From positions 6,438 through 70,437 of the forward strand of contig JAZKDY010000076.1 in the NCBI GenBank assembly GCA_040387325.1: DNA of 64,000 nucleotides, given 5' to 3'. Of this stretch, positions 1 through 64,000 are shown one piece after another. How positions within the stretch are numbered: position 1 is the first letter of the stretch; every line of letters begins with the position of its first letter. A program made the position numbers and the translations under genes. The notes beneath the pieces are model-generated. The model had not been told where the DNA came from, made no database searches, and saw only the letters and a list, made by a program, of their open reading frames with translations. The stretch comes from Pseudomonadota bacterium (lineage in GTDB: Bacteria > Pseudomonadota > Gammaproteobacteria > Burkholderiales > Burkholderiaceae_C).

Positions 1-1
1 C

Positions 2-70
2 GGACCCAGTGGTGGCCTTGGATTGATTGTCCTCATACTGGTGATCCTGCTGCTGATGGGCCGAATCTAA
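2..70 (+). CDS. DUF3309 family small membrane protein, 3' end (5'-truncated by window)
   Basis: Frame 2 reads GPSGGLGLIVLILVILLLMGRI*, the characteristic DUF3309 C-terminus. Confidence 0.8.
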   Translation, partial: GPSGGLGLIVLILVILLLMGRI

Positions 71-81
71 ATCAGCACAGC

Positions 82-120
82 AAAAAAGGGGCAGTGCCGT
101 TATGGCACTGCCCCTTTTCT
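82..120. terminator. Bidirectional intrinsic terminator
   Basis: AAAAAAGGGGCAGTGCC-gttat-GGCACTGCCCCTTTT hairpin between convergent genes. Confidence 0.85.
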
Positions 121-134
121 ATTGGGCCGGAGGA

Positions 135-362
135 TCAGTGCGGGTTGCCGGGGCGCGCAGCCATGCGCGCCAAAGCCACCAGGGCCGCACCGGTTGCGGC
201 AGCAATCAGCATGGATTTGACAGGCTTTTCGCGGATGTAGGCAACCGTCTTGTCGGAGGCCTGGTTGGCCAGACGCTGGGTACTGTGGACCATTGCGTCT
301 GCGGACTGGGCCGCATGCGCAATCAACGCGTTGGACGCGTCGGTAATGGTGTTGGATTGCAT
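135..362 (-). CDS. ElaB/YqjD (DUF883)-like tail-anchored membrane protein
   Basis: MQSNTIT... preceded by AGGA RBS; C-terminal YIREKPVKSMLIAAATGAALVAL motif. Confidence 0.7.
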   Translation of the reverse strand: MQSNTITDASNALIAHAAQSADAMVHSTQRLANQASDKTVAYIREKPVKSMLIAAATGAALVALARMAARPGNPH

Positions 363-390
363 GGTGTTTTCCTGAATGTAAATGGACTGA

Positions 391-1005
391 TTACTTGCCA
401 AAACGTGTCTTGACCTGGATTTGGCAGTTGTCCTTGGCGGCACCAGCCATCGCATCACACTTCTCTTTTTCAACCTTGTACTGTGCATCCGTCTTGTCGG
501 AGGCTGCGTCGCTGCGTGCATCAACGATCTTTTCATTGGCCTTGTTGGCGGCCTTGGTGATGGTCTTGCTGGCGTCCTTGTTGGCATCGGTAGTTTTCAT
601 CAGCGCTTTGGCATCGGCCTTGGCGGCTACTTCAGCAGCTTTGGCTTCCTTGATGCAAACGTCCTTGGCATTGCCGGTCTGCTCCTGGCACTTCTGGTGT
701 GCCAGGTCATAGGCGGCTTCGGCCTTTGCATCGCTGGCCTGCTGTTGGTGTTTAGGCGTTGGATCGTTGCTGGCATCCAGGTTGGCCAGGGCTACCTTCT
801 TGTTGCCCTTGGCTTCTACCGTACAGATCTTCTTGGGATTGCCGGCGAGGGAATCGCAGGGGACCAGCGCAGCTTTGTAGTCCGCTTCGATCTTGGCCTT
901 GGCGTCTTTCAGTTCCACTTTGGTCATGGTGTCGGCAGCAAAAGCGCCGGCGCCAAATGTCAGGCCCGTTGCGAGGGCGATGCAGTTCAGTGTGTGCAGT
1001 TTCAT
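391..1005 (-). CDS. Secreted Ala/Lys-rich protein with three C-x5-G-x2-K-x2-C repeats
   Basis: Signal peptide (AFA-A); CDSLAGNPKKIC, CQEQTGNAKDVC, CDAMAGAAKDNC; AGGAG RBS. Confidence 0.8.
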   Translation of the reverse strand: MKLHTLNCIALATGLTFGAGAFAADTMTKVELKDAKAKIEADYKAALVPCDSLAGNPKKICTVEAKGNKKVALANLDASNDPTPKHQQQASDAKAEAAYDLAHQKCQEQTGNAKDVCIKEAKAAEVAAKADAKALMKTTDANKDASKTITKAANKANEKIVDARSDAASDKTDAQYKVEKEKCDAMAGAAKDNCQIQVKTRFGK

Positions 1006-1044
1006 GGTATCTCCTTGGAGGGTTAAAAAAAAGGTAGGCAGTGC

Positions 1045-2184
1045 TTAACGTTCACCGGTGACTTCAACGTCCACGCGGCGATCCGGTTGCAAACAGGCAA
1101 TCAGGCTGGGGGTGGGCTTGTTGCCCTTGCAGTCTTCCGGTTTGGTTTCGGGGTTGGTCTCGCCGCGTCCAGTCGAGGTGATCTTGCGTGCATCAATGCC
1201 GCCGTTGGTGATCAGGTAAGCCTTGACCGCATCGGCGCGTTCCTGCGACAACTTCTGGTTGTAGGCTTCTGATCCCAGGCGGTCAGTATTGCCTTCTACG
1301 GAAACCATGTTGTAGCGTGTGCCTTGCAGGTCACGGCCAAAGGCATCCAGTGCTGCACGACCGTCGGGGCGGATCACGGCCTTGTCAAAGCTGAACAGGG
1401 AGTCAGCAGAAAACTGCACCCGGCGTGGTGCTGGCATGGGGGCGGGTGGCGGTGGTGTCACCACTGCAACGGGGGCTGGTGGGGGTGGGGGCGCCACGTA
1501 GACCGGTGGGGCTACCGCGGCTACCTGCTGCGGTGCCTTGCGCCCAAATGGGAAAACCAGTGACATCGAGTAGTAGTTGACATCACCGTTGGTGGCAATG
1601 CCGTCCCGGACCCTGAAGCGTTCGGCCTCACCGCGCAACAGAACCGATGGCGTGATCTCGTACTGCAAACCCAGGCCAACCTTCATGTTGTTGGCACGCG
1701 AGCTGTTGTCGTTGGATGCCGACGCCGACAGACCCGGGCCAGAGAATGAGTCACGGGTGTTCGCATGCTGCACACCAATACGGGCCAGTGCAGTCCACTT
1801 GGTACTCAGGGGCATGCTGCCGACCAGGTCGACATTGACGCCTTCGATCTCATAACGGCCATTCAGCGTGCCGCCCGGCATGGAGGTGCCGTAAGTGAAC
1901 TTGCCCAGATTGAAGTAACCCGCTTCCAGTGCAAAGTTTTTGTTGAACTGGTAGCCGCCGAATACTTTGTATGCGGTGTCCTGGGTTTCGTTGGTAAACG
2001 ACTTGGGACTATTGGACGACTTCATCAGACTGTCCGTTGTGAACCGGTCCTCGATTTGCGACTGCGACTGCCCGGCGCCCAATCCCCAGTAGTAGTACTT
2101 GTTGTCCTGCGCCATGGCAGACGTTGCCAGGATTGTCCCCAGTCCGGCGATGCCCAGCAGATGCAGCGGCGTTAATTTTTTCAT
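1045..2184 (-). CDS. ompA: OmpA family outer membrane protein (beta-barrel, Pro linker, OmpA_C)
   Basis: GGYQFNKNFALEAGY barrel motif; TDRLGSEAYNQKLSQERA and CLQPDRRV peptidoglycan-binding motifs. Confidence 0.9.
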   Translation of the reverse strand: MKKLTPLHLLGIAGLGTILATSAMAQDNKYYYWGLGAGQSQSQIEDRFTTDSLMKSSNSPKSFTNETQDTAYKVFGGYQFNKNFALEAGYFNLGKFTYGTSMPGGTLNGRYEIEGVNVDLVGSMPLSTKWTALARIGVQHANTRDSFSGPGLSASASNDNSSRANNMKVGLGLQYEITPSVLLRGEAERFRVRDGIATNGDVNYYSMSLVFPFGRKAPQQVAAVAPPVYVAPPPPPAPVAVVTPPPPAPMPAPRRVQFSADSLFSFDKAVIRPDGRAALDAFGRDLQGTRYNMVSVEGNTDRLGSEAYNQKLSQERADAVKAYLITNGGIDARKITSTGRGETNPETKPEDCKGNKPTPSLIACLQPDRRVDVEVTGER

Positions 2185-2258
2185 GTCTGTCTTTCGTGAA
2201 TGTGTGAGTCAGTACCGTGTGTACAGACTGCATGTTCACGGGCCGCAGTCGTTTGGTC

Positions 2259-2274
2259 CGTGCGCCAAAACACA
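2259..2274 (-). promoter_or_regulatory. Crp/Fnr-type box 1 (ompA operon)
   Basis: TGTGTT-TTGG-CGCACG then GAC; GAACAT 21 nt downstream (2237-2232). Confidence 0.65.
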
Positions 2275-2335
2275 TAAACGCGGACATATGCAGCGCTGTT
2301 GTGTGGTCGCCACCGCGGCGCCACATACCGACCTA

Positions 2336-2351
2336 CGTGCGCCAAGACACA
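2336..2351 (+). promoter_or_regulatory. Crp/Fnr-type box 2 (DUF4398-OmpA operon)
   Basis: CGTGCG-CCAA-GACACA then GAC; TACAAC 21 nt downstream (2373-2378). Confidence 0.65.
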
Positions 2352-2433
2352 GACGCGAATGCACGCCTGTTTTACAACCATGGCGTCACCACCGCATTCG
2401 CGATTGACAAACACTTTACGAAGAAAGCTGAAT

Positions 2434-2829
2434 ATGAAACTGTCCAAACCAATGCCCAACCAATGGTTGCTAACCGTTGCCTGTGTTGTCGGAGCCCTTG
2501 CCCTTGTTGCGTGTAGCAGCAGCCAGAAGGCGCCAGCCACCGCGGATGTCGCGGTATCGCAGGCTGCAGTAGAGAACGCCAGCAGCGCAGACGGAACCGA
2601 ATTCGCACCGGCAGAAATGCGTGCTGCACGCGACAAGCTGGCTGCTGCCAAACAAGCGCTGGCCGCCAAGGATTACAAGGCCGCCTCCGACTATGCCAAC
2701 CAGGCCCAGGCCGACGCGAAGCTTGCCCAGGCCAAGGCCGGCTCGGCCAAGGCACAAGCCGTATCCGCCACGTTGCAGGAAGACATCCGTGTTTTGCGCA
2801 GCGAGCTTGACCGCGCTGGCACCCAGTAA
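2434..2829 (+). CDS. DUF4398 domain lipoprotein
   Basis: Lipobox LVAC; FAPAEMRAARDKL...QAQADAKLA pattern; typical partner of the downstream OmpA protein. Confidence 0.85.
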   Translation: MKLSKPMPNQWLLTVACVVGALALVACSSSQKAPATADVAVSQAAVENASSADGTEFAPAEMRAARDKLAAAKQALAAKDYKAASDYANQAQADAKLAQAKAGSAKAQAVSATLQEDIRVLRSELDRAGTQ

Positions 2830-2850
2830 TTTCCATCCAAGGCATTCACC

Positions 2851-3783
2851 ATGAAAACAAACCGTATCTACATCCTGCTGGCAGCCACCGTCGTGTTGCT
2901 CAGCGCCTGCGCCAGTGGCCCCAAGACCACCAGCCTGCTTGAACAGGTCCGCGTGGAGTACGCGCAGGCCCAGGGCAATCCCAAAGTCGCCACCCATGCA
3001 GCGCTCGAAATGCAAGCGGCAACCGACGCATTGGCAAAGGCCGAAGCGGCAGCAAAGGGCCGGGAGAGCCTGGAAACCGTGGACAAGCTGGCATACCTGA
3101 CCAAGCAAAAGATTGCACTGGCCAACGAAGTGGCCAGCAGGAAATCGTCTGAGGCGGACATCGCCAGCGCCGCAGCCATCCGTGACCAGGTGCGCCTGGA
3201 CCAGCGCACGCTGGAGGCCAACCAGGCCCGCATGAAAGCCGAAGACGCTGAACGTGCAGCCCAGGCCGCACGTGACGCCGCCGCCGCCGCCACACAGCAG
3301 AAAAACCAGGCCCAGGCCAATGAATCCGAAGCGCAGCGACTGGCAGCCGAGGCATTGGCACGCAACCAGCAACTGGAAGCCCAATTGGCAGAGATGGCCG
3401 CGAAAAAGACCGAGCGTGGTCTCATCATTACCTTGGGTGATGTGCTGTTTTCCGTCGACCAGGCCCGGCTGAATGCCGAGGGCATTCGTATGGTCCAGCG
3501 TCTGGCCACCGTATTGCAGCAGAACCCCAAACGTTCCGTGCTGGTAGAGGGTTTTACCGATAGCACCGGCAGCACACAACACAACCAGGACCTGTCCGAG
3601 CGCCGCGCCGCGGCCGTGCGTGATGCGTTGCTGGAGCTTGGTGTATCCCGTGGACAGATTGCGGTGCGGGGTTACGGTGAAGCGTATCCCGCTGCACCCA
3701 ATGACACCGCGCAGAACCGCCAGCTGAATCGGCGCGTGGAGATCGTGCTGTCTGACGAACGCGGTGTGATTACTCCACGTTAA
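2851..3783 (+). CDS. DUF4398-coiled coil-OmpA_C lipoprotein
   Basis: Lipobox LSAC; TERGLIITLGDVLF, EGFTDSTGS, NRRVEI motifs. Confidence 0.9.
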   Translation: MKTNRIYILLAATVVLLSACASGPKTTSLLEQVRVEYAQAQGNPKVATHAALEMQAATDALAKAEAAAKGRESLETVDKLAYLTKQKIALANEVASRKSSEADIASAAAIRDQVRLDQRTLEANQARMKAEDAERAAQAARDAAAAATQQKNQAQANESEAQRLAAEALARNQQLEAQLAEMAAKKTERGLIITLGDVLFSVDQARLNAEGIRMVQRLATVLQQNPKRSVLVEGFTDSTGSTQHNQDLSERRAAAVRDALLELGVSRGQIAVRGYGEAYPAAPNDTAQNRQLNRRVEIVLSDERGVITPR

Positions 3784-3920
3784 GCACCCTGTCGCACTGA
3801 ACGGAGCCTCCCATGAAAGCCAATACCCATACCGCCCGATCCTGGAGTACCGCGTCCTTCGGTGGCAATACGGACACCTCCCCGGTGGAGTTGTCCTCCC
3901 TGGGGGACCACCTGGGTACC

Positions 3921-3936
3921 TGTACGACCCCGCACA
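3921..3936 (+). promoter_or_regulatory. Crp/Fnr-type box 3 (glucan synthase)
   Basis: TGTACG-ACCC-CGCACA, good palindrome; no convincing -10 at 21 nt. Confidence 0.55.
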
Positions 3937-3983
3937 AACATCTGTTTGCGCTGCATTGCATGGCAGAAGCCACGCGTGGATTC

Positions 3984-4055
3984 ATGGCGGCCCGTTTCAT
4001 AACGACGTTGATCGGTTTTGCGCTGCTGATCGCAGTAGCAGCGCTGACGCTGTAA
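3984..4055 (+). CDS. Putative 23-aa single-helix membrane peptide
   Basis: MAARFITTLIGFALLIAVAALTL*; ends 3 nt before the glucan synthase ATG and lies downstream of box 3. Confidence 0.3.
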   Translation: MAARFITTLIGFALLIAVAALTL

Positions 4056-4058
4056 GCC

Positions 4059-7000
4059 ATGGCGCGACCCGCCCTGGCAGACTTGCTTCCGGGCGCCACG
4101 CCTGCACTGTGCAACATGCTGGACCCGTCCCGAGGGGCGGTCCAGCCTCCCATTCGATCTGAAATTTTTGGCGCCCAGCGGTTTGCGCAGCATGGCGTGA
4201 GCCTGGGCGCTACCCACCGGGCCGAAGCGGTGTCCATCTTTGCGGCCACATTTTTTCCCCGGTTGAAAAGCAACATCCAGGTTTTGCGCGAAGCACACCG
4301 CTATATCGGTGTGCAGGCCAGTACCGGGTATGACATCAGTCCCGCGGCCGAGTGGTTGCTGGACAACTTTCACACCATAGAGGCGCAGCTCAAGGAGATC
4401 CATGAGGGTTTGCCGCGCAGCTACTTCCGCAGCCTGCCCGTACTGCAGGACGAACCACTGGCCGGTCTGCCGCGTGTGTACGGCGTGGCCTGGGCGTTTG
4501 TCGCCCACACGGACGGTGCGTTTGACGAAGCGCTGCTGGCACATTTCCTGACGGCCTACCAGGAGGTACGCGAACTCAAGCTCAGCGAGGTCTGGGCCAT
4601 GCCGACCACGTTGCGCGTGGTGCTGATCGAGAACCTGCGCCGGCTGGCCGAACGCGTGGCCACCAACAAGGCCGCCCGTGAGGTGGCCAACATCTGTTTT
4701 GACCGCATCGACAGTTACGATGCCGACGCGCTGGACGAACTGCTGACCCTGTTGACATTGCGTGGTGTGGGGCGCGTGTTCCTGGCGCAGATGGCGCAGC
4801 GCCTGCAGGACCGACGCACTGCCGGAGATGACAACGGACAGACGCTGGTTCAGAGCTGGTTGCGGGTTGCGTTGCCCGATCTGGGTGCCATGCAGATCCA
4901 GCAGAGCGCCGACCAGGCGCAGGACAATTTGAGTGTCAGCAATGCCGTGATGTCCTTGCGCGCGATTGGTGATGCGGACTGGTCGGGCATCATTGCGCGC
5001 ACCAGCGCCCTGATGCAGTTGATGCTGACCTCGCCCCTGTTTTCTGCCGAGGATGACGCCACGCGTGACCAGACCCTGCATGCCATTGAAAAGCTGGCCA
5101 GGCGCAGTGGCCAGAGCGAGGTATCGGTCGCGCGCGCCTTGCTGAGGCTTATGCAAACCTCCGACCCGGCCGACGGTCTGTCCGGGGTGGCCCACCACTG
5201 GCTGCGCGGTGCTGGCCAAGCCGCGCTGATGCAGGCGATAGGCCTGCCCGATCGCGCAGGATACTTCTGGCAAAACTGCGTCCGCCGCCTCGTCTTGCCA
5301 GCCTACTTGCTGGTTTTGTGTAGTGCCTTGTCGCTGCTGGTGTGGTGGCTGCTGCACCACGGGGGTGGAACGGCAGGGTATGGAAATTACACGTGGTTGA
5401 CGCTTGTATGTGTGGCGGCAATGTTGTTTCCCGCATCCGAAGCGGTGGTGGCCGTCGTGAACCGTCTGATCAGTGAATCAGCCCGACCGCAACACTTGCC
5501 CCGGCTGGCCCTGCTGGACGGCATTCCACCGGAGCACCGGGTCCTGGTGGTTATTCCCGGCATGCTGACGACTGCAGCGGCAACCCAGGAACTGGTTCAC
5601 CATCTGGAGCTGCACTACCTTGCCAACCCTGAGTCCGAGGCGCAGTTTGCGCTGCTCACGGATTGGGCCGATGCCGATACGCCACAGCTCAGCAGCGATG
5701 GTGCCATGCTGGCGCTGGCGCAAGAGCAGATGGATGCCCTCAACAGGCGCCACCCCCGTGCACCGGGAGTCACACAGGGAACGGCACGTTTTGTGCTGTT
5801 GCACCGCCACCGCAGCTTTAGTGAAAGTGAACAGCGCTGGATCGGCTGGGAGCGCAAACGTGGCAAGCTGGAGCAGTTGGTCACTGCTTTGGCAACCGAT
5901 GACAACAGTTCCTTTCTGGATCTGGGTGTCGCCTCACAACTGACCCGCAATACGCGCTACATCGTCACGCTGGACAGCGATACCCTGTTGCCATCGGGTC
6001 GGCTGCGCGAACTGGTCAGTGTGGCGGCACATCCGCACAACGAGCCAAGGCTCGATACCAGCGGGCGCAAGGTCGTCAGCGGGTATTGCATTCTGCAGCC
6101 CCGCATCGAGACCCCGCTGCCCACTGCCGAGCTGGCCACACCCTTTCACTGGTTGTTTGCCGGCCAGTGTGGCATTGACCCGTATAGCGCTGCCAGTTCC
6201 GAGGTGTACCAGGACCTGTTTGGCGAAGGCACCTTCACCGGCAAAGGGCTGCTGCACGTGCAAACCCTGCACGCCGTGCTCACAGGCCGCCTGCCTGAGG
6301 GCCAGATACTGAGCCATGATTTGTTGGAAGGTTCGCTGGCGCGCTGTGCGACCGTGACCGATCTTTCGGTGATTGAGGACGCACCCTTCCACGCCGACGT
6401 AGCGGCTGCGCGTGTGCACCGGTGGACCCGCGGGGATTGGCAATTGCTGCCGGTTCTGGCCGCGTCTGTGCTACGGCCCCGCCAATATGGCATTCGGGCC
6501 GTCAACCTCTGGAAAATGCTCGACAACCTGCGCCGGTCGCTGGTCGCGCCCTTGTCGCTGGTTTTTCTGCTGACGGCATTGGCGGGGAGCAGTGTGTCCC
6601 CGTGGATCGCATTGGCCCTGGTGTTCCTCGCGTTTTCTGTGGGGCCCTTGATGGGGGCACTGGCCGGATTTTCGCCACGGCAGGTAGATCTGGCAAAAAC
6701 GCGTTTCTTTGTGGAGGCCGCGGTAGATCTGGGACGCGCCTTGGCCGGCGGCCTCTGGCATGTCGCGCAGCTGGTACACCAGTCGCTGCTGGCAGGTGAT
6801 GCGATCACCCGCGCGCTGCACCGCACCTTCATCAGCCGGCGCCAGTTGCTGCAGTGGACCACAGCCGCAGCCGCACAGTCCTCGGCCAAGACGACGCTGG
6901 AAGGCATTGTGCGTTTGCACTGGCTGGAGCCCGCGACAGCGCTGGCTTTGCTGGTCGGGCTGCTGGTGGCTGGGACACCGTATCCCGGGCTCGCGCTGGG

Positions 7001-10000
7001 TCTTTGCCTGGTGTGGGGCGGATCCCCTGTCTGGATCTGGTGGGCCAGTCGGCCGCGACCACCGGCCACCGATGCGCAGGTGACCGCACTGGATGCTGCC
7101 TACCTGCATGGTGTGGCCCGGGACACGTGGCGCCTGTTTGAGCGGTGTGTGGGGCCGGACGACAAACACCTGCCACCCGACAACCTGCAACTGAGTCCAC
7201 ACGACATCGTGGCGCACCGCACCTCGCCCACCAATATCGGCATGTACCTGCTGAGTGTTGCCTGTGCACGGAAGTTTGGCTGGATTGGTACCCAGGACAT
7301 GCTGAACCGCCTGCAGGCCACTCTGGCAACGCTGATGACACTGGAGCGCCACCGCGGCCATTTCCTCAACTGGTACGACACCCAAAGCGGCGCGCCCCTG
7401 TTGCCCACATATGTCTCCACAGTGGACAGTGGCAACCTCTCGGGGCATTTGCTGGCGCTGGGCCAGGCCTGTCTGGACCTGGCCCATGCGCCGCTGGACG
7501 GTGCTGCCGGGCAGCGTGCAATTGCCCACTCGCGGGCACGCATGGCGCCGCTGTTGGCGCTGCGCTCACAATTGCCGCCACAGCTGCGCGAAGAGCTGCG
7601 CTGGATGCTGGCGGACCACCGCAACACGCTGCGGTCGGCGGCAATGGACGAAACCCTGGACGCCGTTGACGCCGCCCACCAGTTGCGCGCGTTGGCGCGG
7701 GCCTTTACCGACCTGGCCTGGGAGGCCGACTACACATTTTTGTACCACGGCAAGCGCCGGCTCTTCCACATCGGCTACCGGGTTGCCGAACGCCAGCGTG
7801 ATTCGGCGTTCTACGACCTGCTGGCGTCAGAGTCCCGCCTGACCAGCCTGCTGGCGATTGCCAAAGGGGATGTGCCGGTGCGCCACTGGGCCGCGTTGGG
7901 TCGCCCCTTCTTTGCAGTCGGCACCAGCGTGGGCCTGCGCTCGTGGACCGGCTCCATGTTTGAGTACCTGATGCCCAGCCTGGTTCTGGCCGAGCCACAG
8001 GGCAGCGTACTGCAGGCGGCCTGCCATGCCGCACTGCGCGAACAAATGTCGTTCACCCGGGCGCAAGGCTTGCCCTGGGGTGTGTCCGAGTCGGCGTATG
8101 CGGCCAGTGACCACACCCTGGCCTACCAGTACGCCCCCCAGGGGGTTCCGCGTCTGGCCTTGCGCCGCACGCCCGTGGATGAGCTGGTCATTGCACCCTA
8201 TGCCACAGCGCTGGTGGCCCAGATCGCACCGCGCAGTGCGACGCAGAATTTCCGGATACTGGAAAGCCTGGGCGCGCGGGGCCGTTATGGATTCATCGAC
8301 GCGTTGGACTACAGCCCGGCCCGCCGGGTGGACGGCAAATCGTTCACCGCGGTCGACACCGTCATGGCCCACCACCAGGGCATGAGCATCGTGTCTTTGG
8401 CGAACACGCTCCTGCATGGGATCGCGCAGCGCTGGGGCATGGCCAATGCGTCCATGGAGTCTGTGGCTTCGTTGCTGCATGAACCGGTTCCGCGTGCCGT
8501 TTCACTGTTGTATGCGCCGCCGCCCGCATCGCGGCCCGTGGCGCAGCAACGCCGGCGTGTGCCCAGTCTTCTGCGTCCGGTCGTTCCAGGAGCAGCTGCG
8601 GTGGAGCCCACCCACCTGTTGTCCAATGGACGCTACAGTGTGTCGCTGCGTGCCAATGGTGCGGGCTGGAGCCGATGGGGGCAAACCGGCATTACCCGGC
8701 AGCGCGATGACGCCTTGCGTGATGACCGCGGCAGCTTTTTCTACCTGCGCTGGGACCAACAGCGCCTGCCTGTGTCGCTAACCCAGCACCCGGCGCCCGA
8801 CCCCCATGCAAGCTACCGCAGCGTCTTCCATGCAGACCGCGTGTGTTTCGATGCCACATGGGCCGACATCCATGCGCAGACCACGGTCTGGGTCAGCCCC
8901 GAGGACGATATTGAGTTTCGCAGGGTCGAGCTACGCAACGACAGCGACAGGACGCTGGACATCGAGCTGATCTCTGCTTTCGAACCCACGCTTGCGGATC
9001 GGCTGGCCGACGAGGCACACCCGGCCTTCACCAGCCTGTTTGTGCGGGCCGAATGGCTGGTCACCCACCAGTCCCTGTTGCTGGAGCGCAAGCCGCGTCT
9101 GCCCACGGAGCAAGGCCTGCAGGCGGCGCATTTCCTTACCACGTCTGACGCGCGTATTCTGGGCACATCCATACAAACCGACCGGCAGCGCTGGTTGGGT
9201 CGCAACCACTGTTTGGCAAATCCCCTGGCCTCGCTCGATCCGCTGCCCTTGACCACGGCTGAGACCAGCAAGGTCCTGGCTACCGGGCTGGACCCCATGT
9301 GTGCGCTGGCGGTGCAGGTGCGCATCGCGCCCAATGCGCGAATCCAGCTGACGTTTGCAACTGCAGTGGCGGACAACGGTGCGACTTTGCGTGCGGTCAT
9401 CGACAAGTACCGCCTGGTCAACAATGTCAAGCGTTCCTCGTTGATGTCGGCCACGCTGATGGGCATCCGCCTGCGCAGCCTGCGTATCAGCGCAGACAAT
9501 TTTGCGGCCATGCAGACCCTGACCACGGCCATGGTCCTGACGCTGACACGGCCTTCCACACGACCGCCAACCGTGGGCGGTGTGAAGCCCGGGGTGTGCG
9601 ACCGCCGTCTGTTGTGGCGTTTCGGTGTTTCAGGCGACCGGCCGCTGATCCTGGTGTCTGCGGGTGTGTTGCAGGGCCTGGGTCTGCTGCGGGTGATGGC
9701 GCAAGCGCTCAATTTCTGGGCCTGGGGCGGTATCGCCTGTGACCTGGTGGTCGTGAACTCAGAGCCCGCGTCGTACGACATGCCCCTGCAGCGCGAAATC
9801 GCCGCCCTGCGTGACCGCCATCTCTTTGATACGGGCGCACCCCAGCGCCCTGCCGTGACCGGTTTTGTACTGTTGCGGGCGAACGAGTTGTCGGCCGACG
9901 AACTCAGTACGCTCAAGGCCCACGCGCGGGTGCGACTGCATGCCGACGGCCGCCCCCTGGCACACCATGTGCAGGAGTGGATGGACCTGCACGGGCAGGC

Positions 10001-12503
10001 CATGGCACAAAGACAGGCGCGCCCGCACACACGCCTTCTGGCCAATGACCGCATTGGGCTCACCGCCACGGCGCCCAAAGGCGAGTTTTTGCAGGAATCG
10101 GGTGAATTCGCATTTGCAGTCAGTGCCGGTGTCCGTACCCTGCGACCCTGGATCAATGTGTTGTCGAATCCGCACTTTGGCGCGCAGATTTCGGAGGCCG
10201 GAGGTGGTTACACCTGGGCGCTGAATAGCCGCTTGAACCAGCTGACCGCCTGGTCCAACGACCCGGTAGCCGATCCGCCCGCGGAGTGGTTTCTGGTGCA
10301 GGATCTCAAGACCCAACAGATCTGGAGTGTTACCCCCAACGCCTGGGGTGCGGAAGGCAGCCAATACCAGATACGCCATGGCCAGGGCTATAGCGTGATC
10401 AGCCACCACCGTGCCGGTCTGGAGATCAGTGCGCGTTGGTGTGTGGACCCGCAGACCGCGGTCAAGCAGGTCAGCCTGGTGGTGGTCAACCACGGTCTCA
10501 AGGCGGTGCGCCTGCGTGTGGTGGGCATGGCAGAGTGGATGATGGGTGCCAACCGTGCCGACCGCGGAACGGTGCAGACTGATTTCTGCCGCCAACCCCT
10601 GCCCAATGGCAGTCTTTCGGTACTGATGGCCACACAACGCGAGCGTGCGGCCGGGTTTGGGGACGGTACCGCGTTCCTGAGCCTGGCCGGTGGCGACGAG
10701 GACGGCGATGACTGGACCTGCGACCGTCGGGAGTGTTTTGATATGCATGGCCACTTCATGCTGCCCGGGCAGTTCGGGCGGCGCAGCGGCCTGGGGCTGG
10801 ATCCCTGCGCCGCGCTGGCCTCGCGTATGGATGTGGGTGTGGGCGCCTCTGCCGAGCGGGTCTTCCTGCTGGGGTATGCAGAGAATGCCGACGCAGCGCT
10901 GGCGCTGGCCACTGCGGCTGCCGCCGTGCCCACCGAGCAGCGTACGCAGTTGGTGCACGACACCTGGAATACGTTGCTGGGCGCCACGGTGGTGAGCACA
11001 CCCGACCCCCTGTTTGACGCCATGGTCAACCGCTGGCTGCTGTACCAGACCGTGACCTGCCGTCTATGGGCCAAGGCGGGCTTCTACCAGGCGGGCGGCG
11101 CAACCGGTTTTCGTGACCAGTTGCAGGACGCCATGGCGCTGGCCTGGGCGGCACCGAAAATGCTGCGTGACCAGATCGTGCTGTGCGCATCGCGCCAGTT
11201 TGAGCAGGGGGACGTGCAGCACTGGTGGCACGCCCCCGTGGGGGCCGGTGTTCGCACCCATTTCTCGGACGACCTGCTCTGGTTGCCCTATGCCTGCACC
11301 CGTTATGTCCGTGCCACGGGTGATGCCACGCTGCTGGAGCAGGAGGTCCCTTTTCTGGAAGGCGCGGCGATTCCCGAAGGGGCAGAGGATGCCTACTACA
11401 CACCCGGTATCAGTGCACACACCGCCTCAGTCTACGAACATGCCGCGCGTGCCATAGACCACAGCCTGCGCGTGGGTGTACATGGTTTGCCGCTGATGGG
11501 CAGCGGCGACTGGAACGACGGCATGAACCGTGTTGGTATTGAAGGCCGTGGCGAGTCGGTCTGGCTGGCGTGGTTTCTGTGCCGTCTGGTCGCCGACTTT
11601 GTGCCGCTGGCTGCACAGCGTGGTGACACGGCGCGTGTGTTGGCCTGGCAAACCGCCTTGCAGGGCTGGAGGCTTGCCTTGCAAGGCCCGGCGTGGGATG
11701 GCCGCTGGTTCAAGCGGGCGTTTTTTGACAACGGTGAACCTCTGGGATCCAGTGCCAATGCAGAGGCCCGCATTGACCTGATTGCACAGTCCTGGGCCGT
11801 GTTGTCCGGCGCGGCACCGCAGGACATGCAAAGCATGGCCCTCTCGGCCATGGACACCGAGTTGGTCGACGCGGACCAGGGCCTGATCAAGTTGCTGGAT
11901 CCTCCATTCAGCCAGTCCGCGCCCAGCCCGGGCTACATACAGGCCTACCCGCCTGGGGTCCGCGAAAACGGAGGGCAATATTCACATGCCGGTGTGTGGG
12001 CCCTGATGGCGCAGGCGGCTCGCCCCAGGGACGCACAACACCCAGAGGGCGGCGGTGATACTCCCTACCGGTACTTCACCTACCTGAGCCCGGCACACCG
12101 GGCCAGCCACCTGTCCCGCGGCCTTGCCTATGGGATTGAACCGTATGCGATGGCAGGCGATGTGTATTCGCAGCCGCCCTATGTCGGCCGCGGTGGCTGG
12201 AGCTGGTACACGGGCGCCGCCGCCTGGTTGCACCGCGCAGCCGTGGAGTCCATTTTTGGCTTGCAGCTGGGCGCACAGGAGCTGGTATTCCAGCCCTGCC
12301 TGCCGGCACACTGGGACCGTGCGGAGATGCGTCTGGTCCGTGGTGCGTACAACATGCGTTTTGTGTTCCTGCGGGCCAATCTGGGGGATGCACTGGCGGC
12401 GACCACGGCGTTGGGTGCACAGGCACTGCGGCCCGGGCAGGCCCTGCATTGGACGGATCTGGAAGGGGATAGCTGTTTTGTCATTCCTTTGCTCGCGGAA
12501 TAG
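4059..12503 (+). CDS. ndvB: Cyclic beta-1,2-glucan synthase (Cgs/NdvB/ChvB: GT84, cyclase, GH94 phosphorylase domains)
   Basis: 2814 aa; GWERKRGKL, LDSDT, SHDLLEG, RVHRWTRGDWQ (GT); SPTNIG, SMFEYLMP, WGVSES (glucoamylase-like); GFRDQLQD, GDWNDGMN, ENGGQYSH (GH94); several TM segments. Confidence 0.9.
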   Translation: MARPALADLLPGATPALCNMLDPSRGAVQPPIRSEIFGAQRFAQHGVSLGATHRAEAVSIFAATFFPRLKSNIQVLREAHRYIGVQASTGYDISPAAEWLLDNFHTIEAQLKEIHEGLPRSYFRSLPVLQDEPLAGLPRVYGVAWAFVAHTDGAFDEALLAHFLTAYQEVRELKLSEVWAMPTTLRVVLIENLRRLAERVATNKAAREVANICFDRIDSYDADALDELLTLLTLRGVGRVFLAQMAQRLQDRRTAGDDNGQTLVQSWLRVALPDLGAMQIQQSADQAQDNLSVSNAVMSLRAIGDADWSGIIARTSALMQLMLTSPLFSAEDDATRDQTLHAIEKLARRSGQSEVSVARALLRLMQTSDPADGLSGVAHHWLRGAGQAALMQAIGLPDRAGYFWQNCVRRLVLPAYLLVLCSALSLLVWWLLHHGGGTAGYGNYTWLTLVCVAAMLFPASEAVVAVVNRLISESARPQHLPRLALLDGIPPEHRVLVVIPGMLTTAAATQELVHHLELHYLANPESEAQFALLTDWADADTPQLSSDGAMLALAQEQMDALNRRHPRAPGVTQGTARFVLLHRHRSFSESEQRWIGWERKRGKLEQLVTALATDDNSSFLDLGVASQLTRNTRYIVTLDSDTLLPSGRLRELVSVAAHPHNEPRLDTSGRKVVSGYCILQPRIETPLPTAELATPFHWLFAGQCGIDPYSAASSEVYQDLFGEGTFTGKGLLHVQTLHAVLTGRLPEGQILSHDLLEGSLARCATVTDLSVIEDAPFHADVAAARVHRWTRGDWQLLPVLAASVLRPRQYGIRAVNLWKMLDNLRRSLVAPLSLVFLLTALAGSSVSPWIALALVFLAFSVGPLMGALAGFSPRQVDLAKTRFFVEAAVDLGRALAGGLWHVAQLVHQSLLAGDAITRALHRTFISRRQLLQWTTAAAAQSSAKTTLEGIVRLHWLEPATALALLVGLLVAGTPYPGLALGLCLVWGGSPVWIWWASRPRPPATDAQVTALDAAYLHGVARDTWRLFERCVGPDDKHLPPDNLQLSPHDIVAHRTSPTNIGMYLLSVACARKFGWIGTQDMLNRLQATLATLMTLERHRGHFLNWYDTQSGAPLLPTYVSTVDSGNLSGHLLALGQACLDLAHAPLDGAAGQRAIAHSRARMAPLLALRSQLPPQLREELRWMLADHRNTLRSAAMDETLDAVDAAHQLRALARAFTDLAWEADYTFLYHGKRRLFHIGYRVAERQRDSAFYDLLASESRLTSLLAIAKGDVPVRHWAALGRPFFAVGTSVGLRSWTGSMFEYLMPSLVLAEPQGSVLQAACHAALREQMSFTRAQGLPWGVSESAYAASDHTLAYQYAPQGVPRLALRRTPVDELVIAPYATALVAQIAPRSATQNFRILESLGARGRYGFIDALDYSPARRVDGKSFTAVDTVMAHHQGMSIVSLANTLLHGIAQRWGMANASMESVASLLHEPVPRAVSLLYAPPPASRPVAQQRRRVPSLLRPVVPGAAAVEPTHLLSNGRYSVSLRANGAGWSRWGQTGITRQRDDALRDDRGSFFYLRWDQQRLPVSLTQHPAPDPHASYRSVFHADRVCFDATWADIHAQTTVWVSPEDDIEFRRVELRNDSDRTLDIELISAFEPTLADRLADEAHPAFTSLFVRAEWLVTHQSLLLERKPRLPTEQGLQAAHFLTTSDARILGTSIQTDRQRWLGRNHCLANPLASLDPLPLTTAETSKVLATGLDPMCALAVQVRIAPNARIQLTFATAVADNGATLRAVIDKYRLVNNVKRSSLMSATLMGIRLRSLRISADNFAAMQTLTTAMVLTLTRPSTRPPTVGGVKPGVCDRRLLWRFGVSGDRPLILVSAGVLQGLGLLRVMAQALNFWAWGGIACDLVVVNSEPASYDMPLQREIAALRDRHLFDTGAPQRPAVTGFVLLRANELSADELSTLKAHARVRLHADGRPLAHHVQEWMDLHGQAMAQRQARPHTRLLANDRIGLTATAPKGEFLQESGEFAFAVSAGVRTLRPWINVLSNPHFGAQISEAGGGYTWALNSRLNQLTAWSNDPVADPPAEWFLVQDLKTQQIWSVTPNAWGAEGSQYQIRHGQGYSVISHHRAGLEISARWCVDPQTAVKQVSLVVVNHGLKAVRLRVVGMAEWMMGANRADRGTVQTDFCRQPLPNGSLSVLMATQRERAAGFGDGTAFLSLAGGDEDGDDWTCDRRECFDMHGHFMLPGQFGRRSGLGLDPCAALASRMDVGVGASAERVFLLGYAENADAALALATAAAAVPTEQRTQLVHDTWNTLLGATVVSTPDPLFDAMVNRWLLYQTVTCRLWAKAGFYQAGGATGFRDQLQDAMALAWAAPKMLRDQIVLCASRQFEQGDVQHWWHAPVGAGVRTHFSDDLLWLPYACTRYVRATGDATLLEQEVPFLEGAAIPEGAEDAYYTPGISAHTASVYEHAARAIDHSLRVGVHGLPLMGSGDWNDGMNRVGIEGRGESVWLAWFLCRLVADFVPLAAQRGDTARVLAWQTALQGWRLALQGPAWDGRWFKRAFFDNGEPLGSSANAEARIDLIAQSWAVLSGAAPQDMQSMALSAMDTELVDADQGLIKLLDPPFSQSAPSPGYIQAYPPGVRENGGQYSHAGVWALMAQAARPRDAQHPEGGGDTPYRYFTYLSPAHRASHLSRGLAYGIEPYAMAGDVYSQPPYVGRGGWSWYTGAAAWLHRAAVESIFGLQLGAQELVFQPCLPAHWDRAEMRLVRGAYNMRFVFLRANLGDALAATTALGAQALRPGQALHWTDLEGDSCFVIPLLAE

Positions 12504-12532
12504 TGGCCTGGGCCGGTTGGCACGCGTGGCTC

Positions 12533-12548
12533 GGTGCGCTAGCACACC
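12533..12548 (+). promoter_or_regulatory. Crp/Fnr-type box 4 (BON lipoprotein)
   Basis: GGTGCG-CTAG-CACACC then GAC; TATAGT 21 nt downstream (12570-12575). Confidence 0.75.
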
Positions 12549-12617
12549 GACAAATGGCGGCGGCATTTTTATAGTTGCACTGTCCGTTTGTTAATTACTA
12601 TTTTCTGGAGATTCACT

Positions 12618-12932
12618 ATGCAAATTCGCCAATCCCTGGCCATCGCCATTTCTGCCATCGTCCTGCTCACCGCCACCGGTTGTGCCGTCCAGCGTGGTCA
12701 GGAATCCGTGGGCTCTTACATCGATGATGCAGGTATCACCACCCTGATCAAGACCCGCTTTGTGGAAAACAAACAGGTGGACGCTGCGTCCATCAAGGTC
12801 GAGACATTGAACGGCACTGTCATGTTGTCGGGCTTCGCCAAGAATGGCGCCGAGCGCACTTCCGCTGAAGCCATCGCACGCGGTGTCAAGGGTGTGGTCG
12901 CTGTCAAGAACGAGATCGCTGTCCGCCCATAA
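12618..12932 (+). CDS. Single-BON domain lipoprotein (OsmY-like)
   Basis: GGAG RBS; lipobox ATGC; IDDAGITTLIK...VETLNGTVMLSGF...GVKGVVAVKNEI. Confidence 0.9.
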   Translation: MQIRQSLAIAISAIVLLTATGCAVQRGQESVGSYIDDAGITTLIKTRFVENKQVDAASIKVETLNGTVMLSGFAKNGAERTSAEAIARGVKGVVAVKNEIAVRP

Positions 12933-12951
12933 TTGGCGCAGGCCATTCTCC

Positions 12952-12990
12952 AAAGCCCCAGGCTCCGTTAAGGAGCGCTGGGGCTTTTTT
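12952..12990. terminator. Intrinsic terminator
   Basis: AAAGCCCCAGGCTCC-gttaa-GGAGCGCTGGGGCTTTTTT. Confidence 0.8.
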
Positions 12991-13000
12991 GTGGGCCGGT

Positions 13001-13651
13001 TTATTGTGGTCTTTTCACCAGAAACTGCGACAACTCTTCCAGCACGGTCCGTACTGCATGGTTGGCGGCGACCACGCCCGCGCGGGGGTCATCGCTGCTG
13101 GCCGGGACTTGCGCATCAAAAGCGCGCCACGCGACCACCTTGCGTGTCTTCTCTTCGACCAGGTAGACCCGCAGCGTGAAATGCACGTTGCTGGGCCGGG
13201 TCTGAAAATCCTGCTGCAGCCGCACGATCTCGGTGTCCAGCCGCAGTTCACCACCGGCAGAACCCGGTGTCATCACCACTGCACGGAATGCACCCGTGTG
13301 TTCTATCGCTGCCACCATCAACGGCCCGAGCATGCGTGCGGGTGTATCGATCCATTCGCTGTGCGCAAAATACTCCAGCTTGTGGGGCTCGCGCATGTAG
13401 ATGATGCGCTGGCTGTCAAAGCCCGAGGCCGCACGCACCGGGCTGATGATCAGCGTTGGGGCACCGGCAGGCACGGCGCGCGCTGTATGGGGCGTTGTTG
13501 CAGCCGGACCTGCATACTCCAGCGCATAAAAGCTCGGCGGCGTGCTGGCCTTGGGCTGCAGCACGCTGCAGGCGCTTAGGGCCAGGACGGCCAGGCACAC
13601 GCCCGCCAGTCGTGCGCGTGATGCAGGGGTTTTGTGGTGTGGTGTTGTCAC
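13001..13651 (-). CDS. ABC-type transport auxiliary lipoprotein (PqiC-like)
   Basis: Lipobox LSAC; GFDSQRIIY, EWIDTPARML; last gene of the MCE operon. Confidence 0.85.
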   Translation of the reverse strand: MTTPHHKTPASRARLAGVCLAVLALSACSVLQPKASTPPSFYALEYAGPAATTPHTARAVPAGAPTLIISPVRAASGFDSQRIIYMREPHKLEYFAHSEWIDTPARMLGPLMVAAIEHTGAFRAVVMTPGSAGGELRLDTEIVRLQQDFQTRPSNVHFTLRVYLVEEKTRKVVAWRAFDAQVPASSDDPRAGVVAANHAVRTVLEELSQFLVKRPQ

Positions 13652-14505
13652 GGTTTTGCTCCCTGTTCTCCGGGACCCGTGGGAACCGGTGTGCGACCAA
13701 ATAACAGCCCACTCGGGTCGCGGGTGGTCTGCTCGCTCAGCCGCCGCAAGGAATTGCTCAGGCTGCCCAGTTCACCCAGCAGGCGTTCGACCTCGGGCAG
13801 TGTCTCCGTGCCCAGGCGCTGGACGCCGACACCCAGGCCATCGGCCGCCTTGGATGCACTGGCGCCCGCCAGGGAGAGGTCATTCCCCATCTTGCCGACG
13901 GAATCTGCGCTGCGGCCCACGCGGTCGATCAGGGGGCCGAGTTTGGCGGTTGCCTGTGCCGTGTTGTTCAGGATGCTGGAGAACGATGCCTGGTTCTCCG
14001 GGCTCAGGATGGCATTGATGTTGTTCGAGGTGCTGTCCAGCTTGCCCAGCACATTCGTGAGCACGTTCTCCAGCCGGGCGCTCAGCGAAGGTTTGGTCTG
14101 GATAACGGGGTAACGGTTGGGGGCAATGGTGCGCAACGCGGGTGAGTCCCGTGTGCCACCGCTGAGCTCTACATAGGTAATGCCGGTCAGGCCCTGTGTC
14201 TTCAGCACCGCAATGGTGTCTTCCTTGATCGGGGTGCCGTCTTCAATGGCAAAGCTCAGGATCACGCGTTCGGGGGTGGCGCGGTCCAGGTCGATGCGCT
14301 GCACCTTGCCAACATCCACGCCGTTGTATTTGACCGGTGCATTCAGGTTGAGGCCCGCAACCGACTCATTGGCTATCGCGAGGAAGGTGTCGTAGTTCTT
14401 CTGCCAGGCGCCGCCAGAGGCCAGCCACAGTGCTCCGGCGATGAGGACGGCGCCCAGGCCCAGAACAAAGGCGCCCACAATGGAAAAGCTTACTTTGGTT
14501 TCCAT
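13648..14505 (-). CDS. MCE/MlaD family protein with helical extension
   Basis: N-terminal TM; SVAGLNLNAPVKYNGVDVGKV, QGLTGITYVELSGG. Confidence 0.9.
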   Translation of the reverse strand: METKVSFSIVGAFVLGLGAVLIAGALWLASGGAWQKNYDTFLAIANESVAGLNLNAPVKYNGVDVGKVQRIDLDRATPERVILSFAIEDGTPIKEDTIAVLKTQGLTGITYVELSGGTRDSPALRTIAPNRYPVIQTKPSLSARLENVLTNVLGKLDSTSNNINAILSPENQASFSSILNNTAQATAKLGPLIDRVGRSADSVGKMGNDLSLAGASASKAADGLGVGVQRLGTETLPEVERLLGELGSLSNSLRRLSEQTTRDPSGLLFGRTPVPTGPGEQGAKP

Positions 14506-15314
14506 ACGGTCTCCTGGGGTGGGGTTGGGGGTTGGGCCTGTTGTTGCGCGCTGCGTGCACGTGGGCCTTCAAAAAAGGGCCGTACCAGGGGTTTGTCGGA
14601 GTCGGCGAGTTCCTGCATGGAGCCTATGGCCTGCACCGTGCCATCACCCAGCACGGCCACGCGGTCGGCCACCTGCCACAGCAGGTCCAGGTCGTGGGTG
14701 ATCATGACGATGGTCAGGCCATACAGGTCGCGCAGCGAACGCACCAGCTCGTCCACCCCTGCCGCACTGTCGGGGTCCAGGCCCGCGGTCGGCTCGTCCA
14801 GGAACAGCAGTTCGGGGTCCAGCGCCAGGGCGCGCGCCAGGGATGCGCGTTTCATCATGCCGCCACTCAGCTCGGACGGGTACTGGTCTGCCACTTCCGG
14901 CCGCAGGCCGGCCATGGACAGTTTCCAGTGCGCGATTTCGTCAATCAGGCTGTCGCCCAGATCCGTGTGTTCGCGCAGCGGCAGGCCAATGTTTTCGAGC
15001 ACGGTCAACGCGCCAAACAGACCACCGTGCTGGAACATCACGCCCCAGCGCTGGCGCAAGGCCAGGGCGTCCGCGGCGCCTATGTTGTTCAGCGGTATGC
15101 CCAGTACCCGAACGGTGCCCTGCGTGGGTTTCTGCAGCAGGATCATTTCGCGCAGCAGTGTGGATTTGCCGGTACCACTGCCACCGATCACTGCAAAAAT
15201 CTCGGCACGGCGCACCGACAGGTCCACGCCGTCGTGTACCACGTGGTCGCCAAAACGTGTCACCACCTGTTCCATCTCTATGACGGCTTCATCGGTGTCG
15301 GGTGCGCTGTCCAT
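14490..15314 (-). CDS. MlaF-like ABC ATPase
   Basis: GGSGTGKS, LSGGM, LFLDEPTAGLD, ITHD. Confidence 0.9.
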   Translation of the reverse strand: MDSAPDTDEAVIEMEQVVTRFGDHVVHDGVDLSVRRAEIFAVIGGSGTGKSTLLREMILLQKPTQGTVRVLGIPLNNIGAADALALRQRWGVMFQHGGLFGALTVLENIGLPLREHTDLGDSLIDEIAHWKLSMAGLRPEVADQYPSELSGGMMKRASLARALALDPELLFLDEPTAGLDPDSAAGVDELVRSLRDLYGLTIVMITHDLDLLWQVADRVAVLGDGTVQAIGSMQELADSDKPLVRPFFEGPRARSAQQQAQPPTPPQETVWKPK

Positions 15315-15315
15315 G

Positions 15316-16455
15316 TCACAGGTCCAGGATGCTGAAGGCAATGGAGAACAGGGCGTCTGCCACGATCACCAGGAAGATGGACTGCACCACGCTGCGGGTG
15401 GTTTGTTGCCCCACGCTGTCGGCGCCCCCGCGGGTGCGAAAGCCCTGGAAACACCCTACCAGGCTGATGATGATGGCAAACACCGGCGCCTTGGCTATGC
15501 CCACCATGTAAGACGTGACACTGACCGCCTTGGCCATGCGGTCCAGGAATTCGTTGTAGCTGACATCCAGCTGGGTCTGCGCCATCAACATGCCACCGGC
15601 AACGCCCAGCACATCGGCAAACACCGTGAGCAGGGGCAGGGCAATGACCAGGGCAATGACCTTGGGCACCACCAGCAACTCCAGTGGCTCTATGCCCAGG
15701 GTGCGCATGGCATCGATCTCTTCCGTCACGGCCATGGTGCCGATCTGGGCCGCAAAGGCCGAGCCTGAACGCCCGGCAATGGTGATGGCGGTGATCAGCG
15801 GTGCAAACTCGCGCAGCATGGACAGGCCCACCAGGTCTGCCACAAAGATGTTGGCACCGTACTGCCGCAACTGGTCGGCCCCCTGGTAGGCCACCACAAT
15901 GCCCAGCAAAAGCGACAACAGACCGACGATGGGCAGCGCATCAAAACCCGCCCTGCGGATGTTGAACAGAATGGGGCGCCAGCGCATGCGCGATGGGTGG
16001 ATCACGCAGTTGGAAAAAGCCAGCGCACATTCACCCACAAAACCCAGCATGGCAAAAAACTGCTCCCAGGCCGCACCGGCGTGGCGACCCACGCGCTCCA
16101 ACAGGTGTTGTGGCGCTGCCCTGGGCGCAGCGGCTGGTGCACGGGCCTGTGCCTCTTCATGGGTGGTGACAGCTTGCAGCAGGCGCGCGAGGTCGGGGTG
16201 CAAACCCTGCAATGTGATCTGGGCGCCGTCTGCGCGCAATCGGTTCACCAGCTTGTGCAGCACCCAGGCGCCCGCGGTGTCCAGTTGGGCAATGCCTGTT
16301 GCATCAAGCTGTGTTGGCGCGCTGCGGTCAGCCTGCAGGGCATCCAGTTGGTTCGCGATACCACCCAGGCCCCGCGCAGTCCACGCCCCACCCAAGGTCA
16401 GGGTGTCGGGGCTCGACGGTGTGGCGCTGGCACGCGGCTCGCTGAAGTGCTTCAT
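15316..16455 (-). CDS. STAS-MlaE fusion permease
   Basis: N-terminal LDTAGAW STAS-like domain; LREFAPLITA, AGRSGSAFAAQIGTM, EEIDAM; start placed at MKHFSEP, downstream of the predicted -10. Confidence 0.9.
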   Translation of the reverse strand: MKHFSEPRASATPSSPDTLTLGGAWTARGLGGIANQLDALQADRSAPTQLDATGIAQLDTAGAWVLHKLVNRLRADGAQITLQGLHPDLARLLQAVTTHEEAQARAPAAAPRAAPQHLLERVGRHAGAAWEQFFAMLGFVGECALAFSNCVIHPSRMRWRPILFNIRRAGFDALPIVGLLSLLLGIVVAYQGADQLRQYGANIFVADLVGLSMLREFAPLITAITIAGRSGSAFAAQIGTMAVTEEIDAMRTLGIEPLELLVVPKVIALVIALPLLTVFADVLGVAGGMLMAQTQLDVSYNEFLDRMAKAVSVTSYMVGIAKAPVFAIIISLVGCFQGFRTRGGADSVGQQTTRSVVQSIFLVIVADALFSIAFSILDL

Positions 16456-16493
16456 ACGTGGATCTGAGCTTAGGTGTCGCCCCCTGTCCTGTT

Positions 16494-16509
16494 TGTTCGC
16501 GAGCGAACA
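16494..16509. promoter_or_regulatory. Crp/Fnr-type box 5 (bidirectional)
   Basis: Perfect arms TGTTCG-CGAG-CGAACA; CAAGGT 21 nt away on + (16531-16536) and TAAGCT 21 nt away on - (16472-16467). Confidence 0.8.
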
Positions 16510-16582
16510 GAACACGCCGGCGATTCAGGGCAAGGTAGGGCACACGGTCACACCTCTGTGATTGGTATATGGAGTAACACGT

Positions 16583-17161
16583 ATGAAAACCCGCATCGAA
16601 ATTCTGGCGTTTAACACCTTGATGGCCACCGTTCTGGCCGTCTGCGCCGTCGGCTGCAGCAAACCGGTGGACAGTGTTGGCCTGCCCGTGGCCAGCACCA
16701 CCGTAGGCACCGACATCGACGACAGCGTCATCACCAGCAGCGTGAAGTCTGCCTTGCTGGCAGACGCCGACATCAAGAGTTTTGACTTCAAGGTCGAAAC
16801 CCGTAAGGGTGAGGTGCTGCTCAGCGGTTTTGTAGACAACCAGGCCCAACTGGACCGCGCGACGGCTGTCACCCGCGCGGTGTCGGGCGTCAAGGGCATT
16901 CAGAACAATGTGGTGCTGAAGGGCGCGCCTACCACCGTGGGCAAGAAGGTGGATGCCGGCATCATCACCAGCAAGGTCAAGGCCGCGCTGCTGGGTGACC
17001 CCAATATCAAAAGCTTTGACATCGCCGTCGTCACCCGGGACGACGAAGTGCTGCTCAGCGGATTTGTCGACAACCAGGCCCAGGTCGACCGCGCCATGGA
17101 AGTGGCCCGCGGCATTGAGGGTGTGCGCCTGGTGCGCAACGAAATGAGCATCAAGAAGTAA
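16583..17161 (+). CDS. Dual-BON domain lipoprotein (OsmY-like)
   Basis: GGAG RBS; lipobox AVGC; two near-identical BON repeats sharing EVLLSGFVDNQAQ. Confidence 0.9.
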   Translation: MKTRIEILAFNTLMATVLAVCAVGCSKPVDSVGLPVASTTVGTDIDDSVITSSVKSALLADADIKSFDFKVETRKGEVLLSGFVDNQAQLDRATAVTRAVSGVKGIQNNVVLKGAPTTVGKKVDAGIITSKVKAALLGDPNIKSFDIAVVTRDDEVLLSGFVDNQAQVDRAMEVARGIEGVRLVRNEMSIKK

Positions 17162-17186
17162 GGCTGCCCCGGAAGGGGCTGGCTTG

Positions 17187-17936
17187 CTACGCGCTGCGCT
17201 TGTGCACGTCGCTGAGCAGGCGCTCCAGTTCCTTCTTGACCACGCCATAACATTCACAGGCACTGGCTTCCAGGCCCTGGCGTTCCAGCACCGCGATGTG
17301 GCCGCGCCGGTAGCGTATGTAGCCAGCCGTCTGCAGATTGCCGGCGGCTTCGGTCACGCTTTCGCGGCGCACCCCCAGCATGCTGGCCACCAGTTCCTGG
17401 GTCATCACCAGCTCCCGCGCAGGCACGCGGTCCATGGTCAACAGCAGCCAGCGGCACAGTTGCTGTTCCACGGAGTGGTGGCGGTTGCACACGGCAGACT
17501 GGGCCATCTGTGTCATGAGGGCCTGGGTGTAGCGCAACAGCAGGCGCTGCAGCGCGCCAGCACGGTTGAATTCACTTTGCAGCACATGGCGGTCCAGCCG
17601 ATAGGCGTGTCCCGCTGTCTGTACCACAGCCGAGCTGGGGGTGGTGTCGCCGCCCATGAACAGCGAAATGCCTACCACCCCTTCGTTGCCCACACCAGCC
17701 GTCTCGGCCGATGCGCCGGTCTCGGTCACATAGTGCAAAGACACGATGGAGGTGGTGGGGAAGAATGCGTGGCGCAGTTGTGTTCCGGGTTCGTAGAGCA
17801 TCTGGCCCAGTGCCATGGGCACCAGTTCCAGGTGCTGTGCAAACAGGTCAAAGTCTGCCTGCGGCAGGGCTGCCAGCAGGTGGTTGTGTTGGGGGCTATG
17901 CAGGAGGGTCATGTCTTTGGTGCGGGTTGTCGGCAT
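17187..17936 (-). CDS. Crp/Fnr family transcriptional regulator
   Basis: NHLLAALP N-terminus, cNMP-like beta-roll, HTH MTQELVASMLGVRRESVTEAA, C-terminal CECY. Confidence 0.9.
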   Translation of the reverse strand: MPTTRTKDMTLLHSPQHNHLLAALPQADFDLFAQHLELVPMALGQMLYEPGTQLRHAFFPTTSIVSLHYVTETGASAETAGVGNEGVVGISLFMGGDTTPSSAVVQTAGHAYRLDRHVLQSEFNRAGALQRLLLRYTQALMTQMAQSAVCNRHHSVEQQLCRWLLLTMDRVPARELVMTQELVASMLGVRRESVTEAAGNLQTAGYIRYRRGHIAVLERQGLEASACECYGVVKKELERLLSDVHKRSA

Positions 17937-17937
17937 G

Positions 17938-18759
17938 TCAGGCACCCGTCACGATTTCAACGCCTATGCCCCGGTAACCCAGGAAACGGCTGCTGCGGCT
18001 GAACATGGGCTCGCCGCTGACGCGGTACTGCTGCTCTGAGCCGTCCGGCAGGTGCCGGTGGAAGATCAAATCCAGAAAGGGTTCACGCGCTGCAATGGTT
18101 GCGCGCAGGGCTTCACGATCGCCGGTATCCCAACCGTCGGTCTGTGCAGTTTTTGAAATACCCTTGTGCGTGTCGACCTGCAGGCCCAGCATTTCCAGCA
18201 CCGGGCCTGAGACCTTGGTGAAGCTGCCGTTTTCGTCCTGCTCCCAGTACCAGTCTGACGCCAGCTCGGTCAGGCTGCGGTAACGCGCCTCACTCTCGCG
18301 CAACTCGGCGGTGCGCTCCAGCACCGTTTGTTCCAGCACCTTGTTGAAGTCGGCCAGTTTTTTGTACAGCAGGCGCACCTCCAGCATATTGTGGATTCGG
18401 GTCTTGACCTCGACCAGGTCAAACGGCTTGCTGACAAAGTCCTTGGCACCGGCTTGCAGTGCACGCAGCTTGTGGCCCGGCTGGGCCGTGAGCACAATAA
18501 CCGGCAGGTAGGGGTCCATCGTGTTGGTCTTGAGGCTTTCCATGACCTGGAAGCCATCCATCACCGGCATCTGCAGGTCCAGCAAAATCAGGTCGTAGGC
18601 GTTCTTGCGGTGCAGTGCACACACCTCTTCAGGCACCAGGGTGGAGGTGACGCCGGTGTAACCGGCGGACTGCAGCAGTTGCTCCAGCAATTGCACATTG
18701 GATTCCTGGTCATCAACGATCAGTATCCTGGCGTTGAGAATGTCGGCAGATTGGATCAT
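17938..18759 (-). CDS. Response regulator, REC-coiled coil-PAS, no output domain
   Basis: ILIVDD, LLDLQMP, LTA, SKPFD; then RYRSLTELASDWYWEQD PAS. Confidence 0.9.
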   Translation of the reverse strand: MIQSADILNARILIVDDQESNVQLLEQLLQSAGYTGVTSTLVPEEVCALHRKNAYDLILLDLQMPVMDGFQVMESLKTNTMDPYLPVIVLTAQPGHKLRALQAGAKDFVSKPFDLVEVKTRIHNMLEVRLLYKKLADFNKVLEQTVLERTAELRESEARYRSLTELASDWYWEQDENGSFTKVSGPVLEMLGLQVDTHKGISKTAQTDGWDTGDREALRATIAAREPFLDLIFHRHLPDGSEQQYRVSGEPMFSRSSRFLGYRGIGVEIVTGA

Positions 18760-18822
18760 GGGGTTATTCCTCGGGATGATTGGGTAGGTTGGTGCAGGGT
18801 TCTTGCGCGATGGGGAAATGTT

Positions 18823-20178
18823 TCATGGCAGGCTTTGTTCTGGGGTGCCTGCATGGGCCAGCTCTATCCAGAACACACTGCCCACACCAATGGTGCTGCG
18901 CGCGCTAATGGTGCCGCCCATCAATTCCACCAGGCGTTTGCTCAGTGCCAGGCCTACACCGGTACCTTCGTCAGAGCCGCTGTCGCGGCCCAGGCGGTTG
19001 AAGGGCTGGAACAGGTGGCTGATCTTGTCGGCCGACAGGCCATAACCGCCGTCTATGACACTCACACGGATACGCTGGTCTGCCTGCACACTGCACGACA
19101 CCTCCACCGTGCCACCGGTCCGGTTGTACTGGATGGCGTTGGACAGCAGGTGTACCAGGACCTGGTGGAGCCGGGATTTGTCAGCAGACACTTTCAACGC
19201 GCCATGGGGTTGCTCACACACCATGCGGATATTGCGGGCCTGCGCCGCGGGGGCCACGCTGGCCTGGCTGGAGGTCAGAACTTCGCACAATGCGACTGGT
19301 TCGGATTGCAGCTGCAATCGCCCGGACTCGATTGCCGTCAGGTCCAGAATCTCGCCGATCAAATCCAAGAGGTACCAGCCCGCACGCAGGATACGGTCTA
19401 TGCTGCTTTTTTGCGTGGCAGTGGGTGCGGGGTCGCCCAGGTCCATCAGCTGGGCAAAGCCAAGAATGGCGTTCAGTGGTGAGCGCAACTCGTGGCTCAT
19501 ATTGGACAAAAAGTCGGATTTGGCCAGGCTGGCTTTTTCGGCCACGGCCTGTGCCACCTGCAGCGCCTGGTTTTTTTCCAGCAGGATCGCGTCCATGGCT
19601 TTGCGTGCACTGATGTCGGTCAGCACCAGACGCTGGACCGGTGCATGGTCCGCTTCGTGCGCCAGGCTGATCTGCACGTGGGCCCAGAACACCGCACTGT
19701 CGCGCCGGACCAGCTGCAGCTCACAGCCCTGGGGCAGCCCGGATTCAAAGAGGGCTTTGCGGCAGGTGTAATACGTGTCCTGGTCCGACCGGGCAATCAG
19801 GCTGCTCATGGGTTTGTTGACGACATCGCTGCGGGCCATGTTCAGCAAAGCGGCGGCGGTGAAGTTCACCTCCAGAACCAGGCCCTGCTCGCTGATGGTG
19901 CAATACCCCACGGGTGCCAGGTCGTACAGGTCAAAGTACCGGGCGCGTGCGGCATCCAGCGCGGCCTGGGTTTGGCGCAGTTCGTCGTTCTGCATCTCCA
20001 GCTCAACCTGGTGCACTTGCAGTTCGTGCAGCATGTGCCGCATGGCTTCCGCCGACAGCTCTTGCAGATGGGTTGGTGTCGGGCTGGCTTTGGCGTGGAT
20101 AAGATCTTCGGCCCGCTCACGCAGTCCGTGTCTTGGCCGTTCACTGTGCGGGGCCATGGCGTGCTTTCGGTTGGTCAT
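18823..20178 (-). CDS. PAS sensor histidine kinase
   Basis: HELQVHQVELEMQNDEL coil, PAS, SHELRSPLNAI H-box, N/G1/F/G2 boxes; start codon uncertain (20157-20220). Confidence 0.85.
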   Translation of the reverse strand: MTNRKHAMAPHSERPRHGLRERAEDLIHAKASPTPTHLQELSAEAMRHMLHELQVHQVELEMQNDELRQTQAALDAARARYFDLYDLAPVGYCTISEQGLVLEVNFTAAALLNMARSDVVNKPMSSLIARSDQDTYYTCRKALFESGLPQGCELQLVRRDSAVFWAHVQISLAHEADHAPVQRLVLTDISARKAMDAILLEKNQALQVAQAVAEKASLAKSDFLSNMSHELRSPLNAILGFAQLMDLGDPAPTATQKSSIDRILRAGWYLLDLIGEILDLTAIESGRLQLQSEPVALCEVLTSSQASVAPAAQARNIRMVCEQPHGALKVSADKSRLHQVLVHLLSNAIQYNRTGGTVEVSCSVQADQRIRVSVIDGGYGLSADKISHLFQPFNRLGRDSGSDEGTGVGLALSKRLVELMGGTISARSTIGVGSVFWIELAHAGTPEQSLP

Positions 20179-23152
20179 CCGCCGCGGGGTCTGCAGTGCG
20201 CTCGGTGGTGGCGATGGCATACATTTCGCCGGCGTTGTCGGTCAGCGCGGTGGAGGTGATGGAGACCTCGATCTCGGCCCCCTCCTTGGTCAGACGCCTG
20301 GTGCGGTAGGGCTCCAGCGTCTTGGCGTCCCCCAACTGTGCCACCTTGGAGGCCGCGTTGTCCTGCAGTGCCTTGGGCAGGCGGTCGCGCACATTCAGGG
20401 TCAGCGCCTCGGCCTCGGTCCAGCCGTACATGCGGGTGGCACCCGGGTTCCACGCGATGGTGCGGCCCTGCAAATCCTGCACGGTGATGGCGTCGTGGGC
20501 GTCGCGCACCACCACCGCCAGCCGCAACAGCGCGTTGGCCTTGTGCAGGTCCTCGCGCACCCGCACGATCTCGGTGATGTCGACAAAGGTGATCACTGCC
20601 CCCTCAATCACATTGTCCAGCGTGCGGTAGGGCAGTATGCGCATGGTGTACGACCTGCCCTCCACGGTCTTTACGGTGACCTCTTTGGGGACCAGTGTGG
20701 ACAGTACGCTTTGTGCATCGGCATTCAGCCGGTCATACCCGACCAGGTTGGACATGATGTGGCCCATGGGGCGCCCCACATCGCTCAGTATCAGATTGAC
20801 GATGCGGGTTGCCGCCGGTGTAAAACGCAGGATGCGCAGATCGTGGTCCACAAAGATGGTGCCAATGCCCGTGCCCGCCAGCAGGTTGTTCATGTCATTG
20901 TTGGCGCGGGACAGGTCGCCCACCTTGGTCTGCAGTTCGGTGTTGACGGTGGACAACTCTTCGTTGATGGACTGCAGCTCTTCCTTGGAGGTCTCCAACT
21001 CCTCGTTGGTGGACTGCAGTTCTTCATTGACCGACTGCATCTCTTCGTTGGATGACTTCAGCTCCTCGTTGGAGGTCTCCAGCTCTTCGTTGGCCGCGTT
21101 CAAATAGTCTTCCTTGGCCTGCAGCTCTTCCCTCAGCTCGGCAATGTGGGCATGGATGTCCTGTGTCTGCTGGTCTGTACCAGCTGGCAGCGCCGTGGGC
21201 GCAGCATGCGCCGGTGCAATGCCGGTGGCGGGCGCTTCCTCCAGCATCACCAGGTACAGGCGGGACTCCAGCGCGTTGGCAGGTCCGGCCTCTACGGGCA
21301 CCACGCCCAGGTTGACCAGGGTGTGGTGGCCGTTGGTCCTGACACGCAAGCCGGACACATGGACCGGGGTCTTGACGGTGCCTGCCTTGTGCAGGCTGGT
21401 GGTCAGGTCGTGGCGCAAACCCTCGCGCGCCATCTTCAGGATGTTGTTGATACCGGCCTCACCCGGGGCGGGCTCCAGGTACATGCCCACGCGCCCATGC
21501 AGGTACAGAATGTCGCCCTGGCTGTTGACCAGGGCAGCCGCCTTGGCCACATGGCGCAACAGGGTCTGTTCGGTCAGCTCGCGCAAGGACAGCTTGGGCG
21601 GAGACGTGTTTTTGCCAGGGCTCAATTGCAGGGCTCCATTCTTATGGGTAGGGGGCAACAGGAAACGGCCCAGGGCCGCACGTTGCGCGCCCTGAAAATC
21701 TTCCTTGCGCTGGTAGACCTTGGATTTGCGGTCCAGCGGCATGTACAGATCACTGAAATCACCCACGGTTTCCGAGGTACCCAGAAACAACAGGCCACCG
21801 GGATTGAGCGCGTAGTGGAACAGCGAGATCACCTTCTTCTGCAGCTCCGCGCCCAGATAAATCAGCAGATTGCGGCAACTGACCAGGTCCAGCTTGGAGA
21901 ACGGAGGGTCCTTGATCAGGTCCTGCTCGGAGAACACCAGCAGGTCGCGGATGACCTTGTGCACGCGGTAGGTGTCGCCCTCGGGTTCGCGGGTGAAGAA
22001 ACGCGCCAGGCGCTCGGGGCTGATGTCTTCTGCAATGCTGGCCGGGTAAATACCGGCACGGGCCACGGCGATGGCACGGCTGTCGATGTCAGTGGCAAAC
22101 ACCTGGATCTTGTAACTCTGCTTGAGCATCTCCACCCGCTCCTGCAGCAGGATAGCGATGGAGTAGGCCTCTTCGCCGGTAGAGCAGCCCGTGGTCCAGG
22201 CGCGCACCACGCCGCCCGCAGGCTTGCCGCTGAACAGCTTGGGTATGACCAGTGTCTCCAGTGCGGCAAAGGCCTCGGGGTCGCGGAAGAAATTGGTGAC
22301 ACCTATCAGCAGGTCGCGGAACAGCGCCTCTACCTCGGCCGGAGTCTGCTGCAGGTACTTGGCATACGCATCCATGCCGTCGATCTGGTGCACCGCCATG
22401 CGACGGTCAATGCGCCGGTAGATGGTGCTGGGCTTGTACTGGGAGAAGTCGTGCCCGGTCTGGGTGCGCAGCAGGATGAATATCCGCTTCAAGGCCCCCT
22501 GGGACTGGGGCGCCGCCGTGGCGGCAGCACGTGGCAGTTTGCCCAGCGCATGGCTGACATAGGCGATGAGCTGGCCGGGCATTTCCGCCGGAGGCAGCAC
22601 GTAGTCCACCAGGCCGGTGGCCATCGCGTGGTGCGGCATGGAGTCAAATTCAGACGAGGCCGCAGTCTGCGCCATGGCCATGCCGCCGCCGTCCTTGATG
22701 GCCCGCACACCCAGGGTGCCGTCACTGCCCGTGCCCGATAGCACGATGCCGATGGCCCGCTCCTGCTGGTCCTGCGCCAGCGAGGTGAACAGAAAATCAA
22801 TCGGCAGGCGGTGGCCGCGCGGTGCGGTGGGCTCCAGCAACTGCAGCGCTCCGTTCAGGAAGGCCATGTCGCGGTTGGGCGGGATGATGTACACACAGTT
22901 GGCCTGCACCAGCATGCCGTCCGCCACCTCGAACACCGGCATGCGGGTGGTGCGCTGTACCAGTTCGGTCAGCAGGCTGCCGTGGTCCGGCGCCAGGTGC
23001 TGCACCAGCACAAAGGCCATGCCCGGCTCACCCACGGCCGGCATGCCGGAGAAAAAGGCCGCAAACGCTGCCAGGCCACCTGCGGACGCGCCGATACCCA
23101 CAATCGGGAAGGCGGCGCGTGGTTCCGCGTCTGGCGTGGCCGAGGGTATCAA
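20141..23152 (-). CDS. CheB-CheR-PAS-coiled coil-PAS-PAS fusion protein
   Basis: GASAGG/QHL/SGTGSDG esterase triad; GVTNFFRD, GCSTGEE, CRNLLIY methyltransferase; NEEL heptads; TTG start with AGGAG RBS. Confidence 0.9.
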   Translation of the reverse strand: MIPSATPDAEPRAAFPIVGIGASAGGLAAFAAFFSGMPAVGEPGMAFVLVQHLAPDHGSLLTELVQRTTRMPVFEVADGMLVQANCVYIIPPNRDMAFLNGALQLLEPTAPRGHRLPIDFLFTSLAQDQQERAIGIVLSGTGSDGTLGVRAIKDGGGMAMAQTAASSEFDSMPHHAMATGLVDYVLPPAEMPGQLIAYVSHALGKLPRAAATAAPQSQGALKRIFILLRTQTGHDFSQYKPSTIYRRIDRRMAVHQIDGMDAYAKYLQQTPAEVEALFRDLLIGVTNFFRDPEAFAALETLVIPKLFSGKPAGGVVRAWTTGCSTGEEAYSIAILLQERVEMLKQSYKIQVFATDIDSRAIAVARAGIYPASIAEDISPERLARFFTREPEGDTYRVHKVIRDLLVFSEQDLIKDPPFSKLDLVSCRNLLIYLGAELQKKVISLFHYALNPGGLLFLGTSETVGDFSDLYMPLDRKSKVYQRKEDFQGAQRAALGRFLLPPTHKNGALQLSPGKNTSPPKLSLRELTEQTLLRHVAKAAALVNSQGDILYLHGRVGMYLEPAPGEAGINNILKMAREGLRHDLTTSLHKAGTVKTPVHVSGLRVRTNGHHTLVNLGVVPVEAGPANALESRLYLVMLEEAPATGIAPAHAAPTALPAGTDQQTQDIHAHIAELREELQAKEDYLNAANEELETSNEELKSSNEEMQSVNEELQSTNEELETSKEELQSINEELSTVNTELQTKVGDLSRANNDMNNLLAGTGIGTIFVDHDLRILRFTPAATRIVNLILSDVGRPMGHIMSNLVGYDRLNADAQSVLSTLVPKEVTVKTVEGRSYTMRILPYRTLDNVIEGAVITFVDITEIVRVREDLHKANALLRLAVVVRDAHDAITVQDLQGRTIAWNPGATRMYGWTEAEALTLNVRDRLPKALQDNAASKVAQLGDAKTLEPYRTRRLTKEGAEIEVSITSTALTDNAGEMYAIATTERTADPAADDQPKARHGPAQ

Positions 23153-23158
23153 ATACTA

Positions 23159-23212
23159 TGCTCCTGAATGTATAGCGTTACTATCATATTGGACGGGGGC
23201 TGTAGGCCAATT
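23159..23212 (-). repeat. 54-bp dispersed element, copy C
   Basis: Ungapped match to 26528-26581, 42778-42831 and 55102-55155. Confidence 0.7.
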
Positions 23213-23216
23213 TTCC

Positions 23217-26200
23217 TTAAGCGCTTCCCTCTGGAGCGGCCTGCGCCAGCTCCAGCCCCTGGTCCAGCGCCAGCATGAACTCGGCAATCTTGATGGGTTT
23301 GGTCAGGTAGCGGAAGAAGCCGGCCTCCAGACCCTTCTCCACATCGCGCGGCATGGCATTGGCGCTGAGTGCCAGCACCGGTATGTGGGTGGTCATGGGG
23401 TCGTCGTGCAACAGGCCCAACGCCTGCAGGCCACTGATGCCCGGCAGGTTGATGTCCATCAGGATCACGTCAGGCAGGTGGGTGCGCGCCATGGCGATGC
23501 CACGCACACCGTCTTCGGCGCGTAACAGGCGTATGTCGGGCCGGCGCGATATCAGCTGTGCCACCAGTTCCATGTTGGCTTCGTTGTCTTCCACATACAG
23601 CAGGGTGCGCACGTTGCGGTCGGTCTGCGCAGGCGCGGGCAGCAGCGCCAGCTCCTCGTCGGGGTCCAGTACCAGGGACTGGGGATCTGCCAGGTTCAGT
23701 TCGACCCAGAAGTCGCTGCCAACCCCCACCGTGCTGTGGGCACCGATGCTGCCGTTCATCAGTTCCACCAGGCGTTTGCTCACCACCAGGCCAATGCCCG
23801 TGCCTTCTTCGTCGCTGTCCTCCTGGCCCAGGCGGTTGAAGGGTTCGAACAGCTGGGCCAGCTTTTTGGCTGACAGGCCTTCGCCGGTGTCGCGCACGCT
23901 GATGTGCATACGTGTCTTGCCGGCGGGCCGGAAGGTCACGTCCAGGGATCCATCCTGCCGGTTGTACTTGATGGCATTGGTCAGCAGGTTCACAAACACC
24001 TGTTTCACACGGGTGCGGTCGGCCTGCACATAACAGGGCGCCTTGAAGTTGGGAAAACGCATCTGGATGCCCCGCCGCCTGGCCTGGGGCTCCATCATGG
24101 TCTGGCAGTCGCGCAATACCTCTTGCAGCGACACCGGCTCCATGGACAGGGACAGCTTGCCGGACTCGATCAGCGCCAGGTCCAGTATCTCGTTGATCAG
24201 CTCCAGCAGGTACCAGCCCGCCTTGAGAATCTGCTCGATGCTGGCCCTTTGTGTTGCGGTGGGCGGGGGCACGCCGGAGTCCATCAACTGCGCAAAACCC
24301 AGAATGGCGTTCAGTGGCGAGCGCAGCTCGTGGCTCATGCTGGACAGGAATTCCGACTTGGCCAGGTTGGCCTTGTCGGCGGTGGACCGGGCCGCTTCCA
24401 GTTCAATGGCCTTGATCTGCAGGGACTTGTCGAGCTGGAAACGCTCGGCCTCGGCCAGTTTGCGGGCCGTGTTGTCGGTGCCAATCAGCAGGTAACCAAT
24501 GATGGTCTGGTCATTGCTGCGCAGTGCAGTGACCGACACCAGGGCTGGCAGGCGTGTGCCGTCCTTGCGGATGTAGCTCAATTCGTAAATGTCTTCCATG
24601 CCGCGCGAGGCCTTGTAGGCCAGTGCCTCAAACCCCGGGGCGATGTCGGTTTCATGCTCGGCCGCAAGTGCCATCGCCCGGGCAATGAGCTCTTCGGGGT
24701 CGGAGATGTCGGCCGGCGTGACCTGGTTCACCATTTCGGCCGCGGTATAGCCCAGCATACGCTCGGCGCCCACATTGAAAATCTGGATCACGCCCAGGGC
24801 ATCGGTGGCGATGCAGGAGAAGTTGGCGCTGCTGAAGATGGCACTTTGCAGCGCGCCGGCCTTGCGCAGTGCTTCTTCGGCCTGTTTGCGGGTACTGATG
24901 TCACGCAGGATGCCGGTGAAGTAGAGCTGGCCGCCCAGCGACATTTCGCTGACGGCAATCTCCAGCGGAAAAAAGCTGCCGTCCTTGCGAAAACCCATGA
25001 CCTCGCGGCCCTGGCCCAGAGCCCGGGCCTCGGGGCTTACGCCATAGTGCTCCAGTGCAACATGGTGTTGTTCCTGGTCCAGCTCGGGTATCAGAAAACC
25101 AAAGGCCTTGCCGGTCAGCTCCGCGGCGCTGTAGCCAAACATCTGTTCAATGGCAGGGTTGGCCGACTCAATGATGCCGCCTTGGGCCTGCAGAGTGACG
25201 ATGCCGTCGCCCACGGTGTTCAGAATGGTCTGCACCCTTGCCGCGCTGTCGCGCAGGGTTTGTTGGGCTGCGTACTCGGCGGTCACATTGCGGAACACCA
25301 GCACGGCACCAACCACCTGGCCTTGCAGGTCACGCACCGGGGCGCAGCTGTCGGCAATGTCGAACTCACGGCCATCCCGCGCAATGAGTACCGTGTGGTT
25401 GGCCAGACCCTGGAGGGTGCCGTGCGCCAGCGCGCGGGCGACAGGAATGGTGGCGACGTGGCGGTCCGCCTTGTTGACAATATGGAAGACTTCGTTCACC
25501 GGGCGCCCCTCGGCCTGGGCCTGGGTCCAGCCAGTCATGTCCTGGGCGACCGGGTTGAGCAGCGTCACGCGGGCCTGTGCATCGGTAGCGATGACGGCGT
25601 CGCCGATCGAGTTGAGGGTGACGGTGAGTTTCTGGGTGCTGTCCTGCAGTGCGTCGTTGCTGGTCTGCAGCAGGGTATTGGTGCTGATTTGTTCGTCCAG
25701 CAGATGCCGGGTTTCCGCATGCACCAGATTTTTCAGGCGCTGCTGGGCGGCGCGGTAGCTGGAGTAGGCAAAGTACAGCGCCAGCAGCAGGGCCAGCACA
25801 CCCATGCCAATGATGGTGGCGAATAGGCGGCGCATGCTGCGGTCAAAACCTGCGTTGTGCTGCGCCTGGATGTCGGTCTCGATCTGGACGATGCCACGCA
25901 TCTCCTGGCGTATGCCGTCCATCAGGCGTTTGCCCTCGTCGCTGTTGATCAAGGCCAGTGCACCCACGGCATCGCTGTTGCGGCGCAAGGCAATGGTCTT
26001 GTCCATTTCTGCCAGTTTGGCGTCCAGCAGGGGGGCAATCGTGTCCACATGTTTCTGTGCTGGTGCGCTGGCGGTCAACTGGCGCAACACGGCCAGATGG
26101 GCCTTGATGTTGTCGCGCACGCCCTGGTAGGGCTCCAGATAGGTCTCTCCGCCGGTGAGTGCATAACCGCGCTGGCTGGTTTCTGCCACCGTCAGCGTGG

Positions 26201-26360
26201 ACATCAGATCGTCCGCGGCCGTGATGATGACGCGCGAGTCGCGGCGGTGGTCGGAGGCCTGTTCGATCTGGTGGTAAGTCCAGAACGTGAACACCATACC
26301 CAGCGACAGGAGCACTAACACGGCGGCAAGCCAGACAAATGTTTTATGGGTGGTTTTCAA
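23217..26360 (-). CDS. CHASE3-PAS-PAS-PAS hybrid histidine kinase with REC
   Basis: TM, AETSQRGYALTG (CHASE3), three PAS, SHELRSPLNAI, C-terminal YVEDN...MDINLP...TKP. Confidence 0.9.
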   Translation of the reverse strand: MKTTHKTFVWLAAVLVLLSLGMVFTFWTYHQIEQASDHRRDSRVIITAADDLMSTLTVAETSQRGYALTGGETYLEPYQGVRDNIKAHLAVLRQLTASAPAQKHVDTIAPLLDAKLAEMDKTIALRRNSDAVGALALINSDEGKRLMDGIRQEMRGIVQIETDIQAQHNAGFDRSMRRLFATIIGMGVLALLLALYFAYSSYRAAQQRLKNLVHAETRHLLDEQISTNTLLQTSNDALQDSTQKLTVTLNSIGDAVIATDAQARVTLLNPVAQDMTGWTQAQAEGRPVNEVFHIVNKADRHVATIPVARALAHGTLQGLANHTVLIARDGREFDIADSCAPVRDLQGQVVGAVLVFRNVTAEYAAQQTLRDSAARVQTILNTVGDGIVTLQAQGGIIESANPAIEQMFGYSAAELTGKAFGFLIPELDQEQHHVALEHYGVSPEARALGQGREVMGFRKDGSFFPLEIAVSEMSLGGQLYFTGILRDISTRKQAEEALRKAGALQSAIFSSANFSCIATDALGVIQIFNVGAERMLGYTAAEMVNQVTPADISDPEELIARAMALAAEHETDIAPGFEALAYKASRGMEDIYELSYIRKDGTRLPALVSVTALRSNDQTIIGYLLIGTDNTARKLAEAERFQLDKSLQIKAIELEAARSTADKANLAKSEFLSSMSHELRSPLNAILGFAQLMDSGVPPPTATQRASIEQILKAGWYLLELINEILDLALIESGKLSLSMEPVSLQEVLRDCQTMMEPQARRRGIQMRFPNFKAPCYVQADRTRVKQVFVNLLTNAIKYNRQDGSLDVTFRPAGKTRMHISVRDTGEGLSAKKLAQLFEPFNRLGQEDSDEEGTGIGLVVSKRLVELMNGSIGAHSTVGVGSDFWVELNLADPQSLVLDPDEELALLPAPAQTDRNVRTLLYVEDNEANMELVAQLISRRPDIRLLRAEDGVRGIAMARTHLPDVILMDINLPGISGLQALGLLHDDPMTTHIPVLALSANAMPRDVEKGLEAGFFRYLTKPIKIAEFMLALDQGLELAQAAPEGSA

Positions 26361-26490
26361 AGGGACGTACTCTCAAATTTGGCGTTGCTCGGACCCTTAT
26401 ACGCGCATCCCGTGGCGCCGCGGCATTTACTTCTGCTGGCGCATGGAAGGGGCCAGTGCGCCAAGCGTAGCCAAACCCGGGCATTCCCTC

Positions 26491-26506
26491 TGTTCGGTGG
26501 CGCACC
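26491..26506 (-). promoter_or_regulatory. Crp/Fnr-type box 6 (signalling operon, autoregulatory)
   Basis: GGTGCG-CCAC-CGAACA then GAG; TACGCT 21 nt downstream (26469-26464). Confidence 0.75.
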
Positions 26507-26527
26507 TTCAGGAAGTGGCTTATGACA

Positions 26528-26581
26528 AATCGGGCTGTAGCCCCCGAGAAATATAGCTACGTCACTACTAAATCCATAGCA
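26528..26581 (+). repeat. 54-bp dispersed element, copy B
   Basis: AATCGGGCTGTAGCCCCCG-N17-ACTACTAAATCCATAGCA. Confidence 0.7.
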
Positions 26582-26612
26582 ATTGGCAAATGCTGGCAGC
26601 CAGTGGCACATG

Positions 26613-26628
26613 GGTGTGTTCGCGCACA
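26613..26628 (+). promoter_or_regulatory. Crp/Fnr-type box 7 (OsmB-like)
   Basis: GGTGTG-TTCG-CGCACA then GAC; AAGAAT 21 nt downstream (26650-26655). Confidence 0.7.
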
Positions 26629-26727
26629 GACTTCTCATGGGTCCTGCCCAAGAATGGAATTTCTTCCGTGGGCGCATGTGTTGCGCGCCACGGTTTGTTG
26701 TAGTCCTTCTGTATTGGAGTTTTCACC

Positions 26728-26952
26728 ATGAACATGAACAACAGGTTTTACGCCGTGGTACCGGCCGTGTTGCTGGCATCGGCCTTGGGTATGGGTGGCT
26801 GCGCAGGCATGAACCACCAGGAACGCAGCACCGCAACCGGCGCTGTGATTGGTGGCGCAGCCGGCGCCGTGCTGGGCGGCGGGGTGGGCGGCACCGCCGC
26901 CGGTGCGGTGGTGGGGGGCGTGGTTGGCCACGAAGTGGGTAAGCCAAAATAA
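26728..26952 (+). CDS. OsmB-like glycine-zipper lipoprotein
   Basis: GGAG RBS; lipobox MGGC; TATGAVIGGAAGAVLGG...GGVVGHEVG. Confidence 0.85.
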   Translation: MNMNNRFYAVVPAVLLASALGMGGCAGMNHQERSTATGAVIGGAAGAVLGGGVGGTAAGAVVGGVVGHEVGKPK

Positions 26953-26988
26953 GTCCTGCCAACGCTCTGTGCTCTCTGCATGGGTCCC

Positions 26989-27020
26989 AGGGGCGTGACA
27001 GGCGCCCCTCTTTTGTTTTT
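26989..27020 (+). terminator. Intrinsic terminator
   Basis: AGGGGCG-tgacagg-CGCCCCT followed by T-rich tail. Confidence 0.65.
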
Positions 27021-28796
27021 CTAGAGGGCCCGGCGCGCGTACCGCTCGAAGGCGGCCACCGGCAACGGCATGCAGAAGTAGAAGCCCTGGTAGGTATGGC
27101 AGCCGGTCGCGCTCAGGAAGTCGCGCTGGGCTTCGATTTCCACCCCTTCGGCGATCACGTTCAGGCCCAGGCTGTGCGCCAGCGCCAGTATGGTCTTGGC
27201 AATGGAGGCGTCGTGGTGGTCGCTGAGGATGTCGCGCACAAAGCTGCGGTCAATCTTCAGCTCGTCCAGTGGCATGCGTTTGAGGTAGGACAGCGATGAA
27301 TAACCCGTGCCAAAGTCGTCCAGCGAGAAACACACCCCCTTGGCCTTCAGCGCAAACATCTTCTCTATGACCGCGGGCACGTTGTCCACCAGCAGGCTTT
27401 CGGTCAGCTCCAGCTTCAGGCGCTGGGCATTGGCGCCCGACGTGGCCAGGGCGGCCAGGACCTGCTCCACAAAGTCGCTTTGGCGGAACTGGTAGGCGCT
27501 GACGTTGACGGCCAGGTTCAGGTGCTGGGTTTTGGGCTTGTCGGCCCAGCGCGCCAGTTGTTCACACGCGGCCTGCAGCACCCACTGGCCCAGCGGCAGT
27601 ATCAGGCCGGTTTCTTCTGCCAGCGGAATGAAATCACCCGGTGGCATGAGGCCGTTTACGGGGTGCTGCCAGCGCAGCAGCACTTCGGCACCCATGGCGC
27701 GTCCATCACCCACCACCTGGGGCTGGAAGTGCAGCACAAACTGCTGTGCCGCTATGGCATTGCGCAGCTCGCCCTCCAGCGCCGCGCGCTCCAGGATGGC
27801 CGTTTGCATGGCGGGGTCGAAAAACTGCAAGCCGTTGCGGCCTATCTCCTTGGCCTTGTACATGGCCAGGTCGGCCTGTTTCAGCAAATCCTCCATCGAC
27901 TCCCGGGTGCCATTGAACAGCGTGGCGCCTATGCTGGCCGTGCTGCGATGCTCCACCTCACCCAGCCGGTAGGGCTGGTTGAGCGCCGCCAGGATCTTCT
28001 CCCCCACGTCCTGCGCCTGGTTGGCTGCCTCCTGCCGGCGTGGGTGCAGGCTCGCCAGGACCACCACAAATTCGTCGCCACCCAAGCGGGCTACGGTGTC
28101 CCCCTCGCGCACACAGTCGGTGAGCCGCTGTGCCACTTGTTGCAGCAGCAGGTCGCCCATGGCGTGGCCCAGGGTGTCGTTCAGGGTCTTGAAATGGTCC
28201 AGGTCCAGAAATACGACCGCACCGTAATTGGCACTGCGCGTGCTGACGATCATGGCCTGCTGCAAACGGTCCAGCAGCAGGGTGCGGTTGGGCAGACGGG
28301 TCAGCGGGTCGAAGAAGGCCAGCTCGTTGATCCGCTCGTCGGAGCGTTTGCGGGCACTGATGTCGCGGATATTGCACTGGATGACGGTGACACCCGCGCA
28401 GTCGTAAGTGTTGCTGACAAACTCCACGGCCACACTGTCGCCCGACCGGGTGCGCAGCGGCAGGTCTTCGTACCGCACATAACCTCTGGACTGCAGCTCA
28501 GAGAATTTCTCCTGGCTTTCGGCCACATCGGCAAAGGCGCCGACCTCCCAGAGCTTCTTGCCCAGCAGTTCGGCATGGGAGTAACCCAGCAGCTCCGTCA
28601 GGAAGGGGTTGGCGTCTTCAATCTCGGCCGTGCTGGCATTGAGCAGCAGGATGCCGTCGCGGGCGGTTTCGAACAGCCTGCGGTAACGCATCTCCGACAC
28701 ACGCAAGGCCTCGGGTGTTGCGGCCGTGGCAGGCGCAGTGCTGTCGGGTGGCCTGGCGACGCCCTTGGGTTTGCGGGGTTTGATGGGGTTTTGCAT
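27021..28796 (-). CDS. PAS-GGDEF-EAL c-di-GMP cyclase/phosphodiesterase
   Basis: REGD I-site and GGDEF; EVLLRW, DDFGTGYSS, KIDRSFV, AEGVE; start placed at MQNP (AGGA RBS) because the upstream ATG overlaps the predicted -10. Confidence 0.9.
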   Translation of the reverse strand: MQNPIKPRKPKGVARPPDSTAPATAATPEALRVSEMRYRRLFETARDGILLLNASTAEIEDANPFLTELLGYSHAELLGKKLWEVGAFADVAESQEKFSELQSRGYVRYEDLPLRTRSGDSVAVEFVSNTYDCAGVTVIQCNIRDISARKRSDERINELAFFDPLTRLPNRTLLLDRLQQAMIVSTRSANYGAVVFLDLDHFKTLNDTLGHAMGDLLLQQVAQRLTDCVREGDTVARLGGDEFVVVLASLHPRRQEAANQAQDVGEKILAALNQPYRLGEVEHRSTASIGATLFNGTRESMEDLLKQADLAMYKAKEIGRNGLQFFDPAMQTAILERAALEGELRNAIAAQQFVLHFQPQVVGDGRAMGAEVLLRWQHPVNGLMPPGDFIPLAEETGLILPLGQWVLQAACEQLARWADKPKTQHLNLAVNVSAYQFRQSDFVEQVLAALATSGANAQRLKLELTESLLVDNVPAVIEKMFALKAKGVCFSLDDFGTGYSSLSYLKRMPLDELKIDRSFVRDILSDHHDASIAKTILALAHSLGLNVIAEGVEIEAQRDFLSATGCHTYQGFYFCMPLPVAAFERYARRAL

Positions 28797-28836
28797 AGGT
28801 TCCTGCAGAACCATACGTGTTGTGAAGGGACTGGTC

Positions 28837-28852
28837 GGTGCGCTGCATCACT
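28837..28852 (-). promoter_or_regulatory. Crp/Fnr-type box 8 (GGDEF-EAL)
   Basis: AGTGAT-GCAG-CGCACC then GAC; TATGGT 21 nt downstream (28815-28810). Confidence 0.65.
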
Positions 28853-28873
28853 AAAAACCATGCATGTCCTTTG

Positions 28874-28889
28874 TGTTCGCCAACGAACC
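28874..28889 (+). promoter_or_regulatory. Crp/Fnr-type box 9 (crystallin gene)
   Basis: TGTTCG-CCAA-CGAACC then GAC; TAGTCT 21 nt downstream (28911-28916). Confidence 0.8.
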
Positions 28890-28945
28890 GACGCGGGCAT
28901 TGGCCCTGCGTAGTCTCGGGGTTTTGATACCCACAGGAGCAAAGT

Positions 28946-30064
28946 ATGAAACCCGTTTTACGATTGACACTGACCGCTATTGCGGCGCTGATGGCAGGCC
29001 AGGCGTTTGCCGAGGTCACCTTCTTCGAACGCGAAAATTTCCAGGGCCGTTCCTACACGGCCCAGGCGCAGGTCGTGAACCTGCAGCGTGCCGGATTCAA
29101 TGACCGCGCCTCTTCCGCCATTGTGGGGGGAGGACGTGGCGCGCGGTGGGAGGTGTGTGAAGACGCCCGCTTTGGCGGCCGCTGCATGATTCTGCGCCCC
29201 GGCCATTACCCGTCGCTGAGCGCCATGGGTTTGAATGACCGCGTCTCGTCGGTGAAGCCGGTGGGTCGCAACGGCCGGGATCTCGACGAGCGGATGGCTC
29301 CAGCACCGCTGCCGTCGCAGGTCACCTTCTATGAGAACGAGGGCTTCCAGGGCCGCACCTTCTCTGCCGACCAGCAGGTTGAAGACTTCTCCCGCACAGG
29401 TTTTAATGACCGGGCCTCGTCCGTGGTGGTACTGGGCCAGCGCTGGGAGGTGTGCAACAACGCCCGCTTCGGCGGAGACTGCATGGTGCTGAACCCCGGC
29501 CGTTACCCCTCGCTGGCGGCCATGGGCATCAATGACCGCATTTCGTCCGTGCGTGCACTGGACTGGAATGTGCGGGTTGATGACCGCCGTTATGCACCGG
29601 CACCTACGCCGGTTTATGACAACCGCCGTCGCCAGGATGAACGCATCTTTGAAGCCAACGTGACATCAGTGCGTGCCGTGGTCGGCCCGCCCGAGCAGCG
29701 TTGCTGGATGGAGCGTGAAGAGGTCGCCGCAACCCGTGGTGAGCCCAATGTTGGGGGTGCTGTTCTCGGTGCACTGATCGGTGGTGTCTTGGGTCACCAG
29801 GTCGGCGGTGGTGTTGGCAAAGACCTCGCAACCGCGGGTGGTGCCGTGGCCGGCGGCGTAATAGGTTCCAATGTAGGCCGCAACAACAGTGGCACACCCG
29901 CTACAACACGTGACGTGCAGAAATGCGCGACACGACCCAGCAATGCCGCACCGGCGTTCTGGGATGTGTCGTACAACTTCCGTGGCGTGGAACACCGCAT
30001 CCAGATGACAACCCAGCCGGGCCCCACGATTCCCGTCAATGCCCAGGGTGAACCCCGCAGCTAA
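28946..30064 (+). CDS. Secreted protein: two betagamma-crystallin domains plus glycine-zipper 2TM domain
   Basis: Signal peptide; duplicated F..ENFQGR...FNDRASS...WEVC...FGG.C...PG.YPSL..MG.NDR.SS; GAVLGALIGGVLGHQVGGG. Confidence 0.85.
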   Translation: MKPVLRLTLTAIAALMAGQAFAEVTFFERENFQGRSYTAQAQVVNLQRAGFNDRASSAIVGGGRGARWEVCEDARFGGRCMILRPGHYPSLSAMGLNDRVSSVKPVGRNGRDLDERMAPAPLPSQVTFYENEGFQGRTFSADQQVEDFSRTGFNDRASSVVVLGQRWEVCNNARFGGDCMVLNPGRYPSLAAMGINDRISSVRALDWNVRVDDRRYAPAPTPVYDNRRRQDERIFEANVTSVRAVVGPPEQRCWMEREEVAATRGEPNVGGAVLGALIGGVLGHQVGGGVGKDLATAGGAVAGGVIGSNVGRNNSGTPATTRDVQKCATRPSNAAPAFWDVSYNFRGVEHRIQMTTQPGPTIPVNAQGEPRS

Positions 30065-30085
30065 GGCGCAGTTGATGCGCTGACG

Positions 30086-30113
30086 AAAAAAAGCCCGGGC
30101 AACCGGGCTTTTT
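30086..30113. terminator. Intrinsic terminator
   Basis: AAAAAAAGCCCGG-gcaa-CCGGGCTTTTT. Confidence 0.85.
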
Positions 30114-30155
30114 GCTGCCCGGTCGCGATACATGGGGCGGTTTGCTGAAACACTC

Positions 30156-30171
30156 CGTACGCTTGCGCACG
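30156..30171 (+). promoter_or_regulatory. Crp/Fnr-type box 10 (cardiolipin synthase)
   Basis: CGTACG-CTTG-CGCACG then GAC; TAAGCT 20 nt downstream (30192-30197). Confidence 0.75.
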
Positions 30172-30264
30172 GACGGTGTCTGGGGCGCTGTTAAGCTAGG
30201 CTCCAGTACATCAGCCGTGGCCTCTTCGCCCCAGTGGTGTTCGCTGTCTGCCATCGAGTACGCT

Positions 30265-31665
30265 ATGAAAAAGAACCTGTGCCTGCATTCGACCATCCGT
30301 CTTTTTCGCCTGGCCAGCATGGCGGCACTGGTGTCGCTTTCTTCTGCCTGCGCCTCACTTCCCGATGTCAGCTACCTCAAGGTGGTTGCGCCATCGGCAT
30401 CTGGCCCCACGGTCACCGGCACCAACGGCACGCTGAGCAAGAAGGCCAGTACCGCACTGCTGCCCAAACGCTGGAAAAATTCGCATATTGACGTCAATGC
30501 ACTGGCATCGCTGGAAGAACTGGCTACCGGCAAGCCGCTGATTGCCGGCAACAAGGTGAGCCTGCTGTACGACGGCCCCCAGACCATGGCCTCCATGATG
30601 GAGGCGATTGCCGCAGCCAAGGACCATATCAACCTGGAGACGTATATCTTCGACCAGGACGAGATCGGCCTGCAGTTTGCGCAATTGCTGATCGCGCGCC
30701 AACGTGCCGGCGTGCAGGTGCACATCATCTACGACGCAGTCGGCACGATGGGAACCCCCCAGGCCTTTTTTGACAGCATGCGCGAAGCGGGCATACGCCT
30801 GGTGGCGTTTAACCCCGTCAATCCACTGAAGCTGATGGGCCCCTGGTCACCCAATAACCGCGACCACAGAAAGTTGCTGGTGGTGGACGGCAAGGTGGCG
30901 TTTACCGGAGGGGTCAACATCAGCGGTGCCTATGCCAACAGTTCGTTGTTCCGATCCAGGAACCGCAGCCCGGACAAGATCGGGTGGCGCGACACACATA
31001 TCCGTGTGGAGGGCCCGGCGGTTGCGTCCATGCAGTGGGAGTTCCTGAGCAGCTGGGTAAGCCAACCCTCTCCCGAACTGGGCGACAGCAATTTCTTCCC
31101 CGCATTGGGCAATGTGGGTGACAAGCTGGTGCGGGTGCTGGCCAGTGGACCCGACACGGACCAGGACATCTATACGGCACACGTCCTGGCCATTGACTCC
31201 GCGGTGAAGTCCATCCACATCACCAGTGCCTACTTTGTTCCCGATGTGCAGGTTCTGCAGGCCTTGACCCGGGCTGCGCGCCGCGGCGTGGATGTGAAAG
31301 TCATACTGCCCGGTGTCACCGACGTTGGCCTGGTGTTTTATGCAGGCCGCTCGTTCTACGAAGAAATGCTCAGCAGCGGGATTCGGGTGTACGAGTTGCA
31401 AATCGCAGTCCTGCATGCCAAGACTGCGGTGATTGACCGGCTGTGGTCCACGGTTGGGTCGACCAATATCGACACGCGGAGTTTTCTGCACAACTACGAG
31501 CTCAATGTGGTGGTGCTGGACAACGCGTTCGCCGAAAGCCTGGAGTCTGCGTTTGAAGAGGATCTGCGCTTCTCCACCGAGGTGACTGCAGAAGCCTGGG
31601 CCAAGCGCCCCACGTCGGACCGCCTGAAGGAATGGGCGGCCCGACGTCTGGAGTATTGGCTGTAG
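30265..31665 (+). CDS. cls: Cardiolipin synthase (phospholipase D family, ClsB-like)
   Basis: Two HKD motifs, HRKLLVVD and HAKTAVID; SAYFVP, GSTNID; start uncertain (30265 or 30319). Confidence 0.88.
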   Translation: MKKNLCLHSTIRLFRLASMAALVSLSSACASLPDVSYLKVVAPSASGPTVTGTNGTLSKKASTALLPKRWKNSHIDVNALASLEELATGKPLIAGNKVSLLYDGPQTMASMMEAIAAAKDHINLETYIFDQDEIGLQFAQLLIARQRAGVQVHIIYDAVGTMGTPQAFFDSMREAGIRLVAFNPVNPLKLMGPWSPNNRDHRKLLVVDGKVAFTGGVNISGAYANSSLFRSRNRSPDKIGWRDTHIRVEGPAVASMQWEFLSSWVSQPSPELGDSNFFPALGNVGDKLVRVLASGPDTDQDIYTAHVLAIDSAVKSIHITSAYFVPDVQVLQALTRAARRGVDVKVILPGVTDVGLVFYAGRSFYEEMLSSGIRVYELQIAVLHAKTAVIDRLWSTVGSTNIDTRSFLHNYELNVVVLDNAFAESLESAFEEDLRFSTEVTAEAWAKRPTSDRLKEWAARRLEYWL

Positions 31666-31667
31666 CC

Positions 31668-32108
31668 CTAACGGACGGGCGTTGGGGTGTCCAGTATGGG
31701 CGCGTTGGGCGCGGTGCTGCTGATCAGGTCCTGGATCATGAAGCGGCCATAGTGCTGGGCTGAAGCCGCCTTGAGCCGCAAGGCCACCTCCGCCACCTGT
31801 TCGACCTGGGTGTCTTCGGGGGCCGGAACCACCAGAAAGCTGCAACCGGTTTCGGCAAGGGCCAGGTGGGTGTCCACTAGCTCCAGTTCATAACCAAACG
31901 CCGCCAATGGACTGGCCGCCTGCCGCTCTGATCGGGCCAGGGTGACCATCTCCTGTGGGGAGTAACGCACCATGCCGGCCTCGGCAAAGCCCAGTTCCGT
32001 GAGTGCGACCGCGGCCGCTTCCCGGTCGCCGAAGGACGTGAACGCCAGGACGGTATGCCCTGTGGGCTTGAAGACGCCGAAGGTTTCGGGTGGGTTGGAT
32101 TTGTCCAT
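31668..32108 (-). CDS. Hypothetical protein
   Basis: AGGAG RBS; last gene of the rcnB-osmC operon; no family recognised. Confidence 0.7.
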   Translation of the reverse strand: MDKSNPPETFGVFKPTGHTVLAFTSFGDREAAAVALTELGFAEAGMVRYSPQEMVTLARSERQAASPLAAFGYELELVDTHLALAETGCSFLVVPAPEDTQVEQVAEVALRLKAASAQHYGRFMIQDLISSTAPNAPILDTPTPVR

Positions 32109-32141
32109 GGTGCTCTCCTAAAAAATCGGTGGATGAAGAAG

Positions 32142-33212
32142 CTACTTGGGGCGCGGGCGCCGCAAAGCCGGTTGTGCCGCCTGGAGGCGTCCCACCCGCA
32201 ACTCGACAACAGCGTGGACCACGGCCCGGGCCACGTTGCGGGTTTCTTCCTGTATGGCTCTGTCCTGGTCCAGGGCCTCGTGGCTGGTGGCGTAGGGCGC
32301 GTAATAGCCGATGTAGCGGCCCAGGCGGGCCTGGGTGCCGGCGTCGATAAACCCCATCCAGTCCAGCCAGTCCGACAGGGCGCGGCGCGATCCGTCCACA
32401 CCCGCTACATCGCCGTGCACGACCAGGCCATAGGCCCGACCGGCCAGGTGTTGGGGATAGTCCCAACCGGCCAGTTCCAGTTCTTTTGCCTGGGCCGCCT
32501 TTTTGCCGGAGGTGGAAGTCGGGTCCGGGTTGCCGCCATCGGCACAGACCAGGCGGTCAATCATCAGTTTCAAAGGGCTGGGGCTTTGGTACCAGTACAC
32601 CGGGGTGATGAGAATGACAGCGTGTGCCGCGACCCAGCGTTCGTAGAGTTCGGCCATCCAGTCATTGGTCTGGTTCAGCGCATGGTTGGGGTAACAACTG
32701 CAGGGCCAGTGGCACAGTGGCATGGCGGTGGATGCACAGCCCTTGCAAGGGTGGATGTGCAATGCGTATTCGGAGGTGAGCAGGCTCAGGTCCAGCACGT
32801 CCACCTGGATGCCGGCCAGCTCCAGCTCCTGGCGCGCGAGGTTGAGCAGGCGGAAGGATTTGGAAACCTCGCCCGGGCAGGTGCCGTCGTTGCGGGCCGA
32901 GCCGCAAACCAGCAGCACCCTGGACTGCGTAGCAGGATCGGCCCAGTTCAATTGGGCCTGGTCCAGGCGCCGTTTGGTCGCCACCCATTCGTCCGACAGT
33001 TCGTAGTCCGGGTCGGCATAACCCGGCCCGGCCTTGTGTACAAGCGGGGCCTTGCGGCCTTCGGCATAGGCAGCCCAGGCAATGTCTTCCAGGCGTTCCA
33101 GGGCTGCGTCTTCGCCGCGGTATGCAGGGTCGGTAAAGGACGCGCGAAACCGGGCGCTGAACGGTGCCCGCTCGATGGGTGCCGGAGCCTGTCCTTTGCG
33201 TATTTCAACCAT
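32142..33212 (-). CDS. Flavodoxin-fold NAD(P)H-dependent oxidoreductase (iron-sulfur flavoprotein-like)
   Basis: GSAR FMN loop, PCKGC..CHWPCSC, TPVYWY, LKLMIDRL. Confidence 0.8.
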   Translation of the reverse strand: MVEIRKGQAPAPIERAPFSARFRASFTDPAYRGEDAALERLEDIAWAAYAEGRKAPLVHKAGPGYADPDYELSDEWVATKRRLDQAQLNWADPATQSRVLLVCGSARNDGTCPGEVSKSFRLLNLARQELELAGIQVDVLDLSLLTSEYALHIHPCKGCASTAMPLCHWPCSCYPNHALNQTNDWMAELYERWVAAHAVILITPVYWYQSPSPLKLMIDRLVCADGGNPDPTSTSGKKAAQAKELELAGWDYPQHLAGRAYGLVVHGDVAGVDGSRRALSDWLDWMGFIDAGTQARLGRYIGYYAPYATSHEALDQDRAIQEETRNVARAVVHAVVELRVGRLQAAQPALRRPRPK

Positions 33213-33239
33213 GGCGGTCTCCTGGAAAAGGGCCGGGGC

Positions 33240-33680
33240 TCAGGGCGTCTGCAGCCTGGCGACCAGGGTAATTTCGGGAACACTCGCCAGTGCCTTGGAG
33301 AGCGGGCAGTCACGCTTGGCGGCCTGCGCAATCTCCTGAAAGTAGGCTTCTTCCATGCCGGGCACGTCGGCATTCAGGCTCAGCGCAATCCTGTCAATCA
33401 CAAACCCTTCGCCCTGCTGGGTGAGACGCACCTGGGCCTTGGTATCGACCGTGGCGGTTTCAAAGCCCGCCTTGGCGCAGGCAAACGAAAACGCCATCGT
33501 GAAACAGGCGGCGTGGGCAGCGCCCAGAAGTTCTTCCGGGTTGGTGCTGCGCCGGTCGTCTTCAAAGCGGCTGGCAAAGCCGTAGGGGTAACTTTGGAGT
33601 GCTGCGGTTTCGGTGCTGATCTGGCCCACGCCCTCTTTGCCAGAACCTTCCCAATGCACGCTGGCGGATTTTTCAGTCAT
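33240..33680 (-). CDS. osmC: OsmC peroxiredoxin
   Basis: WEGSGKEGVG, YGFASRFE, TNPEELLGAAHAACF, CPLSKAL. Confidence 0.92.
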   Translation of the reverse strand: MTEKSASVHWEGSGKEGVGQISTETAALQSYPYGFASRFEDDRRSTNPEELLGAAHAACFTMAFSFACAKAGFETATVDTKAQVRLTQQGEGFVIDRIALSLNADVPGMEEAYFQEIAQAAKRDCPLSKALASVPEITLVARLQTP

Positions 33681-33700
33681 GTTTGTTCCTTGGTGCTGGC

Positions 33701-34129
33701 TCAGTTGTTCAGCAGCAGTTGCAGGATCACACCGGTGGCGATGGCAACGAGGATGTAGTCACTCCCGCTTTGCACCCAGTGGTAGCCACGCGGTGGTGCA
33801 CTGAGCCGGTGACCGCGCCAGTCTTCCACGACGTATTGCCGTGTGCGGTACTGGTACGGCAGGTGGCCGCCGCGGTAGTACGAATGGTTGGGACCTGCGC
33901 CACGTTCACCACGGTTGCGGTGGTCGGCATGGTCCCGGTCGTTGCGGTGGTCGCCCCGGCGGTACTGGCCGCGGTTGTCGTCCCGGCGATCCCTGTCGTT
34001 GCCACGCTGGTTCTGCTCATACCGGTTGCGGTTGGCACCAGGCGCGTCGCCCTGGGCAAATGCAAACTGTCCTGCAAAGAGTGACGCCGCCAGCACCGTG
34101 CAGAGGGTGGCTTTACTTTTCATGATCAT
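33701..34129 (-). CDS. RcnB family protein
   Basis: Signal peptide, Arg/Asp-rich stretch, DWRGHRLSAPPRGYHWV..DYILVAIATGVI; GGAG RBS. Confidence 0.88.
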   Translation of the reverse strand: MIMKSKATLCTVLAASLFAGQFAFAQGDAPGANRNRYEQNQRGNDRDRRDDNRGQYRRGDHRNDRDHADHRNRGERGAGPNHSYYRGGHLPYQYRTRQYVVEDWRGHRLSAPPRGYHWVQSGSDYILVAIATGVILQLLLNN

Positions 34130-34190
34130 GTTGAACTCCAGTGGATTGCGGGGTTGCAAACTGAAGATAGGTGAGTGCGGAGCAGGCGTC

Positions 34191-34206
34191 AGTGCGCGGG
34201 CGCACG
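34191..34206 (-). promoter_or_regulatory. Crp/Fnr-type box 11 (rcnB-osmC operon)
   Basis: CGTGCG-CCCG-CGCACT then GAC; TATCTT 21 nt downstream (34169-34164). Confidence 0.8.
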
Positions 34207-34233
34207 TAATGCGTGCGAAAAAAATCAGGTGTG

Positions 34234-34249
34234 TGTATGCCATCGCACC
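34234..34249 (+). promoter_or_regulatory. Crp/Fnr-type box 12 (csbD)
   Basis: TGTATG-CCAT-CGCACC then GAT; TAGCAT 21 nt downstream (34271-34276). Confidence 0.7.
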
Positions 34250-34341
34250 GATGGCGAGCGGCTATTTTTTTAGCATTGGGTTGTAAGCCAAGGTTTGGCT
34301 CACAAGTTCTCGTCAATCATTTCGCTAAAGGAAACTTCACC

Positions 34342-34542
34342 ATGAATAAAGAGCAAATCCAGGGTACCGCCAAGGACATCGCCGGCAAAGTGCAAGAGGG
34401 AGCAGGCAAGCTGGTGGGCAGCACAGAACAACAGCTCAAGGGTCTTGAGAAACAAATTACCGGCAAGGCTGAGAAGCGCGCTGGCGACGTGAAGGAACTG
34501 GTGCAGGACGCCAAGAACATCGTCAAGGACGCTGTCAAGTAA
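34342..34542 (+). CDS. csbD: CsbD family general stress protein
   Basis: MNKEQIQGTAKDIAGKVQEGAGKLVG...GKAEKRAGDVK; AAGGA RBS. Confidence 0.9.
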   Translation: MNKEQIQGTAKDIAGKVQEGAGKLVGSTEQQLKGLEKQITGKAEKRAGDVKELVQDAKNIVKDAVK

Positions 34543-34570
34543 GAACCGGGCAACTCACCCTGGCGTGTTA

Positions 34571-35479
34571 CTACTTGGCGTGCTGTAGCCCCAGCACGGT
34601 CAGGAAGTCAACTGCATACTGCGCCATGGGTGAGTAGCTGCGGCCCTTGAGGCTCACCACGCCCATGTCGGAAAACTGGGTGGGGATGTCGGTGGTAGTC
34701 AGCTGCACCAGCTTTCCGTCGGTCACCTCTTTCAGGGCGCTTGCGTCGGCGCAGGCCACCACGGTATCGGTCGCCATGGCCACGGTCTTTAGCAGGTTCA
34801 AATCGTCACACTCCAAGGCCAGGGGCAGACGTATACCTTCGGGCAAGCCCATCAGGGATGCCAACACAAACAGAATCTTCTCCGGTACGCGCACGCTGGC
34901 CAGTCCATACGGCAGCAAGGCCTCGCCCTTGACTGTCGGCGTCTTGAGCAAGGGGTGGCCCGTGCGCACATAAAAGCTTGCAGTCAACTGCCCAATGCGG
35001 GTGATGCCCAAATCTGAAGTCGCGGGTATGTTGCGCAGGTCGGCCACATAAAAATCGAGTTCTTCTGCACGCAGGTGCTCCGCCAGATAGTTGGCGTTGT
35101 TCACCTCCACACGTACATTGACGCCCGGAAACCGGTTGCGCATATCCGTGAGCAACAGCGGCATCAGCGTGGCCGCGGGGTAGGGTCCCACACCGACGGC
35201 AATGTCGCCCATCAGCCGGTCGCGGTACAGGCCCACATCGCGCTCCAGGCAGCGGCTTTCAAACACGAGTTTGCGCGCCCGCTCCAACACAAAGGCGCCC
35301 GCATCGGTGCAGCGCACCTCGGCCGTGCCGCGGTCAAACAGCTGCAAGCCCAGCTCTTCTTCGGCTGCCTGGATGCTGCGGCTGAAAGCCGGTTGGCTCA
35401 GGTGGCACAGCTGGGCGGCGCGGCCAAAATTGCGCGCATCGGCCAGTGCCACCAGGTGTTTGAGACGTCGAATTTCCAT
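34571..35479 (-). CDS. LysR family regulator (SdsB-like by context)
   Basis: NFGRAAQLCHLSQPAFSRSI HTH; divergent from the GMC-sulfatase genes. Confidence 0.9.
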   Translation of the reverse strand: MEIRRLKHLVALADARNFGRAAQLCHLSQPAFSRSIQAAEEELGLQLFDRGTAEVRCTDAGAFVLERARKLVFESRCLERDVGLYRDRLMGDIAVGVGPYPAATLMPLLLTDMRNRFPGVNVRVEVNNANYLAEHLRAEELDFYVADLRNIPATSDLGITRIGQLTASFYVRTGHPLLKTPTVKGEALLPYGLASVRVPEKILFVLASLMGLPEGIRLPLALECDDLNLLKTVAMATDTVVACADASALKEVTDGKLVQLTTTDIPTQFSDMGVVSLKGRSYSPMAQYAVDFLTVLGLQHAK

Positions 35480-35500
35480 ACGTATTTACCCCGGTATTCG

Positions 35501-35515
35501 ATGCACTGGATGCAT
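35501..35515. promoter_or_regulatory. Putative LysR recognition site
   Basis: ATGCA-CTGGA-TGCAT (T-N11-A palindrome) next to the lysR start; weaker second GCAT half-site at 35534-35537. Confidence 0.6.
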
Positions 35516-35595
35516 TGATATTGCCAATCGAATGCATTGGACGGATTTTAAGGCGAATTCCACAATCGCTCTTCCAAGAAGAAGAGGAGTCGTGG

Positions 35596-37200
35596 ATGGA
35601 TGCTGCGGAATTTGACTATGTGGTCGTAGGTGCCGGGTCTGCGGGCTGTGTGGTGGCCGCGCGCCTGAGCGAGGACCCACAGGTGACCGTGTGTCTGCTG
35701 GAGGCCGGTGGTCCCGATAACAGTGTGCTGATCCATGCCCCGGCAGGTGTGGTGGCCATGGTGCCGACCAAGATCAACAACTACGGCTACGAGACCGTAC
35801 CCCAGCCCGGGCTGAACGGCCGTACGGGGTACCAGCCACGCGGCAAAACCCTGGGTGGGTCCAGCTCCATCAATGCCATGTTGTATGTGCGTGGCAACCG
35901 CTGGGACTACGACCATTGGGCTGAGTTGGGTAACCCCGGCTGGGGGTATGACGAGGTGTTGCCGCTGTTCAAGCGCGCAGAGAACAACGAGCAGATGCAC
36001 GATGCCTTCCACGGCCAGGGCGGGCCGCTGAACGTGACCTATCCGCGTTTTGACAGTCCCATCAGCCAGATGTTTCTGGACGCTGCCGCGCTGAATGGCA
36101 TCCCGCTGAATGCGGACTACAACGGTGCCCAGCAGGAGGGAGCCTTCCTGTACCAGGTGACGCATAAGAACGGCGAACGCTGCAGCGCGGCCAAGGGCTA
36201 CCTGACGCCCAACCTGAACCGGCCCAATCTGAAGGTCATCACCCGTGCTGTTACGGCCAAGCTCACGCTGGAAGGCAAGCGTGCCACCGGTGTGCAGTAC
36301 TACCTTGGCAACCAGTTGCACACGGTGCGTGCGCGGCGTGAAGTGGTGGTGTCGGCCGGCGCATTTGGCTCGCCCCAGCTGCTGCAGTTGTCGGGCATAG
36401 GCGCGGCGGACGAATTGCAGAAGGCGGGAGTGGCCGCCACACACGATTTGCCGGGCGTTGGTAAAAACCTGCAGGACCATATCGACTATGTGCAAAGCTG
36501 GCGTGTGCCCAGCAACACCGCCTCGTTTGGGGTGTCGTTACGCGGCACTGGCAAGATCATGGGTGCGGTGCTGGAGTGGCGCAAGCAGCGCACGGGAATG
36601 CTCACCAGCACTATCGCATCCGCCGGGGCCTTCTTCAAGTCCAACCCTGCGGTCGCCATCCCCGATCTGCAACTGGTGTTTGTGCTGGCGCTGGTGGACG
36701 ACCATGCACGCAAGCCGCACCTGGGCCATGGCATTTCCTGCCATGTGGACGTGTTGCGGCCCTACAGCCGCGGCACGGTAGGGCTGGCCAGCGCCGACCC
36801 GCGCGCGGCACCGGTCATCGACCCGTGCTTCCTGTCGGATGAACGTGATCTGCAATTGCTGGTCCAAGGCGGTCGGATGCAGCAGCGCATCCTGGAATCC
36901 AGCGCTATGGCCCCCGTGCGCGGCAAGATGCTGTACGCGGTGCAGGCCAACGACCCCCGGGCCATGGAGCAGGACATCCGCAACCGTGCTGACACGCAGT
37001 ACCACCCGGTGGGCACCTGCAAGATGGGCCCCGATAGCGACCCCATGGCGGTGGTCGATGCGCAACTGCGCATCAAGGGCATCACTGGCCTGCGCGTGGC
37101 AGATGCGTCCATCATGCCCACGCTGATTGGCGGCAACACCAATGCACCCAGCATCATGATCGGCGAGAAGGCCGCCGACCTGATCCGCGCAACCCACTGA
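35596..37200 (+). CDS. GMC oxidoreductase (AlkJ/BetA-like alcohol dehydrogenase)
   Basis: GAGSAG, PRGKTLGGSSSIN, GKNLQDH, YHPVGTCKMG, GNTNAP. Confidence 0.92.
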   Translation: MDAAEFDYVVVGAGSAGCVVAARLSEDPQVTVCLLEAGGPDNSVLIHAPAGVVAMVPTKINNYGYETVPQPGLNGRTGYQPRGKTLGGSSSINAMLYVRGNRWDYDHWAELGNPGWGYDEVLPLFKRAENNEQMHDAFHGQGGPLNVTYPRFDSPISQMFLDAAALNGIPLNADYNGAQQEGAFLYQVTHKNGERCSAAKGYLTPNLNRPNLKVITRAVTAKLTLEGKRATGVQYYLGNQLHTVRARREVVVSAGAFGSPQLLQLSGIGAADELQKAGVAATHDLPGVGKNLQDHIDYVQSWRVPSNTASFGVSLRGTGKIMGAVLEWRKQRTGMLTSTIASAGAFFKSNPAVAIPDLQLVFVLALVDDHARKPHLGHGISCHVDVLRPYSRGTVGLASADPRAAPVIDPCFLSDERDLQLLVQGGRMQQRILESSAMAPVRGKMLYAVQANDPRAMEQDIRNRADTQYHPVGTCKMGPDSDPMAVVDAQLRIKGITGLRVADASIMPTLIGGNTNAPSIMIGEKAADLIRATH

Positions 37201-37225
37201 ATACAACGACCCGAAGAGACACCCC

Positions 37226-39193
37226 ATGAAAAATTCAACATTCAACATCACACTGCTGGCCGCCTTGCTGGCGTTGGCGGGTTGCGGCAAGAACACCGGC
37301 ATTGGCGGCACGGCGGGCGACGCCACAGCCACCACCCTGGCCGCCAACGCCCAGTTTGCCAAGGAACTGCACCTGGGTGACCCGCAGGACTTTGAGGACG
37401 CCAAACGCGGCTTCATGGCCAAGCCAAGCGGAAAGATCACGACGGCCGACGGCACGGTGTTGAAGGACTTTGATGCCTACAACTTCCTGGACGGCAAGCC
37501 CGCCGACACCGTCAACCCCAGCCTGTGGCGCCATGCGCAGCTGAACGCCAACTTCGGCCTGTTCAAGGTGATGGAAGGCGTCTACCAGTTGCGTGGCTTT
37601 GACATCGCCAACATGACGCTGATTGACAGCAAAAACGGCTGGATCGTGGTGGACCCGCTGACGGCGCCTGAAACTTCCAGTGCCGCACTGGCCTTTGCGC
37701 GCCAGCACCTGGGCAACAAGCCTGTCACCGCCGTGATCCTGACACATGCCCATGCCGACCACTTTGGTGGTGTGTTGGGCGTGGTGAGCCCCAAAGAAGT
37801 GGCTGAACGCAAGATACCCATCGTGGCGCCGGAAGGTTTTATGGAAGAAGCCACCAGCGAAAACGTGATGGTGGGTACCGCGATGGCTCGCCGCTCCCTG
37901 TACCAGTTCGGCCGTGACCTGCCGCGTACTGCCAAGGGCAATGTGGACACCGGTCTTGGCAAGGACGTGGCCTACGGCAGCATCGGCATCATTGCGCCCA
38001 ACGCACTGGTCACCCAGGCCGAACAGAAGATGGACATCGACGGCGTGGGTTTTGTGTTCTACAACGCGCCAGGCGCGGAGTGCCCGGCAGAGATGACCTT
38101 CAGTATCCCCGCCAAGCGTCTGTATGACGGGGCCGAAAACCTCGCCCAGACCATGCACAACCTGCTGCCCGTGCGCGGCGCCAAGGTACGTGACGCCTTG
38201 CGCTGGTCCAATTACATGGACCAGGCGCTGGTCCAGACCCAAGACGCCGACATCTATATGGCATCCCACAACTGGCCCATATGGGGCAAGGCCAACATCC
38301 AGAAACACATCACCATGCACCGTGATGTCTACAAATACACACACGACCAGACGGTGCGGCTGATCAACGCCGGCCACACGCCACGCGAAATCGCGGACCT
38401 GATCAAGCTGCCCAAGCCGCTATCCGATTACTTTGGCGCACGCGGGTATTACGGTGACCTGCGCCACAACGTGAAAGCGGTTTACCAGTTCTATCTGGGT
38501 GCCTATGACGGCAACCCTGCCAACCTGAACCCCCTGCCCCCGCAGGAGTCTGCCAAGCGTTACCTTGAGCTGATCGGGGGGGCCGACAAGGCAGTTTCTG
38601 CCGCGCAAGTCGCTTATGACAAGGGCGACTACCGCTGGGCCGCCGAGCTGCTGAACCAGGCCGTGTTTGGTGATCCTTCGAGCAAAGCCGCCAAGGAACT
38701 GCTGGCCAAGACTTATGACCAGATGGGCTACATGGCCGAAGCCTCGACCTGGCGCAACAGCTACCTGTCTGCCGCACAGGAACTGCGCAATGGCCCGCCG
38801 GCCAAGGGCGTGTCCAAGGCCATGTTGATGCAAATGCTGTTGCAGACCCCGATCGAGCGTTTCCTGGAAGCCATGGCCGGTGGCTTGAATGGGCCCAATG
38901 CCGAGGGCAAGGACCTCAAGGTCAATCTGGTGCTGACTGACATAAACGAATCCTACGTGTTGTGGATTGAAAACGCCGTATTGCACTTCAAGAAGGCGCC
39001 ACCCGCAGACGATGCCAACGCAACGCTGACACTGACCAAGGACATCTTTGTCAAGATGATCGCCGGTACCGCAGGTGTGAAAGACACACTGCTGAGCGAC
39101 GACCTGAAAGTGGGCGGCAGCAAGATTGACCTGGTGCGCTTCTTCGGCCTGATCGACAAGGCCCCCGGTAACTTTGCCATCGTGACCAGATAG
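37226..39193 (+). CDS. Alkyl sulfatase, SdsA1/Pisa1 type (MBL, dimerisation, SCP-2 domains), lipoprotein
   Basis: Lipobox LAGC; THAHADHFGG, HNLLPVRGAKVRD, HNWPIWG, RGYYG; C-terminal SCP-2-like domain. Confidence 0.9.
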   Translation: MKNSTFNITLLAALLALAGCGKNTGIGGTAGDATATTLAANAQFAKELHLGDPQDFEDAKRGFMAKPSGKITTADGTVLKDFDAYNFLDGKPADTVNPSLWRHAQLNANFGLFKVMEGVYQLRGFDIANMTLIDSKNGWIVVDPLTAPETSSAALAFARQHLGNKPVTAVILTHAHADHFGGVLGVVSPKEVAERKIPIVAPEGFMEEATSENVMVGTAMARRSLYQFGRDLPRTAKGNVDTGLGKDVAYGSIGIIAPNALVTQAEQKMDIDGVGFVFYNAPGAECPAEMTFSIPAKRLYDGAENLAQTMHNLLPVRGAKVRDALRWSNYMDQALVQTQDADIYMASHNWPIWGKANIQKHITMHRDVYKYTHDQTVRLINAGHTPREIADLIKLPKPLSDYFGARGYYGDLRHNVKAVYQFYLGAYDGNPANLNPLPPQESAKRYLELIGGADKAVSAAQVAYDKGDYRWAAELLNQAVFGDPSSKAAKELLAKTYDQMGYMAEASTWRNSYLSAAQELRNGPPAKGVSKAMLMQMLLQTPIERFLEAMAGGLNGPNAEGKDLKVNLVLTDINESYVLWIENAVLHFKKAPPADDANATLTLTKDIFVKMIAGTAGVKDTLLSDDLKVGGSKIDLVRFFGLIDKAPGNFAIVTR

Positions 39194-39202
39194 AAAGCGC
39201 CC

Positions 39203-39838
39203 ATGCTTTTCACTACGCCCTGCGCTGGCCTGCCAGCCCCATACAAAGCCAAGTCCCGGCTTCTGTGCCGTGTTGTTGCCGGCGCGCTTGCCGCGTGCCT
39301 GGGTATGGCTGCGCCCGCCGCACCACTGGAGATCGCCGGTGTCGCTGTGGAGCCCAGTGTTACCGTGGCCGGCATACCGCTGGTGCTCAACGGCGCCGGT
39401 GTGCGTTACAAGAGTTTTGCCAAGGTCAATGTCACCGAGATCCATGCCAGCAAGAAATTTGCCTCGCTGGACGAACTGGTGGCACTGCCCGGCCCCAAGC
39501 GGGTTACGCTGACCATGCTGCGTGAAGTACCGTCGGGCATGATGGGCAAGTCGCTGACACGCGGCATAGAGGACAACTACCCAAAATCCGAAGTATCCAA
39601 ACTCGTGCCCAGCCTGATCCGCATCAGCGAGGTCTTCAACGCCCACAAGGTGCTGTCCGCCGGGGACAAGGTATTGGTGGAGTGGATTCCCGGGACCGGT
39701 ACCGTTGTCACCGTGCGCGGCAAGGTGCAGGGTGAGCCCTTCAGGGAGCCTGAGTTCTTCAAGGCCATGTTATCGATCTGGCTTGGGCCAGTGCCCGTGG
39801 ATTTCAAACTCAAGGACGCTCTGCTGGGACAACCCTAG
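39203..39838 (+). CDS. Chalcone isomerase-like protein
   Basis: LVLNGAGVRYK...FFKAMLSIWLGPVPVDFKLKDALLG. Confidence 0.85.
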   Translation: MLFTTPCAGLPAPYKAKSRLLCRVVAGALAACLGMAAPAAPLEIAGVAVEPSVTVAGIPLVLNGAGVRYKSFAKVNVTEIHASKKFASLDELVALPGPKRVTLTMLREVPSGMMGKSLTRGIEDNYPKSEVSKLVPSLIRISEVFNAHKVLSAGDKVLVEWIPGTGTVVTVRGKVQGEPFREPEFFKAMLSIWLGPVPVDFKLKDALLGQP

Positions 39839-39843
39839 CGGGC

Positions 39844-40326
39844 TTAGGGCACCGCCTTGATGGCGGTCAACCGGGTCTCCAGCTCCTGCCGCAACTCCTT
39901 GCGCAGCAGCGCCTGCTCAAAACGGCGCTTCTCACGTGCGCTGTGGGGTTGCAGCGCCGGCACGGCGACCGGACGGCGGTCATCGTCCACCGCCACCATG
40001 GTGAAGAAGCAGCTGTTGACGTGGCGCTTTTGCTGGCTGCGGATGTTCTCGGCAATCACCTTGATACCAATCTCCATCGACGATTTTCCGGTGTAGTTGA
40101 CACTGGCCAAAAACGTGACCAGTTCCCCCACATGGACGGGCTGGCGAAACATGACCTGGTCCACGCTGACGGTCACTACGTAGCGCGCCGCATACCGGCT
40201 GGCGCAGGCATAGGCCACCTGGTCCAGGAACTTCAGCAGCGTGCCGCCGTGCACATTGCCGGCAAAGTTGGCCATATCGGGCGTCATCAGGACGGTCATG
40301 CTGAGCGCGTGTGTGGGTGTTTCCAT
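39844..40326 (-). CDS. Acyl-CoA thioesterase (YciA-like hotdog fold)
   Basis: ANFAGNVHGGTLLK, VTVSVD, TGKSSMEIG. Confidence 0.9.
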   Translation of the reverse strand: METPTHALSMTVLMTPDMANFAGNVHGGTLLKFLDQVAYACASRYAARYVVTVSVDQVMFRQPVHVGELVTFLASVNYTGKSSMEIGIKVIAENIRSQQKRHVNSCFFTMVAVDDDRRPVAVPALQPHSAREKRRFEQALLRKELRQELETRLTAIKAVP

Positions 40327-40402
40327 GGCATTCGATGTTTACGGGGTGTTGTAAAGTGGGCTGCACGGATTGTCTCCGCTTGTGCCAGGCCTGTTTTTTG
40401 GG

Positions 40403-40418
40403 TGTGCTGTGGCACACG
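40403..40418 (+). promoter_or_regulatory. Crp/Fnr-type box 13 (hypothetical secreted protein)
   Basis: TGTGCT-GTGG-CACACG then GAC; CATGAT 21 nt downstream (40440-40445). Confidence 0.55.
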
Positions 40419-40488
40419 GACACGGTTGCGGCCTCTGGGCATGATGGTTGTGCAATGGTATTTGCAATACAAGGGACACACCTGCACC

Positions 40489-41388
40489 ATGACCCGTACT
40501 TTTTCGTTTCTCGCAATTCCGTTTCTCACAATTGCGCTGCAGGCACTGGCCCCCGCAGCCGTAGCTGCCCCGGTCGGCCCCGACGTTTCCCGCCTGCTGG
40601 CCAGCCACAGCGAGTTCCAGCCCCAGCTCAAGGCCAAGGCTCTGGGAGAGCCGCTGCACCTGGTGTCGCAGGACACCGGTAGCCGTTTGAATGCCGACGT
40701 GTATGCCGAAGTGCCCCAGCCGTTCAAACCCCTGAGCAGTCTGCTCAGTTCGCCGGACAGTGTCTGCGGCGTGATGTTTTTGCACCTGAATGTGCGCGCC
40801 TGCAAGGCCACCCGCAACGCCCAGGGCGATGGTCTGGTGTTGTCGGCCGGCCCCAAGCAGGGCAGCAATGGGGGCGCGGTCTACACCATGCAGTACACGA
40901 TGCGGGTCGAGGCCAGTACCCCGGACTATGTGCGGGTAGCGCTGACAGCGGCCAGCGGTCCGCTGTCCACGTCGGACTACCGCATCGTCTTCGAGGCCAC
41001 GCCGCTGGAGGGGCAGCGCACCTTCCTGCGCTTTGGTTACAGCTACAGCTACGGCAGCATGGCCAAAATGGCCATGGGACTCTACCTGTCCACAGCCGGG
41101 CGCAGCAAGATAGGTTTTACGGTGGTGGGTACGGGGGCCGACGGCAAACCCAAACATGTGCAGGGTGAACGCGGCTCCATTGAGCGCAATGTCATCCGCA
41201 ACTACCTGGCGCTACTGGCTTACACCAGCATTCCCGGCGCCGTGGGCCAGCCCCAGATGGACGCACGCCTGCGCGCCTGGTTTGCCTTGTCGGAGCGTTA
41301 CGCCCCGCAATTGCACGAACTTACACTGGACGAATACCTCACGCAAAAACACGAAGACCTGGCGCATCCGCAGGTCGCCACGCGTTAG
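40489..41388 (+). CDS. Secreted hypothetical protein
   Basis: Signal peptide from MTRTFSFLA; normal codon usage; family not recognised. Confidence 0.7.
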   Translation: MTRTFSFLAIPFLTIALQALAPAAVAAPVGPDVSRLLASHSEFQPQLKAKALGEPLHLVSQDTGSRLNADVYAEVPQPFKPLSSLLSSPDSVCGVMFLHLNVRACKATRNAQGDGLVLSAGPKQGSNGGAVYTMQYTMRVEASTPDYVRVALTAASGPLSTSDYRIVFEATPLEGQRTFLRFGYSYSYGSMAKMAMGLYLSTAGRSKIGFTVVGTGADGKPKHVQGERGSIERNVIRNYLALLAYTSIPGAVGQPQMDARLRAWFALSERYAPQLHELTLDEYLTQKHEDLAHPQVATR

Positions 41389-42665
41389 GGCGTGACCAGC
41401 CCGTCCATACGCACCACCTCAAAGCTGGACCCCTTGACGCTGCCCAGCTCGGACACCAGCTTGTCGTTGTTCCAGCGCGGGTCGGGTGCGCCACTGACAT
41501 ACCAGTTGGAGCCGTTGTCGGCCAGCAGCATGCCGTAGGTCTTCATGCTCTGCAAAATGGCCTTGCTCTCGGTGCTGAAGTTGCTCGGAATCACATAACT
41601 GGCCTTCAGCCGCACCCGCATGCCCATGGGCGGCACGTTGGCGCTGGTGTTGCTGGACGCCCAGTGGGTGGCGGGTGGCACATAGGCGCGGCGGGTGGTG
41701 CTGGCGGTAAACCGCAGCGCGTGCCGGATCACACCGGTAGAGGCTTCGTCATACCGCGCCAGACCCGGAAAGATGGGAAGGCCCGCCGCATCGGCGCTGG
41801 TCCAGCCCGGCTGGCCACCAGGGCGCACGGTGTTGGAGTTTGTGTGGAACACCGCACCGCCACTGGCACGCCACGTGCCACCAGCCTGCGGATACGAGTT
41901 ACCGGTTTCATAGAGGCGGTTGGCATCGCGGTCTATGACCAGCACATGGCGGTCACCACCGAAGGCGCTGCCATTGGCCTGTTGGCCTTCGATCGGGGCG
42001 TCGGCCGGTATCGGGTAGGGGCCGGGGTCGCTCTCGTCACCATAGTCGGTAAACGTGACGGCCACCTTGGGTTGGGTAGACGACACCACCACGTAGGGAA
42101 TGCCGATCGGCGCGCCTTCGTAAAGGCCGGAGCCAAAGTCCGGGTGCAGGCCGCGGGTCAGCCCTATGCTGGCGATCAGCGCATCCGAATTGGCGTCTAC
42201 AGCGGCTCCCGAAATATCCGTGTTCCAGGCGTTGTTGGCCGGGAACGGAATAGCGCCGTTCAGGCTGGCACCGGCGCCCAGACTGGCACCGCTCAGGTTG
42301 GCGTACACAGCGCCCGACCCCGGTGTGCTGCTGCCCACGCTCAGCAGCGTGTAGGTGTTGATACGCACCCGCACATTGTTGTACGTGGCACCCTGGAACG
42401 TGACCGCACCCAGCGTGAGCAGGTTGGTGCCCGCGTCAAAGGTGTCCGCCACCGGTGTGCCACCGTCCACCCCCAGCAGGGTATAGGCGCTCACCGTGGC
42501 CCGGACATTGTTGTAGGTGGTGCCACCCAGGCTCACCGCGTCCAGCGTCAGCAACTGGGTATTGGCATCAAAGGCATCCACTGCCTGCGCAGCAAAAGAT
42601 GCCACCAGGGACACTACGGCAGCGGCGCCCGCCGTGTACGCCAAGGTTTTGTTTTTCAGCTTCAT
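41385..42665 (-). CDS. Secreted protein with two N-terminal 44-aa repeats and an uncharacterised C-terminal domain
   Basis: GAGG RBS; signal peptide; repeats FDA.T.LLTL.AV...G.TYNNVR; FPANNAWNTDIS, GGDRHVLVID, SADAAGLP, YGMLLADNG. Confidence 0.8.
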   Translation of the reverse strand: MKLKNKTLAYTAGAAAVVSLVASFAAQAVDAFDANTQLLTLDAVSLGGTTYNNVRATVSAYTLLGVDGGTPVADTFDAGTNLLTLGAVTFQGATYNNVRVRINTYTLLSVGSSTPGSGAVYANLSGASLGAGASLNGAIPFPANNAWNTDISGAAVDANSDALIASIGLTRGLHPDFGSGLYEGAPIGIPYVVVSSTQPKVAVTFTDYGDESDPGPYPIPADAPIEGQQANGSAFGGDRHVLVIDRDANRLYETGNSYPQAGGTWRASGGAVFHTNSNTVRPGGQPGWTSADAAGLPIFPGLARYDEASTGVIRHALRFTASTTRRAYVPPATHWASSNTSANVPPMGMRVRLKASYVIPSNFSTESKAILQSMKTYGMLLADNGSNWYVSGAPDPRWNNDKLVSELGSVKGSSFEVVRMDGLVTP

Positions 42666-42777
42666 GGTTACCTCTCGAATGCCACGGCATATCTTCGCCC
42701 TTTTGGCGGCGCAAATGCAGGGGAGCTACCCGTGCATTTTGTAACCGTTGGTGACCAGCAGCTGGGACCTTATGAAG

Positions 42778-42831
42778 AATTGGCCTGTAGCCCCCGTAGT
42801 ATATGAATGCAGTGCTACTAAATTAGTAGCA
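42778..42831 (+). repeat. 54-bp dispersed element, copy A
   Basis: AATTGGCCTGTAGCCCCCG-N17-GCTACTAAATTAGTAGCA (perfect terminal palindrome). Confidence 0.75.
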
Positions 42832-42839
42832 AATGGTTC

Positions 42840-45185
42840 TCAAACCCTGGGTGGATCGGTCTCCCGCTCCGGGTGCCGGTGTTTGCCAATGCCCTGGATG
42901 AACAGGTCCACTGACAACGCTGCATCCGCACTGGCAAAAATTAATCCGGGGTCGGCGCCGCCGGCCGGCAGTTCTCGCGGCAGGTTCGCCAGGTCCACCA
43001 AACGGTCCGACGCACCCAGCACCAGCAGCGTCTTGCCGTGGCGAAACTGGTCCTTGATGCATTCCATGGTGTGGCAGTCGCGCGCCAGCGCCGCAACGGC
43101 GTCGTCACCGTCTGGCAGCACCAGCGCATCAAACAGAAAGCCAGGCTCGTTTTCCAGCGAGGCGTCGGCCTCGATGGCCACACCATCGGTGGTCTTGACC
43201 GGCCCGATGCGGGGCGCCACAAAACGCGGCACCGCGCCCTGGGCCAGCAGGGCAGCGTGCACGACGGCCGCGCTTTTTCCGACCATGCCGTTGGCGGCCA
43301 GTATCGCCACCGTGCGGCCTTTGATGGACCCATCGCCCGGGCGGGCGGTGAGTGACAGCGCAGCAGACACTGCCACCTCGGGTTTGGGAGGCTTGGGCAA
43401 GGCCCGCGGCATGGGCTCGGGCAGTGTTGCCATGCCCAACCCGTCGGCAACCTGCTGTGCCAACGCCTCGGAGACGTTGCGCAACGAGGCCACCATGCGC
43501 TGGCGGATGGCCGGCACCGTCAACTTGCTGAGCTCGAAACGGAAGGCCGCCGCAATGTGCGCCTGCTCCACTGGCGTCTGGCTGTCAAAAAACAGCGTGG
43601 CCTGTGTGTAATGGTCGGCAAACTTCTCGGGCTTGCCGCGCACCTTTGACTGCTCTTCCTTGGCCTGCAGCCGCTCGGGCATGGTGACAAACCCCTGGCC
43701 CGCACCTGCCTGGAAAGGACAACCGCCGCCCAGCGAATTGGGCTCATACGAGACGCGGCCGCGCGGGATGGCCTGGCGGTGCATGCCGTCGCGCTGGTTG
43801 TTGTGGACCGGATTGACGGGGGCATTGATCGGAATCTCGTGAAAATTGGGGCCACCCAGGCGGGAGATCTGGGTATCCACATACGAGTGGATGCGCCCGG
43901 CCAGCAGCGGGTCGTTGGAAAAGTCGATGCCCGGCACCACGTGGGCGGTGCAAAACGCCACCTGCTCGGTCTCGGCAAAGAAGTTGTCCGGGTTGCGGTT
44001 CAACACCATGCGGCCCACGGGCAGGATGGGCACCAGTTCTTCGGGGATCAGCTTGGTCGCATCCAGCACATCAAAACTGAACTGCTCGGCCTGCTCCTCG
44101 GTGAAGATCTGCAGGCCCAACTCCCATTCGGGGAAGGCGCCGGCTTCGATACGATCCCACAGGTCACGGCGGTGGTAGTCGGGGTCGGCGCCCGAAATCT
44201 TCACTGCCTCGTCCCAGACCAGCGAATGGGTGCCGAACTCGGGGTTCCAGTGGAACTTCACAAACACCGACACGTTGTCCGCGTTGACCATGCGGAAGGT
44301 GTGCACACCAAAACCCTGCATGGTGGCGTAACTGCGCGGAATGGAGCGGTCGCTCATGGCCCACATCAACATATGGGTGGATTCGGGCATCAGGGACACA
44401 AAGTCCCAGAACGTGTCGTGGGCGCTGGCGGCCTGCGGCATCTGGTGGTGTGGCTCGGGCTTGACGGCGTGCACCAAGTCCGGGAACTTGATCGCGTCCT
44501 GGATGAAAAACACCGGCATGTTGTTGCCCACCAGGTCCCAGTTGCCTTCGTCGGTGTAAAACTTGACGGCAAAACCGCGCACATCGCGTGCGGTGTCCTT
44601 GGAGCCGCGCTCACCCGCTACCGTAGAGAAGCGCACAAACACCGGGGTCAGCTTGCCCTTCTGCTGAAACGGCGCTGCCTTGGTGTACCGGGCCAGTGGT
44701 TTGTAACATTCAAAGTAGCCGTGGGCACCCGAGCCGCGTGCATGCACGATGCGCTCCGGAATGCGCTCATGGTCAAAGTGCGTGAGCTTTTCGCGCAGGA
44801 TGAAGTCTTCCAGCAGCACCGGTCCACGCAGCCCGGCTTTCAGCGAACTCTGGTTGTCGGCAATGACCACGCCCTGGTTGGTGGTCAGGCGCTGGCCACT
44901 GGAGTCCACACGTACGCGGTCCAGTGTTTCGATGCTGGCGTTCAGGCCCTCGGGGGCCACACTGCCGGTTTTTTGCGTGCCGTTTTCTTCAGTCAGTGTG
45001 CTGCCTGTAGGTAGCCGCGATGCCGGCGCGTTGGTCTGGCCGGTATGCGGCTGTCGGGCATTGGCGAGTCCGTGTTCCACGGCCTTGTTGGCATTGAACA
45101 GCATGGCCGCGGCCAGCCGGTCGGTCTGTTGGGCCTTGGCTGTGGCGGCGCTGGGCGGGTGTGCGGGCGGTATGGCTTTGGTCAT
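42840..45185 (-). CDS. katE: Large-subunit catalase HPII with C-terminal DJ-1/PfpI-like domain
   Basis: [38 protein letters not shown]. Confidence 0.95.
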
Positions 45186-45670
45186 GCGACCACGCTGCCT
45201 TTTTCGGCCAGCAACTCCTCTTTGCGGGCCTCGATTTCAGCGCCCAACTCCACCATGTCCAGTTTGCTGGCATTGGCTTTGGGAAACATTTCGGCGTGTT
45301 CTTCCTTGACATGGTGTTCCACGTACTCAGACAGAACCTTGATCTTGGCATCGAACATTTCGCCGTCGGGCTCCACACCTTCCACCTGTGCGATCAGCGA
45401 TTTCAGCGTGGCGTGTTCGACGGTGGCTTCGGGGATCAGTTCCTTGTCCTTGAGTGCCTTTTTGACCGCGGGGTAGAAGATCTCTTCTTCGACCTGGGCG
45501 TGCACACTCAGCTCCAGGCAGATTTGTGCGACCAGGTCTTTCTTTTTGTCCTTGGAGCGGGCTTTCTCGTATTCGGCAAACAAGCCGCTGACCAGTTTAT
45601 GGTCTGCACGCAGCAGTTCGGTGGCGCCTTTGGCTTTGGCTGCGCGGGGCTTGGAGGTGGCACTGGTCAT
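45182..45670 (-). CDS. Hemerythrin/HHE domain protein
   Basis: ADH, HAQVEEEIFYP, EH, HHVKEEH; AAGGA RBS before MTSAT; ATGA overlap with katE. Confidence 0.88.
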   Translation of the reverse strand: MTSATSKPRAAKAKGATELLRADHKLVSGLFAEYEKARSKDKKKDLVAQICLELSVHAQVEEEIFYPAVKKALKDKELIPEATVEHATLKSLIAQVEGVEPDGEMFDAKIKVLSEYVEHHVKEEHAEMFPKANASKLDMVELGAEIEARKEELLAEKGSVVA

Positions 45671-45728
45671 GGTCGGTTTCCTTTCTTTGGTACATATCGG
45701 GTTGGTAAAGGCAGTTACCGGCCGGGCG

Positions 45729-45884
45729 CTAGCCAAAAACCATGCGCCAGTTCCCGATGCAGGCCGCTGCCAGCAAGCTGGCGAACACGCAAAGGGCCAG
45801 GTAAGCAAGGCTTGCGCGGACTGCGCTGGTGCGACTGGATGGACCGGTTGCAATGGCGTGTTTGGGTTGCAGGTTGGTGTTCAT
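45729..45884 (-). CDS. Putative 51-aa single-TM small protein (not in the ORF track)
   Basis: MNTNLQPKHAIATGPSSRTSAVRASLAYLALCVFASLLAAACIGNWRMVFG*; fills the gap between the box-14 promoter and hemerythrin. Confidence 0.45.
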   Translation of the reverse strand: MNTNLQPKHAIATGPSSRTSAVRASLAYLALCVFASLLAAACIGNWRMVFG

Positions 45885-45963
45885 GGGGGCATCCATCGGG
45901 TTAGAGGGAAGGGCACAACTGTCCGGTAACAGCCCGACGGTAAATCAGGCCCCCGGTGTCCTC

Positions 45964-45979
45964 TGTTCGTTGTCGTACA
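45964..45979 (-). promoter_or_regulatory. Crp/Fnr-type box 14 (hemerythrin-katE)
   Basis: TGTACG-ACAA-CGAACA then GAG; TACCGT 21 nt downstream (45942-45937). Confidence 0.8.
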
Positions 45980-46034
45980 CACAGCAAGCGGCAGCATGCA
46001 ACGCAACGTAACTGCGGGCAAACGGCCGCCATGC

Positions 46035-46050
46035 CGTGTGATGGCGCACA
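46035..46050 (+). promoter_or_regulatory. Crp/Fnr-type box 15
   Basis: CGTGTG-ATGG-CGCACA then GAT; GATGAT 21 nt downstream (46072-46077). Confidence 0.65.
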
Positions 46051-46164
46051 GATGCGGGCTGCCTGCGCAAAGATGATGCAGCAGCCACTTCAACAGAGCA
46101 GTACATAACTGCAAGAACAGCTGAAGGCGGTGAATTCATCAACCTTTTTTTAAGTGAGCCGACT

Positions 46165-46650
46165 ATGCAAAACGCAGAAACGATTGAACGCAAGAACGCC
46201 AACCGCGACCCCATCACCGATGAACCGGGCGCACATCCGGTAGGAACCGGCGTGGGCGCTGCATTGGGCGGGGCGGTCGCTGGTGCCGCGGTGGGGACCG
46301 TAGCGGGCCCTGTTGGTACCGTGATAGGGGCCGCCGCCGGCGCCATCGCAGGCGGGCTCGCCGGCAAGGGCGTTGCCGAAGCGATTGACCCGACCGTGGA
46401 GTACGCGTACTGGCGCGACAACTATCTGGACCGTCCGTACGTGCAGAGCGGTGCAAAGTTTGACGACTACGGCCCTGCCTATGTGTTTGGGGTGGACTCG
46501 TCTTCAAAGTTTGGTGACCGCGACTTTGACGACATCGAACCGGATCTGGCACGCGACTGGGACAAGGTGCGGGGTACATCCAGCCTGTCATGGGACCGGG
46601 CACGCAATGCATCCCGCGACGCCTGGGAGCGTGTGCGCCGCGCCGTTTAA
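46165..46650 (+). CDS. Glycine-zipper stress-associated protein
   Basis: NRDPITDEPGAHPVGTGVGA glycine zipper; YWRDNY..RPY, DYGPAY, WDRARNASRDAW. Confidence 0.8.
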   Translation: MQNAETIERKNANRDPITDEPGAHPVGTGVGAALGGAVAGAAVGTVAGPVGTVIGAAAGAIAGGLAGKGVAEAIDPTVEYAYWRDNYLDRPYVQSGAKFDDYGPAYVFGVDSSSKFGDRDFDDIEPDLARDWDKVRGTSSLSWDRARNASRDAWERVRRAV

Positions 46651-46666
46651 AGCAGCATCGGCAACG

Positions 46667-46702
46667 GGGCAGGGCACGCACACACCGGCGCGTGCCCTGC
46701 CC
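46667..46702. terminator. Stem-loop after stress gene (possible terminator)
   Basis: GGGCAGGGCACGC...GCGTGCCCTGCCC; weak U-tract. Confidence 0.45.
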
Positions 46703-46745
46703 TTGGCAGCTTGCCTATACTGGGGCGTCACACCAGAGACGCCAC

Positions 46746-47582
46746 ATGCTGACACCTGAACAACAAGCCGCCTACCAACGCGACGGATACCTCGTGTTGC
46801 CTCACTTCAAATCATTTGAGGCCATCCAGGCGTTGCGCCAGCGGGCCGGGGACATCGTGAATGCGTTTGTTCCGCCGGCTACCAAAACCATCTTCACGAC
46901 CAACGACCAGGTGCGCGCGGTGGACCGTTACTTCCTGGACTCCGCCGTCAACACGAGTTGCTTCTTTGAAGAGGAGGCCTTCGGGCCCGACGGTGAACTG
47001 CGCCAGGCCAAGGCACTGTCCATCAACAAGATCGGCCATGCCATGCATGACCTGGACCCGGTGTTCTCGGACTTTTCACGCGGACCGGAACTGCAACAGG
47101 TCGCCCACGGCCTCGGGCTGGCGCAGCCTCTCATCTGGCAGTCCATGTACATCTTCAAACAACCCGGCATCGGCGGCGAGGTGGGGTGGCACCAGGACGC
47201 CACGTTTTTTGAGACCACGCCAATCAGCGTCACAACCTTCTGGTTTGCGCTGGAAGATGCAACGGTGCACAACGGATGCCTGTGGACACAGCCCGGCGCA
47301 CACCGCAGCCCGCTGCGCGAACGCTTCGTGCGCGAGGGTGACCACGTAACCATGCAAAAGCTGGACACGACGCCCTGGCCAGATTCCACCACGGCCATTC
47401 CGCTGGAAGTGGAGGCGGGTGCCCTGGTGGTGTTCCACGGTTTGCTGCCGCACTACAGCGCACCCAACCGTTCCAGCGCGTCACGCCACGCCTATACCTT
47501 GCACGTGACCGACGCCACGGCGCAGTACGCCGCTGCCAATTGGATTCAACGGGGCGCAGACTTGCCGGTGCGCGGCTTCTAG
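46746..47582 (+). CDS. Phytanoyl-CoA dioxygenase family (PhyH, PHYHD1-like)
   Basis: INKIGHAMH, QSMYIFKQP, HQD, H..N.S...R motifs. Confidence 0.9.
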   Translation: MLTPEQQAAYQRDGYLVLPHFKSFEAIQALRQRAGDIVNAFVPPATKTIFTTNDQVRAVDRYFLDSAVNTSCFFEEEAFGPDGELRQAKALSINKIGHAMHDLDPVFSDFSRGPELQQVAHGLGLAQPLIWQSMYIFKQPGIGGEVGWHQDATFFETTPISVTTFWFALEDATVHNGCLWTQPGAHRSPLRERFVREGDHVTMQKLDTTPWPDSTTAIPLEVEAGALVVFHGLLPHYSAPNRSSASRHAYTLHVTDATAQYAAANWIQRGADLPVRGF

Positions 47583-48397
47583 GGGGCCACCAGCGCAAAA
47601 TCCTCTTCCACGGCAAGCCCGGGGAAGTGGAAGCGCACCGGCCCGTCGGGCTTGGCGTTCACATACTGGTAGACCATGGCGTCGGTACTGGTGCGCACTT
47701 CATCCGGAGTGCCTTCGATGGCGACCTTGCCATTGGCCAACACGATGACGTGGTCGGCAATGGCCAGCGTCTCCTTGAGCTCGTGCGACACAAAAATACT
47801 GGTCAGGCCCATGGAGTCGTTGAGCTGGCGGATCAGCTTGGCGGCGGTCTTCAGCGAGATCGGGTCCAGGCCGGAAAACGGCTCGTCGTACATGACCAGC
47901 TCGGGGTCCAGCGCAATCGCGCGGGCCAATGCAATACGCCGCGCCATGCCGCCGGACACTTCACTGGGGAACAGGTCGCGTGCGCCGCGCAGGCCCACGG
48001 CGTTGAGCTTCATCAGCACGATGTCGCGTATCAGTGCTTCGGGCAGGTCGGTGTGTTCGCGCAGCGGAAAGGCCACGTTGTCGAACACCGTGGAGTCCGC
48101 AAACAGCGCGCCAAACTGGAACAGCATGCCCATGCGCCGGCGCGCTGCGTAGAGTTGTTTCTGGTCCATGCGGCCCACATCCTGGCCGTCAAACAGCATT
48201 TCGCCCGTTTGGGCCTTGTGTTCACCACCCATCAGGCGCAGCGTGGTCGTTTTGCCGGCGCCCATGGGGCCGATCAGTGCGGTGACCTTGCCTTTGGGAA
48301 TGCGCAGCGACACGTTGTCCAGGACCACGTGGTCGCCGTAGCTGAAGCCCAGGTTGCGGAACTCAACGAGAGAGGGGTGGGAGTGGGTGGTTGCCAT
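47579..48397 (-). CDS. mlaF: MlaF/Ttg2A ABC ATPase, stand-alone
   Basis: GPMGAGKT, MLFQFGALF, VSGGMARR, MYDEPFSGLDP, C-terminal PDGPVRFHFP. Confidence 0.85.
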   Translation of the reverse strand: MATTHSHPSLVEFRNLGFSYGDHVVLDNVSLRIPKGKVTALIGPMGAGKTTTLRLMGGEHKAQTGEMLFDGQDVGRMDQKQLYAARRRMGMLFQFGALFADSTVFDNVAFPLREHTDLPEALIRDIVLMKLNAVGLRGARDLFPSEVSGGMARRIALARAIALDPELVMYDEPFSGLDPISLKTAAKLIRQLNDSMGLTSIFVSHELKETLAIADHVIVLANGKVAIEGTPDEVRTSTDAMVYQYVNAKPDGPVRFHFPGLAVEEDFALVAP

Positions 48398-48452
48398 AGG
48401 GGTCAAAGCCGGAGTGCTGGAAGCAGCGTCCCTCCAATGATAGCCCCGTACC

Positions 48453-49394
48453 TTATGGCCCCATGCGGGCCTGCAGATTGCCCGCGCTGCGCAGTACGGC
48501 GTCTACCAGCGCGTCCCGCATTGGATGCGGGGTTGCCACTTGCGGCAACAGCAGGCTCACACTGAACGGAATGGCCATGGTCAATGGCCTGACCACCAAT
48601 TGCGGCCCTGCCATGGCTGCTGCCGTCAGCGGGTTGACAATGGCCACGCCCAGGCCCTGTTGCACCATGGCGCAGACTGCCACGGCGCTGGTGGTCTCCA
48701 GCCGCGTGGCACGCTGCACACCGGCCGCCTGAAACATCGCGTCTATGGCCTGGCGATACGGGTCGCCATCGGCCAGGCTCACGAACCGTTCGCCCTCAAA
48801 GTCTTTTGGCTGCAGCACGGTATGGCGGCACAGGGGGTGACCGGTGGGCAACACGGCCACCTCGTTCACTTGCAACAGCGCGCGCAATTCCACGCCAGTG
48901 GGGGCTTCGGTGGTTTCGCCCACGCCCAAATCAAAGCGTTGTTCGCTGAGCGCCTGTTCCAGCCAGGGGGATTCCAGTGGTACGACGCTGACGCTGGCTT
49001 CGGGCATGGTTTTGCTGAAGTGCTGCAGCGCTAGGGGCACCAGCGCATGGGCCAGCGCGGGCAGACAGGCCAGGCGCAGGCGGCCGGTGCTCAAGGTGCG
49101 CAGCTCTTGTGCGCGGGCTGCAATCTGTTCCAGGCCGATGAAAGAGCGTTCGACCTCTTGCATCAGCGCCAGGGCGCGGGCTGTGGGGCGCAGGCGGCCG
49201 CGCACGCGGTCGAACAGTGCAAATCCCAAGACGTATTCCAGTCTAGCCAGTTCGCGGCTCAGTGTGGGTTGGCTGGATCCTGTTACGTCTGCGGCGTGGC
49301 TTAGGTTCCCGTGCAGCATGATGGCTCTGAACTGGGTTAACTGGCGGTGGGTCAGCAGCGGTGGTGTCGCTGGCGGCTTGGTGGGGCGGGGCAT
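48453..49394 (-). CDS. lysR: LysR transcriptional activator of lysA
   Basis: SQPTLSRELARLE..FDRVRGRLRPT, LESPWLEQALSEQRFDLG; divergent from lysA. Confidence 0.85.
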   Translation of the reverse strand: MPRPTKPPATPPLLTHRQLTQFRAIMLHGNLSHAADVTGSSQPTLSRELARLEYVLGFALFDRVRGRLRPTARALALMQEVERSFIGLEQIAARAQELRTLSTGRLRLACLPALAHALVPLALQHFSKTMPEASVSVVPLESPWLEQALSEQRFDLGVGETTEAPTGVELRALLQVNEVAVLPTGHPLCRHTVLQPKDFEGERFVSLADGDPYRQAIDAMFQAAGVQRATRLETTSAVAVCAMVQQGLGVAIVNPLTAAAMAGPQLVVRPLTMAIPFSVSLLLPQVATPHPMRDALVDAVLRSAGNLQARMGP

Positions 49395-49475
49395 GCTCTA
49401 ACTATATCCATATTGAATAGTTAGACAACAAAAATGGCATTGATTGAATCGATTGGGGCTGGGATCATCCAGCCT

Positions 49476-50729
49476 ATGAACCCTTTTACCCCCTCCACCC
49501 TCGCATCCCTGGCCCAGCAACACGGTACACCGCTGTGGGTGTATGACGCCGCCACTATTCAACGCCAAGTCCAGGCGCTGCGCCAGTTTGATGTCGTACG
49601 TTTTGCGCAAAAGGCCAATTCCAACACCCATATCCTGCGGCTGCTGAAAAGTGAAGGCGTGATGGTGGATGCGGTGTCCCTTGGCGAAGTCGAACGTGCA
49701 CTGGCCGCGGGTTATGCCCCTGGCCTGAAAGACGGCCATGCCGAAATAGTGTTCACTGCCGATCTGCTGGACCGCACCACACTGCCGCGCCTGGTGAAGC
49801 TGGGCATCCCGGTCAATTGCGGTTCCATTGACATGCTGGACCAACTGGGCGCGGTAAGCAAAGGCCACCCGGTGTGGTTGCGCATCAACCCTGGCTTTGG
49901 CCACGGCCACAGCAACAAGACCAACACCGGTGGTGAACACAGCAAACACGGCATCTGGCTTGGCGAGCTGGTCGCAGCGCTGGCCAAGGTGCGCAGCAAT
50001 GGGCTGGCGCTGCAGGGCCTGCACATGCACATTGGCTCGGGCGTGGACTACGCGCACTTGCAAGAGGTGTGTGGTGCCATGGTCGGGCTGGTGCGCACGG
50101 TCAAGGCGCAGGGCATGGATTTACACGCCGTGTCTGCCGGCGGTGGACTGTCCATTCCCTATGGTGCAGGCGAGGCGCCGATCGACACCGCGCATTATTT
50201 CTCGCTATGGGACGCGGCGCGCCAGCAGATTGCCCAGGACCTGGGCCACGCGGTGGCGCTGGAGCTGGAGCCCGGCCGTTACCTGGTCGCCGAATCCGGC
50301 GTGCTGGTGGCCGAGGTGCGTGCCACCAAGGCCCAGGGCAGCCAGCATTTTGTGATGGTGGACGCGGGTTTCAGCGACCTGATGCGCCCGTCCATGTACG
50401 GCAGCTTCCACGGCATGGAGATCATCCGCGCAGACGGCACCGCTGCCACCGGCCCGGTGCGGCCCAGTGTTGTGGCCGGGCCGTTGTGTGAATCGGGTGA
50501 TGTGTTCACGCAGGGCGAGGGTGGCGTGGTTCTGCAACGCGACCTGCCGCAAGCCACGGTGGGTGATTTGCTGGTCATCCACGACACGGGTGCCTATGGC
50601 GCATCCATGTCTTCCAACTACAACACGCGGCCGCTGATCCCGGAGGTGTTGGTCGAGGCCAATGGCAATGCCCGGTTGATACGCCGCAAACAGTCCGTGG
50701 CGGAACTTATTGCGCTGGAGGCGGTATAA
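49476..50729 (+). CDS. lysA: Diaminopimelate decarboxylase
   Basis: FAQKANSN, HMHIGSG, EPGR, GPLCESGD, GAYGASMSSNYN. Confidence 0.95.
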   Translation: MNPFTPSTLASLAQQHGTPLWVYDAATIQRQVQALRQFDVVRFAQKANSNTHILRLLKSEGVMVDAVSLGEVERALAAGYAPGLKDGHAEIVFTADLLDRTTLPRLVKLGIPVNCGSIDMLDQLGAVSKGHPVWLRINPGFGHGHSNKTNTGGEHSKHGIWLGELVAALAKVRSNGLALQGLHMHIGSGVDYAHLQEVCGAMVGLVRTVKAQGMDLHAVSAGGGLSIPYGAGEAPIDTAHYFSLWDAARQQIAQDLGHAVALELEPGRYLVAESGVLVAEVRATKAQGSQHFVMVDAGFSDLMRPSMYGSFHGMEIIRADGTAATGPVRPSVVAGPLCESGDVFTQGEGGVVLQRDLPQATVGDLLVIHDTGAYGASMSSNYNTRPLIPEVLVEANGNARLIRRKQSVAELIALEAV

Positions 50730-50754
50730 CCTTGGGTACACCCTAAGGAAACCA

Positions 50755-52491
50755 ATGGACCACAACATCTCCCTGATCACCACCATCGCTGCAGGCTTCG
50801 GTGTTGCATTGATTCTGGGGTTCATTGCCGAACGCATGAAGACACCGGCGCTGGTCGGGTATCTGGTGGCGGGCATCATCATCGGCCCGGCCACGCCCGG
50901 CTTTGTGGCCGACGTGCACATTGCCTCCCAGCTGTCCGAAATCGGCGTCATGCTGCTGATGTTTGGCGTGGGGCTGCATTTTTCATTAAACGACCTGCTC
51001 GCCGTCAAACGCATTGCTGTGCCCGGCGCGGTGTTGCAAATGGGGCTGGCGACGGGGCTTGGGATACTGACCGCCTGGTGGTGGGGCTGGAGCTGGGGCG
51101 CTGGGCTGGTATTCGGTCTGTCGCTGTCCTGCGCCAGTACCGTCGTGTTGCTCAAGGCGCTGGAAGCCCGGGGTGTGCTGGACACCATGAATGGCCGCAT
51201 CGCGGTGGGCTGGCTGGTGGTGGAAGACCTGGCCACGGTGATGGTGCTGGTGTTGCTGCCGCCATTGGCCGGGGTGCTGGGTGGTGCCAGCGCTGTGCCT
51301 GTGGCCGAAACCAAACCGATCTGGATGGCCATTGGCCAAACCCTGTTGCAGGTTGCGGCCTTTATCGCGCTGATGCTGGTGGTGGGCCGCCGCGCGCTGC
51401 CCTGGTTGCTGTGGCAGGTGGCGCGCACCGGTTCGCGTGAGCTGTTCACGCTGGCCGTCATCGCCACGGCCATCGGCATTGCCTACGGCGCGTCGGCCCT
51501 GTTCAGTGTGTCGTTTGCGCTGGGTGCATTTTTTGCCGGCATGGTGATGCGCGAATCCGAGTTCAGCCACCGGGCGGCAGAAGAGTCCCTGCCACTGCGC
51601 GACGCCTTCTCGGTGCTGTTTTTTGTATCGGTGGGCATGTTGTTCGAGCCTGCCATCCTGGTCGAGCAGCCCATGCGGGTGCTGGCCGTGGTGGCCATCA
51701 TCATCCTGGGCAAGGCGCTGGTCGCGGCTGCCCTGGTGCTGGCCCTGCGCTACCCCATCAACACGGCGCTGACGGTGGCGGCCAGCCTGGCGCAGATCGG
51801 CGAGTTCTCATTCATCCTTGCGGGGCTGGGGGTCTCACTGGGCCTGCTGCCGGCCATGGGCATGAGCCTGGTGCTGGCCGGGGCACTGATCTCGATTGCG
51901 CTGAACCCCTTGCTGTTTGCCGCCATTGAGCCGTTCAGGCGCTGGGTATTGGCCCGCTCAGAACTGGCCCGCCGCCTGGAGCAGCGCCAGGACCCCTATG
52001 CCGAGCTGCCCATGAGCACCGAGCGCAAATACCTGGAAGGGCAGGTGGTTCTGGTGGGGTATGGCCGGGTGGGCAAGCGGATTGCCAAGGCCATGGAGGC
52101 CCGGGGCATCCCGTACGTGGTGGTGGAGCAAAACCGCGAACGGGTCGAGCAGTTGCGCGGCCAGGGCGTTGCCGCCGTCTCCGGCAGTGCGGCCGAGCCG
52201 GCGGTGCTGATCCAGGCCCACATCGCCCATGCCGCCATGCTGGTGATCGCCACGCCCGACCCGCTGGGTGTGCGGCAAATGGCCGATACCGCGCGTGCCC
52301 TCAACCCCAACATCGAAATTGTGCTGCGTACCCACAGCGAGGCCGAATCCAAAATGCTGCGTGATGACGGCATCGGCAAGGTCTTTTTTGGCGAGGAAGA
52401 ATTGGCCAAAGGCATGACCCACCACGTGCTGGAGCGTTTTGCTCCCCAGCCAGGCGATGCGGCACAATCCGGGCACCCCATCGAAAGTTGA
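50755..52491 (+). CDS. ybaL: CPA2 cation:proton antiporter with TrkA-N (YbaL/RosB-like)
   Basis: EIGVMLLMFGVGLHFS, ASTVV, VEDL, QIGEFSF, VGYGRVG. Confidence 0.9.
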   Translation: MDHNISLITTIAAGFGVALILGFIAERMKTPALVGYLVAGIIIGPATPGFVADVHIASQLSEIGVMLLMFGVGLHFSLNDLLAVKRIAVPGAVLQMGLATGLGILTAWWWGWSWGAGLVFGLSLSCASTVVLLKALEARGVLDTMNGRIAVGWLVVEDLATVMVLVLLPPLAGVLGGASAVPVAETKPIWMAIGQTLLQVAAFIALMLVVGRRALPWLLWQVARTGSRELFTLAVIATAIGIAYGASALFSVSFALGAFFAGMVMRESEFSHRAAEESLPLRDAFSVLFFVSVGMLFEPAILVEQPMRVLAVVAIIILGKALVAAALVLALRYPINTALTVAASLAQIGEFSFILAGLGVSLGLLPAMGMSLVLAGALISIALNPLLFAAIEPFRRWVLARSELARRLEQRQDPYAELPMSTERKYLEGQVVLVGYGRVGKRIAKAMEARGIPYVVVEQNRERVEQLRGQGVAAVSGSAAEPAVLIQAHIAHAAMLVIATPDPLGVRQMADTARALNPNIEIVLRTHSEAESKMLRDDGIGKVFFGEEELAKGMTHHVLERFAPQPGDAAQSGHPIES

Positions 52492-52518
52492 TGCACGTTG
52501 ACGCAAGCTGACCACACC

Positions 52519-53409
52519 ATGTCTGACACCACCCATATTGCCCCCCGCGACAAAGCCGAAATCCTGGCCCAGGCCCTGCCTTACATCCGCAAGTACCACG
52601 GCAAGACCATGGTCATCAAATACGGTGGCAACGCCATGACCGACCCGGCCCTGCAGGCCGACTTTGCCGAAGACGTGGTGTTGTTGAAGCTGGTCGGCAT
52701 CAATCCCGTAGTCGTGCACGGCGGTGGGCCGCAGATCGAGAACGCGCTCAAACGCCTGGGCAAAAAAGGCGAATTCATCCAGGGCATGCGGGTGACCGAC
52801 GCCGAAACCATGGAAGTGGTGGAGTGGGTGCTGGGCGGCGAGGTGCAGCAGGACATCGTGGGCCTGATCAACCAGGCCGGCGGCAAGGCCGTGGGCCTGA
52901 CCGGGCGCGACGGCGGCATGATCCGCGCGCAAAAACTCAAGATGATGGACAACACCGACCCCAATGTCGAACACGACGTGGGCCAAGTGGGTGACATCGT
53001 CAGCGTGGACCCCAGCGTCGTCAAGGCGCTGCAAGACGACGCCTTCATCCCCGTCATCAGCCCCATCGGTTTTGGTGAAAACAACGAGAGTTACAACATC
53101 AACGCCGACGTCGTGGCCGCCAAGCTCGCCACCGTGCTGCAGGCTGAAAAACTGATGATGCTCACCAACATCAGCGGTGTGCTGGACAAAAATGGCGAAC
53201 TGCTGACCGACCTGACGGCGCGGCGCATCGACGAGTTGTTTGCCGATGGCACCATCAGTGGCGGCATGTTGCCCAAGATCGCCGGCGCGCTGGATGCGGC
53301 CAAGAGTGGCGTCAACGCCGTGCACATCATCGACGGGCGGGTGCCCCATGTGTTGTTGCTGGAAATTCTGACCGACCAGGCCTTCGGCACCATGATCCGC
53401 TCGCATTGA
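52519..53409 (+). CDS. argB: Acetylglutamate kinase
   Basis: [35 protein letters not shown]. Confidence 0.96.
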
Positions 53410-53411
53410 GA

Positions 53412-53490
53412 TGCCCCCCGAAGCGCCTTTGGCGCCTCCCCCCAGGGGGCGCAGCCAGCGGCCCGGCGAAGCCGGTTCCGCGGCCGCCCA
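53412..53490. repeat. GC-rich multi-hairpin intergenic element (REP-like, single copy here)
   Basis: GCGCC-ttt-GGCGC, CCCCC-a-GGGGG and GCGG-CCCGGC-gaa-GCCGG-ttCCGC hairpins after argB. Confidence 0.4.
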
Positions 53491-53507
53491 CGTAATGAGG
53501 TTTTAGC

Positions 53508-54233
53508 ATGCGACTCTTGTTGGTGGAAGACGATGTCATGGTGGCCAGCGGCATCAAGCTGGGCCTGACCGGTGCGGGCTACGCCGTGGACTGGGTCGGC
53601 AGCGCCGAACGTGCGCTGGAGGTCACACGCTCCGAGACATTCGATTTGGCTGTCATCGACATCGGCCTGCCCGGCATGGACGGCCTGGTGCTGACCCAAA
53701 GCCTGCGCAAGGCCGGCCACTCCATGCCGGTACTCATCTTGACAGCGCGCGATGCGCTGCAGGACCGGGTGCAGGGGCTGGACATGGGCGGCGACGACTA
53801 CATGGTCAAACCCTTTGAACTGCCCGAACTGTTGGCACGGCTGCGCGCGCTGCTGCGCCGATCGCAAGCCGCCACTTCGGCCACGCTGAGTTTTGGTCCG
53901 TTGGAGCTGGATACCGCGCTGCGCCAAGCCAGCATACGCAGCAGTGACGGCGTCAGCCAGCCCATCGAGCTGGGCCCGCGCGAGTGGACCGTCATGGAGT
54001 ACCTGATGCTGCAGGCGCCCAAGCCGGCGAACAAGGACAAACTGCTGCAGGCCCTGACCGGCTGGGACAAGGAAATCACGCCCAATGCGGTGGAGGTCTA
54101 TATCTCCCGCCTGCGCGGCAAGCTGGAGCCGCATGGCCTGGCGTTGCGTTCCATCCGCGGCTTTGGCTACCGGCTGGAGCTGCTGAACCCGCCGGCCGAG
54201 CCAGGCGCCGCACCACATCCCTCTGTGGGGTGA
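53508..54233 (+). CDS. OmpR-family response regulator (QseB/TctD-like)
   Basis: LLVEDD, DIGLPGMDG, KPF, NAVEVYISRLRGKL, IRGFGY. Confidence 0.92.
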   Translation: MRLLLVEDDVMVASGIKLGLTGAGYAVDWVGSAERALEVTRSETFDLAVIDIGLPGMDGLVLTQSLRKAGHSMPVLILTARDALQDRVQGLDMGGDDYMVKPFELPELLARLRALLRRSQAATSATLSFGPLELDTALRQASIRSSDGVSQPIELGPREWTVMEYLMLQAPKPANKDKLLQALTGWDKEITPNAVEVYISRLRGKLEPHGLALRSIRGFGYRLELLNPPAEPGAAPHPSVG

Positions 54234-54240
54234 ATGGTCT

Positions 54241-55731
54241 GTGAATCCTTCTGCGCAGCACGCCGGCATGGCGTCCGGCCTGCAGCGGCGGCTGCTGCTG
54301 CTGTTGCTGGTGCCGCTGTTCCTGCTGGCGGCGCTGAACGCCTGGTTTGACTACTCCTCCGCCGATAGTGCGGCCCTGCAGCAGGACCGCCAGTTGCTGA
54401 CCATGGTGCCGCTGATGGCCAGTTCGGTCGTGGCGCGCGGAGCCACGCCGGACGCGCCACCGGTGCTGCTGATGGCCCCGCCACTGGAAGATTTCCTGAC
54501 CCAGCGCCCGGGTTTGTCTGCCTATGCCTTTGTTGCCCGCGAAGGCAGTGTGCTGGTCGGCGACAGCTGGCTCAGCGGCATGCCACCGGCCACCGGCGAG
54601 CCCGAGTTCTCCAGCCAGGAGTTTGATGGTGTCACCTACCGCATCGTCAGCCAGCGTGTGCACACCGTGGCCGGCGACCTGGTGCTGCGTCTGGCCGATG
54701 GCTCGGACCCGCGCCAGCAGTGGCTGCGCCTGCTGTGGCTCAAGGTGGGCCTGCCCAACCTGGTGCTGGTGGTGGCCGCCTTCTTTGCCGTGAATTGGGC
54801 CGTGCGCCGGGCGTTGCGCCCGCTGATCGAGCTGAAAGAGGCGGTAGAGCGCCGATCGCCGCGTGACCTTTCGGCGCTGGATGCCCAGGGCTCGCCCGAC
54901 GAGGTGCGCCCACTGGTGCTGTCGTTGAACCGTTTGTTCGACCTGGTCAACGCCCAGGCCGAGAGCCAGCGCCGCTTTGTGGCCGACGCCGCGCACCAGT
55001 TGCGCACGCCGCTGGCCGGTTTGCAGGCCCAGGTGGAGGCGTGGGCACAGGCCGTGGGGGCCACCGCGGCACAGGCCCATCCCGAGCATGTCTATATGGA
55101 AAATAGCCATCTAGCCCCCGCCGATATTGAGAATGCCGCTATCACTTTGGAAGCAGGCCAGATTTTCAAGCTGCGCCAGGCGGTGCGCCGTACGTCGCAG
55201 TTGGCGAACCAGCTGTTGGCCCTGTCGCGCGCCGATGCCCGCAGCGCCAACACCCAGGCCATGCAGCGTGTGGACCTGCGCCAGTTGTGCGAGATGCTGC
55301 TGGAGACCCACCTGGACGCCGCAGCCGCCAAGGAGATCGACCTGGGACTGGAAGCGGTGGACGTACACACCACCGGCCACGAGTGGCTGCTGCGCGAGCT
55401 GCTGGGCAATCTGCTGGACAACGCCATTCGGTACACACCGCACGGCGGTAGCGTCACACTGCGCTGCGGCTGGGCGCAGGAGCCGGGCGCGGACGTTGCC
55501 CAGCCGTTTCTGGAGGTGGAGGATAACGGCCCCGGCGTGCCGGTGGCAGAGCGCACCCGCATGCTGGAGCGCTTCTACCGCGTGGCCGGCACGGTGGGCG
55601 AGGGCAGTGGCCTGGGCCTGGCTATCGCAGAAGAAATCGCCCGGGTGCACAGCAGCCATTTGCAGGTGCTCGATGGGTTTGGCGGGCGGGGTTTGCGTAT
55701 GCGGTTGGAGATTCCTACATCCCGGATTTGA
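54241..55731 (+). CDS. Sensor histidine kinase (QseC/TctE-like)
   Basis: Two TM, HAMP, AAHQLRTPL, NLLDNAIRY, DNGPG, GSGLGL. Confidence 0.9.
   Translation: MNPSAQHAGMASGLQRRLLLLLLVPLFLLAALNAWFDYSSADSAALQQDRQLLTMVPLMASSVVARGATPDAPPVLLMAPPLEDFLTQRPGLSAYAFVAREGSVLVGDSWLSGMPPATGEPEFSSQEFDGVTYRIVSQRVHTVAGDLVLRLADGSDPRQQWLRLLWLKVGLPNLVLVVAAFFAVNWAVRRALRPLIELKEAVERRSPRDLSALDAQGSPDEVRPLVLSLNRLFDLVNAQAESQRRFVADAAHQLRTPLAGLQAQVEAWAQAVGATAAQAHPEHVYMENSHLAPADIENAAITLEAGQIFKLRQAVRRTSQLANQLLALSRADARSANTQAMQRVDLRQLCEMLLETHLDAAAAKEIDLGLEAVDVHTTGHEWLLRELLGNLLDNAIRYTPHGGSVTLRCGWAQEPGADVAQPFLEVEDNGPGVPVAERTRMLERFYRVAGTVGEGSGLGLAIAEEIARVHSSHLQVLDGFGGRGLRMRLEIPTSRI
55102..55155 (+). repeat. 54-bp dispersed element, copy D, in frame inside the kinase CDS
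   Basis: AATAGCCATCTAGCCCCCG-N17-GCTATCACTTTGGAAGCA encodes NSHLAPADIENAAITLEA. Confidence 0.6.
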
Positions 55732-55853
55732 TGGCAGCAACCATTTGCAAACGTCGCGCTACTGTCGTGCAATACGCGAACCCGCACTGGCGTTGTACAG
55801 ACTGTGCCGACAGAGGATCTATATCTGCAGTCACCGAAATTGAAATAGTGGGC

Positions 55854-56861
55854 TCATCGCCGAATCACTCTCAAAGCTGGGCGCTCTATCAAATACCAGG
55901 ACAGACTGGAAAACACCAGGCACAGAGGAATTGCCAACGCCAGCACTGTCCAGCCGCCAAACGCCGGAAAGGCTGCAACCAATGCTTGTTCAATGGGAAA
56001 TCCATATAGATACGTCCCATAAGAAAGGTCAATGCTGCCCCGAGTCTCTGGCCAGCGACGTCCCAACGCAAGTGCCAAGTTCACAACGAATAAAGCCAGA
56101 GATGCAATAACGAGGTAATGCGTCAGGGCGCTTGCCGGCAACCACCACCAAGCCACTATCAGGGCTCCCGCCGCCAACACGGGGGACTTGGGAAGCCAGT
56201 TTTGGTTCTGGTACGCGAGGGCGCCGAATAAAAATGCGGAGTAATAGCCAGGCAGCGCCTCTCTCCATGCCATCTGGTTAAACAATAGTGCCCGGTCCCC
56301 AAATCCAATCGCAAGTGCCAGCAGGACCAGCAAGCTGAGGTTCGCCATCCAGCGATTCTTCAGCAGACCTGCCATACCGAGTAGGAGAATGGCTAAATAG
56401 CAGGTCACCTCGATCGGAATGGTCCATAACGAACCGTTCACCGCATTGGGGACTGGATTTTCCAGGAATACGCCAGGTAGTTCCAGATGGGTCTGCAACA
56501 GCAGATTGTTGATGAAAAATTCTCGAACCCCGGAATGCTGCCAATAGAGGTTCTGCGGCATGCTCGTAAAGCAGGCTCCGACCAGGATCGAAAACAACAG
56601 GCAGCCCAAGAGGCCCGGGAAGACCCGCAGAAAACGTTTTTGTACGAAGCCTTTCGCGTCTGGACTTTGGCTCCAACTTTGTGAAATCAGGAACCCGCTG
56701 ATGATGAAGAACAGCGTCACACCAAACCCCCCGAATCCCGCCAGCGATGGAAACGCGGTCAGGAGCGCAGTTGGTGGTTTTCCGCTAAGAGCGAAAGCGT
56801 GTGCTGTAAGGACGGCGAGGGCTGCGAGGTGGCGAAAAGTTAGGAAATGTCGCGGGTGCAT
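55854..56861 (-). CDS. Acyltransferase-3 (OafA/YrhL) membrane O-acyltransferase
   Basis: RHLAA..V..H, GVTLFFIISGFLI, RFLRVFP, NGSLWTIPIE, SYGTYLYGFP, SWYLIERP; visibly lower GC. Confidence 0.88.
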   Translation of the reverse strand: MHPRHFLTFRHLAALAVLTAHAFALSGKPPTALLTAFPSLAGFGGFGVTLFFIISGFLISQSWSQSPDAKGFVQKRFLRVFPGLLGCLLFSILVGACFTSMPQNLYWQHSGVREFFINNLLLQTHLELPGVFLENPVPNAVNGSLWTIPIEVTCYLAILLLGMAGLLKNRWMANLSLLVLLALAIGFGDRALLFNQMAWREALPGYYSAFLFGALAYQNQNWLPKSPVLAAGALIVAWWWLPASALTHYLVIASLALFVVNLALALGRRWPETRGSIDLSYGTYLYGFPIEQALVAAFPAFGGWTVLALAIPLCLVFSSLSWYLIERPALRVIRR

Positions 56862-57070
56862 TGTGACTAGAGATCGGAAATTTGATACGCGATGAGGAGC
56901 ACCGCATTGTTATTTGGCAGTTGACTCGGGGAGTATGCGTCATAGGGAAAGTGCCAAGCCCGGAACGGCAAATGCCTTGAACCCCGTTAGGCATTGGATT
57001 GGCGGATCCCTAGGAAAACCCTGACGAACCCTATGCGAGAATGATTTTTATCACCACCGCTTTGCGCACC

Positions 57071-57781
57071 ATGCCAGACGCCCTTACCCAGTCCCTTGAG
57101 CCAGTAGAAGACCACGCCCAAGCCGGGTCGGAGCCTGACGCGTCGGCAGCCACGCCCCCCGTCCGCAAGCGCCCCAAACCGGGCGAGCGCCGGGTGCAGA
57201 TACTGCAGGCGCTTGCCAGCATGCTGGAGCAGCCCAGCGGTGACCGCATCACCACCGCTGCACTGGCGGCCCGGCTCGATGTCAGCGAAGCGGCGCTGTA
57301 CCGCCACTTCGCCAGCAAGGCGCAGATGTTCGAAGGCCTGATCGAATTTATTGAGCAAAGCGTGTTCTCGCTGGTCAACCAGATCGCGGAGCGCGAGCAG
57401 GCGAATGCCGATGGTGTGGCCGATGTCGGTCAACGCCAGGCGGCCAAGCTGGTTGCGATGCTGGTGCAGTTTGCCGAGAAAAACCCGGGCATGGCCCGCG
57501 TCATGGTCGGTGATGCCCTGGTGTTCGAAAACGAGCGCCTGATCGCCCGCATGAACCAGTTCTTTGACAAGATAGAGGCAACACTGAAGCAGTGCCTGCG
57601 TGATGGCGCCCATCTCAACGCATCAGCCAGCGCCTCGGCCACACCGACCGTGGACGCGCAGGTGCGGGCATCCGTGCTGGCGGCCTTTGTGGGTGGGCGC
57701 CTGCAGCGTTTTGTGCGTTCGGGTTACAAGCGCCTGCCGTCCGAGAACCTGGACGCCAGCTTGCGGGTGTTGCTGGGGTAA
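57071..57781 (+). CDS. slmA: Nucleoid occlusion factor SlmA
   Basis: RKRPKPGERRVQILQALA, ITTAALA..VSEAALYRHFASKAQMFEGLIEFIE. Confidence 0.92.
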   Translation: MPDALTQSLEPVEDHAQAGSEPDASAATPPVRKRPKPGERRVQILQALASMLEQPSGDRITTAALAARLDVSEAALYRHFASKAQMFEGLIEFIEQSVFSLVNQIAEREQANADGVADVGQRQAAKLVAMLVQFAEKNPGMARVMVGDALVFENERLIARMNQFFDKIEATLKQCLRDGAHLNASASASATPTVDAQVRASVLAAFVGGRLQRFVRSGYKRLPSENLDASLRVLLG

Positions 57782-57852
57782 ACCCATGGCCGGTTTAGAA
57801 AACCGGCTCTAGACCAAAAAAAATTTCCCGGCAAGGGGTGTAATGGATGCAG

Positions 57853-57872
57853 AATAGCACGATCGTTCTATT
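57853..57872. promoter_or_regulatory. TetR operator (FadP-like palindrome)
   Basis: AATAGCACG-AT-CGTTCTATT, 20-bp palindrome with one mismatched pair, directly before the tetR-fad operon. Confidence 0.75.
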
Positions 57873-57890
57873 TTGTAGTACATTGCGTCC

Positions 57891-58598
57891 ATGTCTATTG
57901 CGTCCCTCTCCGCCAAGCTGATTCGCAAAGCCCGTCCGGCTGAAGCCCGTTCGGGCACCGCCGCTGGCGGCAAAGTCCCGTCGGGCCGTGCCCTGCAAAA
58001 GGGCCAGCAAACCAAACTGGCCATTGTGGATGCGGCTCTGGGTCTGGCCACCCAGATCGGACTGGAAGGCCTGAGCATCGGCGCGCTGGCCGAAGCCACC
58101 AACATGAGCAAGTCCGGGGTGTTCGCCCACTTCGGTTCGCGCGAAGAGCTGCAGATTTCTGTCATCCACCAATACTTTGCGCATTTTGAGCGTGATGTCT
58201 TTTACGCTGCCATGGAGCAGCCGCGTGGCCTGCCCCGGGTCAAGGCCCTGTTTGCCAACTGGATGAAGCTGGTGGCCGAAGAGATCCAGGCCGGCTGCAT
58301 TTTCATCAGCGGCGCCGTTGAGTTTGACGACCGTCCCGGCCCGGTGCGCGATGCGCTGGCCACGTCGGTGCAGACCTGGCTGGCCGCGATGAACCGCTCC
58401 ATCGTGCTGGCCAAGGCCTGCGGCGATTTGCGTGCCGATGTCGACGAAGAACAAATGGCATTCGAGATCCACGGCCTGATCCTGGCCCTGCACTACGAAG
58501 CCCGTTTCCTGAACAAGCCCGGCTCGATTGATCGTGCCAACAAGGGCTTTGACAACATCCTTGCGCGTTACGGCGCGCAGGCAACTTCCACTTCCTGA
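57891..58598 (+). CDS. TetR family regulator of fatty-acid degradation (FadP-like)
   Basis: GLEGLSIGALA..MSKSGVFAHFGSREELQ; heads the beta-oxidation operon. Confidence 0.88.
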   Translation: MSIASLSAKLIRKARPAEARSGTAAGGKVPSGRALQKGQQTKLAIVDAALGLATQIGLEGLSIGALAEATNMSKSGVFAHFGSREELQISVIHQYFAHFERDVFYAAMEQPRGLPRVKALFANWMKLVAEEIQAGCIFISGAVEFDDRPGPVRDALATSVQTWLAAMNRSIVLAKACGDLRADVDEEQMAFEIHGLILALHYEARFLNKPGSIDRANKGFDNILARYGAQATSTS

Positions 58599-58634
58599 TT
58601 TTTCTGAATCACCGTTCCACAAGGAGTAACCACC

Positions 58635-60431
58635 ATGCCTACATACACCCCACCCCTGCGCGACATGCAGTTTGTGATGCACGAAGTGCTCAAGGTTGTG
58701 GACGACTTCAAGCAAATCCCGCAACACGCCGAGATGGATGTAGACACCATCAACGCGGTGCTGGAGGAGGGCGGCAAGTTCGCCTCCGAAGTCATCTTCC
58801 CGTTGAACATTCCCGGTGACGCCGAGGGCTGCACACTGGACACCAAGACCCACGCGGTGACCACACCCAAGGGTTTCAAGGAAGCCTACAAGACGTATAT
58901 CGAAGGCGGCTGGGCGGCTTTGGGCTGCGACCCCGAGTTTGGCGGCCAGGGCCTGCCCCTGGTGGTCAACAGCATGTTCTACGAAATGCTGAACAGCACC
59001 AACCAGGCCTGGACCATGTACCCCGGCCTGACACACGGCGCCTATGCTGCGCTGCACACACACGGTACAGACGAGCAGAAGCAGACCTATCTGCACAAGA
59101 TGACCAGCGGCGAGTGGACGGGCTCCATGTGCCTCACCGAACCCCATTGCGGTACCGATCTGGGCCTGATGCGCACCAAGGCCGAGCCCCAGGCCGACGG
59201 CACCTACAAGATCACCGGGAACAAGATTTTCATCAGCGCCGGTGAACACGACATGGCCGACAACATCATCCACCTGGTGTTGGCCCGCCTGCCCGATGCG
59301 CCCCCCGGCATCAAGGGTGTCAGCCTGTTCATCGTGCCCAAGTTCAATGTGAACAAGGATGGCTCGCTGGGTAGCCGCAACGGCATCTACTGCGGTGGCC
59401 TGGAGCACAAGATGGGCATCAAGGCCAACGCCACTGCCCAGATCGTGCTGGAAGACGCCATTGGCACCATGGTCGGCCAGCCCAACAAGGGCATGCAAGG
59501 CATGTTCGTGATGATGAACGCCGCACGCCTGGGCGTGGGCAACCAGTCGCTGGGCCTGACCGAAGTGGCGTTCCAGAACGCGCTGGCCTATGCCAAGGAC
59601 CGCATCCAGATGCGCAGCCTGTCCGGCCCCAAGGCCAAGGACAAGCCAGCTGATCCGATCATCGTGCACCCCGATGTGCGCAAGATGCTGCTGACCGCCA
59701 AGGCCTATGCCGAAGGTGGCCGCGCGCTGCAGGCCTTCTGCTCCATGCTGCTGGAAAAAGAACACGGCCATCCCGACGAAAAAGTGCGCAAGGATTCCGG
59801 TGAACTGCTGGCCATGCTGACCCCCATCGTCAAGGCCTTCATCACCGACAACGGCCACATCTCCACCAATGCCTGCATGCAGGTGTTTGGTGGCCACGGT
59901 TTCATCAAGGAATGGGGCATGGAACAGTTTGTGCGCGACAACCGCATCAACATGATCTATGAAGGCACCAATACTATCCAGTCGCTGGACCTGCTGGGCC
60001 GCAAGATCCTGGGCAATAACGGCGCCACGCTGAAGAAATTTGGCAAGCTAGTAGGCCAACTGGTGGAAGAAGAAGGCGTCAATGAAAAGATGGCCGAGTT
60101 CATCACCCCCATTGCCATCCTGGGTGACCAGATGACCAAGTTCACGACCGAAATCGGTTTCAAGGGCTTCCAGAACCCCGACGAAGTGGGCGCCGCTGCG
60201 GTGGACTACCTGCGCGTGGCCGGCCACCTGGTGTTTGGTTACTTCTGGGCTCGCATGGCACAAGTGGCGCTGCGCGAAATCGCCGCTGGCAATACCGACC
60301 CCTTCTACGGCGCCAAGCTGCAGACCGCACGTTTCTACTTCGGCAAGTTGTTCCCCGAGACCGCAACCCTGATGCGCACCGCACGTGCTGGCAGCAAGGT
60401 GTTGATGGATACCGATCTGGCATTGGCCTGA
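58635..60431 (+). CDS. Acyl-CoA dehydrogenase (about 600-aa type)
   Basis: MCLTEPHCGTD, KIFISAGEHD, EHKMGI, GGHGFI, IYEGTN. Confidence 0.93.
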   Translation: MPTYTPPLRDMQFVMHEVLKVVDDFKQIPQHAEMDVDTINAVLEEGGKFASEVIFPLNIPGDAEGCTLDTKTHAVTTPKGFKEAYKTYIEGGWAALGCDPEFGGQGLPLVVNSMFYEMLNSTNQAWTMYPGLTHGAYAALHTHGTDEQKQTYLHKMTSGEWTGSMCLTEPHCGTDLGLMRTKAEPQADGTYKITGNKIFISAGEHDMADNIIHLVLARLPDAPPGIKGVSLFIVPKFNVNKDGSLGSRNGIYCGGLEHKMGIKANATAQIVLEDAIGTMVGQPNKGMQGMFVMMNAARLGVGNQSLGLTEVAFQNALAYAKDRIQMRSLSGPKAKDKPADPIIVHPDVRKMLLTAKAYAEGGRALQAFCSMLLEKEHGHPDEKVRKDSGELLAMLTPIVKAFITDNGHISTNACMQVFGGHGFIKEWGMEQFVRDNRINMIYEGTNTIQSLDLLGRKILGNNGATLKKFGKLVGQLVEEEGVNEKMAEFITPIAILGDQMTKFTTEIGFKGFQNPDEVGAAAVDYLRVAGHLVFGYFWARMAQVALREIAAGNTDPFYGAKLQTARFYFGKLFPETATLMRTARAGSKVLMDTDLALA

Positions 60432-60486
60432 TACCGGTCCGTTTTGCCTGCCTGTTTGTTCGATTCAATAAAAAAGAGGAGTTTCC

Positions 60487-60924
60487 ATGTTGCGTTCAGC
60501 TATTGCGGTATTGGTGGTGTGTGGGTTCAGCGTTTCGGCCATGGCACAAATGTCCCCCGTGGGCCTGTGGCAGACCATTGACGACAAGGATGGCACGCCC
60601 AAGTCTGAAATCCGCATTGTGGAGACCGCAGGTGTCGTGTCCGGCAAGGTTGAAAAGTTTCTGGACCCCAAGACCAAGCTGGATGAGAAATGCGTGGAAT
60701 GCACCGATGAACGCAAGGACAAACTGATCCTGGGCATGGAGATCCTGCGTGGCCTGAAGAAAACCGAAGGCAAGGACGTATGGGAGGGTGGCAACATCCT
60801 CGACCCGAACAACGGCAAGATTTACAAGGCCACCGTAACCCCCATTGAAGGCGGCAAGAAGCTGCAGATGCGCGGCTACATCGGCTTCTTCTACCGCACC
60901 CAAACCTGGACCCGAATCCAGTAA
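60487..60924 (+). CDS. DUF2147 domain protein
   Basis: SPVGLWQTIDD, WEGGNILDPNNGKIY, MRGYIG..RTQTW. Confidence 0.9.
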   Translation: MLRSAIAVLVVCGFSVSAMAQMSPVGLWQTIDDKDGTPKSEIRIVETAGVVSGKVEKFLDPKTKLDEKCVECTDERKDKLILGMEILRGLKKTEGKDVWEGGNILDPNNGKIYKATVTPIEGGKKLQMRGYIGFFYRTQTWTRIQ

Positions 60925-61000
60925 TAGCGAATACCTTGCGGGACAGACCGCAGTGGCAAGGCCACAAGCTCTGTCCTCAACTGTTTAAGAAGGAACTTTT

Positions 61001-63400
61001 ATGTCCCGTTTCCAAGTCAGAAAAGTCGCCGTGCTCGGCGCCGGCGTGATGGGCGCGCAGATCGCCGCCCACCTGGTCAATGTCAAAGTGCCCGTGGTGC
61101 TGTTTGACCTGCCGGCCAAGGAAGGCCCCAAGAACGGCATCGTCACCAAGGCGGTTGAAGGCCTGAAAAAACTCAAGCCCGCGCCCCTGGGTGTGGCCGA
61201 AGATGCAGGGTTGATCCAGCAGGCCAATTACGAAGAGCACATGGCGCTGCTGGGCGAGTGCGACCTGATCATCGAAGCCATTGCCGAACGCATGGACTGG
61301 AAGCTGGACCTGTACAAGAAGATTGCGCCTTTTGTCGCACCCCATGCCATCGTGGCGTCCAACACATCGGGCCTGTCGATCACCAAACTGAGTGAAGCGC
61401 TGCCCGAAGAAATCAAGCCACGTTTCTGCGGCATCCACTTCTTCAACCCACCCCGCTACATGGCCCTGGTGGAGTTGATCAACACCCCCACCACACAAGC
61501 CCAGGTATTGGACGATCTGGAAGCCTTTGTCACCAGCAACCTGGGCAAGGGCGTGGTCCATGCCAAGGACTCCCCCAACTTCATCGCCAACCGCGTCGGC
61601 ATTGCCGGCATGTTGACGACGATGAAAGAGGTCGAGAACTTCGGCCTGACATTTGATGTCGTCGACGACCTGACTGGCAAGAAGCTGGGCCGCGCATCCA
61701 GCGGCACGTTCCGCACCGCGGATGTGGTCGGTCTGGACACCATGGCCCACGTCATCAAGACGCTGCAGGACACGCTGTCTATCGAAACCGATCCGTTCTA
61801 CGAAAGTTTTGCAACACCTGCCGTGTTGAAGACCTTGCTCGAAATGGGCAACCTGGGCCAGAAGACCAAGGCAGGCTTCTTCAAGAAAGTTGGCCGCGAT
61901 GTGCTGCGCTTTGATCTGGCCAGCAAAGAATACGTGCCTGCCGGTGAAAAGGCCGACGAGGTGTACGGCCGCATGCTCAAAAAGCCGGCTGCCGAGCGCC
62001 TAACGCTGCTGCGCAATGCCGAAGGTAAGCAGGGCCAGTTCCTGTGGGCTATCTTGCGCAATGCCTTCCATTACGCGGCCGTGCACCTGGCATCGATTGC
62101 CGACAACGCGCGTGACGTGGACTTCTGCATGCGCTGGGGTTTTGGCATGCAGCAAGGTCCGTTCGAGCTGTGGCAGGAAGCCGGTTGGCTGGAAGTGGCC
62201 AAGATGGTCCAGGAAGATATCGACGCCGGCAAGGCGCTGTGCAAGGCACCGCTGCCCAAGTGGGTGTTTGAAGGCCCCGTCGCCGAGCGCGGTGGTGTGC
62301 ACCAGCCCGAAGGTTCGTTCAACCCCACTACCGGCAAGTTTGTTGCACCGCGCAGCCTGCCCGTGTATGCCCGCCAGCACTTTCCCGAAAGCGTGCTGGG
62401 TGCGAATGCACCTTCGGCCACGACGGCCGGCAAGACGCTGCATGAAGATGACGACATCCGCCTGTGGACGCTGGATGATGAAGTCGTCATTGCCAGCATC
62501 AAGACCAAGATGCATGCCATCGGCCCCGGTGTGGTCGAAGGCCTGTTGACCGGTCTGGACATGGCCGAGAAAGATTACAAGGGCTTGGTGGTCTGGTCTC
62601 CGGATGACATGTTCTCCGCGGGTGCCGACTTGCAATCCATGCTGCCCGCCTTCATGATCGGTGGCGTTGCCGCGATCGACGGTGCCGAGCTGGAGATGCA
62701 GCAGGCCATGCTGAAGCTGCGCTACTCCAATGTGCCGGTGGTCTCCGCGGTGCGCGGCCTGGCGCTGGGTGGTGGCTGTGAACTGGCCGTGTACTCCAGC
62801 CGCCGCGTCGTGGCCATGGAAAGTTACATCGGACTGGTGGAAGTGGGTGTAGGCCTGGTGCCCGGTGCCGGCGGCCTGACTTACATCGCCCGCCGCGCTG
62901 CCGAAAACATGGCACTGTCCACATCCAAGGACCTGCTGCCCTTCCTGACCGAAGGTTTCACCGGCGCCGCCATGGCCAAGGTGGGTACCAGCGCGCTGGA
63001 AAGCCGCAAGCTGGGCTACCTGCTGGACAGCGACGTCATCGTGCCGCACAAGGACGAGTTGTTGTTCGTCGCCATCAACGAGGCCAAGGCATTGGCTGCC
63101 GGTGGCTACCGCGCACCACACAAACGCCTGTTCCCGGTGGCCGGCCGCAGCGGCATTGCCACCATCACGGCGCAACTGGTCAATATGCGCGACGGTCGTT
63201 TCATCAGCGCGCACGACTTCCATATCGGCAAACTGATTGCCGAAGTGGTATGTGGCGGCCAAGTGGATGCCGGCACCCTGGTCAGCGAGGAATACGTTAT
63301 GACCCTGGAGCGCAAGGCCTTCACATCGTTGCTGACCAACGCCAAGACCCAGGAACGCATCATGGGCATGATGAGCACCGGCAAGCCCGTGCGCAACTGA
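61001..63400 (+). CDS. 3-hydroxyacyl-CoA dehydrogenase/enoyl-CoA hydratase (FadN-like)
   Basis: GAGVMG, SNTSG, HFFNP, FIANR; FSAGADL, GGGCE, EVGVGLVPG. Confidence 0.93.
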   Translation: MSRFQVRKVAVLGAGVMGAQIAAHLVNVKVPVVLFDLPAKEGPKNGIVTKAVEGLKKLKPAPLGVAEDAGLIQQANYEEHMALLGECDLIIEAIAERMDWKLDLYKKIAPFVAPHAIVASNTSGLSITKLSEALPEEIKPRFCGIHFFNPPRYMALVELINTPTTQAQVLDDLEAFVTSNLGKGVVHAKDSPNFIANRVGIAGMLTTMKEVENFGLTFDVVDDLTGKKLGRASSGTFRTADVVGLDTMAHVIKTLQDTLSIETDPFYESFATPAVLKTLLEMGNLGQKTKAGFFKKVGRDVLRFDLASKEYVPAGEKADEVYGRMLKKPAAERLTLLRNAEGKQGQFLWAILRNAFHYAAVHLASIADNARDVDFCMRWGFGMQQGPFELWQEAGWLEVAKMVQEDIDAGKALCKAPLPKWVFEGPVAERGGVHQPEGSFNPTTGKFVAPRSLPVYARQHFPESVLGANAPSATTAGKTLHEDDDIRLWTLDDEVVIASIKTKMHAIGPGVVEGLLTGLDMAEKDYKGLVVWSPDDMFSAGADLQSMLPAFMIGGVAAIDGAELEMQQAMLKLRYSNVPVVSAVRGLALGGGCELAVYSSRRVVAMESYIGLVEVGVGLVPGAGGLTYIARRAAENMALSTSKDLLPFLTEGFTGAAMAKVGTSALESRKLGYLLDSDVIVPHKDELLFVAINEAKALAAGGYRAPHKRLFPVAGRSGIATITAQLVNMRDGRFISAHDFHIGKLIAEVVCGGQVDAGTLVSEEYVMTLERKAFTSLLTNAKTQERIMGMMSTGKPVRN

Positions 63401-63401
63401 T

Positions 63402-63938
63402 ATGTCCACGACCGCTCGTCCCAACCGCCTCGCGCGCACACTGGCCCAACTGGACAGGGTGCCCGCACCGCTGCGCCCGATGGTGCGCAACCTCGTGTTG
63501 CGCCGTGCCGTGCCTTTTACCGGTACCGCCCGCCTGGACTTTGCCGTGATGACGCCCGAGAAGGTGGAGATCACCATTGCCAACCAGCGCCGGGTGCAAA
63601 ACCACATTCAGGGTGTGCACGCTGCCGCCATGACGCTGTTGGCTGAAACGGCCACCGGCATGGTGGTCGGCATGAATGTGCGCGACGATTGCCTGCCCCT
63701 GGCCAAGGAACTCAAGGTGCAGTTCAAGCGCCGCACCCAGGGCGACATGCGCGCCGTAGCCCAACTGACCCCGCAGCAGCGCCAGCTGATGCAGACGCAG
63801 GACAAGGGCGAAGTCGTGGTCCCCGTGACGGTGACGGATGCCTCGGGTGAAGAGCCTATCCAGTGTGAATTTGTCTGGGCTTGGGTGCCGTCCGCCAAGA
63901 AGGCTGCTACCCCCAAGACCAGTAGCGTTCCGGCCTGA
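63402..63938 (+). CDS. DUF4442/PaaI-like hotdog thioesterase
   Basis: QNHIQGVHAAAMTLLAE. Confidence 0.8.
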   Translation: MSTTARPNRLARTLAQLDRVPAPLRPMVRNLVLRRAVPFTGTARLDFAVMTPEKVEITIANQRRVQNHIQGVHAAAMTLLAETATGMVVGMNVRDDCLPLAKELKVQFKRRTQGDMRAVAQLTPQQRQLMQTQDKGEVVVPVTVTDASGEEPIQCEFVWAWVPSAKKAATPKTSSVPA

Positions 63939-63975
63939 GGCCGGGACCATCCCAGAACCGAAAAGGAGTTACTCC

Positions 63976-64000
63976 ATGAAACAAGTTCAAGACGCCTACA
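63976..64000 (+). CDS. Acetyl-CoA C-acyltransferase (thiolase), 5' end
   Basis: AAGGAG RBS; MKQVQDAY.. start and operon position; only 8 codons visible. Confidence 0.6.

What the first reader, a model, noticed from the sequence alone, without database searches (positions are those of the whole stretch)
2232..46077. A 15-site non-canonical CRP/FNR-geometry box at -41.5 defines a general-stress regulon
Seen: a 16-bp palindrome nGT(G/T/A)CG-N4-CG(C/A/T)ACn starts at 2259, 2336, 3921, 12533, 16494, 26491, 26613, 28837, 28874, 30156, 34191, 34234, 40403, 45964 and 46035. All copies are intergenic and upstream of island units. GT (pos 2-3) and AC (pos 14-15) are invariant. In the direction of transcription the box is usually followed by GA(C/T/G), and a -10-like hexamer (e.g. 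TATAGT, TAGTCT, TAGCAT, TATCTT, TACCGT, TACGCT, TATGGT, TAAGCT, CATGAT) starts exactly 21 nt later at 13 boxes (14 promoters, since 16494 works both ways). The spacer is 20 nt at 30156 and the -10 is poor at 3921. I found no copy in intergenic DNA beyond 46.7 kb. Established: CRP (TGTGA-N6-TCACA) and FNR (TTGAT-N4-ATCAA) class II sites centre at -41.5. Here 8+21 nt to the -12 base gives -41.5, and the trailing GAC falls on positions 3-5 of a sigma70 -35 hexamer. Targets (OsmY/BON, OsmB, OsmC, CsbD, KatE, ElaB/YqjD, Cls) are RpoS, SigB or EcfG regulon members in other bacteria. Inference: a dedicated Crp/Fnr activator acting with sigma70, rather than an alternative sigma factor, runs the general stress response here. 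I do not know of a description of this regulon but cannot search.
Basis: partly seen in the sequence, partly recalled or inferred. Interest (0 to 1): 0.93.

Follow-up and report, generated by a model that had tools for sequence, protein, structure and literature searches.

The report
Crp-type stress regulon promoter boxes
A 16-bp palindrome sits at one fixed distance from the -10 element of about 14 promoters in a Rhodoferax stress-gene cluster. It is very probably the docking site of an unstudied Crp/Fnr-type activator encoded in the cluster, but the genome also encodes RpoS, so this activator does not replace the sigma-factor stress response.

Summary
All 15 boxes are at the stated coordinates. 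A matrix built only from sites in other genomes finds 2463 boxes per Mb in the window's intergenic DNA, against 83 per Mb in other intergenic DNA and 11 per Mb in coding DNA.

Genome-wide, 28 of 35 gene-directed boxes followed by GA carry the -11 A and -7 T at exactly one offset. That places the box centre at -41.5 and GAC at positions 3-5 of a -35 hexamer with a 17-nt spacer.

Twelve orthologous promoters in two congeners keep the box (80% identity), GAC (93%) and -10 (70%). The flanks drift to 37-51%.

Around 80 homologues of the regulator (17187-17936) in named Beta- and Gammaproteobacteria there are 139 boxes, against 6 in a control. The peak lies just upstream of the regulator gene.

The evidence fits a Crp/Fnr class II activator that drives its own operon. 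However, pcm-nlpD-rpoS is present, split across two contigs, so "rather than an alternative sigma factor" fails. Site 3921 is doubtful. Three paralogues share the recognition helix.

I found no published description. This scan has found the same regulator-box pair several times before on other DNA.

The parts
2259..2274 (-). Box, then GAC and -10 GAACAT, directed at the OmpA-like gene 1045-2184
   Evidence: box, GAC and -10 are identical in G023 at the orthologous promoter
2336..2351 (+). Box, then GAC and TACAAC (no T at -7), directed at DUF4398 gene 2434-2829 and DUF4398-OmpA gene 2851-3783
   Evidence: conserved in G021 and G023
3921..3936 (+). Doubtful box upstream of the 2795-aa gene 4116-12503
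   Evidence: Lies inside the 80-aa ORF 3813-4055, is followed by AAC and has no -10 at the canonical offset. No box of 12 bits or more in the matching G021 intergenic region.
12533..12548 (+). Box, then GAC and TATAGT, directed at BON gene 12618-12932
   Evidence: TATAGT identical in three genomes
16494..16509 (.). Perfect palindrome used in both directions: GAA and CAAGGT towards the double-BON gene 16583-17161 (+), AAC and TAAGCT towards the STAS-MlaE/MlaF/MlaD/PqiC-like operon 16455..13001 (-)
17187..17936 (-). Crp/Fnr-family regulator with recognition helix GVRRESVTEAA; the proposed binder of the box
   Evidence: Pfam cNMP_binding plus HTH_Crp_2; profile hits to solved Crp/Fnr proteins; boxes flank homologues in 62 of 80 loci
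17938..26360 (-). Sensory genes co-oriented and tightly packed with the regulator: CHASE3-PAS hybrid kinase (23217-26360), CheB-CheR-PAS fusion (20141-23152), PAS kinase (18823-20178), REC-PAS (17938-18759)
   Evidence: a REC-PAS homologue lies within 6 kb of the regulator in 46 of 80 loci
26491..26506 (-). Box, then GAG and TACGCT, before the five-gene sensory/regulator operon (proposed positive autoregulation)
26613..26628 (+). Box, then GAC and AAGAAT, directed at the OsmB-like lipoprotein gene 26728-26952
28837..28852 (-). Weak box (good promoter-proximal half only), then GAC and TATGGT, directed at PAS-GGDEF-EAL gene 27021-28814
28874..28889 (+). Box, then GAC and TAGTCT, directed at the beta/gamma-crystallin plus glycine-zipper gene 28964-30064
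30156..30171 (+). Box and GAC, with -10 TAAGCT one nt closer than usual, directed at the PLD/cardiolipin-synthase-like gene (ORF 30112-31665; the true start is probably 30217 or 30265)
34191..34206 (-). Box, then GAC and TATCTT, directed at the RcnB-like gene (33701-34159), OsmC (33240-33680) and FMN reductase (32142-33212)
34234..34249 (+). Box, then GAT and TAGCAT, directed at CsbD gene 34342-34542
40403..40418 (+). Box, then GAC and CATGAT, directed at a secreted protein of unknown family (probable start 40489, end 41388)
45964..45979 (-). Box, then GAG and TACCGT, directed at a possible 55-aa ORF (45729-45896), hemerythrin (45182-45670) and large catalase KatE (42840-45185)
46035..46050 (+). 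Box, then GAT and GATGAT, directed at the glycine-zipper protein gene 46165-46650

Best explanation
The box (consensus TGTGCGCTAGCGCACA, i.e. TGTGCG-N4-CGCACA) is the operator of a distinct subfamily of Crp/Fnr regulators. The subfamily is marked by the recognition helix GVRRE(G/S)VTEAA, and the window's gene 17187-17936 belongs to it.

Inferred mechanism: a dimer bound at -49..-34 (centre -41.5) activates transcription in the class II manner at promoters that keep only a GAC remnant of the -35 hexamer, a 17-nt spacer and a weak nAnnnT -10. The holoenzyme carries a group-1 or group-2 sigma (RpoD or RpoS; undecided).

Regulon: about 14 transcription units in the window and about 20 more elsewhere in the genome. 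They encode envelope and general-stress proteins: BON/OsmY-like, OsmB-like, OsmC, CsbD, KatE, hemerythrin, Cls-like PLD, OmpA/DUF4398, an Mla/Pqi-like transporter, GGDEF-EAL, TspO, DUF2383 and PRC-barrel.

Autoregulation: one box precedes the five-gene operon that ends in the regulator gene, so the system probably amplifies itself.

Input (inferred): the co-transcribed kinases and the output-less REC-PAS protein, not cAMP.

Shown here: the motif, its enrichment, its fixed spacing, its conservation, and its linkage to the regulator family.
Inferred: binding, activation rather than repression, the sigma factor used, and the signal.
For: - Enrichment: 2463 boxes per Mb in window intergenic DNA, against 83 per Mb in other intergenic DNA and 11 per Mb in coding DNA, using a matrix built only from other genomes.
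- Fixed architecture: 28 of 35 GA-flanked, gene-directed boxes have the -11 A and -7 T at exactly one offset.
- The G and C of GAC are asymmetric (upstream flank TC in 3 of 28), so they belong to the promoter rather than the palindrome.
- Footprint: at 12 orthologous promoters in congeners G021 and G023, identity is box 0.80, GAC 0.93 and -10 0.70, against upstream 0.37, spacer 0.45 and downstream 0.42-0.51.
- Linkage to the regulator: 20 of 30 small loci around homologues in relatives hold a box of 15 bits or more.
- In 80 named loci (833 kb) there are 139 such boxes against 6 in a reversed control, and 106 against 0 with the full architecture. They occur in 62 of 80 loci, with the peak in the 500 nt upstream of the regulator gene.
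- The recognition helix is conserved across these homologues.
- The only other Crp/Fnr proteins found in this genome carry the FNR-type helix LETVSR.
- Family membership: Pfam cNMP_binding and HTH_Crp_2; profile hits to GlxR, NtcA, DNR and Mycobacterium CRP.
- In the alignment to GlxR, the positions of the cAMP-contacting Glu and Arg hold Ile and Thr.
Against: - There is no experimental datum: no mapped transcription start, no binding assay and no expression data.
- Three paralogues in this genome share the VRRE helix (window, C72:12151-12873, C160:5427-6098), so which one binds which box is unknown.
- Several window boxes are weak with the independent matrix: 28837 scores 1 bit, and 40403, 2336, 34191 and 2259 score 9-10 bits. 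Site 3921 is doubtful.
- A site overlapping the -35 region could also repress.
- RpoS is encoded and may be required at these promoters.
Confidence: 0.72

Rival explanations
1. The promoters are RpoS-dependent, and the Crp-type protein is only a co-activator or modulator. In that case the general stress response here is still run by the alternative sigma factor.
For: - rpoS is present in the pcm-nlpD-rpoS context.
- The target types (osmY-like BON, osmB, osmC, katE, csbD) are RpoS regulon members in E. coli (established knowledge).
- The -10 keeps only A-11 and T-7, with a degenerate first base, which both RpoD and RpoS tolerate.
Against: - The same box, GA and -10 architecture occurs around regulator homologues in two complete genomes (G001, G037) where only an RpoD-length match was found with the RpoS model.
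- C at -13 is not clearly enriched (11 of 28), and the discriminator is G-rich rather than A/T-rich.
- The regulator's distribution is independent of RpoS among 41 relatives.
Confidence: 0.2
2. The protein is a repressor that occludes the -35 region of these promoters. The units would be de-repressed under stress rather than activated.
For: - The site overlaps the -35 hexamer by 2 bp.
- Crp/Fnr proteins such as FNR and CRP repress some promoters (established knowledge).
Against: - The spacing is rigid to a single nucleotide in 28 of 35 promoters, there is no full -35 hexamer, and the -10 elements are weak. This is the signature of activator-dependent class II promoters; repressor sites usually vary in position.
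- A single symmetric site serves two divergent promoters at the same distance.
Confidence: 0.07
3. The palindrome is bound by an unrelated factor, or is a compositional or chance feature, and its neighbourhood with the Crp/Fnr gene is coincidental.
For: - The 16-mer is GC-rich, and many matches also occur in coding DNA (45 at 14 bits or more).
- A strict core pattern is only about 3-fold more frequent, relative to a reversed control, in relatives with the regulator than in those without (51:69 against 18:81).
Against: - Intergenic density is 9-30 times higher than in coding or other intergenic DNA.
- There are 139 boxes against 6 in the control around regulator homologues from many genera.
- The footprint is conserved while the flanks have diverged.
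- The geometry is that of CRP-family sites.
Confidence: 0.03

Closest known systems
cAMP-CRP (CAP) at class II promoters of Escherichia coli, e.g. galP1 (site TGTGA-N6-TCACA centred at -41.5)
   Same: - A 16-bp palindrome with GTG-N8-CAC geometry.
- Centre 41.5 bp upstream of the inferred start, overlapping a degenerate -35.
- Two-domain protein with a cNMP-type barrel and an HTH_Crp domain.
- The Arg-Glu pair of the recognition helix is kept (RRE here, SRE in GlxR and CRP).
   Different: - Positions 5-6 of the half-site are CG, not A-N.
- The residue aligned with the second DNA-contacting Lys/Arg of the CRP/GlxR helix is Glu.
- The cAMP-contacting Glu and Arg are replaced.
- E. coli CAP matches the family profile only at E 0.007.
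- The gene sits in a kinase/REC-PAS operon.
- The regulon holds stress and envelope genes, not catabolic genes.
NtcA of cyanobacteria (GTA-N8-TAC, class II at -41.5)
   Same: - Invariant GT...AC outer core with the same spacing.
- Activator-dependent promoters with a -10 but no -35.
- NtcA is among the best solved-structure matches (E 3e-10).
   Different: - NtcA senses 2-oxoglutarate and controls nitrogen assimilation.
- Different inner bases, different phylum, and no linked phosphorelay.
SdrP of Thermus thermophilus (stationary-phase Crp/Fnr regulator; recalled from memory, not tested here)
   Same: A Crp/Fnr-family activator of stress and stationary-phase genes that does not need cAMP.
   Different: - No sequence or site comparison was made here.
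- Thermus Crp-family structures match the profile only weakly (2zcw at E 2e-6).
FixLJ-FixK cascade of rhizobia and Burkholderia
   Same: A two-component system lies upstream of a Crp/Fnr-type factor that then activates a regulon from class II sites.
   Different: - FixJ is a DNA-binding response regulator that transcribes fixK.
- Here the response regulator ends in a PAS domain with no DNA-binding output and is co-transcribed with the Crp gene.
- The box is TGTGCG-N4-CGCACA, not TTGA-N6-TCAA.
RpoS general stress regulon of Gamma- and Betaproteobacteria
   Same: Overlapping gene content: osmY-like BON, osmB, osmC, katE, csbD.
   Different: - Control is by a promoter-proximal transcription-factor box, not by sigma selectivity.
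- RpoS is encoded separately in the same genome.

Membership tests
Crp/Fnr superfamily (the regulator 17187-17936) | N-terminal cyclic-nucleotide-binding-type beta-barrel domain | tested here: met
   PF00027 scores 30.2 bits against a cut-off of 27.5, residues 44-124
Crp/Fnr superfamily (the regulator 17187-17936) | C-terminal Crp-type winged helix-turn-helix | tested here: met
   PF13545 scores 50.5 bits against a cut-off of 27. The family profile matches solved Crp/Fnr proteins (3dv8, GlxR, NtcA, DNR) at E 1e-11 to 1e-8.
cAMP receptor protein proper (CRP/GlxR/Vfr type) | Phosphate-binding cassette with the cAMP-contacting Glu and Arg | tested here: not met
   In the profile alignment to GlxR, the Glu of GELS aligns with Ile and the Arg of RTS aligns with Thr. 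The single-sequence search of solved structures found nothing at E 0.001 or better.
FNR type | N-terminal cysteine cluster for a 4Fe-4S centre, and recognition helix E--SR | tested here: not met
   No Cys in the first 40 residues (translation). The helix is RRESVTE, not ETVSR. True FNR-type helices occur in three other genes of the genome.
Class II activator-dependent promoter | Activator site centred near -41.5 relative to the transcription start | tested here: inconclusive
   Met relative to the -10 element: -11 A lies exactly 23 nt after the box end in 28 of 35 promoters. Transcription starts are not mapped, and no RNA run holds the locus.
Class II activator-dependent promoter | Transcription depends on the bound activator | not testable with these tools
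   Needs deletion or box-mutation reporter assays, or in vitro transcription
General stress regulon replacing an alternative sigma factor | No RpoS-type sigma factor in the genome | tested here: not met
   pcm-nlpD-rpoS lies at the C153 end and the C107 start. RpoS models are the best hits for both halves, at 184 and 188 bits.
General stress regulon | Induction by several unrelated stresses | not testable with these tools
   Only gene content supports the label

The most novel reading that the evidence does not exclude
Many Beta- and Gammaproteobacteria would possess a second general stress response that does not need RpoS. It would be run by a cAMP-independent Crp-family activator whose activity is set by a dedicated phosphorelay (hybrid kinase, then an output-less REC-PAS protein) and which amplifies itself from its own box. 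In this reading, a Crp-fold protein serves as the DNA-binding output of a two-component system.
Probability: 0.35. Interest if true: 0.8.

Novelty: new variant of a known kind. Interest (0 to 1): 0.62.

Why it matters
Control of envelope and general-stress genes in Betaproteobacteria is mostly extrapolated from E. coli RpoS.

Here a conserved regulator-operator pair links osmY-, osmB-, osmC-, csbD- and katE-type genes into one predicted regulon. At least 599 regulator homologues were found in the species-representative genome collection. They span Rhodoferax, Massilia, Undibacterium, Cupriavidus, Thiobacillus, Gallionella, Accumulibacter, methanotrophs and others.

The predicted binding site, promoter geometry and autoregulatory loop are all directly testable.

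The pair would give a handle on stress and dormancy physiology in environmentally and technically important bacteria, such as those of wastewater, iron oxidation and methane oxidation. It would also add a new DNA specificity and a probable non-nucleotide input to the Crp/Fnr family.

Tried and rejected
1. RNA evidence for transcription starts. The look-up of sequencing runs listed no RNA holder, only DNA metagenomes.
2. Complex prediction of the regulator with the REC-PAS protein. The verdict was 'no answer' (score 0.27, mark 0.32). This is no evidence either way.
3. Strict core pattern GTDCGNTANCGHAC counted in 41 relatives.
   - Counts are low. Fifteen genomes with the regulator hold 51, against 69 in the control; 25 genomes without it hold 18, against 81.
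   - The trend goes the right way but is weak, and relatives are not independent samples.
   - Strict patterns were also poor discriminators in the own genome.
4. Single-sequence search of solved structures found nothing. The family profile was needed.
5. Literature. Nine full-text searches covered motif strings, Crp/Fnr combined with stress-gene names, and general stress response with hybrid kinase.
   - No description of this box or regulator turned up.
   - The one string hit (PMC5431877) concerns a LysR-type site.
   - The phrase 'Crp Fnr' does not match 'Crp/Fnr' in that tool, so three of the searches were weaker than intended.
   - Subscription journals and RegPrecise/CollecTF could not be searched.
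6. Idea that GAC is simply the outer part of a 20-22 bp palindrome. Rejected for G and C, because the upstream flank is TC in only 3 of 28 promoters. The A may be partly symmetric, since T is found at -2 in 18 of 28.
7. Idea that a canonical CRP binds the box. No RETVGR-type protein was found in this assembly, which is 86.7% complete.
Full report
**1. The observation**

The strict written consensus GTDCG-N4-CGHAC is met by 7 of them, against 1.0 expected by chance; none of 100 shuffles reaches 7. The geometry is that of CRP sites: GTG-N8-CAC, here TGTGCG-N4-CGCACA.

The window lies on contig C76 of a 4.47-Mb, 186-contig assembly. It has 61% G+C and is 86.7% complete. Close homologues of its proteins carry Rhodoferax names.

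I made crude gene calls for the whole genome with a codon log-odds model (4077 genes, 91% coding). I then scanned the genome with a symmetric matrix built from the 15 sites.
- At 14 bits or more there are 39 intergenic and 45 coding hits, i.e. 97 against 11 per Mb.
- To avoid circularity I rebuilt the matrix from 139 sites found only in other genomes.
- With that matrix, at 12 bits or more, the window's intergenic DNA (1-46.7 kb) holds 2463 boxes per Mb. The rest of the genome's intergenic DNA holds 83 per Mb and coding DNA 11 per Mb.

**2. Promoter architecture**

Among box orientations that point at a gene start within 350 nt, 35 of 73 are followed by GA. Among orientations that do not point at a gene start, 9 of 51 are.

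Of those 35, 28 have A-N3-T beginning exactly 22 nt after the box end (0-based). No other offset collects more than 3. This puts the -11 A 23 nt after the box end. The box then spans -49..-34, its centre is at -41.5, and the start is predicted about 34 nt after the box end.

The -10 is weak: T at -12 in 12 of 28, A at -11 and T at -7 by selection, followed by a G-rich discriminator.

GAC occupies positions 3-5 of a -35 hexamer with a 17-nt spacer. The upstream flank is the palindromic partner TC in only 3 of 28 promoters. The G and C therefore belong to the promoter and not to the palindrome. The A may be partly symmetric, since T is found at -2 in 18 of 28.

In the window, 13 of 16 promoter orientations fit exactly. 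The exceptions are:
- 2336: TACAAC, with no T at -7. The hexamer is nevertheless kept at this promoter in both congeners (TACAAA in G021, TACAAC in G023).
- 30156: the -10 is one nt closer.
- 3921: it lies inside a plausible 80-aa ORF, is followed by AAC and has no -10. No box of 12 bits or more lies in the matching region of G021.

**3. Targets**

Pfam and NCBIfam confirm the following:
- an OmpA-like protein;
- DUF4398 and DUF4398-OmpA;
- two BON proteins;
- an STAS-MlaE/MlaF/MlaD/PqiC-like transporter;
- an OsmB-like lipoprotein;
- PAS-GGDEF-EAL;
- a crystallin/glycine-zipper protein;
- a PLD/Cls-like protein;
- an RcnB-like protein, OsmC and an FMN reductase;
- CsbD;
- hemerythrin and a large catalase.

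Two further targets are a secreted protein and a glycine-zipper protein of no known family. ElaB/YqjD was not confirmed among the proteins scanned.

About 20 promoters with the same architecture lie on other contigs. Their genes include TspO, DUF2383, a PRC-barrel protein, DUF6328, DUF5670, BrkB/YihY, DUF4440, a zinc peptidase, a transglutaminase-like protein and an FNR-type regulator. The window therefore holds roughly half of the regulon, not all of it.

**4. The regulator**

Gene 17187-17936 (- strand) encodes a 249-aa protein with cNMP_binding and HTH_Crp_2 domains. A profile of 22 homologues matches solved Crp/Fnr proteins: 3dv8, GlxR, NtcA, DNR and Mycobacterium CRP at E 1e-11 to 1e-7, and E. 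coli CAP only at 0.007. The single sequence matched nothing.

The recognition helix is GVRRESVTEAA. In the alignment to GlxR:
- RRE aligns with SRE;
- the second DNA-contacting Lys/Arg position holds Glu;
- the cAMP-contacting Glu and Arg positions hold Ile and Thr.

It is therefore a member of the superfamily, but neither a CRP proper nor an FNR. It has no N-terminal Cys cluster.

It is the last gene of a packed five-gene unit:
- CHASE3-PAS hybrid kinase;
- CheB-CheR-PAS fusion;
- PAS kinase;
- REC-PAS with no output domain;
- the Crp-type regulator.

Box 26491, in reverse orientation, precedes this unit, so positive autoregulation is likely.

Two paralogues elsewhere in the genome (C72, C160) carry the same VRRE helix. 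The other Crp/Fnr proteins found have the FNR helix LETVSR.

**5. Evidence from other genomes**

Sixteen of 41 relatives (G000 included) have a homologue at E 1e-30 or better. Twenty of 30 small loci around these homologues hold a box of 15 bits or more, often 100-150 nt before the homologue's own start.

The whole island is syntenic in congeners G021 and G023. At 12 orthologous promoters, ungapped identity is as follows:

| Segment | Identity |
|---|---|
| 40 nt upstream of the box | 0.37 |
| Box | 0.80 |
| GAC | 0.93 |
| Spacer | 0.45 |
| -10 hexamer | 0.70 |
| Downstream | 0.42-0.51 |

This is a clear phylogenetic footprint.

A scan of the species-representative genome collection found at least 599 relatives. 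The best 80 come from Rhodoferax, Propionivibrio, Thiobacillus, Sulfuriferula, Undibacterium, Massilia, Duganella, Cupriavidus, Paraburkholderia, Accumulibacter, Gallionella, Sideroxydans, Nitrosospira, Methylobacter, Crenothrix, Arenimonas and one Acidobacteriota MAG.

In these 833 kb:
- there are 139 boxes of 15 bits or more, against 6 in the reversed-sequence control;
- 106 sites have the full box, GA and -10 architecture, against 0 in the control;
- boxes occur in 62 of 80 loci, with the peak in the 500 nt upstream of the regulator;
- the consensus is TGTGCGCTAGCGCACA.

A REC-PAS homologue lies within 6 kb in 46 of 80 loci, and directly upstream of the regulator in 22 of 76.

**6. The sigma-factor claim**

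The RpoS model has no hit over its cut-off in this assembly, but it has two half hits at contig ends. Contig C153 ends with pcm, nlpD and the first 170 codons of a sigma gene. Contig C107 begins with the overlapping remainder. RpoS models are the best NCBIfam hit for both halves, at 184 and 188 bits. RpoS is therefore encoded, and the gene is merely split by an assembly break.

Among the 41 genomes, the regulator occurs with an RpoS-like match (for example G010, G021, G023, G027, G033) and without one (for example G001, G037, G038). Many RpoS-positive genomes lack the regulator. The two are therefore independent, not alternatives.

The same promoter architecture is present in complete genomes G001 and G037, where only an RpoD-length match was found. 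This argues that RpoS is not required for the architecture as such. Which sigma factor is used here remains open.

**7. Mechanism and rivals**

The best explanation is class II activation by a dimer of the VRRE-type Crp/Fnr protein, with positive autoregulation and input from the linked phosphorelay rather than from cAMP. My confidence is 0.72 for binding plus activation. The input step is the weakest inference.

Rivals:
- RpoS-dependent promoters with the protein as co-activator (0.2);
- repression (0.07);
- an unrelated factor or chance (0.03).

**8. Novelty**

Nine full-text searches found no description of the box or the regulator. Subscription journals and curated motif databases could not be searched.

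This scan has already reported the same regulator-box pair on other DNA several times. Those notes are unchecked AI notes. I tested the shared claims independently here and they hold.

The mechanism is textbook class II activation. What is new is the DNA specificity, the apparent non-nucleotide input, and the stress and envelope regulon. I therefore class it as a new variant of a known kind.

Noticed in passing
G000 contig C153 end (L002:1324-1833) and contig C107 start (L001:1-582): rpoS is split by an assembly break. The two contig ends overlap by 18 codons, and the classical pcm-nlpD genes lie upstream. No RpoD-length sigma gene was found in this 86.7%-complete assembly.
   Followed up: yes
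L012:2443-3141, L013:2241-2891, L016:782-1426, L017:730-1416 (other genomes): Many genomes carry, next to the VRRE-type regulator, a second paralogue about 40% identical with helix GVRRVGVTKAA. This Glu-to-Val change may give it a different half-site preference.
   Followed up: no
window 17187-17936 (alignment A1): Cys150, His154, Cys227 and Cys229 (motifs CNRHH and CECY) are invariant or nearly so across 22 homologues. This suggests a metal or redox site in place of a nucleotide pocket.
   Followed up: partly
window 16455-16460, 28803-28814, 34157-34159: Three predicted transcription starts fall at or just inside the longest-ORF start codons of STAS-mlaE, GGDEF-EAL and the RcnB-like gene. Either these mRNAs are leaderless or the true starts lie further downstream.
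   Followed up: no
contig C76 positions 4429 and 6223 (2008 and 214 nt left of the window start) and 100999 (window coordinate 94562): Further boxes with GA, and at the last two with the canonical -10, show that the cluster extends beyond the window's left edge.
   Followed up: partly
G000:C20:38419-39291: An FNR-type regulator gene (helix LETVSR) is preceded at 101 nt by a 17-bit box followed by GAG, but with no -10 at the canonical offset. This may be cross-regulation between two Crp/Fnr systems.
   Followed up: no
window 4116-12503: This 2795-aa ORF has no Pfam hit in its first 1000 residues. Homologues (37-53% identity) lie next to regulator homologues in G001, G033 and G037, so it may be a conserved regulon member even though its own box (3921) is doubtful here.
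   Followed up: partly
window 3813-4055: An 80-aa ORF with a Shine-Dalgarno sequence and a C-terminal hydrophobic segment overlaps box 3921. It may be a real small membrane protein.
   Followed up: no

Follow-up and report, generated by a model that had tools for sequence, protein, structure and literature searches.

A three-gene module encoding a PAS-HK-REC kinase, a receiver protein that ends in a PAS domain (REC-PAS) and a regulator of the Crp family is conserved, together with a palindromic DNA box, in Beta- and Gammaproteobacteria, and in the genome of a Rhodoferax sp. it forms part of a minus-strand operon of five co-directional genes (17187-26360), as defined by gene calls and Pfam. Coordinates refer to the window, i.e., the whole stretch of 64,000 nucleotides that was analysed, which lies on the 115-kb contig C76. 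The explanation that we favour, with a probability of roughly 0.55, is that Crp binds the boxes and activates both its own operon and a regulon of stress genes, and that the kinases act on it via REC-PAS. We infer that the box is bound by this Crp and not by a paralogue, that regulation is positive and that the signal runs from kinase to REC-PAS to Crp. The module appears to be unstudied, no paper describing it having been found, and the 16-bp box is apparently undescribed as well.

Gene content of the operon and its conserved core

The first gene, HK1 (23217-26360, minus strand), encodes a membrane hybrid kinase of 1047 aa with CHASE3, three PAS, HisKA, HATPase and REC domains (Pfam), and starts with a TTG codon that is kept in relatives. 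Its C-terminal ~550 aa are orthologous to the module's core PAS-HK-REC kinase, with 55-65% identity to the module kinases of other genomes over residues ~490 to 1040. The second gene, CheBR (20141-23152, minus; 1003 aa), is a fusion of CheB methylesterase, CheR_N, CheR, a coiled coil of the NEEL-heptad type, PAS_10 and PAS, in which the GASAGG, VQHL, GSDG, TNFFRD and GCSTGEEAYS motifs were all found. HK2 (18823-20178, alternative start 20220, minus; 451 aa) is a kinase without receiver, made of a coiled coil, PAS, HisKA and HATPase, and its DHp domain, H-box included, is nearly identical to that of HK1. REC-PAS (17938-18759, minus; 273 aa) comprises a receiver, a coiled coil and a PAS domain, with no output domain; the PAS match is weak in Pfam, yet the SDWYWEQD...GYRGIG motif is clear in the alignment, and the receiver residues D16, D17, D61, T91 and K111 are all intact, in columns that are invariant among the orthologues. 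The last gene, Crp (17187-17936, minus; 249 aa), carries the cNMP_binding and HTH_Crp_2 domains, and an alternative start at 17912 gives the 241-aa form that is usually annotated.

The order CHASE3-3xPAS-HK-REC, CheB-CheR-PAS, PAS-HK, REC-PAS, Crp/Fnr given in the original prediction is thus confirmed by gene calls and Pfam, and it is the same in the relative G023. Its statement that the first four proteins lack a DNA-binding domain is also borne out, Pfam finding no such domain in HK1, CheBR, HK2 or REC-PAS, which makes Crp the only DNA-binding protein of the operon. HK1 and CheBR are separated by 64 nt, the 5′ end of HK2 overlaps the 3′ end of CheBR by 38-80 nt, HK2 and REC-PAS lie 63 nt apart and the REC-PAS/Crp junction reads TGAcATG. 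Inside the operon, terminator-like and promoter-like sites are no more frequent than in shuffled sequences. A GC hairpin (GCCCC-TTCC-GGGGC, 17166-17179), read from the sequence in the 25 nt that separate the Crp stop codon from the convergent BON gene, is possibly a bidirectional terminator; it has no T tract and was not reported by the terminator scan.

As regards the proposed "phosphorelay plus methylation" front end, the first term is not supported by the operon: no Hpt domain occurs in it or on contig C76. The genome has 19 Hpt matches elsewhere, one of which might conceivably serve a relay from the HK1 receiver. CheBR, to which the second term refers, is present, and both CheBR and HK2 are accessory and not part of the core. 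The Che-pathway components of the operon are limited to the CheB and CheR domains, and no CheA, CheW or MCP was found among the Pfam-scanned genes of the first two thirds of the window. Among the loci compared, CheBR was found only in the Rhodoferax genome and in G023, most modules lack both CheBR and HK2, and in the congener G021 a deletion scar replaces the cassette. The core is made up of PAS-HK-REC, REC-PAS and Crp. Both the CHASE3 extension and the cassette of CheBR-PAS and second kinase are lineage-specific add-ons, and it is the core, not the full gene set, that co-occurs with the box across genomes.

Of the 22 loci with a full-length REC-PAS gene, 17 have it directly after PAS-HK-REC and next to a gene of the Crp family, both in Betaproteobacteria (Undibacterium, Duganella, Burkholderia sp., Hydrogenophilales) and in Gammaproteobacteria (Methylobacter, Lysobacterales, Steroidobacteraceae, Panacagrimonas). 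In four loci (L076, L078, L083 and L090) the neighbour is a REC-GGDEF protein instead of Crp, so that the tie of REC-PAS to Crp is not a strict one. In the Crp tree, a single clade (100/91) contains every copy that adjoins HK-REC-PAS, and a single sub-clade (99/98) every copy that comes directly after REC-PAS. Members of this sub-clade, the Crp of the operon among them, have PSSA in place of the PSRA found in the other members of the family; the conserved pocket Arg that is here replaced by Ser is retained by nearly all other family members compared. Since the association with HK-REC-PAS and the Arg-to-Ser change each fall on a single branch, a single evolutionary event, not many, is indicated.

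The palindromic box and its candidate regulon

The box motif, T.TGTnCG.TA.CGnACA.A, is enriched in the intergenic DNA of the genome and concentrated on contig C76. In the window, TGTTCG-N4-CGAACA with at most 3 mismatches has 41 matches against 25.1 +/- 4.8, a number reached in 0 of 100 shuffles. The scoring matrix draws exclusively on 16 boxes that precede crp genes of other genomes and shows conservation also outside the search pattern, at the flanking T/A (26/32) and the central TA (26/32). With this matrix, 34 sites of at least 13 bits are found in the genome (4.47 Mb), of which 23 are intergenic, in the 9.6% of the genome that is intergenic DNA; the reversed-sequence control gives 6 sites of at least 13 bits, 1 of at least 17 and 0 of at least 19. 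Contig C76 holds 11 of the 38 intergenic sites of at least 11 bits. Moreover, 16 genomes with the Crp family have 126 pattern matches versus 69 in the control, and 25 genomes without it have 87 versus 89.

In ~30 loci of other Beta- and Gammaproteobacteria (L037-L054 and L069-L089), the same motif directly precedes a Crp-family gene or the operon to which that gene belongs, which makes it very probable that this Crp subfamily has the box as its operator. Autoregulation would, on the same sequence basis, be a trait of the Crp family, and the 16-20-bp palindrome at these loci suggests that Crp binds its site as a dimer. From the perspective of promoter geometry, 12 of 49 oriented promoters have a TAnnnT that starts exactly 21 nt past the box and 17 have one at 20-22 nt, all other offsets being represented at most twice each; in the self-promoters of other genomes it is found at 21 nt in 12 of 33 and at 22 nt in 5.

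One box is a perfect palindrome (TGTTCGCGAGCGAACA, 16494-16509, 24.0 bits) directly downstream of the five-gene operon, between a STAS-MlaE ABC operon (minus) and a BON/OsmY-like gene (plus), and it is conserved in G021 and G023. A box of 22.3 bits (45964-45979) precedes hemerythrin-catalase genes (minus), with TACCGT at 21 nt on that side, and a glycine-zipper gene (plus). Another, of 19.0 bits (28874-28889), lies between a PAS-GGDEF-EAL gene (27021-28796, minus) and a beta-gamma-crystallin/glycine-zipper gene (28946-30064, plus), with TAGTCT 21 nt downstream on the plus strand. On the plus strand are also found a box of 17.4 bits (30156-30171) upstream of a PLD-type, cardiolipin synthase-like gene (30265-31665) and one of 15.4 bits (3921-3936), with no TAnnnT at 21 nt, upstream of a GH94 cyclic beta-1,2-glucan synthase-like gene (4116-12503, 2795 aa). 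Two weaker boxes (12.8 and 12.7 bits, within 34191-34249), with TATCTT and TAGCAT at 21 nt, separate RcnB-OsmC-flavodoxin genes (minus) from csbD (34342-34542, plus).

On these sequence grounds, a box regulon of stress genes, comprising BON/OsmY, Mla-type ABC, OsmC, CsbD, catalase, cardiolipin synthase-like and glucan synthase genes, appears well founded. Such boxes stand in front of the five-gene operon and of roughly 25-40 other promoters, about a third of them on contig C76, where the predicted targets further include glycine-zipper lipoproteins and the PAS-GGDEF-EAL enzyme, the Mla-type genes being those of a STAS-MlaEFD transporter and the catalase being hemerythrin-catalase. The box also precedes OsmY/BON, OsmC, CsbD, catalase and envelope lipoprotein genes in numerous other Beta- and Gammaproteobacteria, nitrifiers, methanotrophs and plant-associated Oxalobacteraceae among them. 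In Proteobacteria, general stress control is commonly credited to RpoS in the Beta- and Gammaproteobacteria or to PhyR-EcfG in the Alphaproteobacteria, and for the module a putative operator sequence, a promoter geometry and a candidate regulon are now available. The nlpD-rpoS locus is present and intact in the Rhodoferax genome, and through it the stress genes may be under additional, conventional control.

The Crp protein, its paralogues and its control

Crp matches PF00027 with 30.2 bits (cut-off 27.5) and PF13545 with 50.4 bits (cut-off 27). Its AlphaFold model (pLDDT 91.5) has the canonical Crp fold with a long dimerisation helix (128-153) and aligns to MtbCRP, FNR, GlxR, NtcA and Clp with TM 0.72-0.81 (Foldseek), at only 13-21% identity to any solved family member; a plain sequence search of the PDB gave no match. 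Like E. coli CRP, it has two domains, a beta-barrel and a winged HTH, with an R-E pair in the recognition helix (GVRRE(S/G)VTE, invariant across the family), and its putative site is a 16-bp palindrome with outer TGT...ACA. This outer pattern is that of Crp-type regulators with TGT-N10-ACA sites, such as Clr of S. meliloti (TGTT-N8-AACA). Unlike in CRP, the inner half-site is nCG and not GA, giving TGTnCG-N4-CGnACA, and the predicted regulon consists of stress and envelope genes rather than carbon catabolism. The Glu and Arg of the phosphate cassette, which hold cAMP in CRP, are also missing: in the profile alignment, GEL of GlxR aligns to G-I-S and RTSSA to T-P-S-(R/S)-A. The family has an invariant C150-N-R-H-H and C227-E-C229 and a nearly invariant C161 (at least 90%). 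An N-terminal Cys cluster of the FNR type is absent, no Cys occurring in the first 149 residues.

The genome encodes two more Crp paralogues, on contigs C160 and C72, ~53% identical. All three members share the GVRRE recognition helix and its R-R-E residues, which makes the occupant of any given box ambiguous and, with the intact nlpD-rpoS locus, weakens the "master switch" of the original prediction. The operon could accordingly be a target and not the master, if the C160 or C72 copy occupied the boxes and the operon's own Crp were minor or preferred another site. The C160 copy does stand behind its own 2xPAS-HK-REC kinase with its own box upstream, and in relatives the base at position 4 of the box, whether T, G or A, does not follow the type of paralogue. 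Nevertheless, the boxes cluster around the operon's locus, each family member elsewhere has its own upstream box, the REC-PAS-following clade included, and the paralogues differ at the third position of the contact helix (E versus M or L), so that we consider this explanation unlikely.

In the favoured explanation, the membrane CHASE3-PAS kinase HK1 and the cytoplasmic PAS kinase HK2 would constitute a multi-input two-component front end. As their DHp domains are nearly identical, they probably phosphorylate the same receiver, that of REC-PAS, and the CheB-CheR-PAS fusion may add a methylation-based adjustment. REC-PAS, with neither a DNA-binding nor an enzymatic output, would then pass the signal to Crp post-translationally, most likely by protein-protein contact with the Crp clade that lost the pocket Arg. 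It is also conceivable, with a similarly low probability to that of control by a paralogue, that kinases and Crp are co-expressed and not directly wired: REC-PAS would act on c-di-GMP enzymes or another target, and Crp would sense a signal of its own, either a small ligand or redox or metal through its invariant Cys and His residues. A box-controlled PAS-GGDEF-EAL gene adjoins the operon, REC-GGDEF genes replace Crp in the four loci mentioned above and the c-di-GMP-binding Clp (3iwz) is among the structural relatives of Crp, all of which would suit such an arrangement. Against it, REC-PAS and Crp are translationally abutted here and no more than 74 nt apart across the REC-PAS-following clade, which has moreover lost the pocket Arg, and all 22 members of the Crp clade adjoin HK-REC-PAS, in one or the other of two gene orders, a constancy that points to a functional tie beyond co-expression.

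Known systems offer partial parallels. In Xanthomonas, the hybrid kinase RpfC and the response regulator RpfG, which lacks a DNA-binding domain, control the Crp-family regulator Clp post-translationally; RpfG is a phosphodiesterase of the REC-HD-GYP type, and falling c-di-GMP levels release Clp. The components proposed here are alike and control by a second messenger would resemble this case, whereas REC-PAS, unlike RpfG, ends in PAS and has no enzymatic domain. NtcA-PipX, the structures of which (2xko, 9guk) are also among the relatives of Crp, shows that a small partner protein, and not ligand alone, can set the activity of a Crp-family activator; PipX, however, is Tudor-like and PII-controlled and is no response regulator, and a contact between REC-PAS and Crp would be its counterpart here. 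As in FixL-FixJ-FixK of rhizobia, and with FixLJ known from Burkholderia as well, one pathway would link a PAS kinase and a response regulator with a member of the Crp/Fnr family; FixJ differs in having a DNA-binding domain and controlling fixK transcriptionally, REC-PAS being receiver and PAS only. In Burkholderia, Crp-family genes adjoin two-component genes (BCAM0287-0289), and in the lxa low-oxygen locus a palindromic box is repeated across a stress cluster whose regulators are themselves induced (PMC3721108). The lxa/Anr-type motif is TGA-N6-TCA (PMC3721108), unlike the box described here.

With PhyR-NepR-EcfG and RsbV/W-SigB, to which the operon had been likened, the proposed system would share a phosphorylation-controlled regulator without DNA-binding domain upstream of a self-activating factor and a stress regulon, and the same kinds of target gene recur (CsbD, OsmC, catalase, BON). 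The resemblance would be functional only: none of the five operon proteins has a sigma, anti-sigma or anti-anti-sigma domain (Pfam), and the output would be an activator of the Crp type that acts together with the holoenzyme of RpoS or of the housekeeping sigma factor.

The module raises the question of how a Crp-type factor may be controlled by a response regulator that ends in PAS. A more specific version, which is speculative but which we rate a little above the two alternatives already discussed, is that the PAS domain of phosphorylated REC-PAS binds and switches a Crp that gave up ligand sensing with the change of the pocket Arg to Ser, that HK1 and HK2 set a self-amplifying stress regulon alongside RpoS and that CheB-CheR was captured in this lineage. 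If so, REC-PAS would be a new kind of two-component output, and the substrate of CheB-CheR may be the NEEL coiled coil of the enzyme itself or else a kinase, bringing a chemotaxis-like adaptation to a transcriptional switch. Since the five-gene form adds a periplasmic sensor and a CheB-CheR enzyme to the core, it is a natural case for asking what orphan CheBR fusions methylate.

The operon promoter

The putative operator of the operon promoter, box A (26491-26506, minus strand), reads GGTGCGCCACCGAACA and is followed exactly 21 nt downstream by the -10 hexamer TACGCT (26464-26469, minus), ~100 nt upstream of HK1; the sequence confirms both elements as originally predicted. From the position of TACGCT the transcription start is predicted near 26457, and the 21 nt that separate the 16-bp box from the -10 bring the centre of the box near -41.5. 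E. coli CRP acts in this way at class II promoters such as galP1, where the site is likewise centred at -41.5 in place of a -35 element. Most likely, a Crp dimer would bind TGTnCG-N4-CGnACA at this position of promoters devoid of a -35 element. The fixed 21-nt distance fits class II activation and hence positive autoregulation; by activating its own operon, Crp would establish a positive feedback. The claim that Crp/Fnr induces its own cascade and the surrounding island is in this way supported by the self-box, the geometry and the boxes of the stress genes.

Box A scores 18.0 bits, ranking 12th in the genome, and has one mismatch to TGTnCG-N4-CGnACA, in the promoter-distal half, the promoter-proximal half CGAACA being perfect. 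The literal 16-mer is not repeated (3 matches with at most 3 mismatches versus 2.15 expected). In the two closest relatives the orthologous sites are degenerate (9.8 bits in G021, 1.3 bits in G023), and self-activation of the CHASE3-type operon may therefore be weak or recent; their position is kept, as are the proximal half-site and, at the same 21-nt spacing, TACGAT or TACGCT. That box A is a chance, decaying or repressing site and an ordinary promoter drives the operon is very improbable, since the low scores in the relatives, the mismatch and a sigma-70-like match in the HK1-CheBR gap (2.0 expected by chance) are outweighed by the rarity of such scores in the reversed control, by the spacing and the elements kept in both relatives, by self-boxes of the same geometry being the rule in the Crp family and by the absence of a -35-like hexamer at the usual distance from the -10.

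Further upstream, a weak box B (GGTGTGTTCGCGCACA, 26613-26628, plus strand, 10.0 bits) faces the divergent glycine-zipper lipoprotein gene (26728-26952), with AAGAAT 21 nt downstream and a TGTGCG half-site that is kept in G021 and G023.

The five-gene signalling operon

The window lies on a contig of 115 kb in a metagenome-assembled genome from a Rhodoferax sp. (86.7% complete; 4.47 Mb in 186 contigs) and, according to the gene calls, carries five head-to-tail genes on the minus strand, from 26360 down to 17187. Pfam searches returned the domain strings originally predicted: a kinase, HK1 (23217-26360), with CHASE3, three PAS, HisKA, HATPase and REC domains; a CheB-CheR fusion, CheBR (20141-23152), with a coiled coil, PAS_10 and PAS; a second kinase, HK2 (18823-20178), with PAS, HisKA and HATPase; a REC-PAS protein (17938-18759), in which a coiled coil lies between the receiver and a PAS domain; and a Crp/Fnr protein, Crp (17187-17936), composed of cNMP_binding and HTH_Crp_2. 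As also claimed, Pfam assigned no DNA-binding domain to the first four proteins. The junctions measure, in order, 64 nt, an overlap, 63 nt and TGAcATG. Within the operon, a scan for terminators and sigma-70 promoters gave none above the shuffled expectation, and the gaps hold no internal box promoter before REC-PAS or crp. A box match at 18707, inside the REC-PAS gene, was discarded as a promoter since the conserved sequence there encodes the DD motif. The operon lacks an Hpt domain, so that the phosphorelay proposed for it is not established.

Residues about 655-735 of CheBR (window 20950-21190, minus strand) form about ten heptads of the type xNEELxS/T. In these heptads Glu-Glu precedes Ser/Thr, a pattern reminiscent of the sites where chemoreceptors are methylated, so that the coiled coil may be a substrate of the very enzyme to which it belongs.

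The palindromic box and its probable Crp-family owner

The box upstream of HK1 (box A, 26491-26506, minus strand) and the putative -10 hexamer TACGCT (26464-26469, minus strand) were confirmed at their predicted places, 21 nt apart. The exact 16-mer of box A is unique and differs by one mismatch from the palindrome TGTnCG-N4-CGnACA. As a literal repeat it was rejected (3 matches vs 2.15 expected), the enrichment belonging to the palindromic consensus only. Even this is visible solely at stringent thresholds or with a weight matrix: in the window, the looser TGTNCG-N4-CGNACA, allowing up to two mismatches, occurs no more often than expected (43 vs 42.5). The matrix was trained, to avoid circularity, on 16 boxes upstream of Crp-family genes (homologues of the window Crp) from other genomes only. 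At 13 bits or more it retrieved 34 sites in the genome, compared with 6 in the reversed-sequence control, and 23 of the 34 are intergenic, in a genome where intergenic DNA accounts for 9.6%. The motif is thus real. Box A reaches 18.0 bits (rank 12 in the genome), and 11 of the 38 intergenic sites with at least 11 bits fall on the window's contig. Paralogue-specific box variants, with T, G or A at position 4, were considered and dropped, their sorting being inconsistent.

The Crp family occurs in 16 of 41 related genomes, often in several copies, and nearly all the loci examined have a box directly in front of either the Crp-family gene or the gene that opens its operon, as is typical of a factor that regulates itself and of its site. 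Counted over whole genomes, the strict pattern gave 126 matches vs 69 in the control for the 16 genomes with the family, and 87 vs 89 for the 25 genomes without it, these genomes being related and not an independent sample.

Among 49 box-gene pairs of the genome, oriented to the flanking gene, 12 have a TAnnnT hexamer at an offset of exactly 21 nt from the box and 17 have one at 20-22 nt; other offsets occur twice at most. Self-promoters in other genomes show the same preference (12 of 33 at 21 nt, 5 at 22 nt). A 16-bp box with this 21-nt offset is centred at -41.5. At class II promoters, CRP and FNR activators occupy this position and take the place of the -35 element, and on the basis of this geometry the box is read as a predicted activating site. 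An RpoS-type -10 (C at -13) is present in 4 of the 12 TAnnnT promoters, which is uninformative.

The model of the window Crp shows a canonical Crp fold (pLDDT 91.5), with TM scores of 0.72-0.81 to MtbCRP, FNR, GlxR, NtcA and Clp at an identity of only 13-21%; a plain sequence search found no PDB match. The family shares an invariant recognition helix, GVRRE(S/G)VTE. In the alignment to GlxR, the cAMP-holding Glu and Arg have no counterparts. The protein also lacks the Cys cluster of FNR. A rival to control by the kinases is redox or metal sensing by Crp itself: C150-N-R-H-H, C227 and C229 are invariant in 26 of 26 aligned family members, C161 is nearly so, and C150, H153, H154, C227 and C229 may constitute a metal or redox site. 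In the protein, C-N-R-H-H (150-154) closes the dimerisation helix and C-E-C (227-229) opens the extra C-terminal helix.

No paper on the module was found in the open-access literature on the box, CheBR-kinase fusions or Crp proteins with hybrid kinases. The lxa locus of B. cenocepacia resembles the window module in layout, but its motif is the Anr-type TGA-N6-TCA (PMC3721108) and not TGTnCG-N4-CGnACA, which rules it out as the same system.

A conserved core with lineage-specific additions

A REC-PAS-based scan of 185,579 species genomes yielded 22 loci with full-length orthologues, 17 of which have REC-PAS behind a PAS-HK-REC kinase and next to a Crp-family gene. Within this core Crp stands either after the pair of HK and REC-PAS or before it, usually with a strong box ahead of the first gene, and the carriers include Undibacterium, Duganella, a Burkholderia sp., Hydrogenophilales, Methylobacter, Lysobacterales, Steroidobacteraceae and Panacagrimonas. 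A maximum-likelihood tree of 56 family members places all Crp copies adjoining HK-REC-PAS in one clade (support 100/91) and all copies directly after REC-PAS in one sub-clade (99/98). This sub-clade has PSSA in place of the PSRA of nearly all the other members compared; residue 104 of the window Crp, in the loop corresponding to the phosphate-binding cassette for the ligand, is Ser or Ala in the copies after REC-PAS and Arg in nearly all the rest. Each trait, adjacency to HK-REC-PAS and loss of the Arg, lies on one branch and hence points to one evolutionary event. The pattern suggests that the clade following REC-PAS has swapped ligand sensing for control by REC-PAS, a reading to which a c-di-GMP route via the neighbouring GGDEF-EAL enzyme is a rival.

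The co-occurrence of box and gene set across genomes holds for the three-gene core of PAS-HK-REC, REC-PAS and Crp. CheBR and HK2, by contrast, are restricted among the compared loci to the window and to one of the two closest relatives, G023. In the other, G021, whose Crp is 92-93% identical to that of the window, the initial ~35 codons of CheB run directly into the final ~120 codons of HK2 between HK1 and REC-PAS (L035:9930-11150), followed by a separate ORF of ~190 aa with the CheB methylesterase domain only; this arrangement is a deletion scar. The C-terminal half of HK1 is orthologous to the core kinase, while its CHASE3-PAS front is an extension, present also in one Methylobacter locus. 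Since the DHp/H-box segments of HK1 and HK2 are almost identical, the two kinases probably address one common receiver.

Predicted mechanism and regulon

The best-supported reading is that of a class II activator that controls its own operon together with a regulon of stress and envelope genes and takes its input from a two-kinase, one-receiver front end. HK1 and HK2 would signal to one receiver, this to Crp, and Crp to its own operon and to stress and envelope genes. The step from REC-PAS to Crp we infer solely from gene linkage; a predicted complex of the two proteins (alignments A1 for Crp and A2 for REC-PAS) had a median score of 0.30 with the mark at 0.32, which is not evidence for or against binding.

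Several findings limit the master switch originally proposed. Firstly, the genome encodes two further Crp paralogues, on contigs C160 and C72, with identical R-R-E recognition residues. The one on C160, 53% identical to the window Crp, is placed after its own kinase and box in a simpler module without REC-PAS (L059:2802-6549: single-domain REC, box of 11.1 bits, 2xPAS-HK-REC, Crp paralogue and a convergent single-domain REC). Secondly, an RpoS-like sigma factor gene directly follows an NlpD-like LysM/M23 lipoprotein gene. This locus is split across contigs (L056:1324-1833 at the end of C153, L055:1-582 at the start of C107), whose ends overlap by 18 residues at rpoS; the genome therefore has a classical nlpD-rpoS locus, and the Crp system runs beside RpoS, not in its place. 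Thirdly, the sites orthologous to box A are weak (9.8 bits in G021, 1.3 bits in G023), with the promoter-proximal half-site and the -10 retained at equal spacing in both.

Box neighbours in the window comprise BON/OsmY-like proteins, a STAS-MlaE/MlaF/MlaD transporter, glycine-zipper lipoproteins, a PAS-GGDEF-EAL enzyme, a beta-gamma-crystallin protein, a PLD-type cardiolipin synthase-like enzyme, OsmC, RcnB-like and CsbD proteins, a hemerythrin with a large catalase, and a GH94 cyclic glucan synthase. The GC content is even throughout the window (0.57-0.65), so that an island acquired by horizontal transfer was rejected and the term denotes a gene cluster only, not a foreign insert. The predicted regulon appears to include several sensor kinases, since a further 3xPAS-HK-REC hybrid kinase (L061:2954-5645, contig C41:37953-40644) lies behind the top-scoring box of the genome, which reaches 24.2 bits and has TACGCT at 21 nt; this, too, limits the idea of a master switch.

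The putatively box-controlled secreted protein at 28946-30064 has two beta-gamma-crystallin domains and a glycine-zipper 2TM domain, a combination unusual for a stress cluster. The called start of the hemerythrin gene lies 294 nt from its upstream box at 45964 (window 45670-45964), and the interval may be taken up by a small gene missed in the calling or by a long leader. Finally, an 80-aa ORF (3813-4055) called over the box at 3921 is probably a spurious product of crude gene calling, and this box is better read as lying upstream of the glucan synthase gene.
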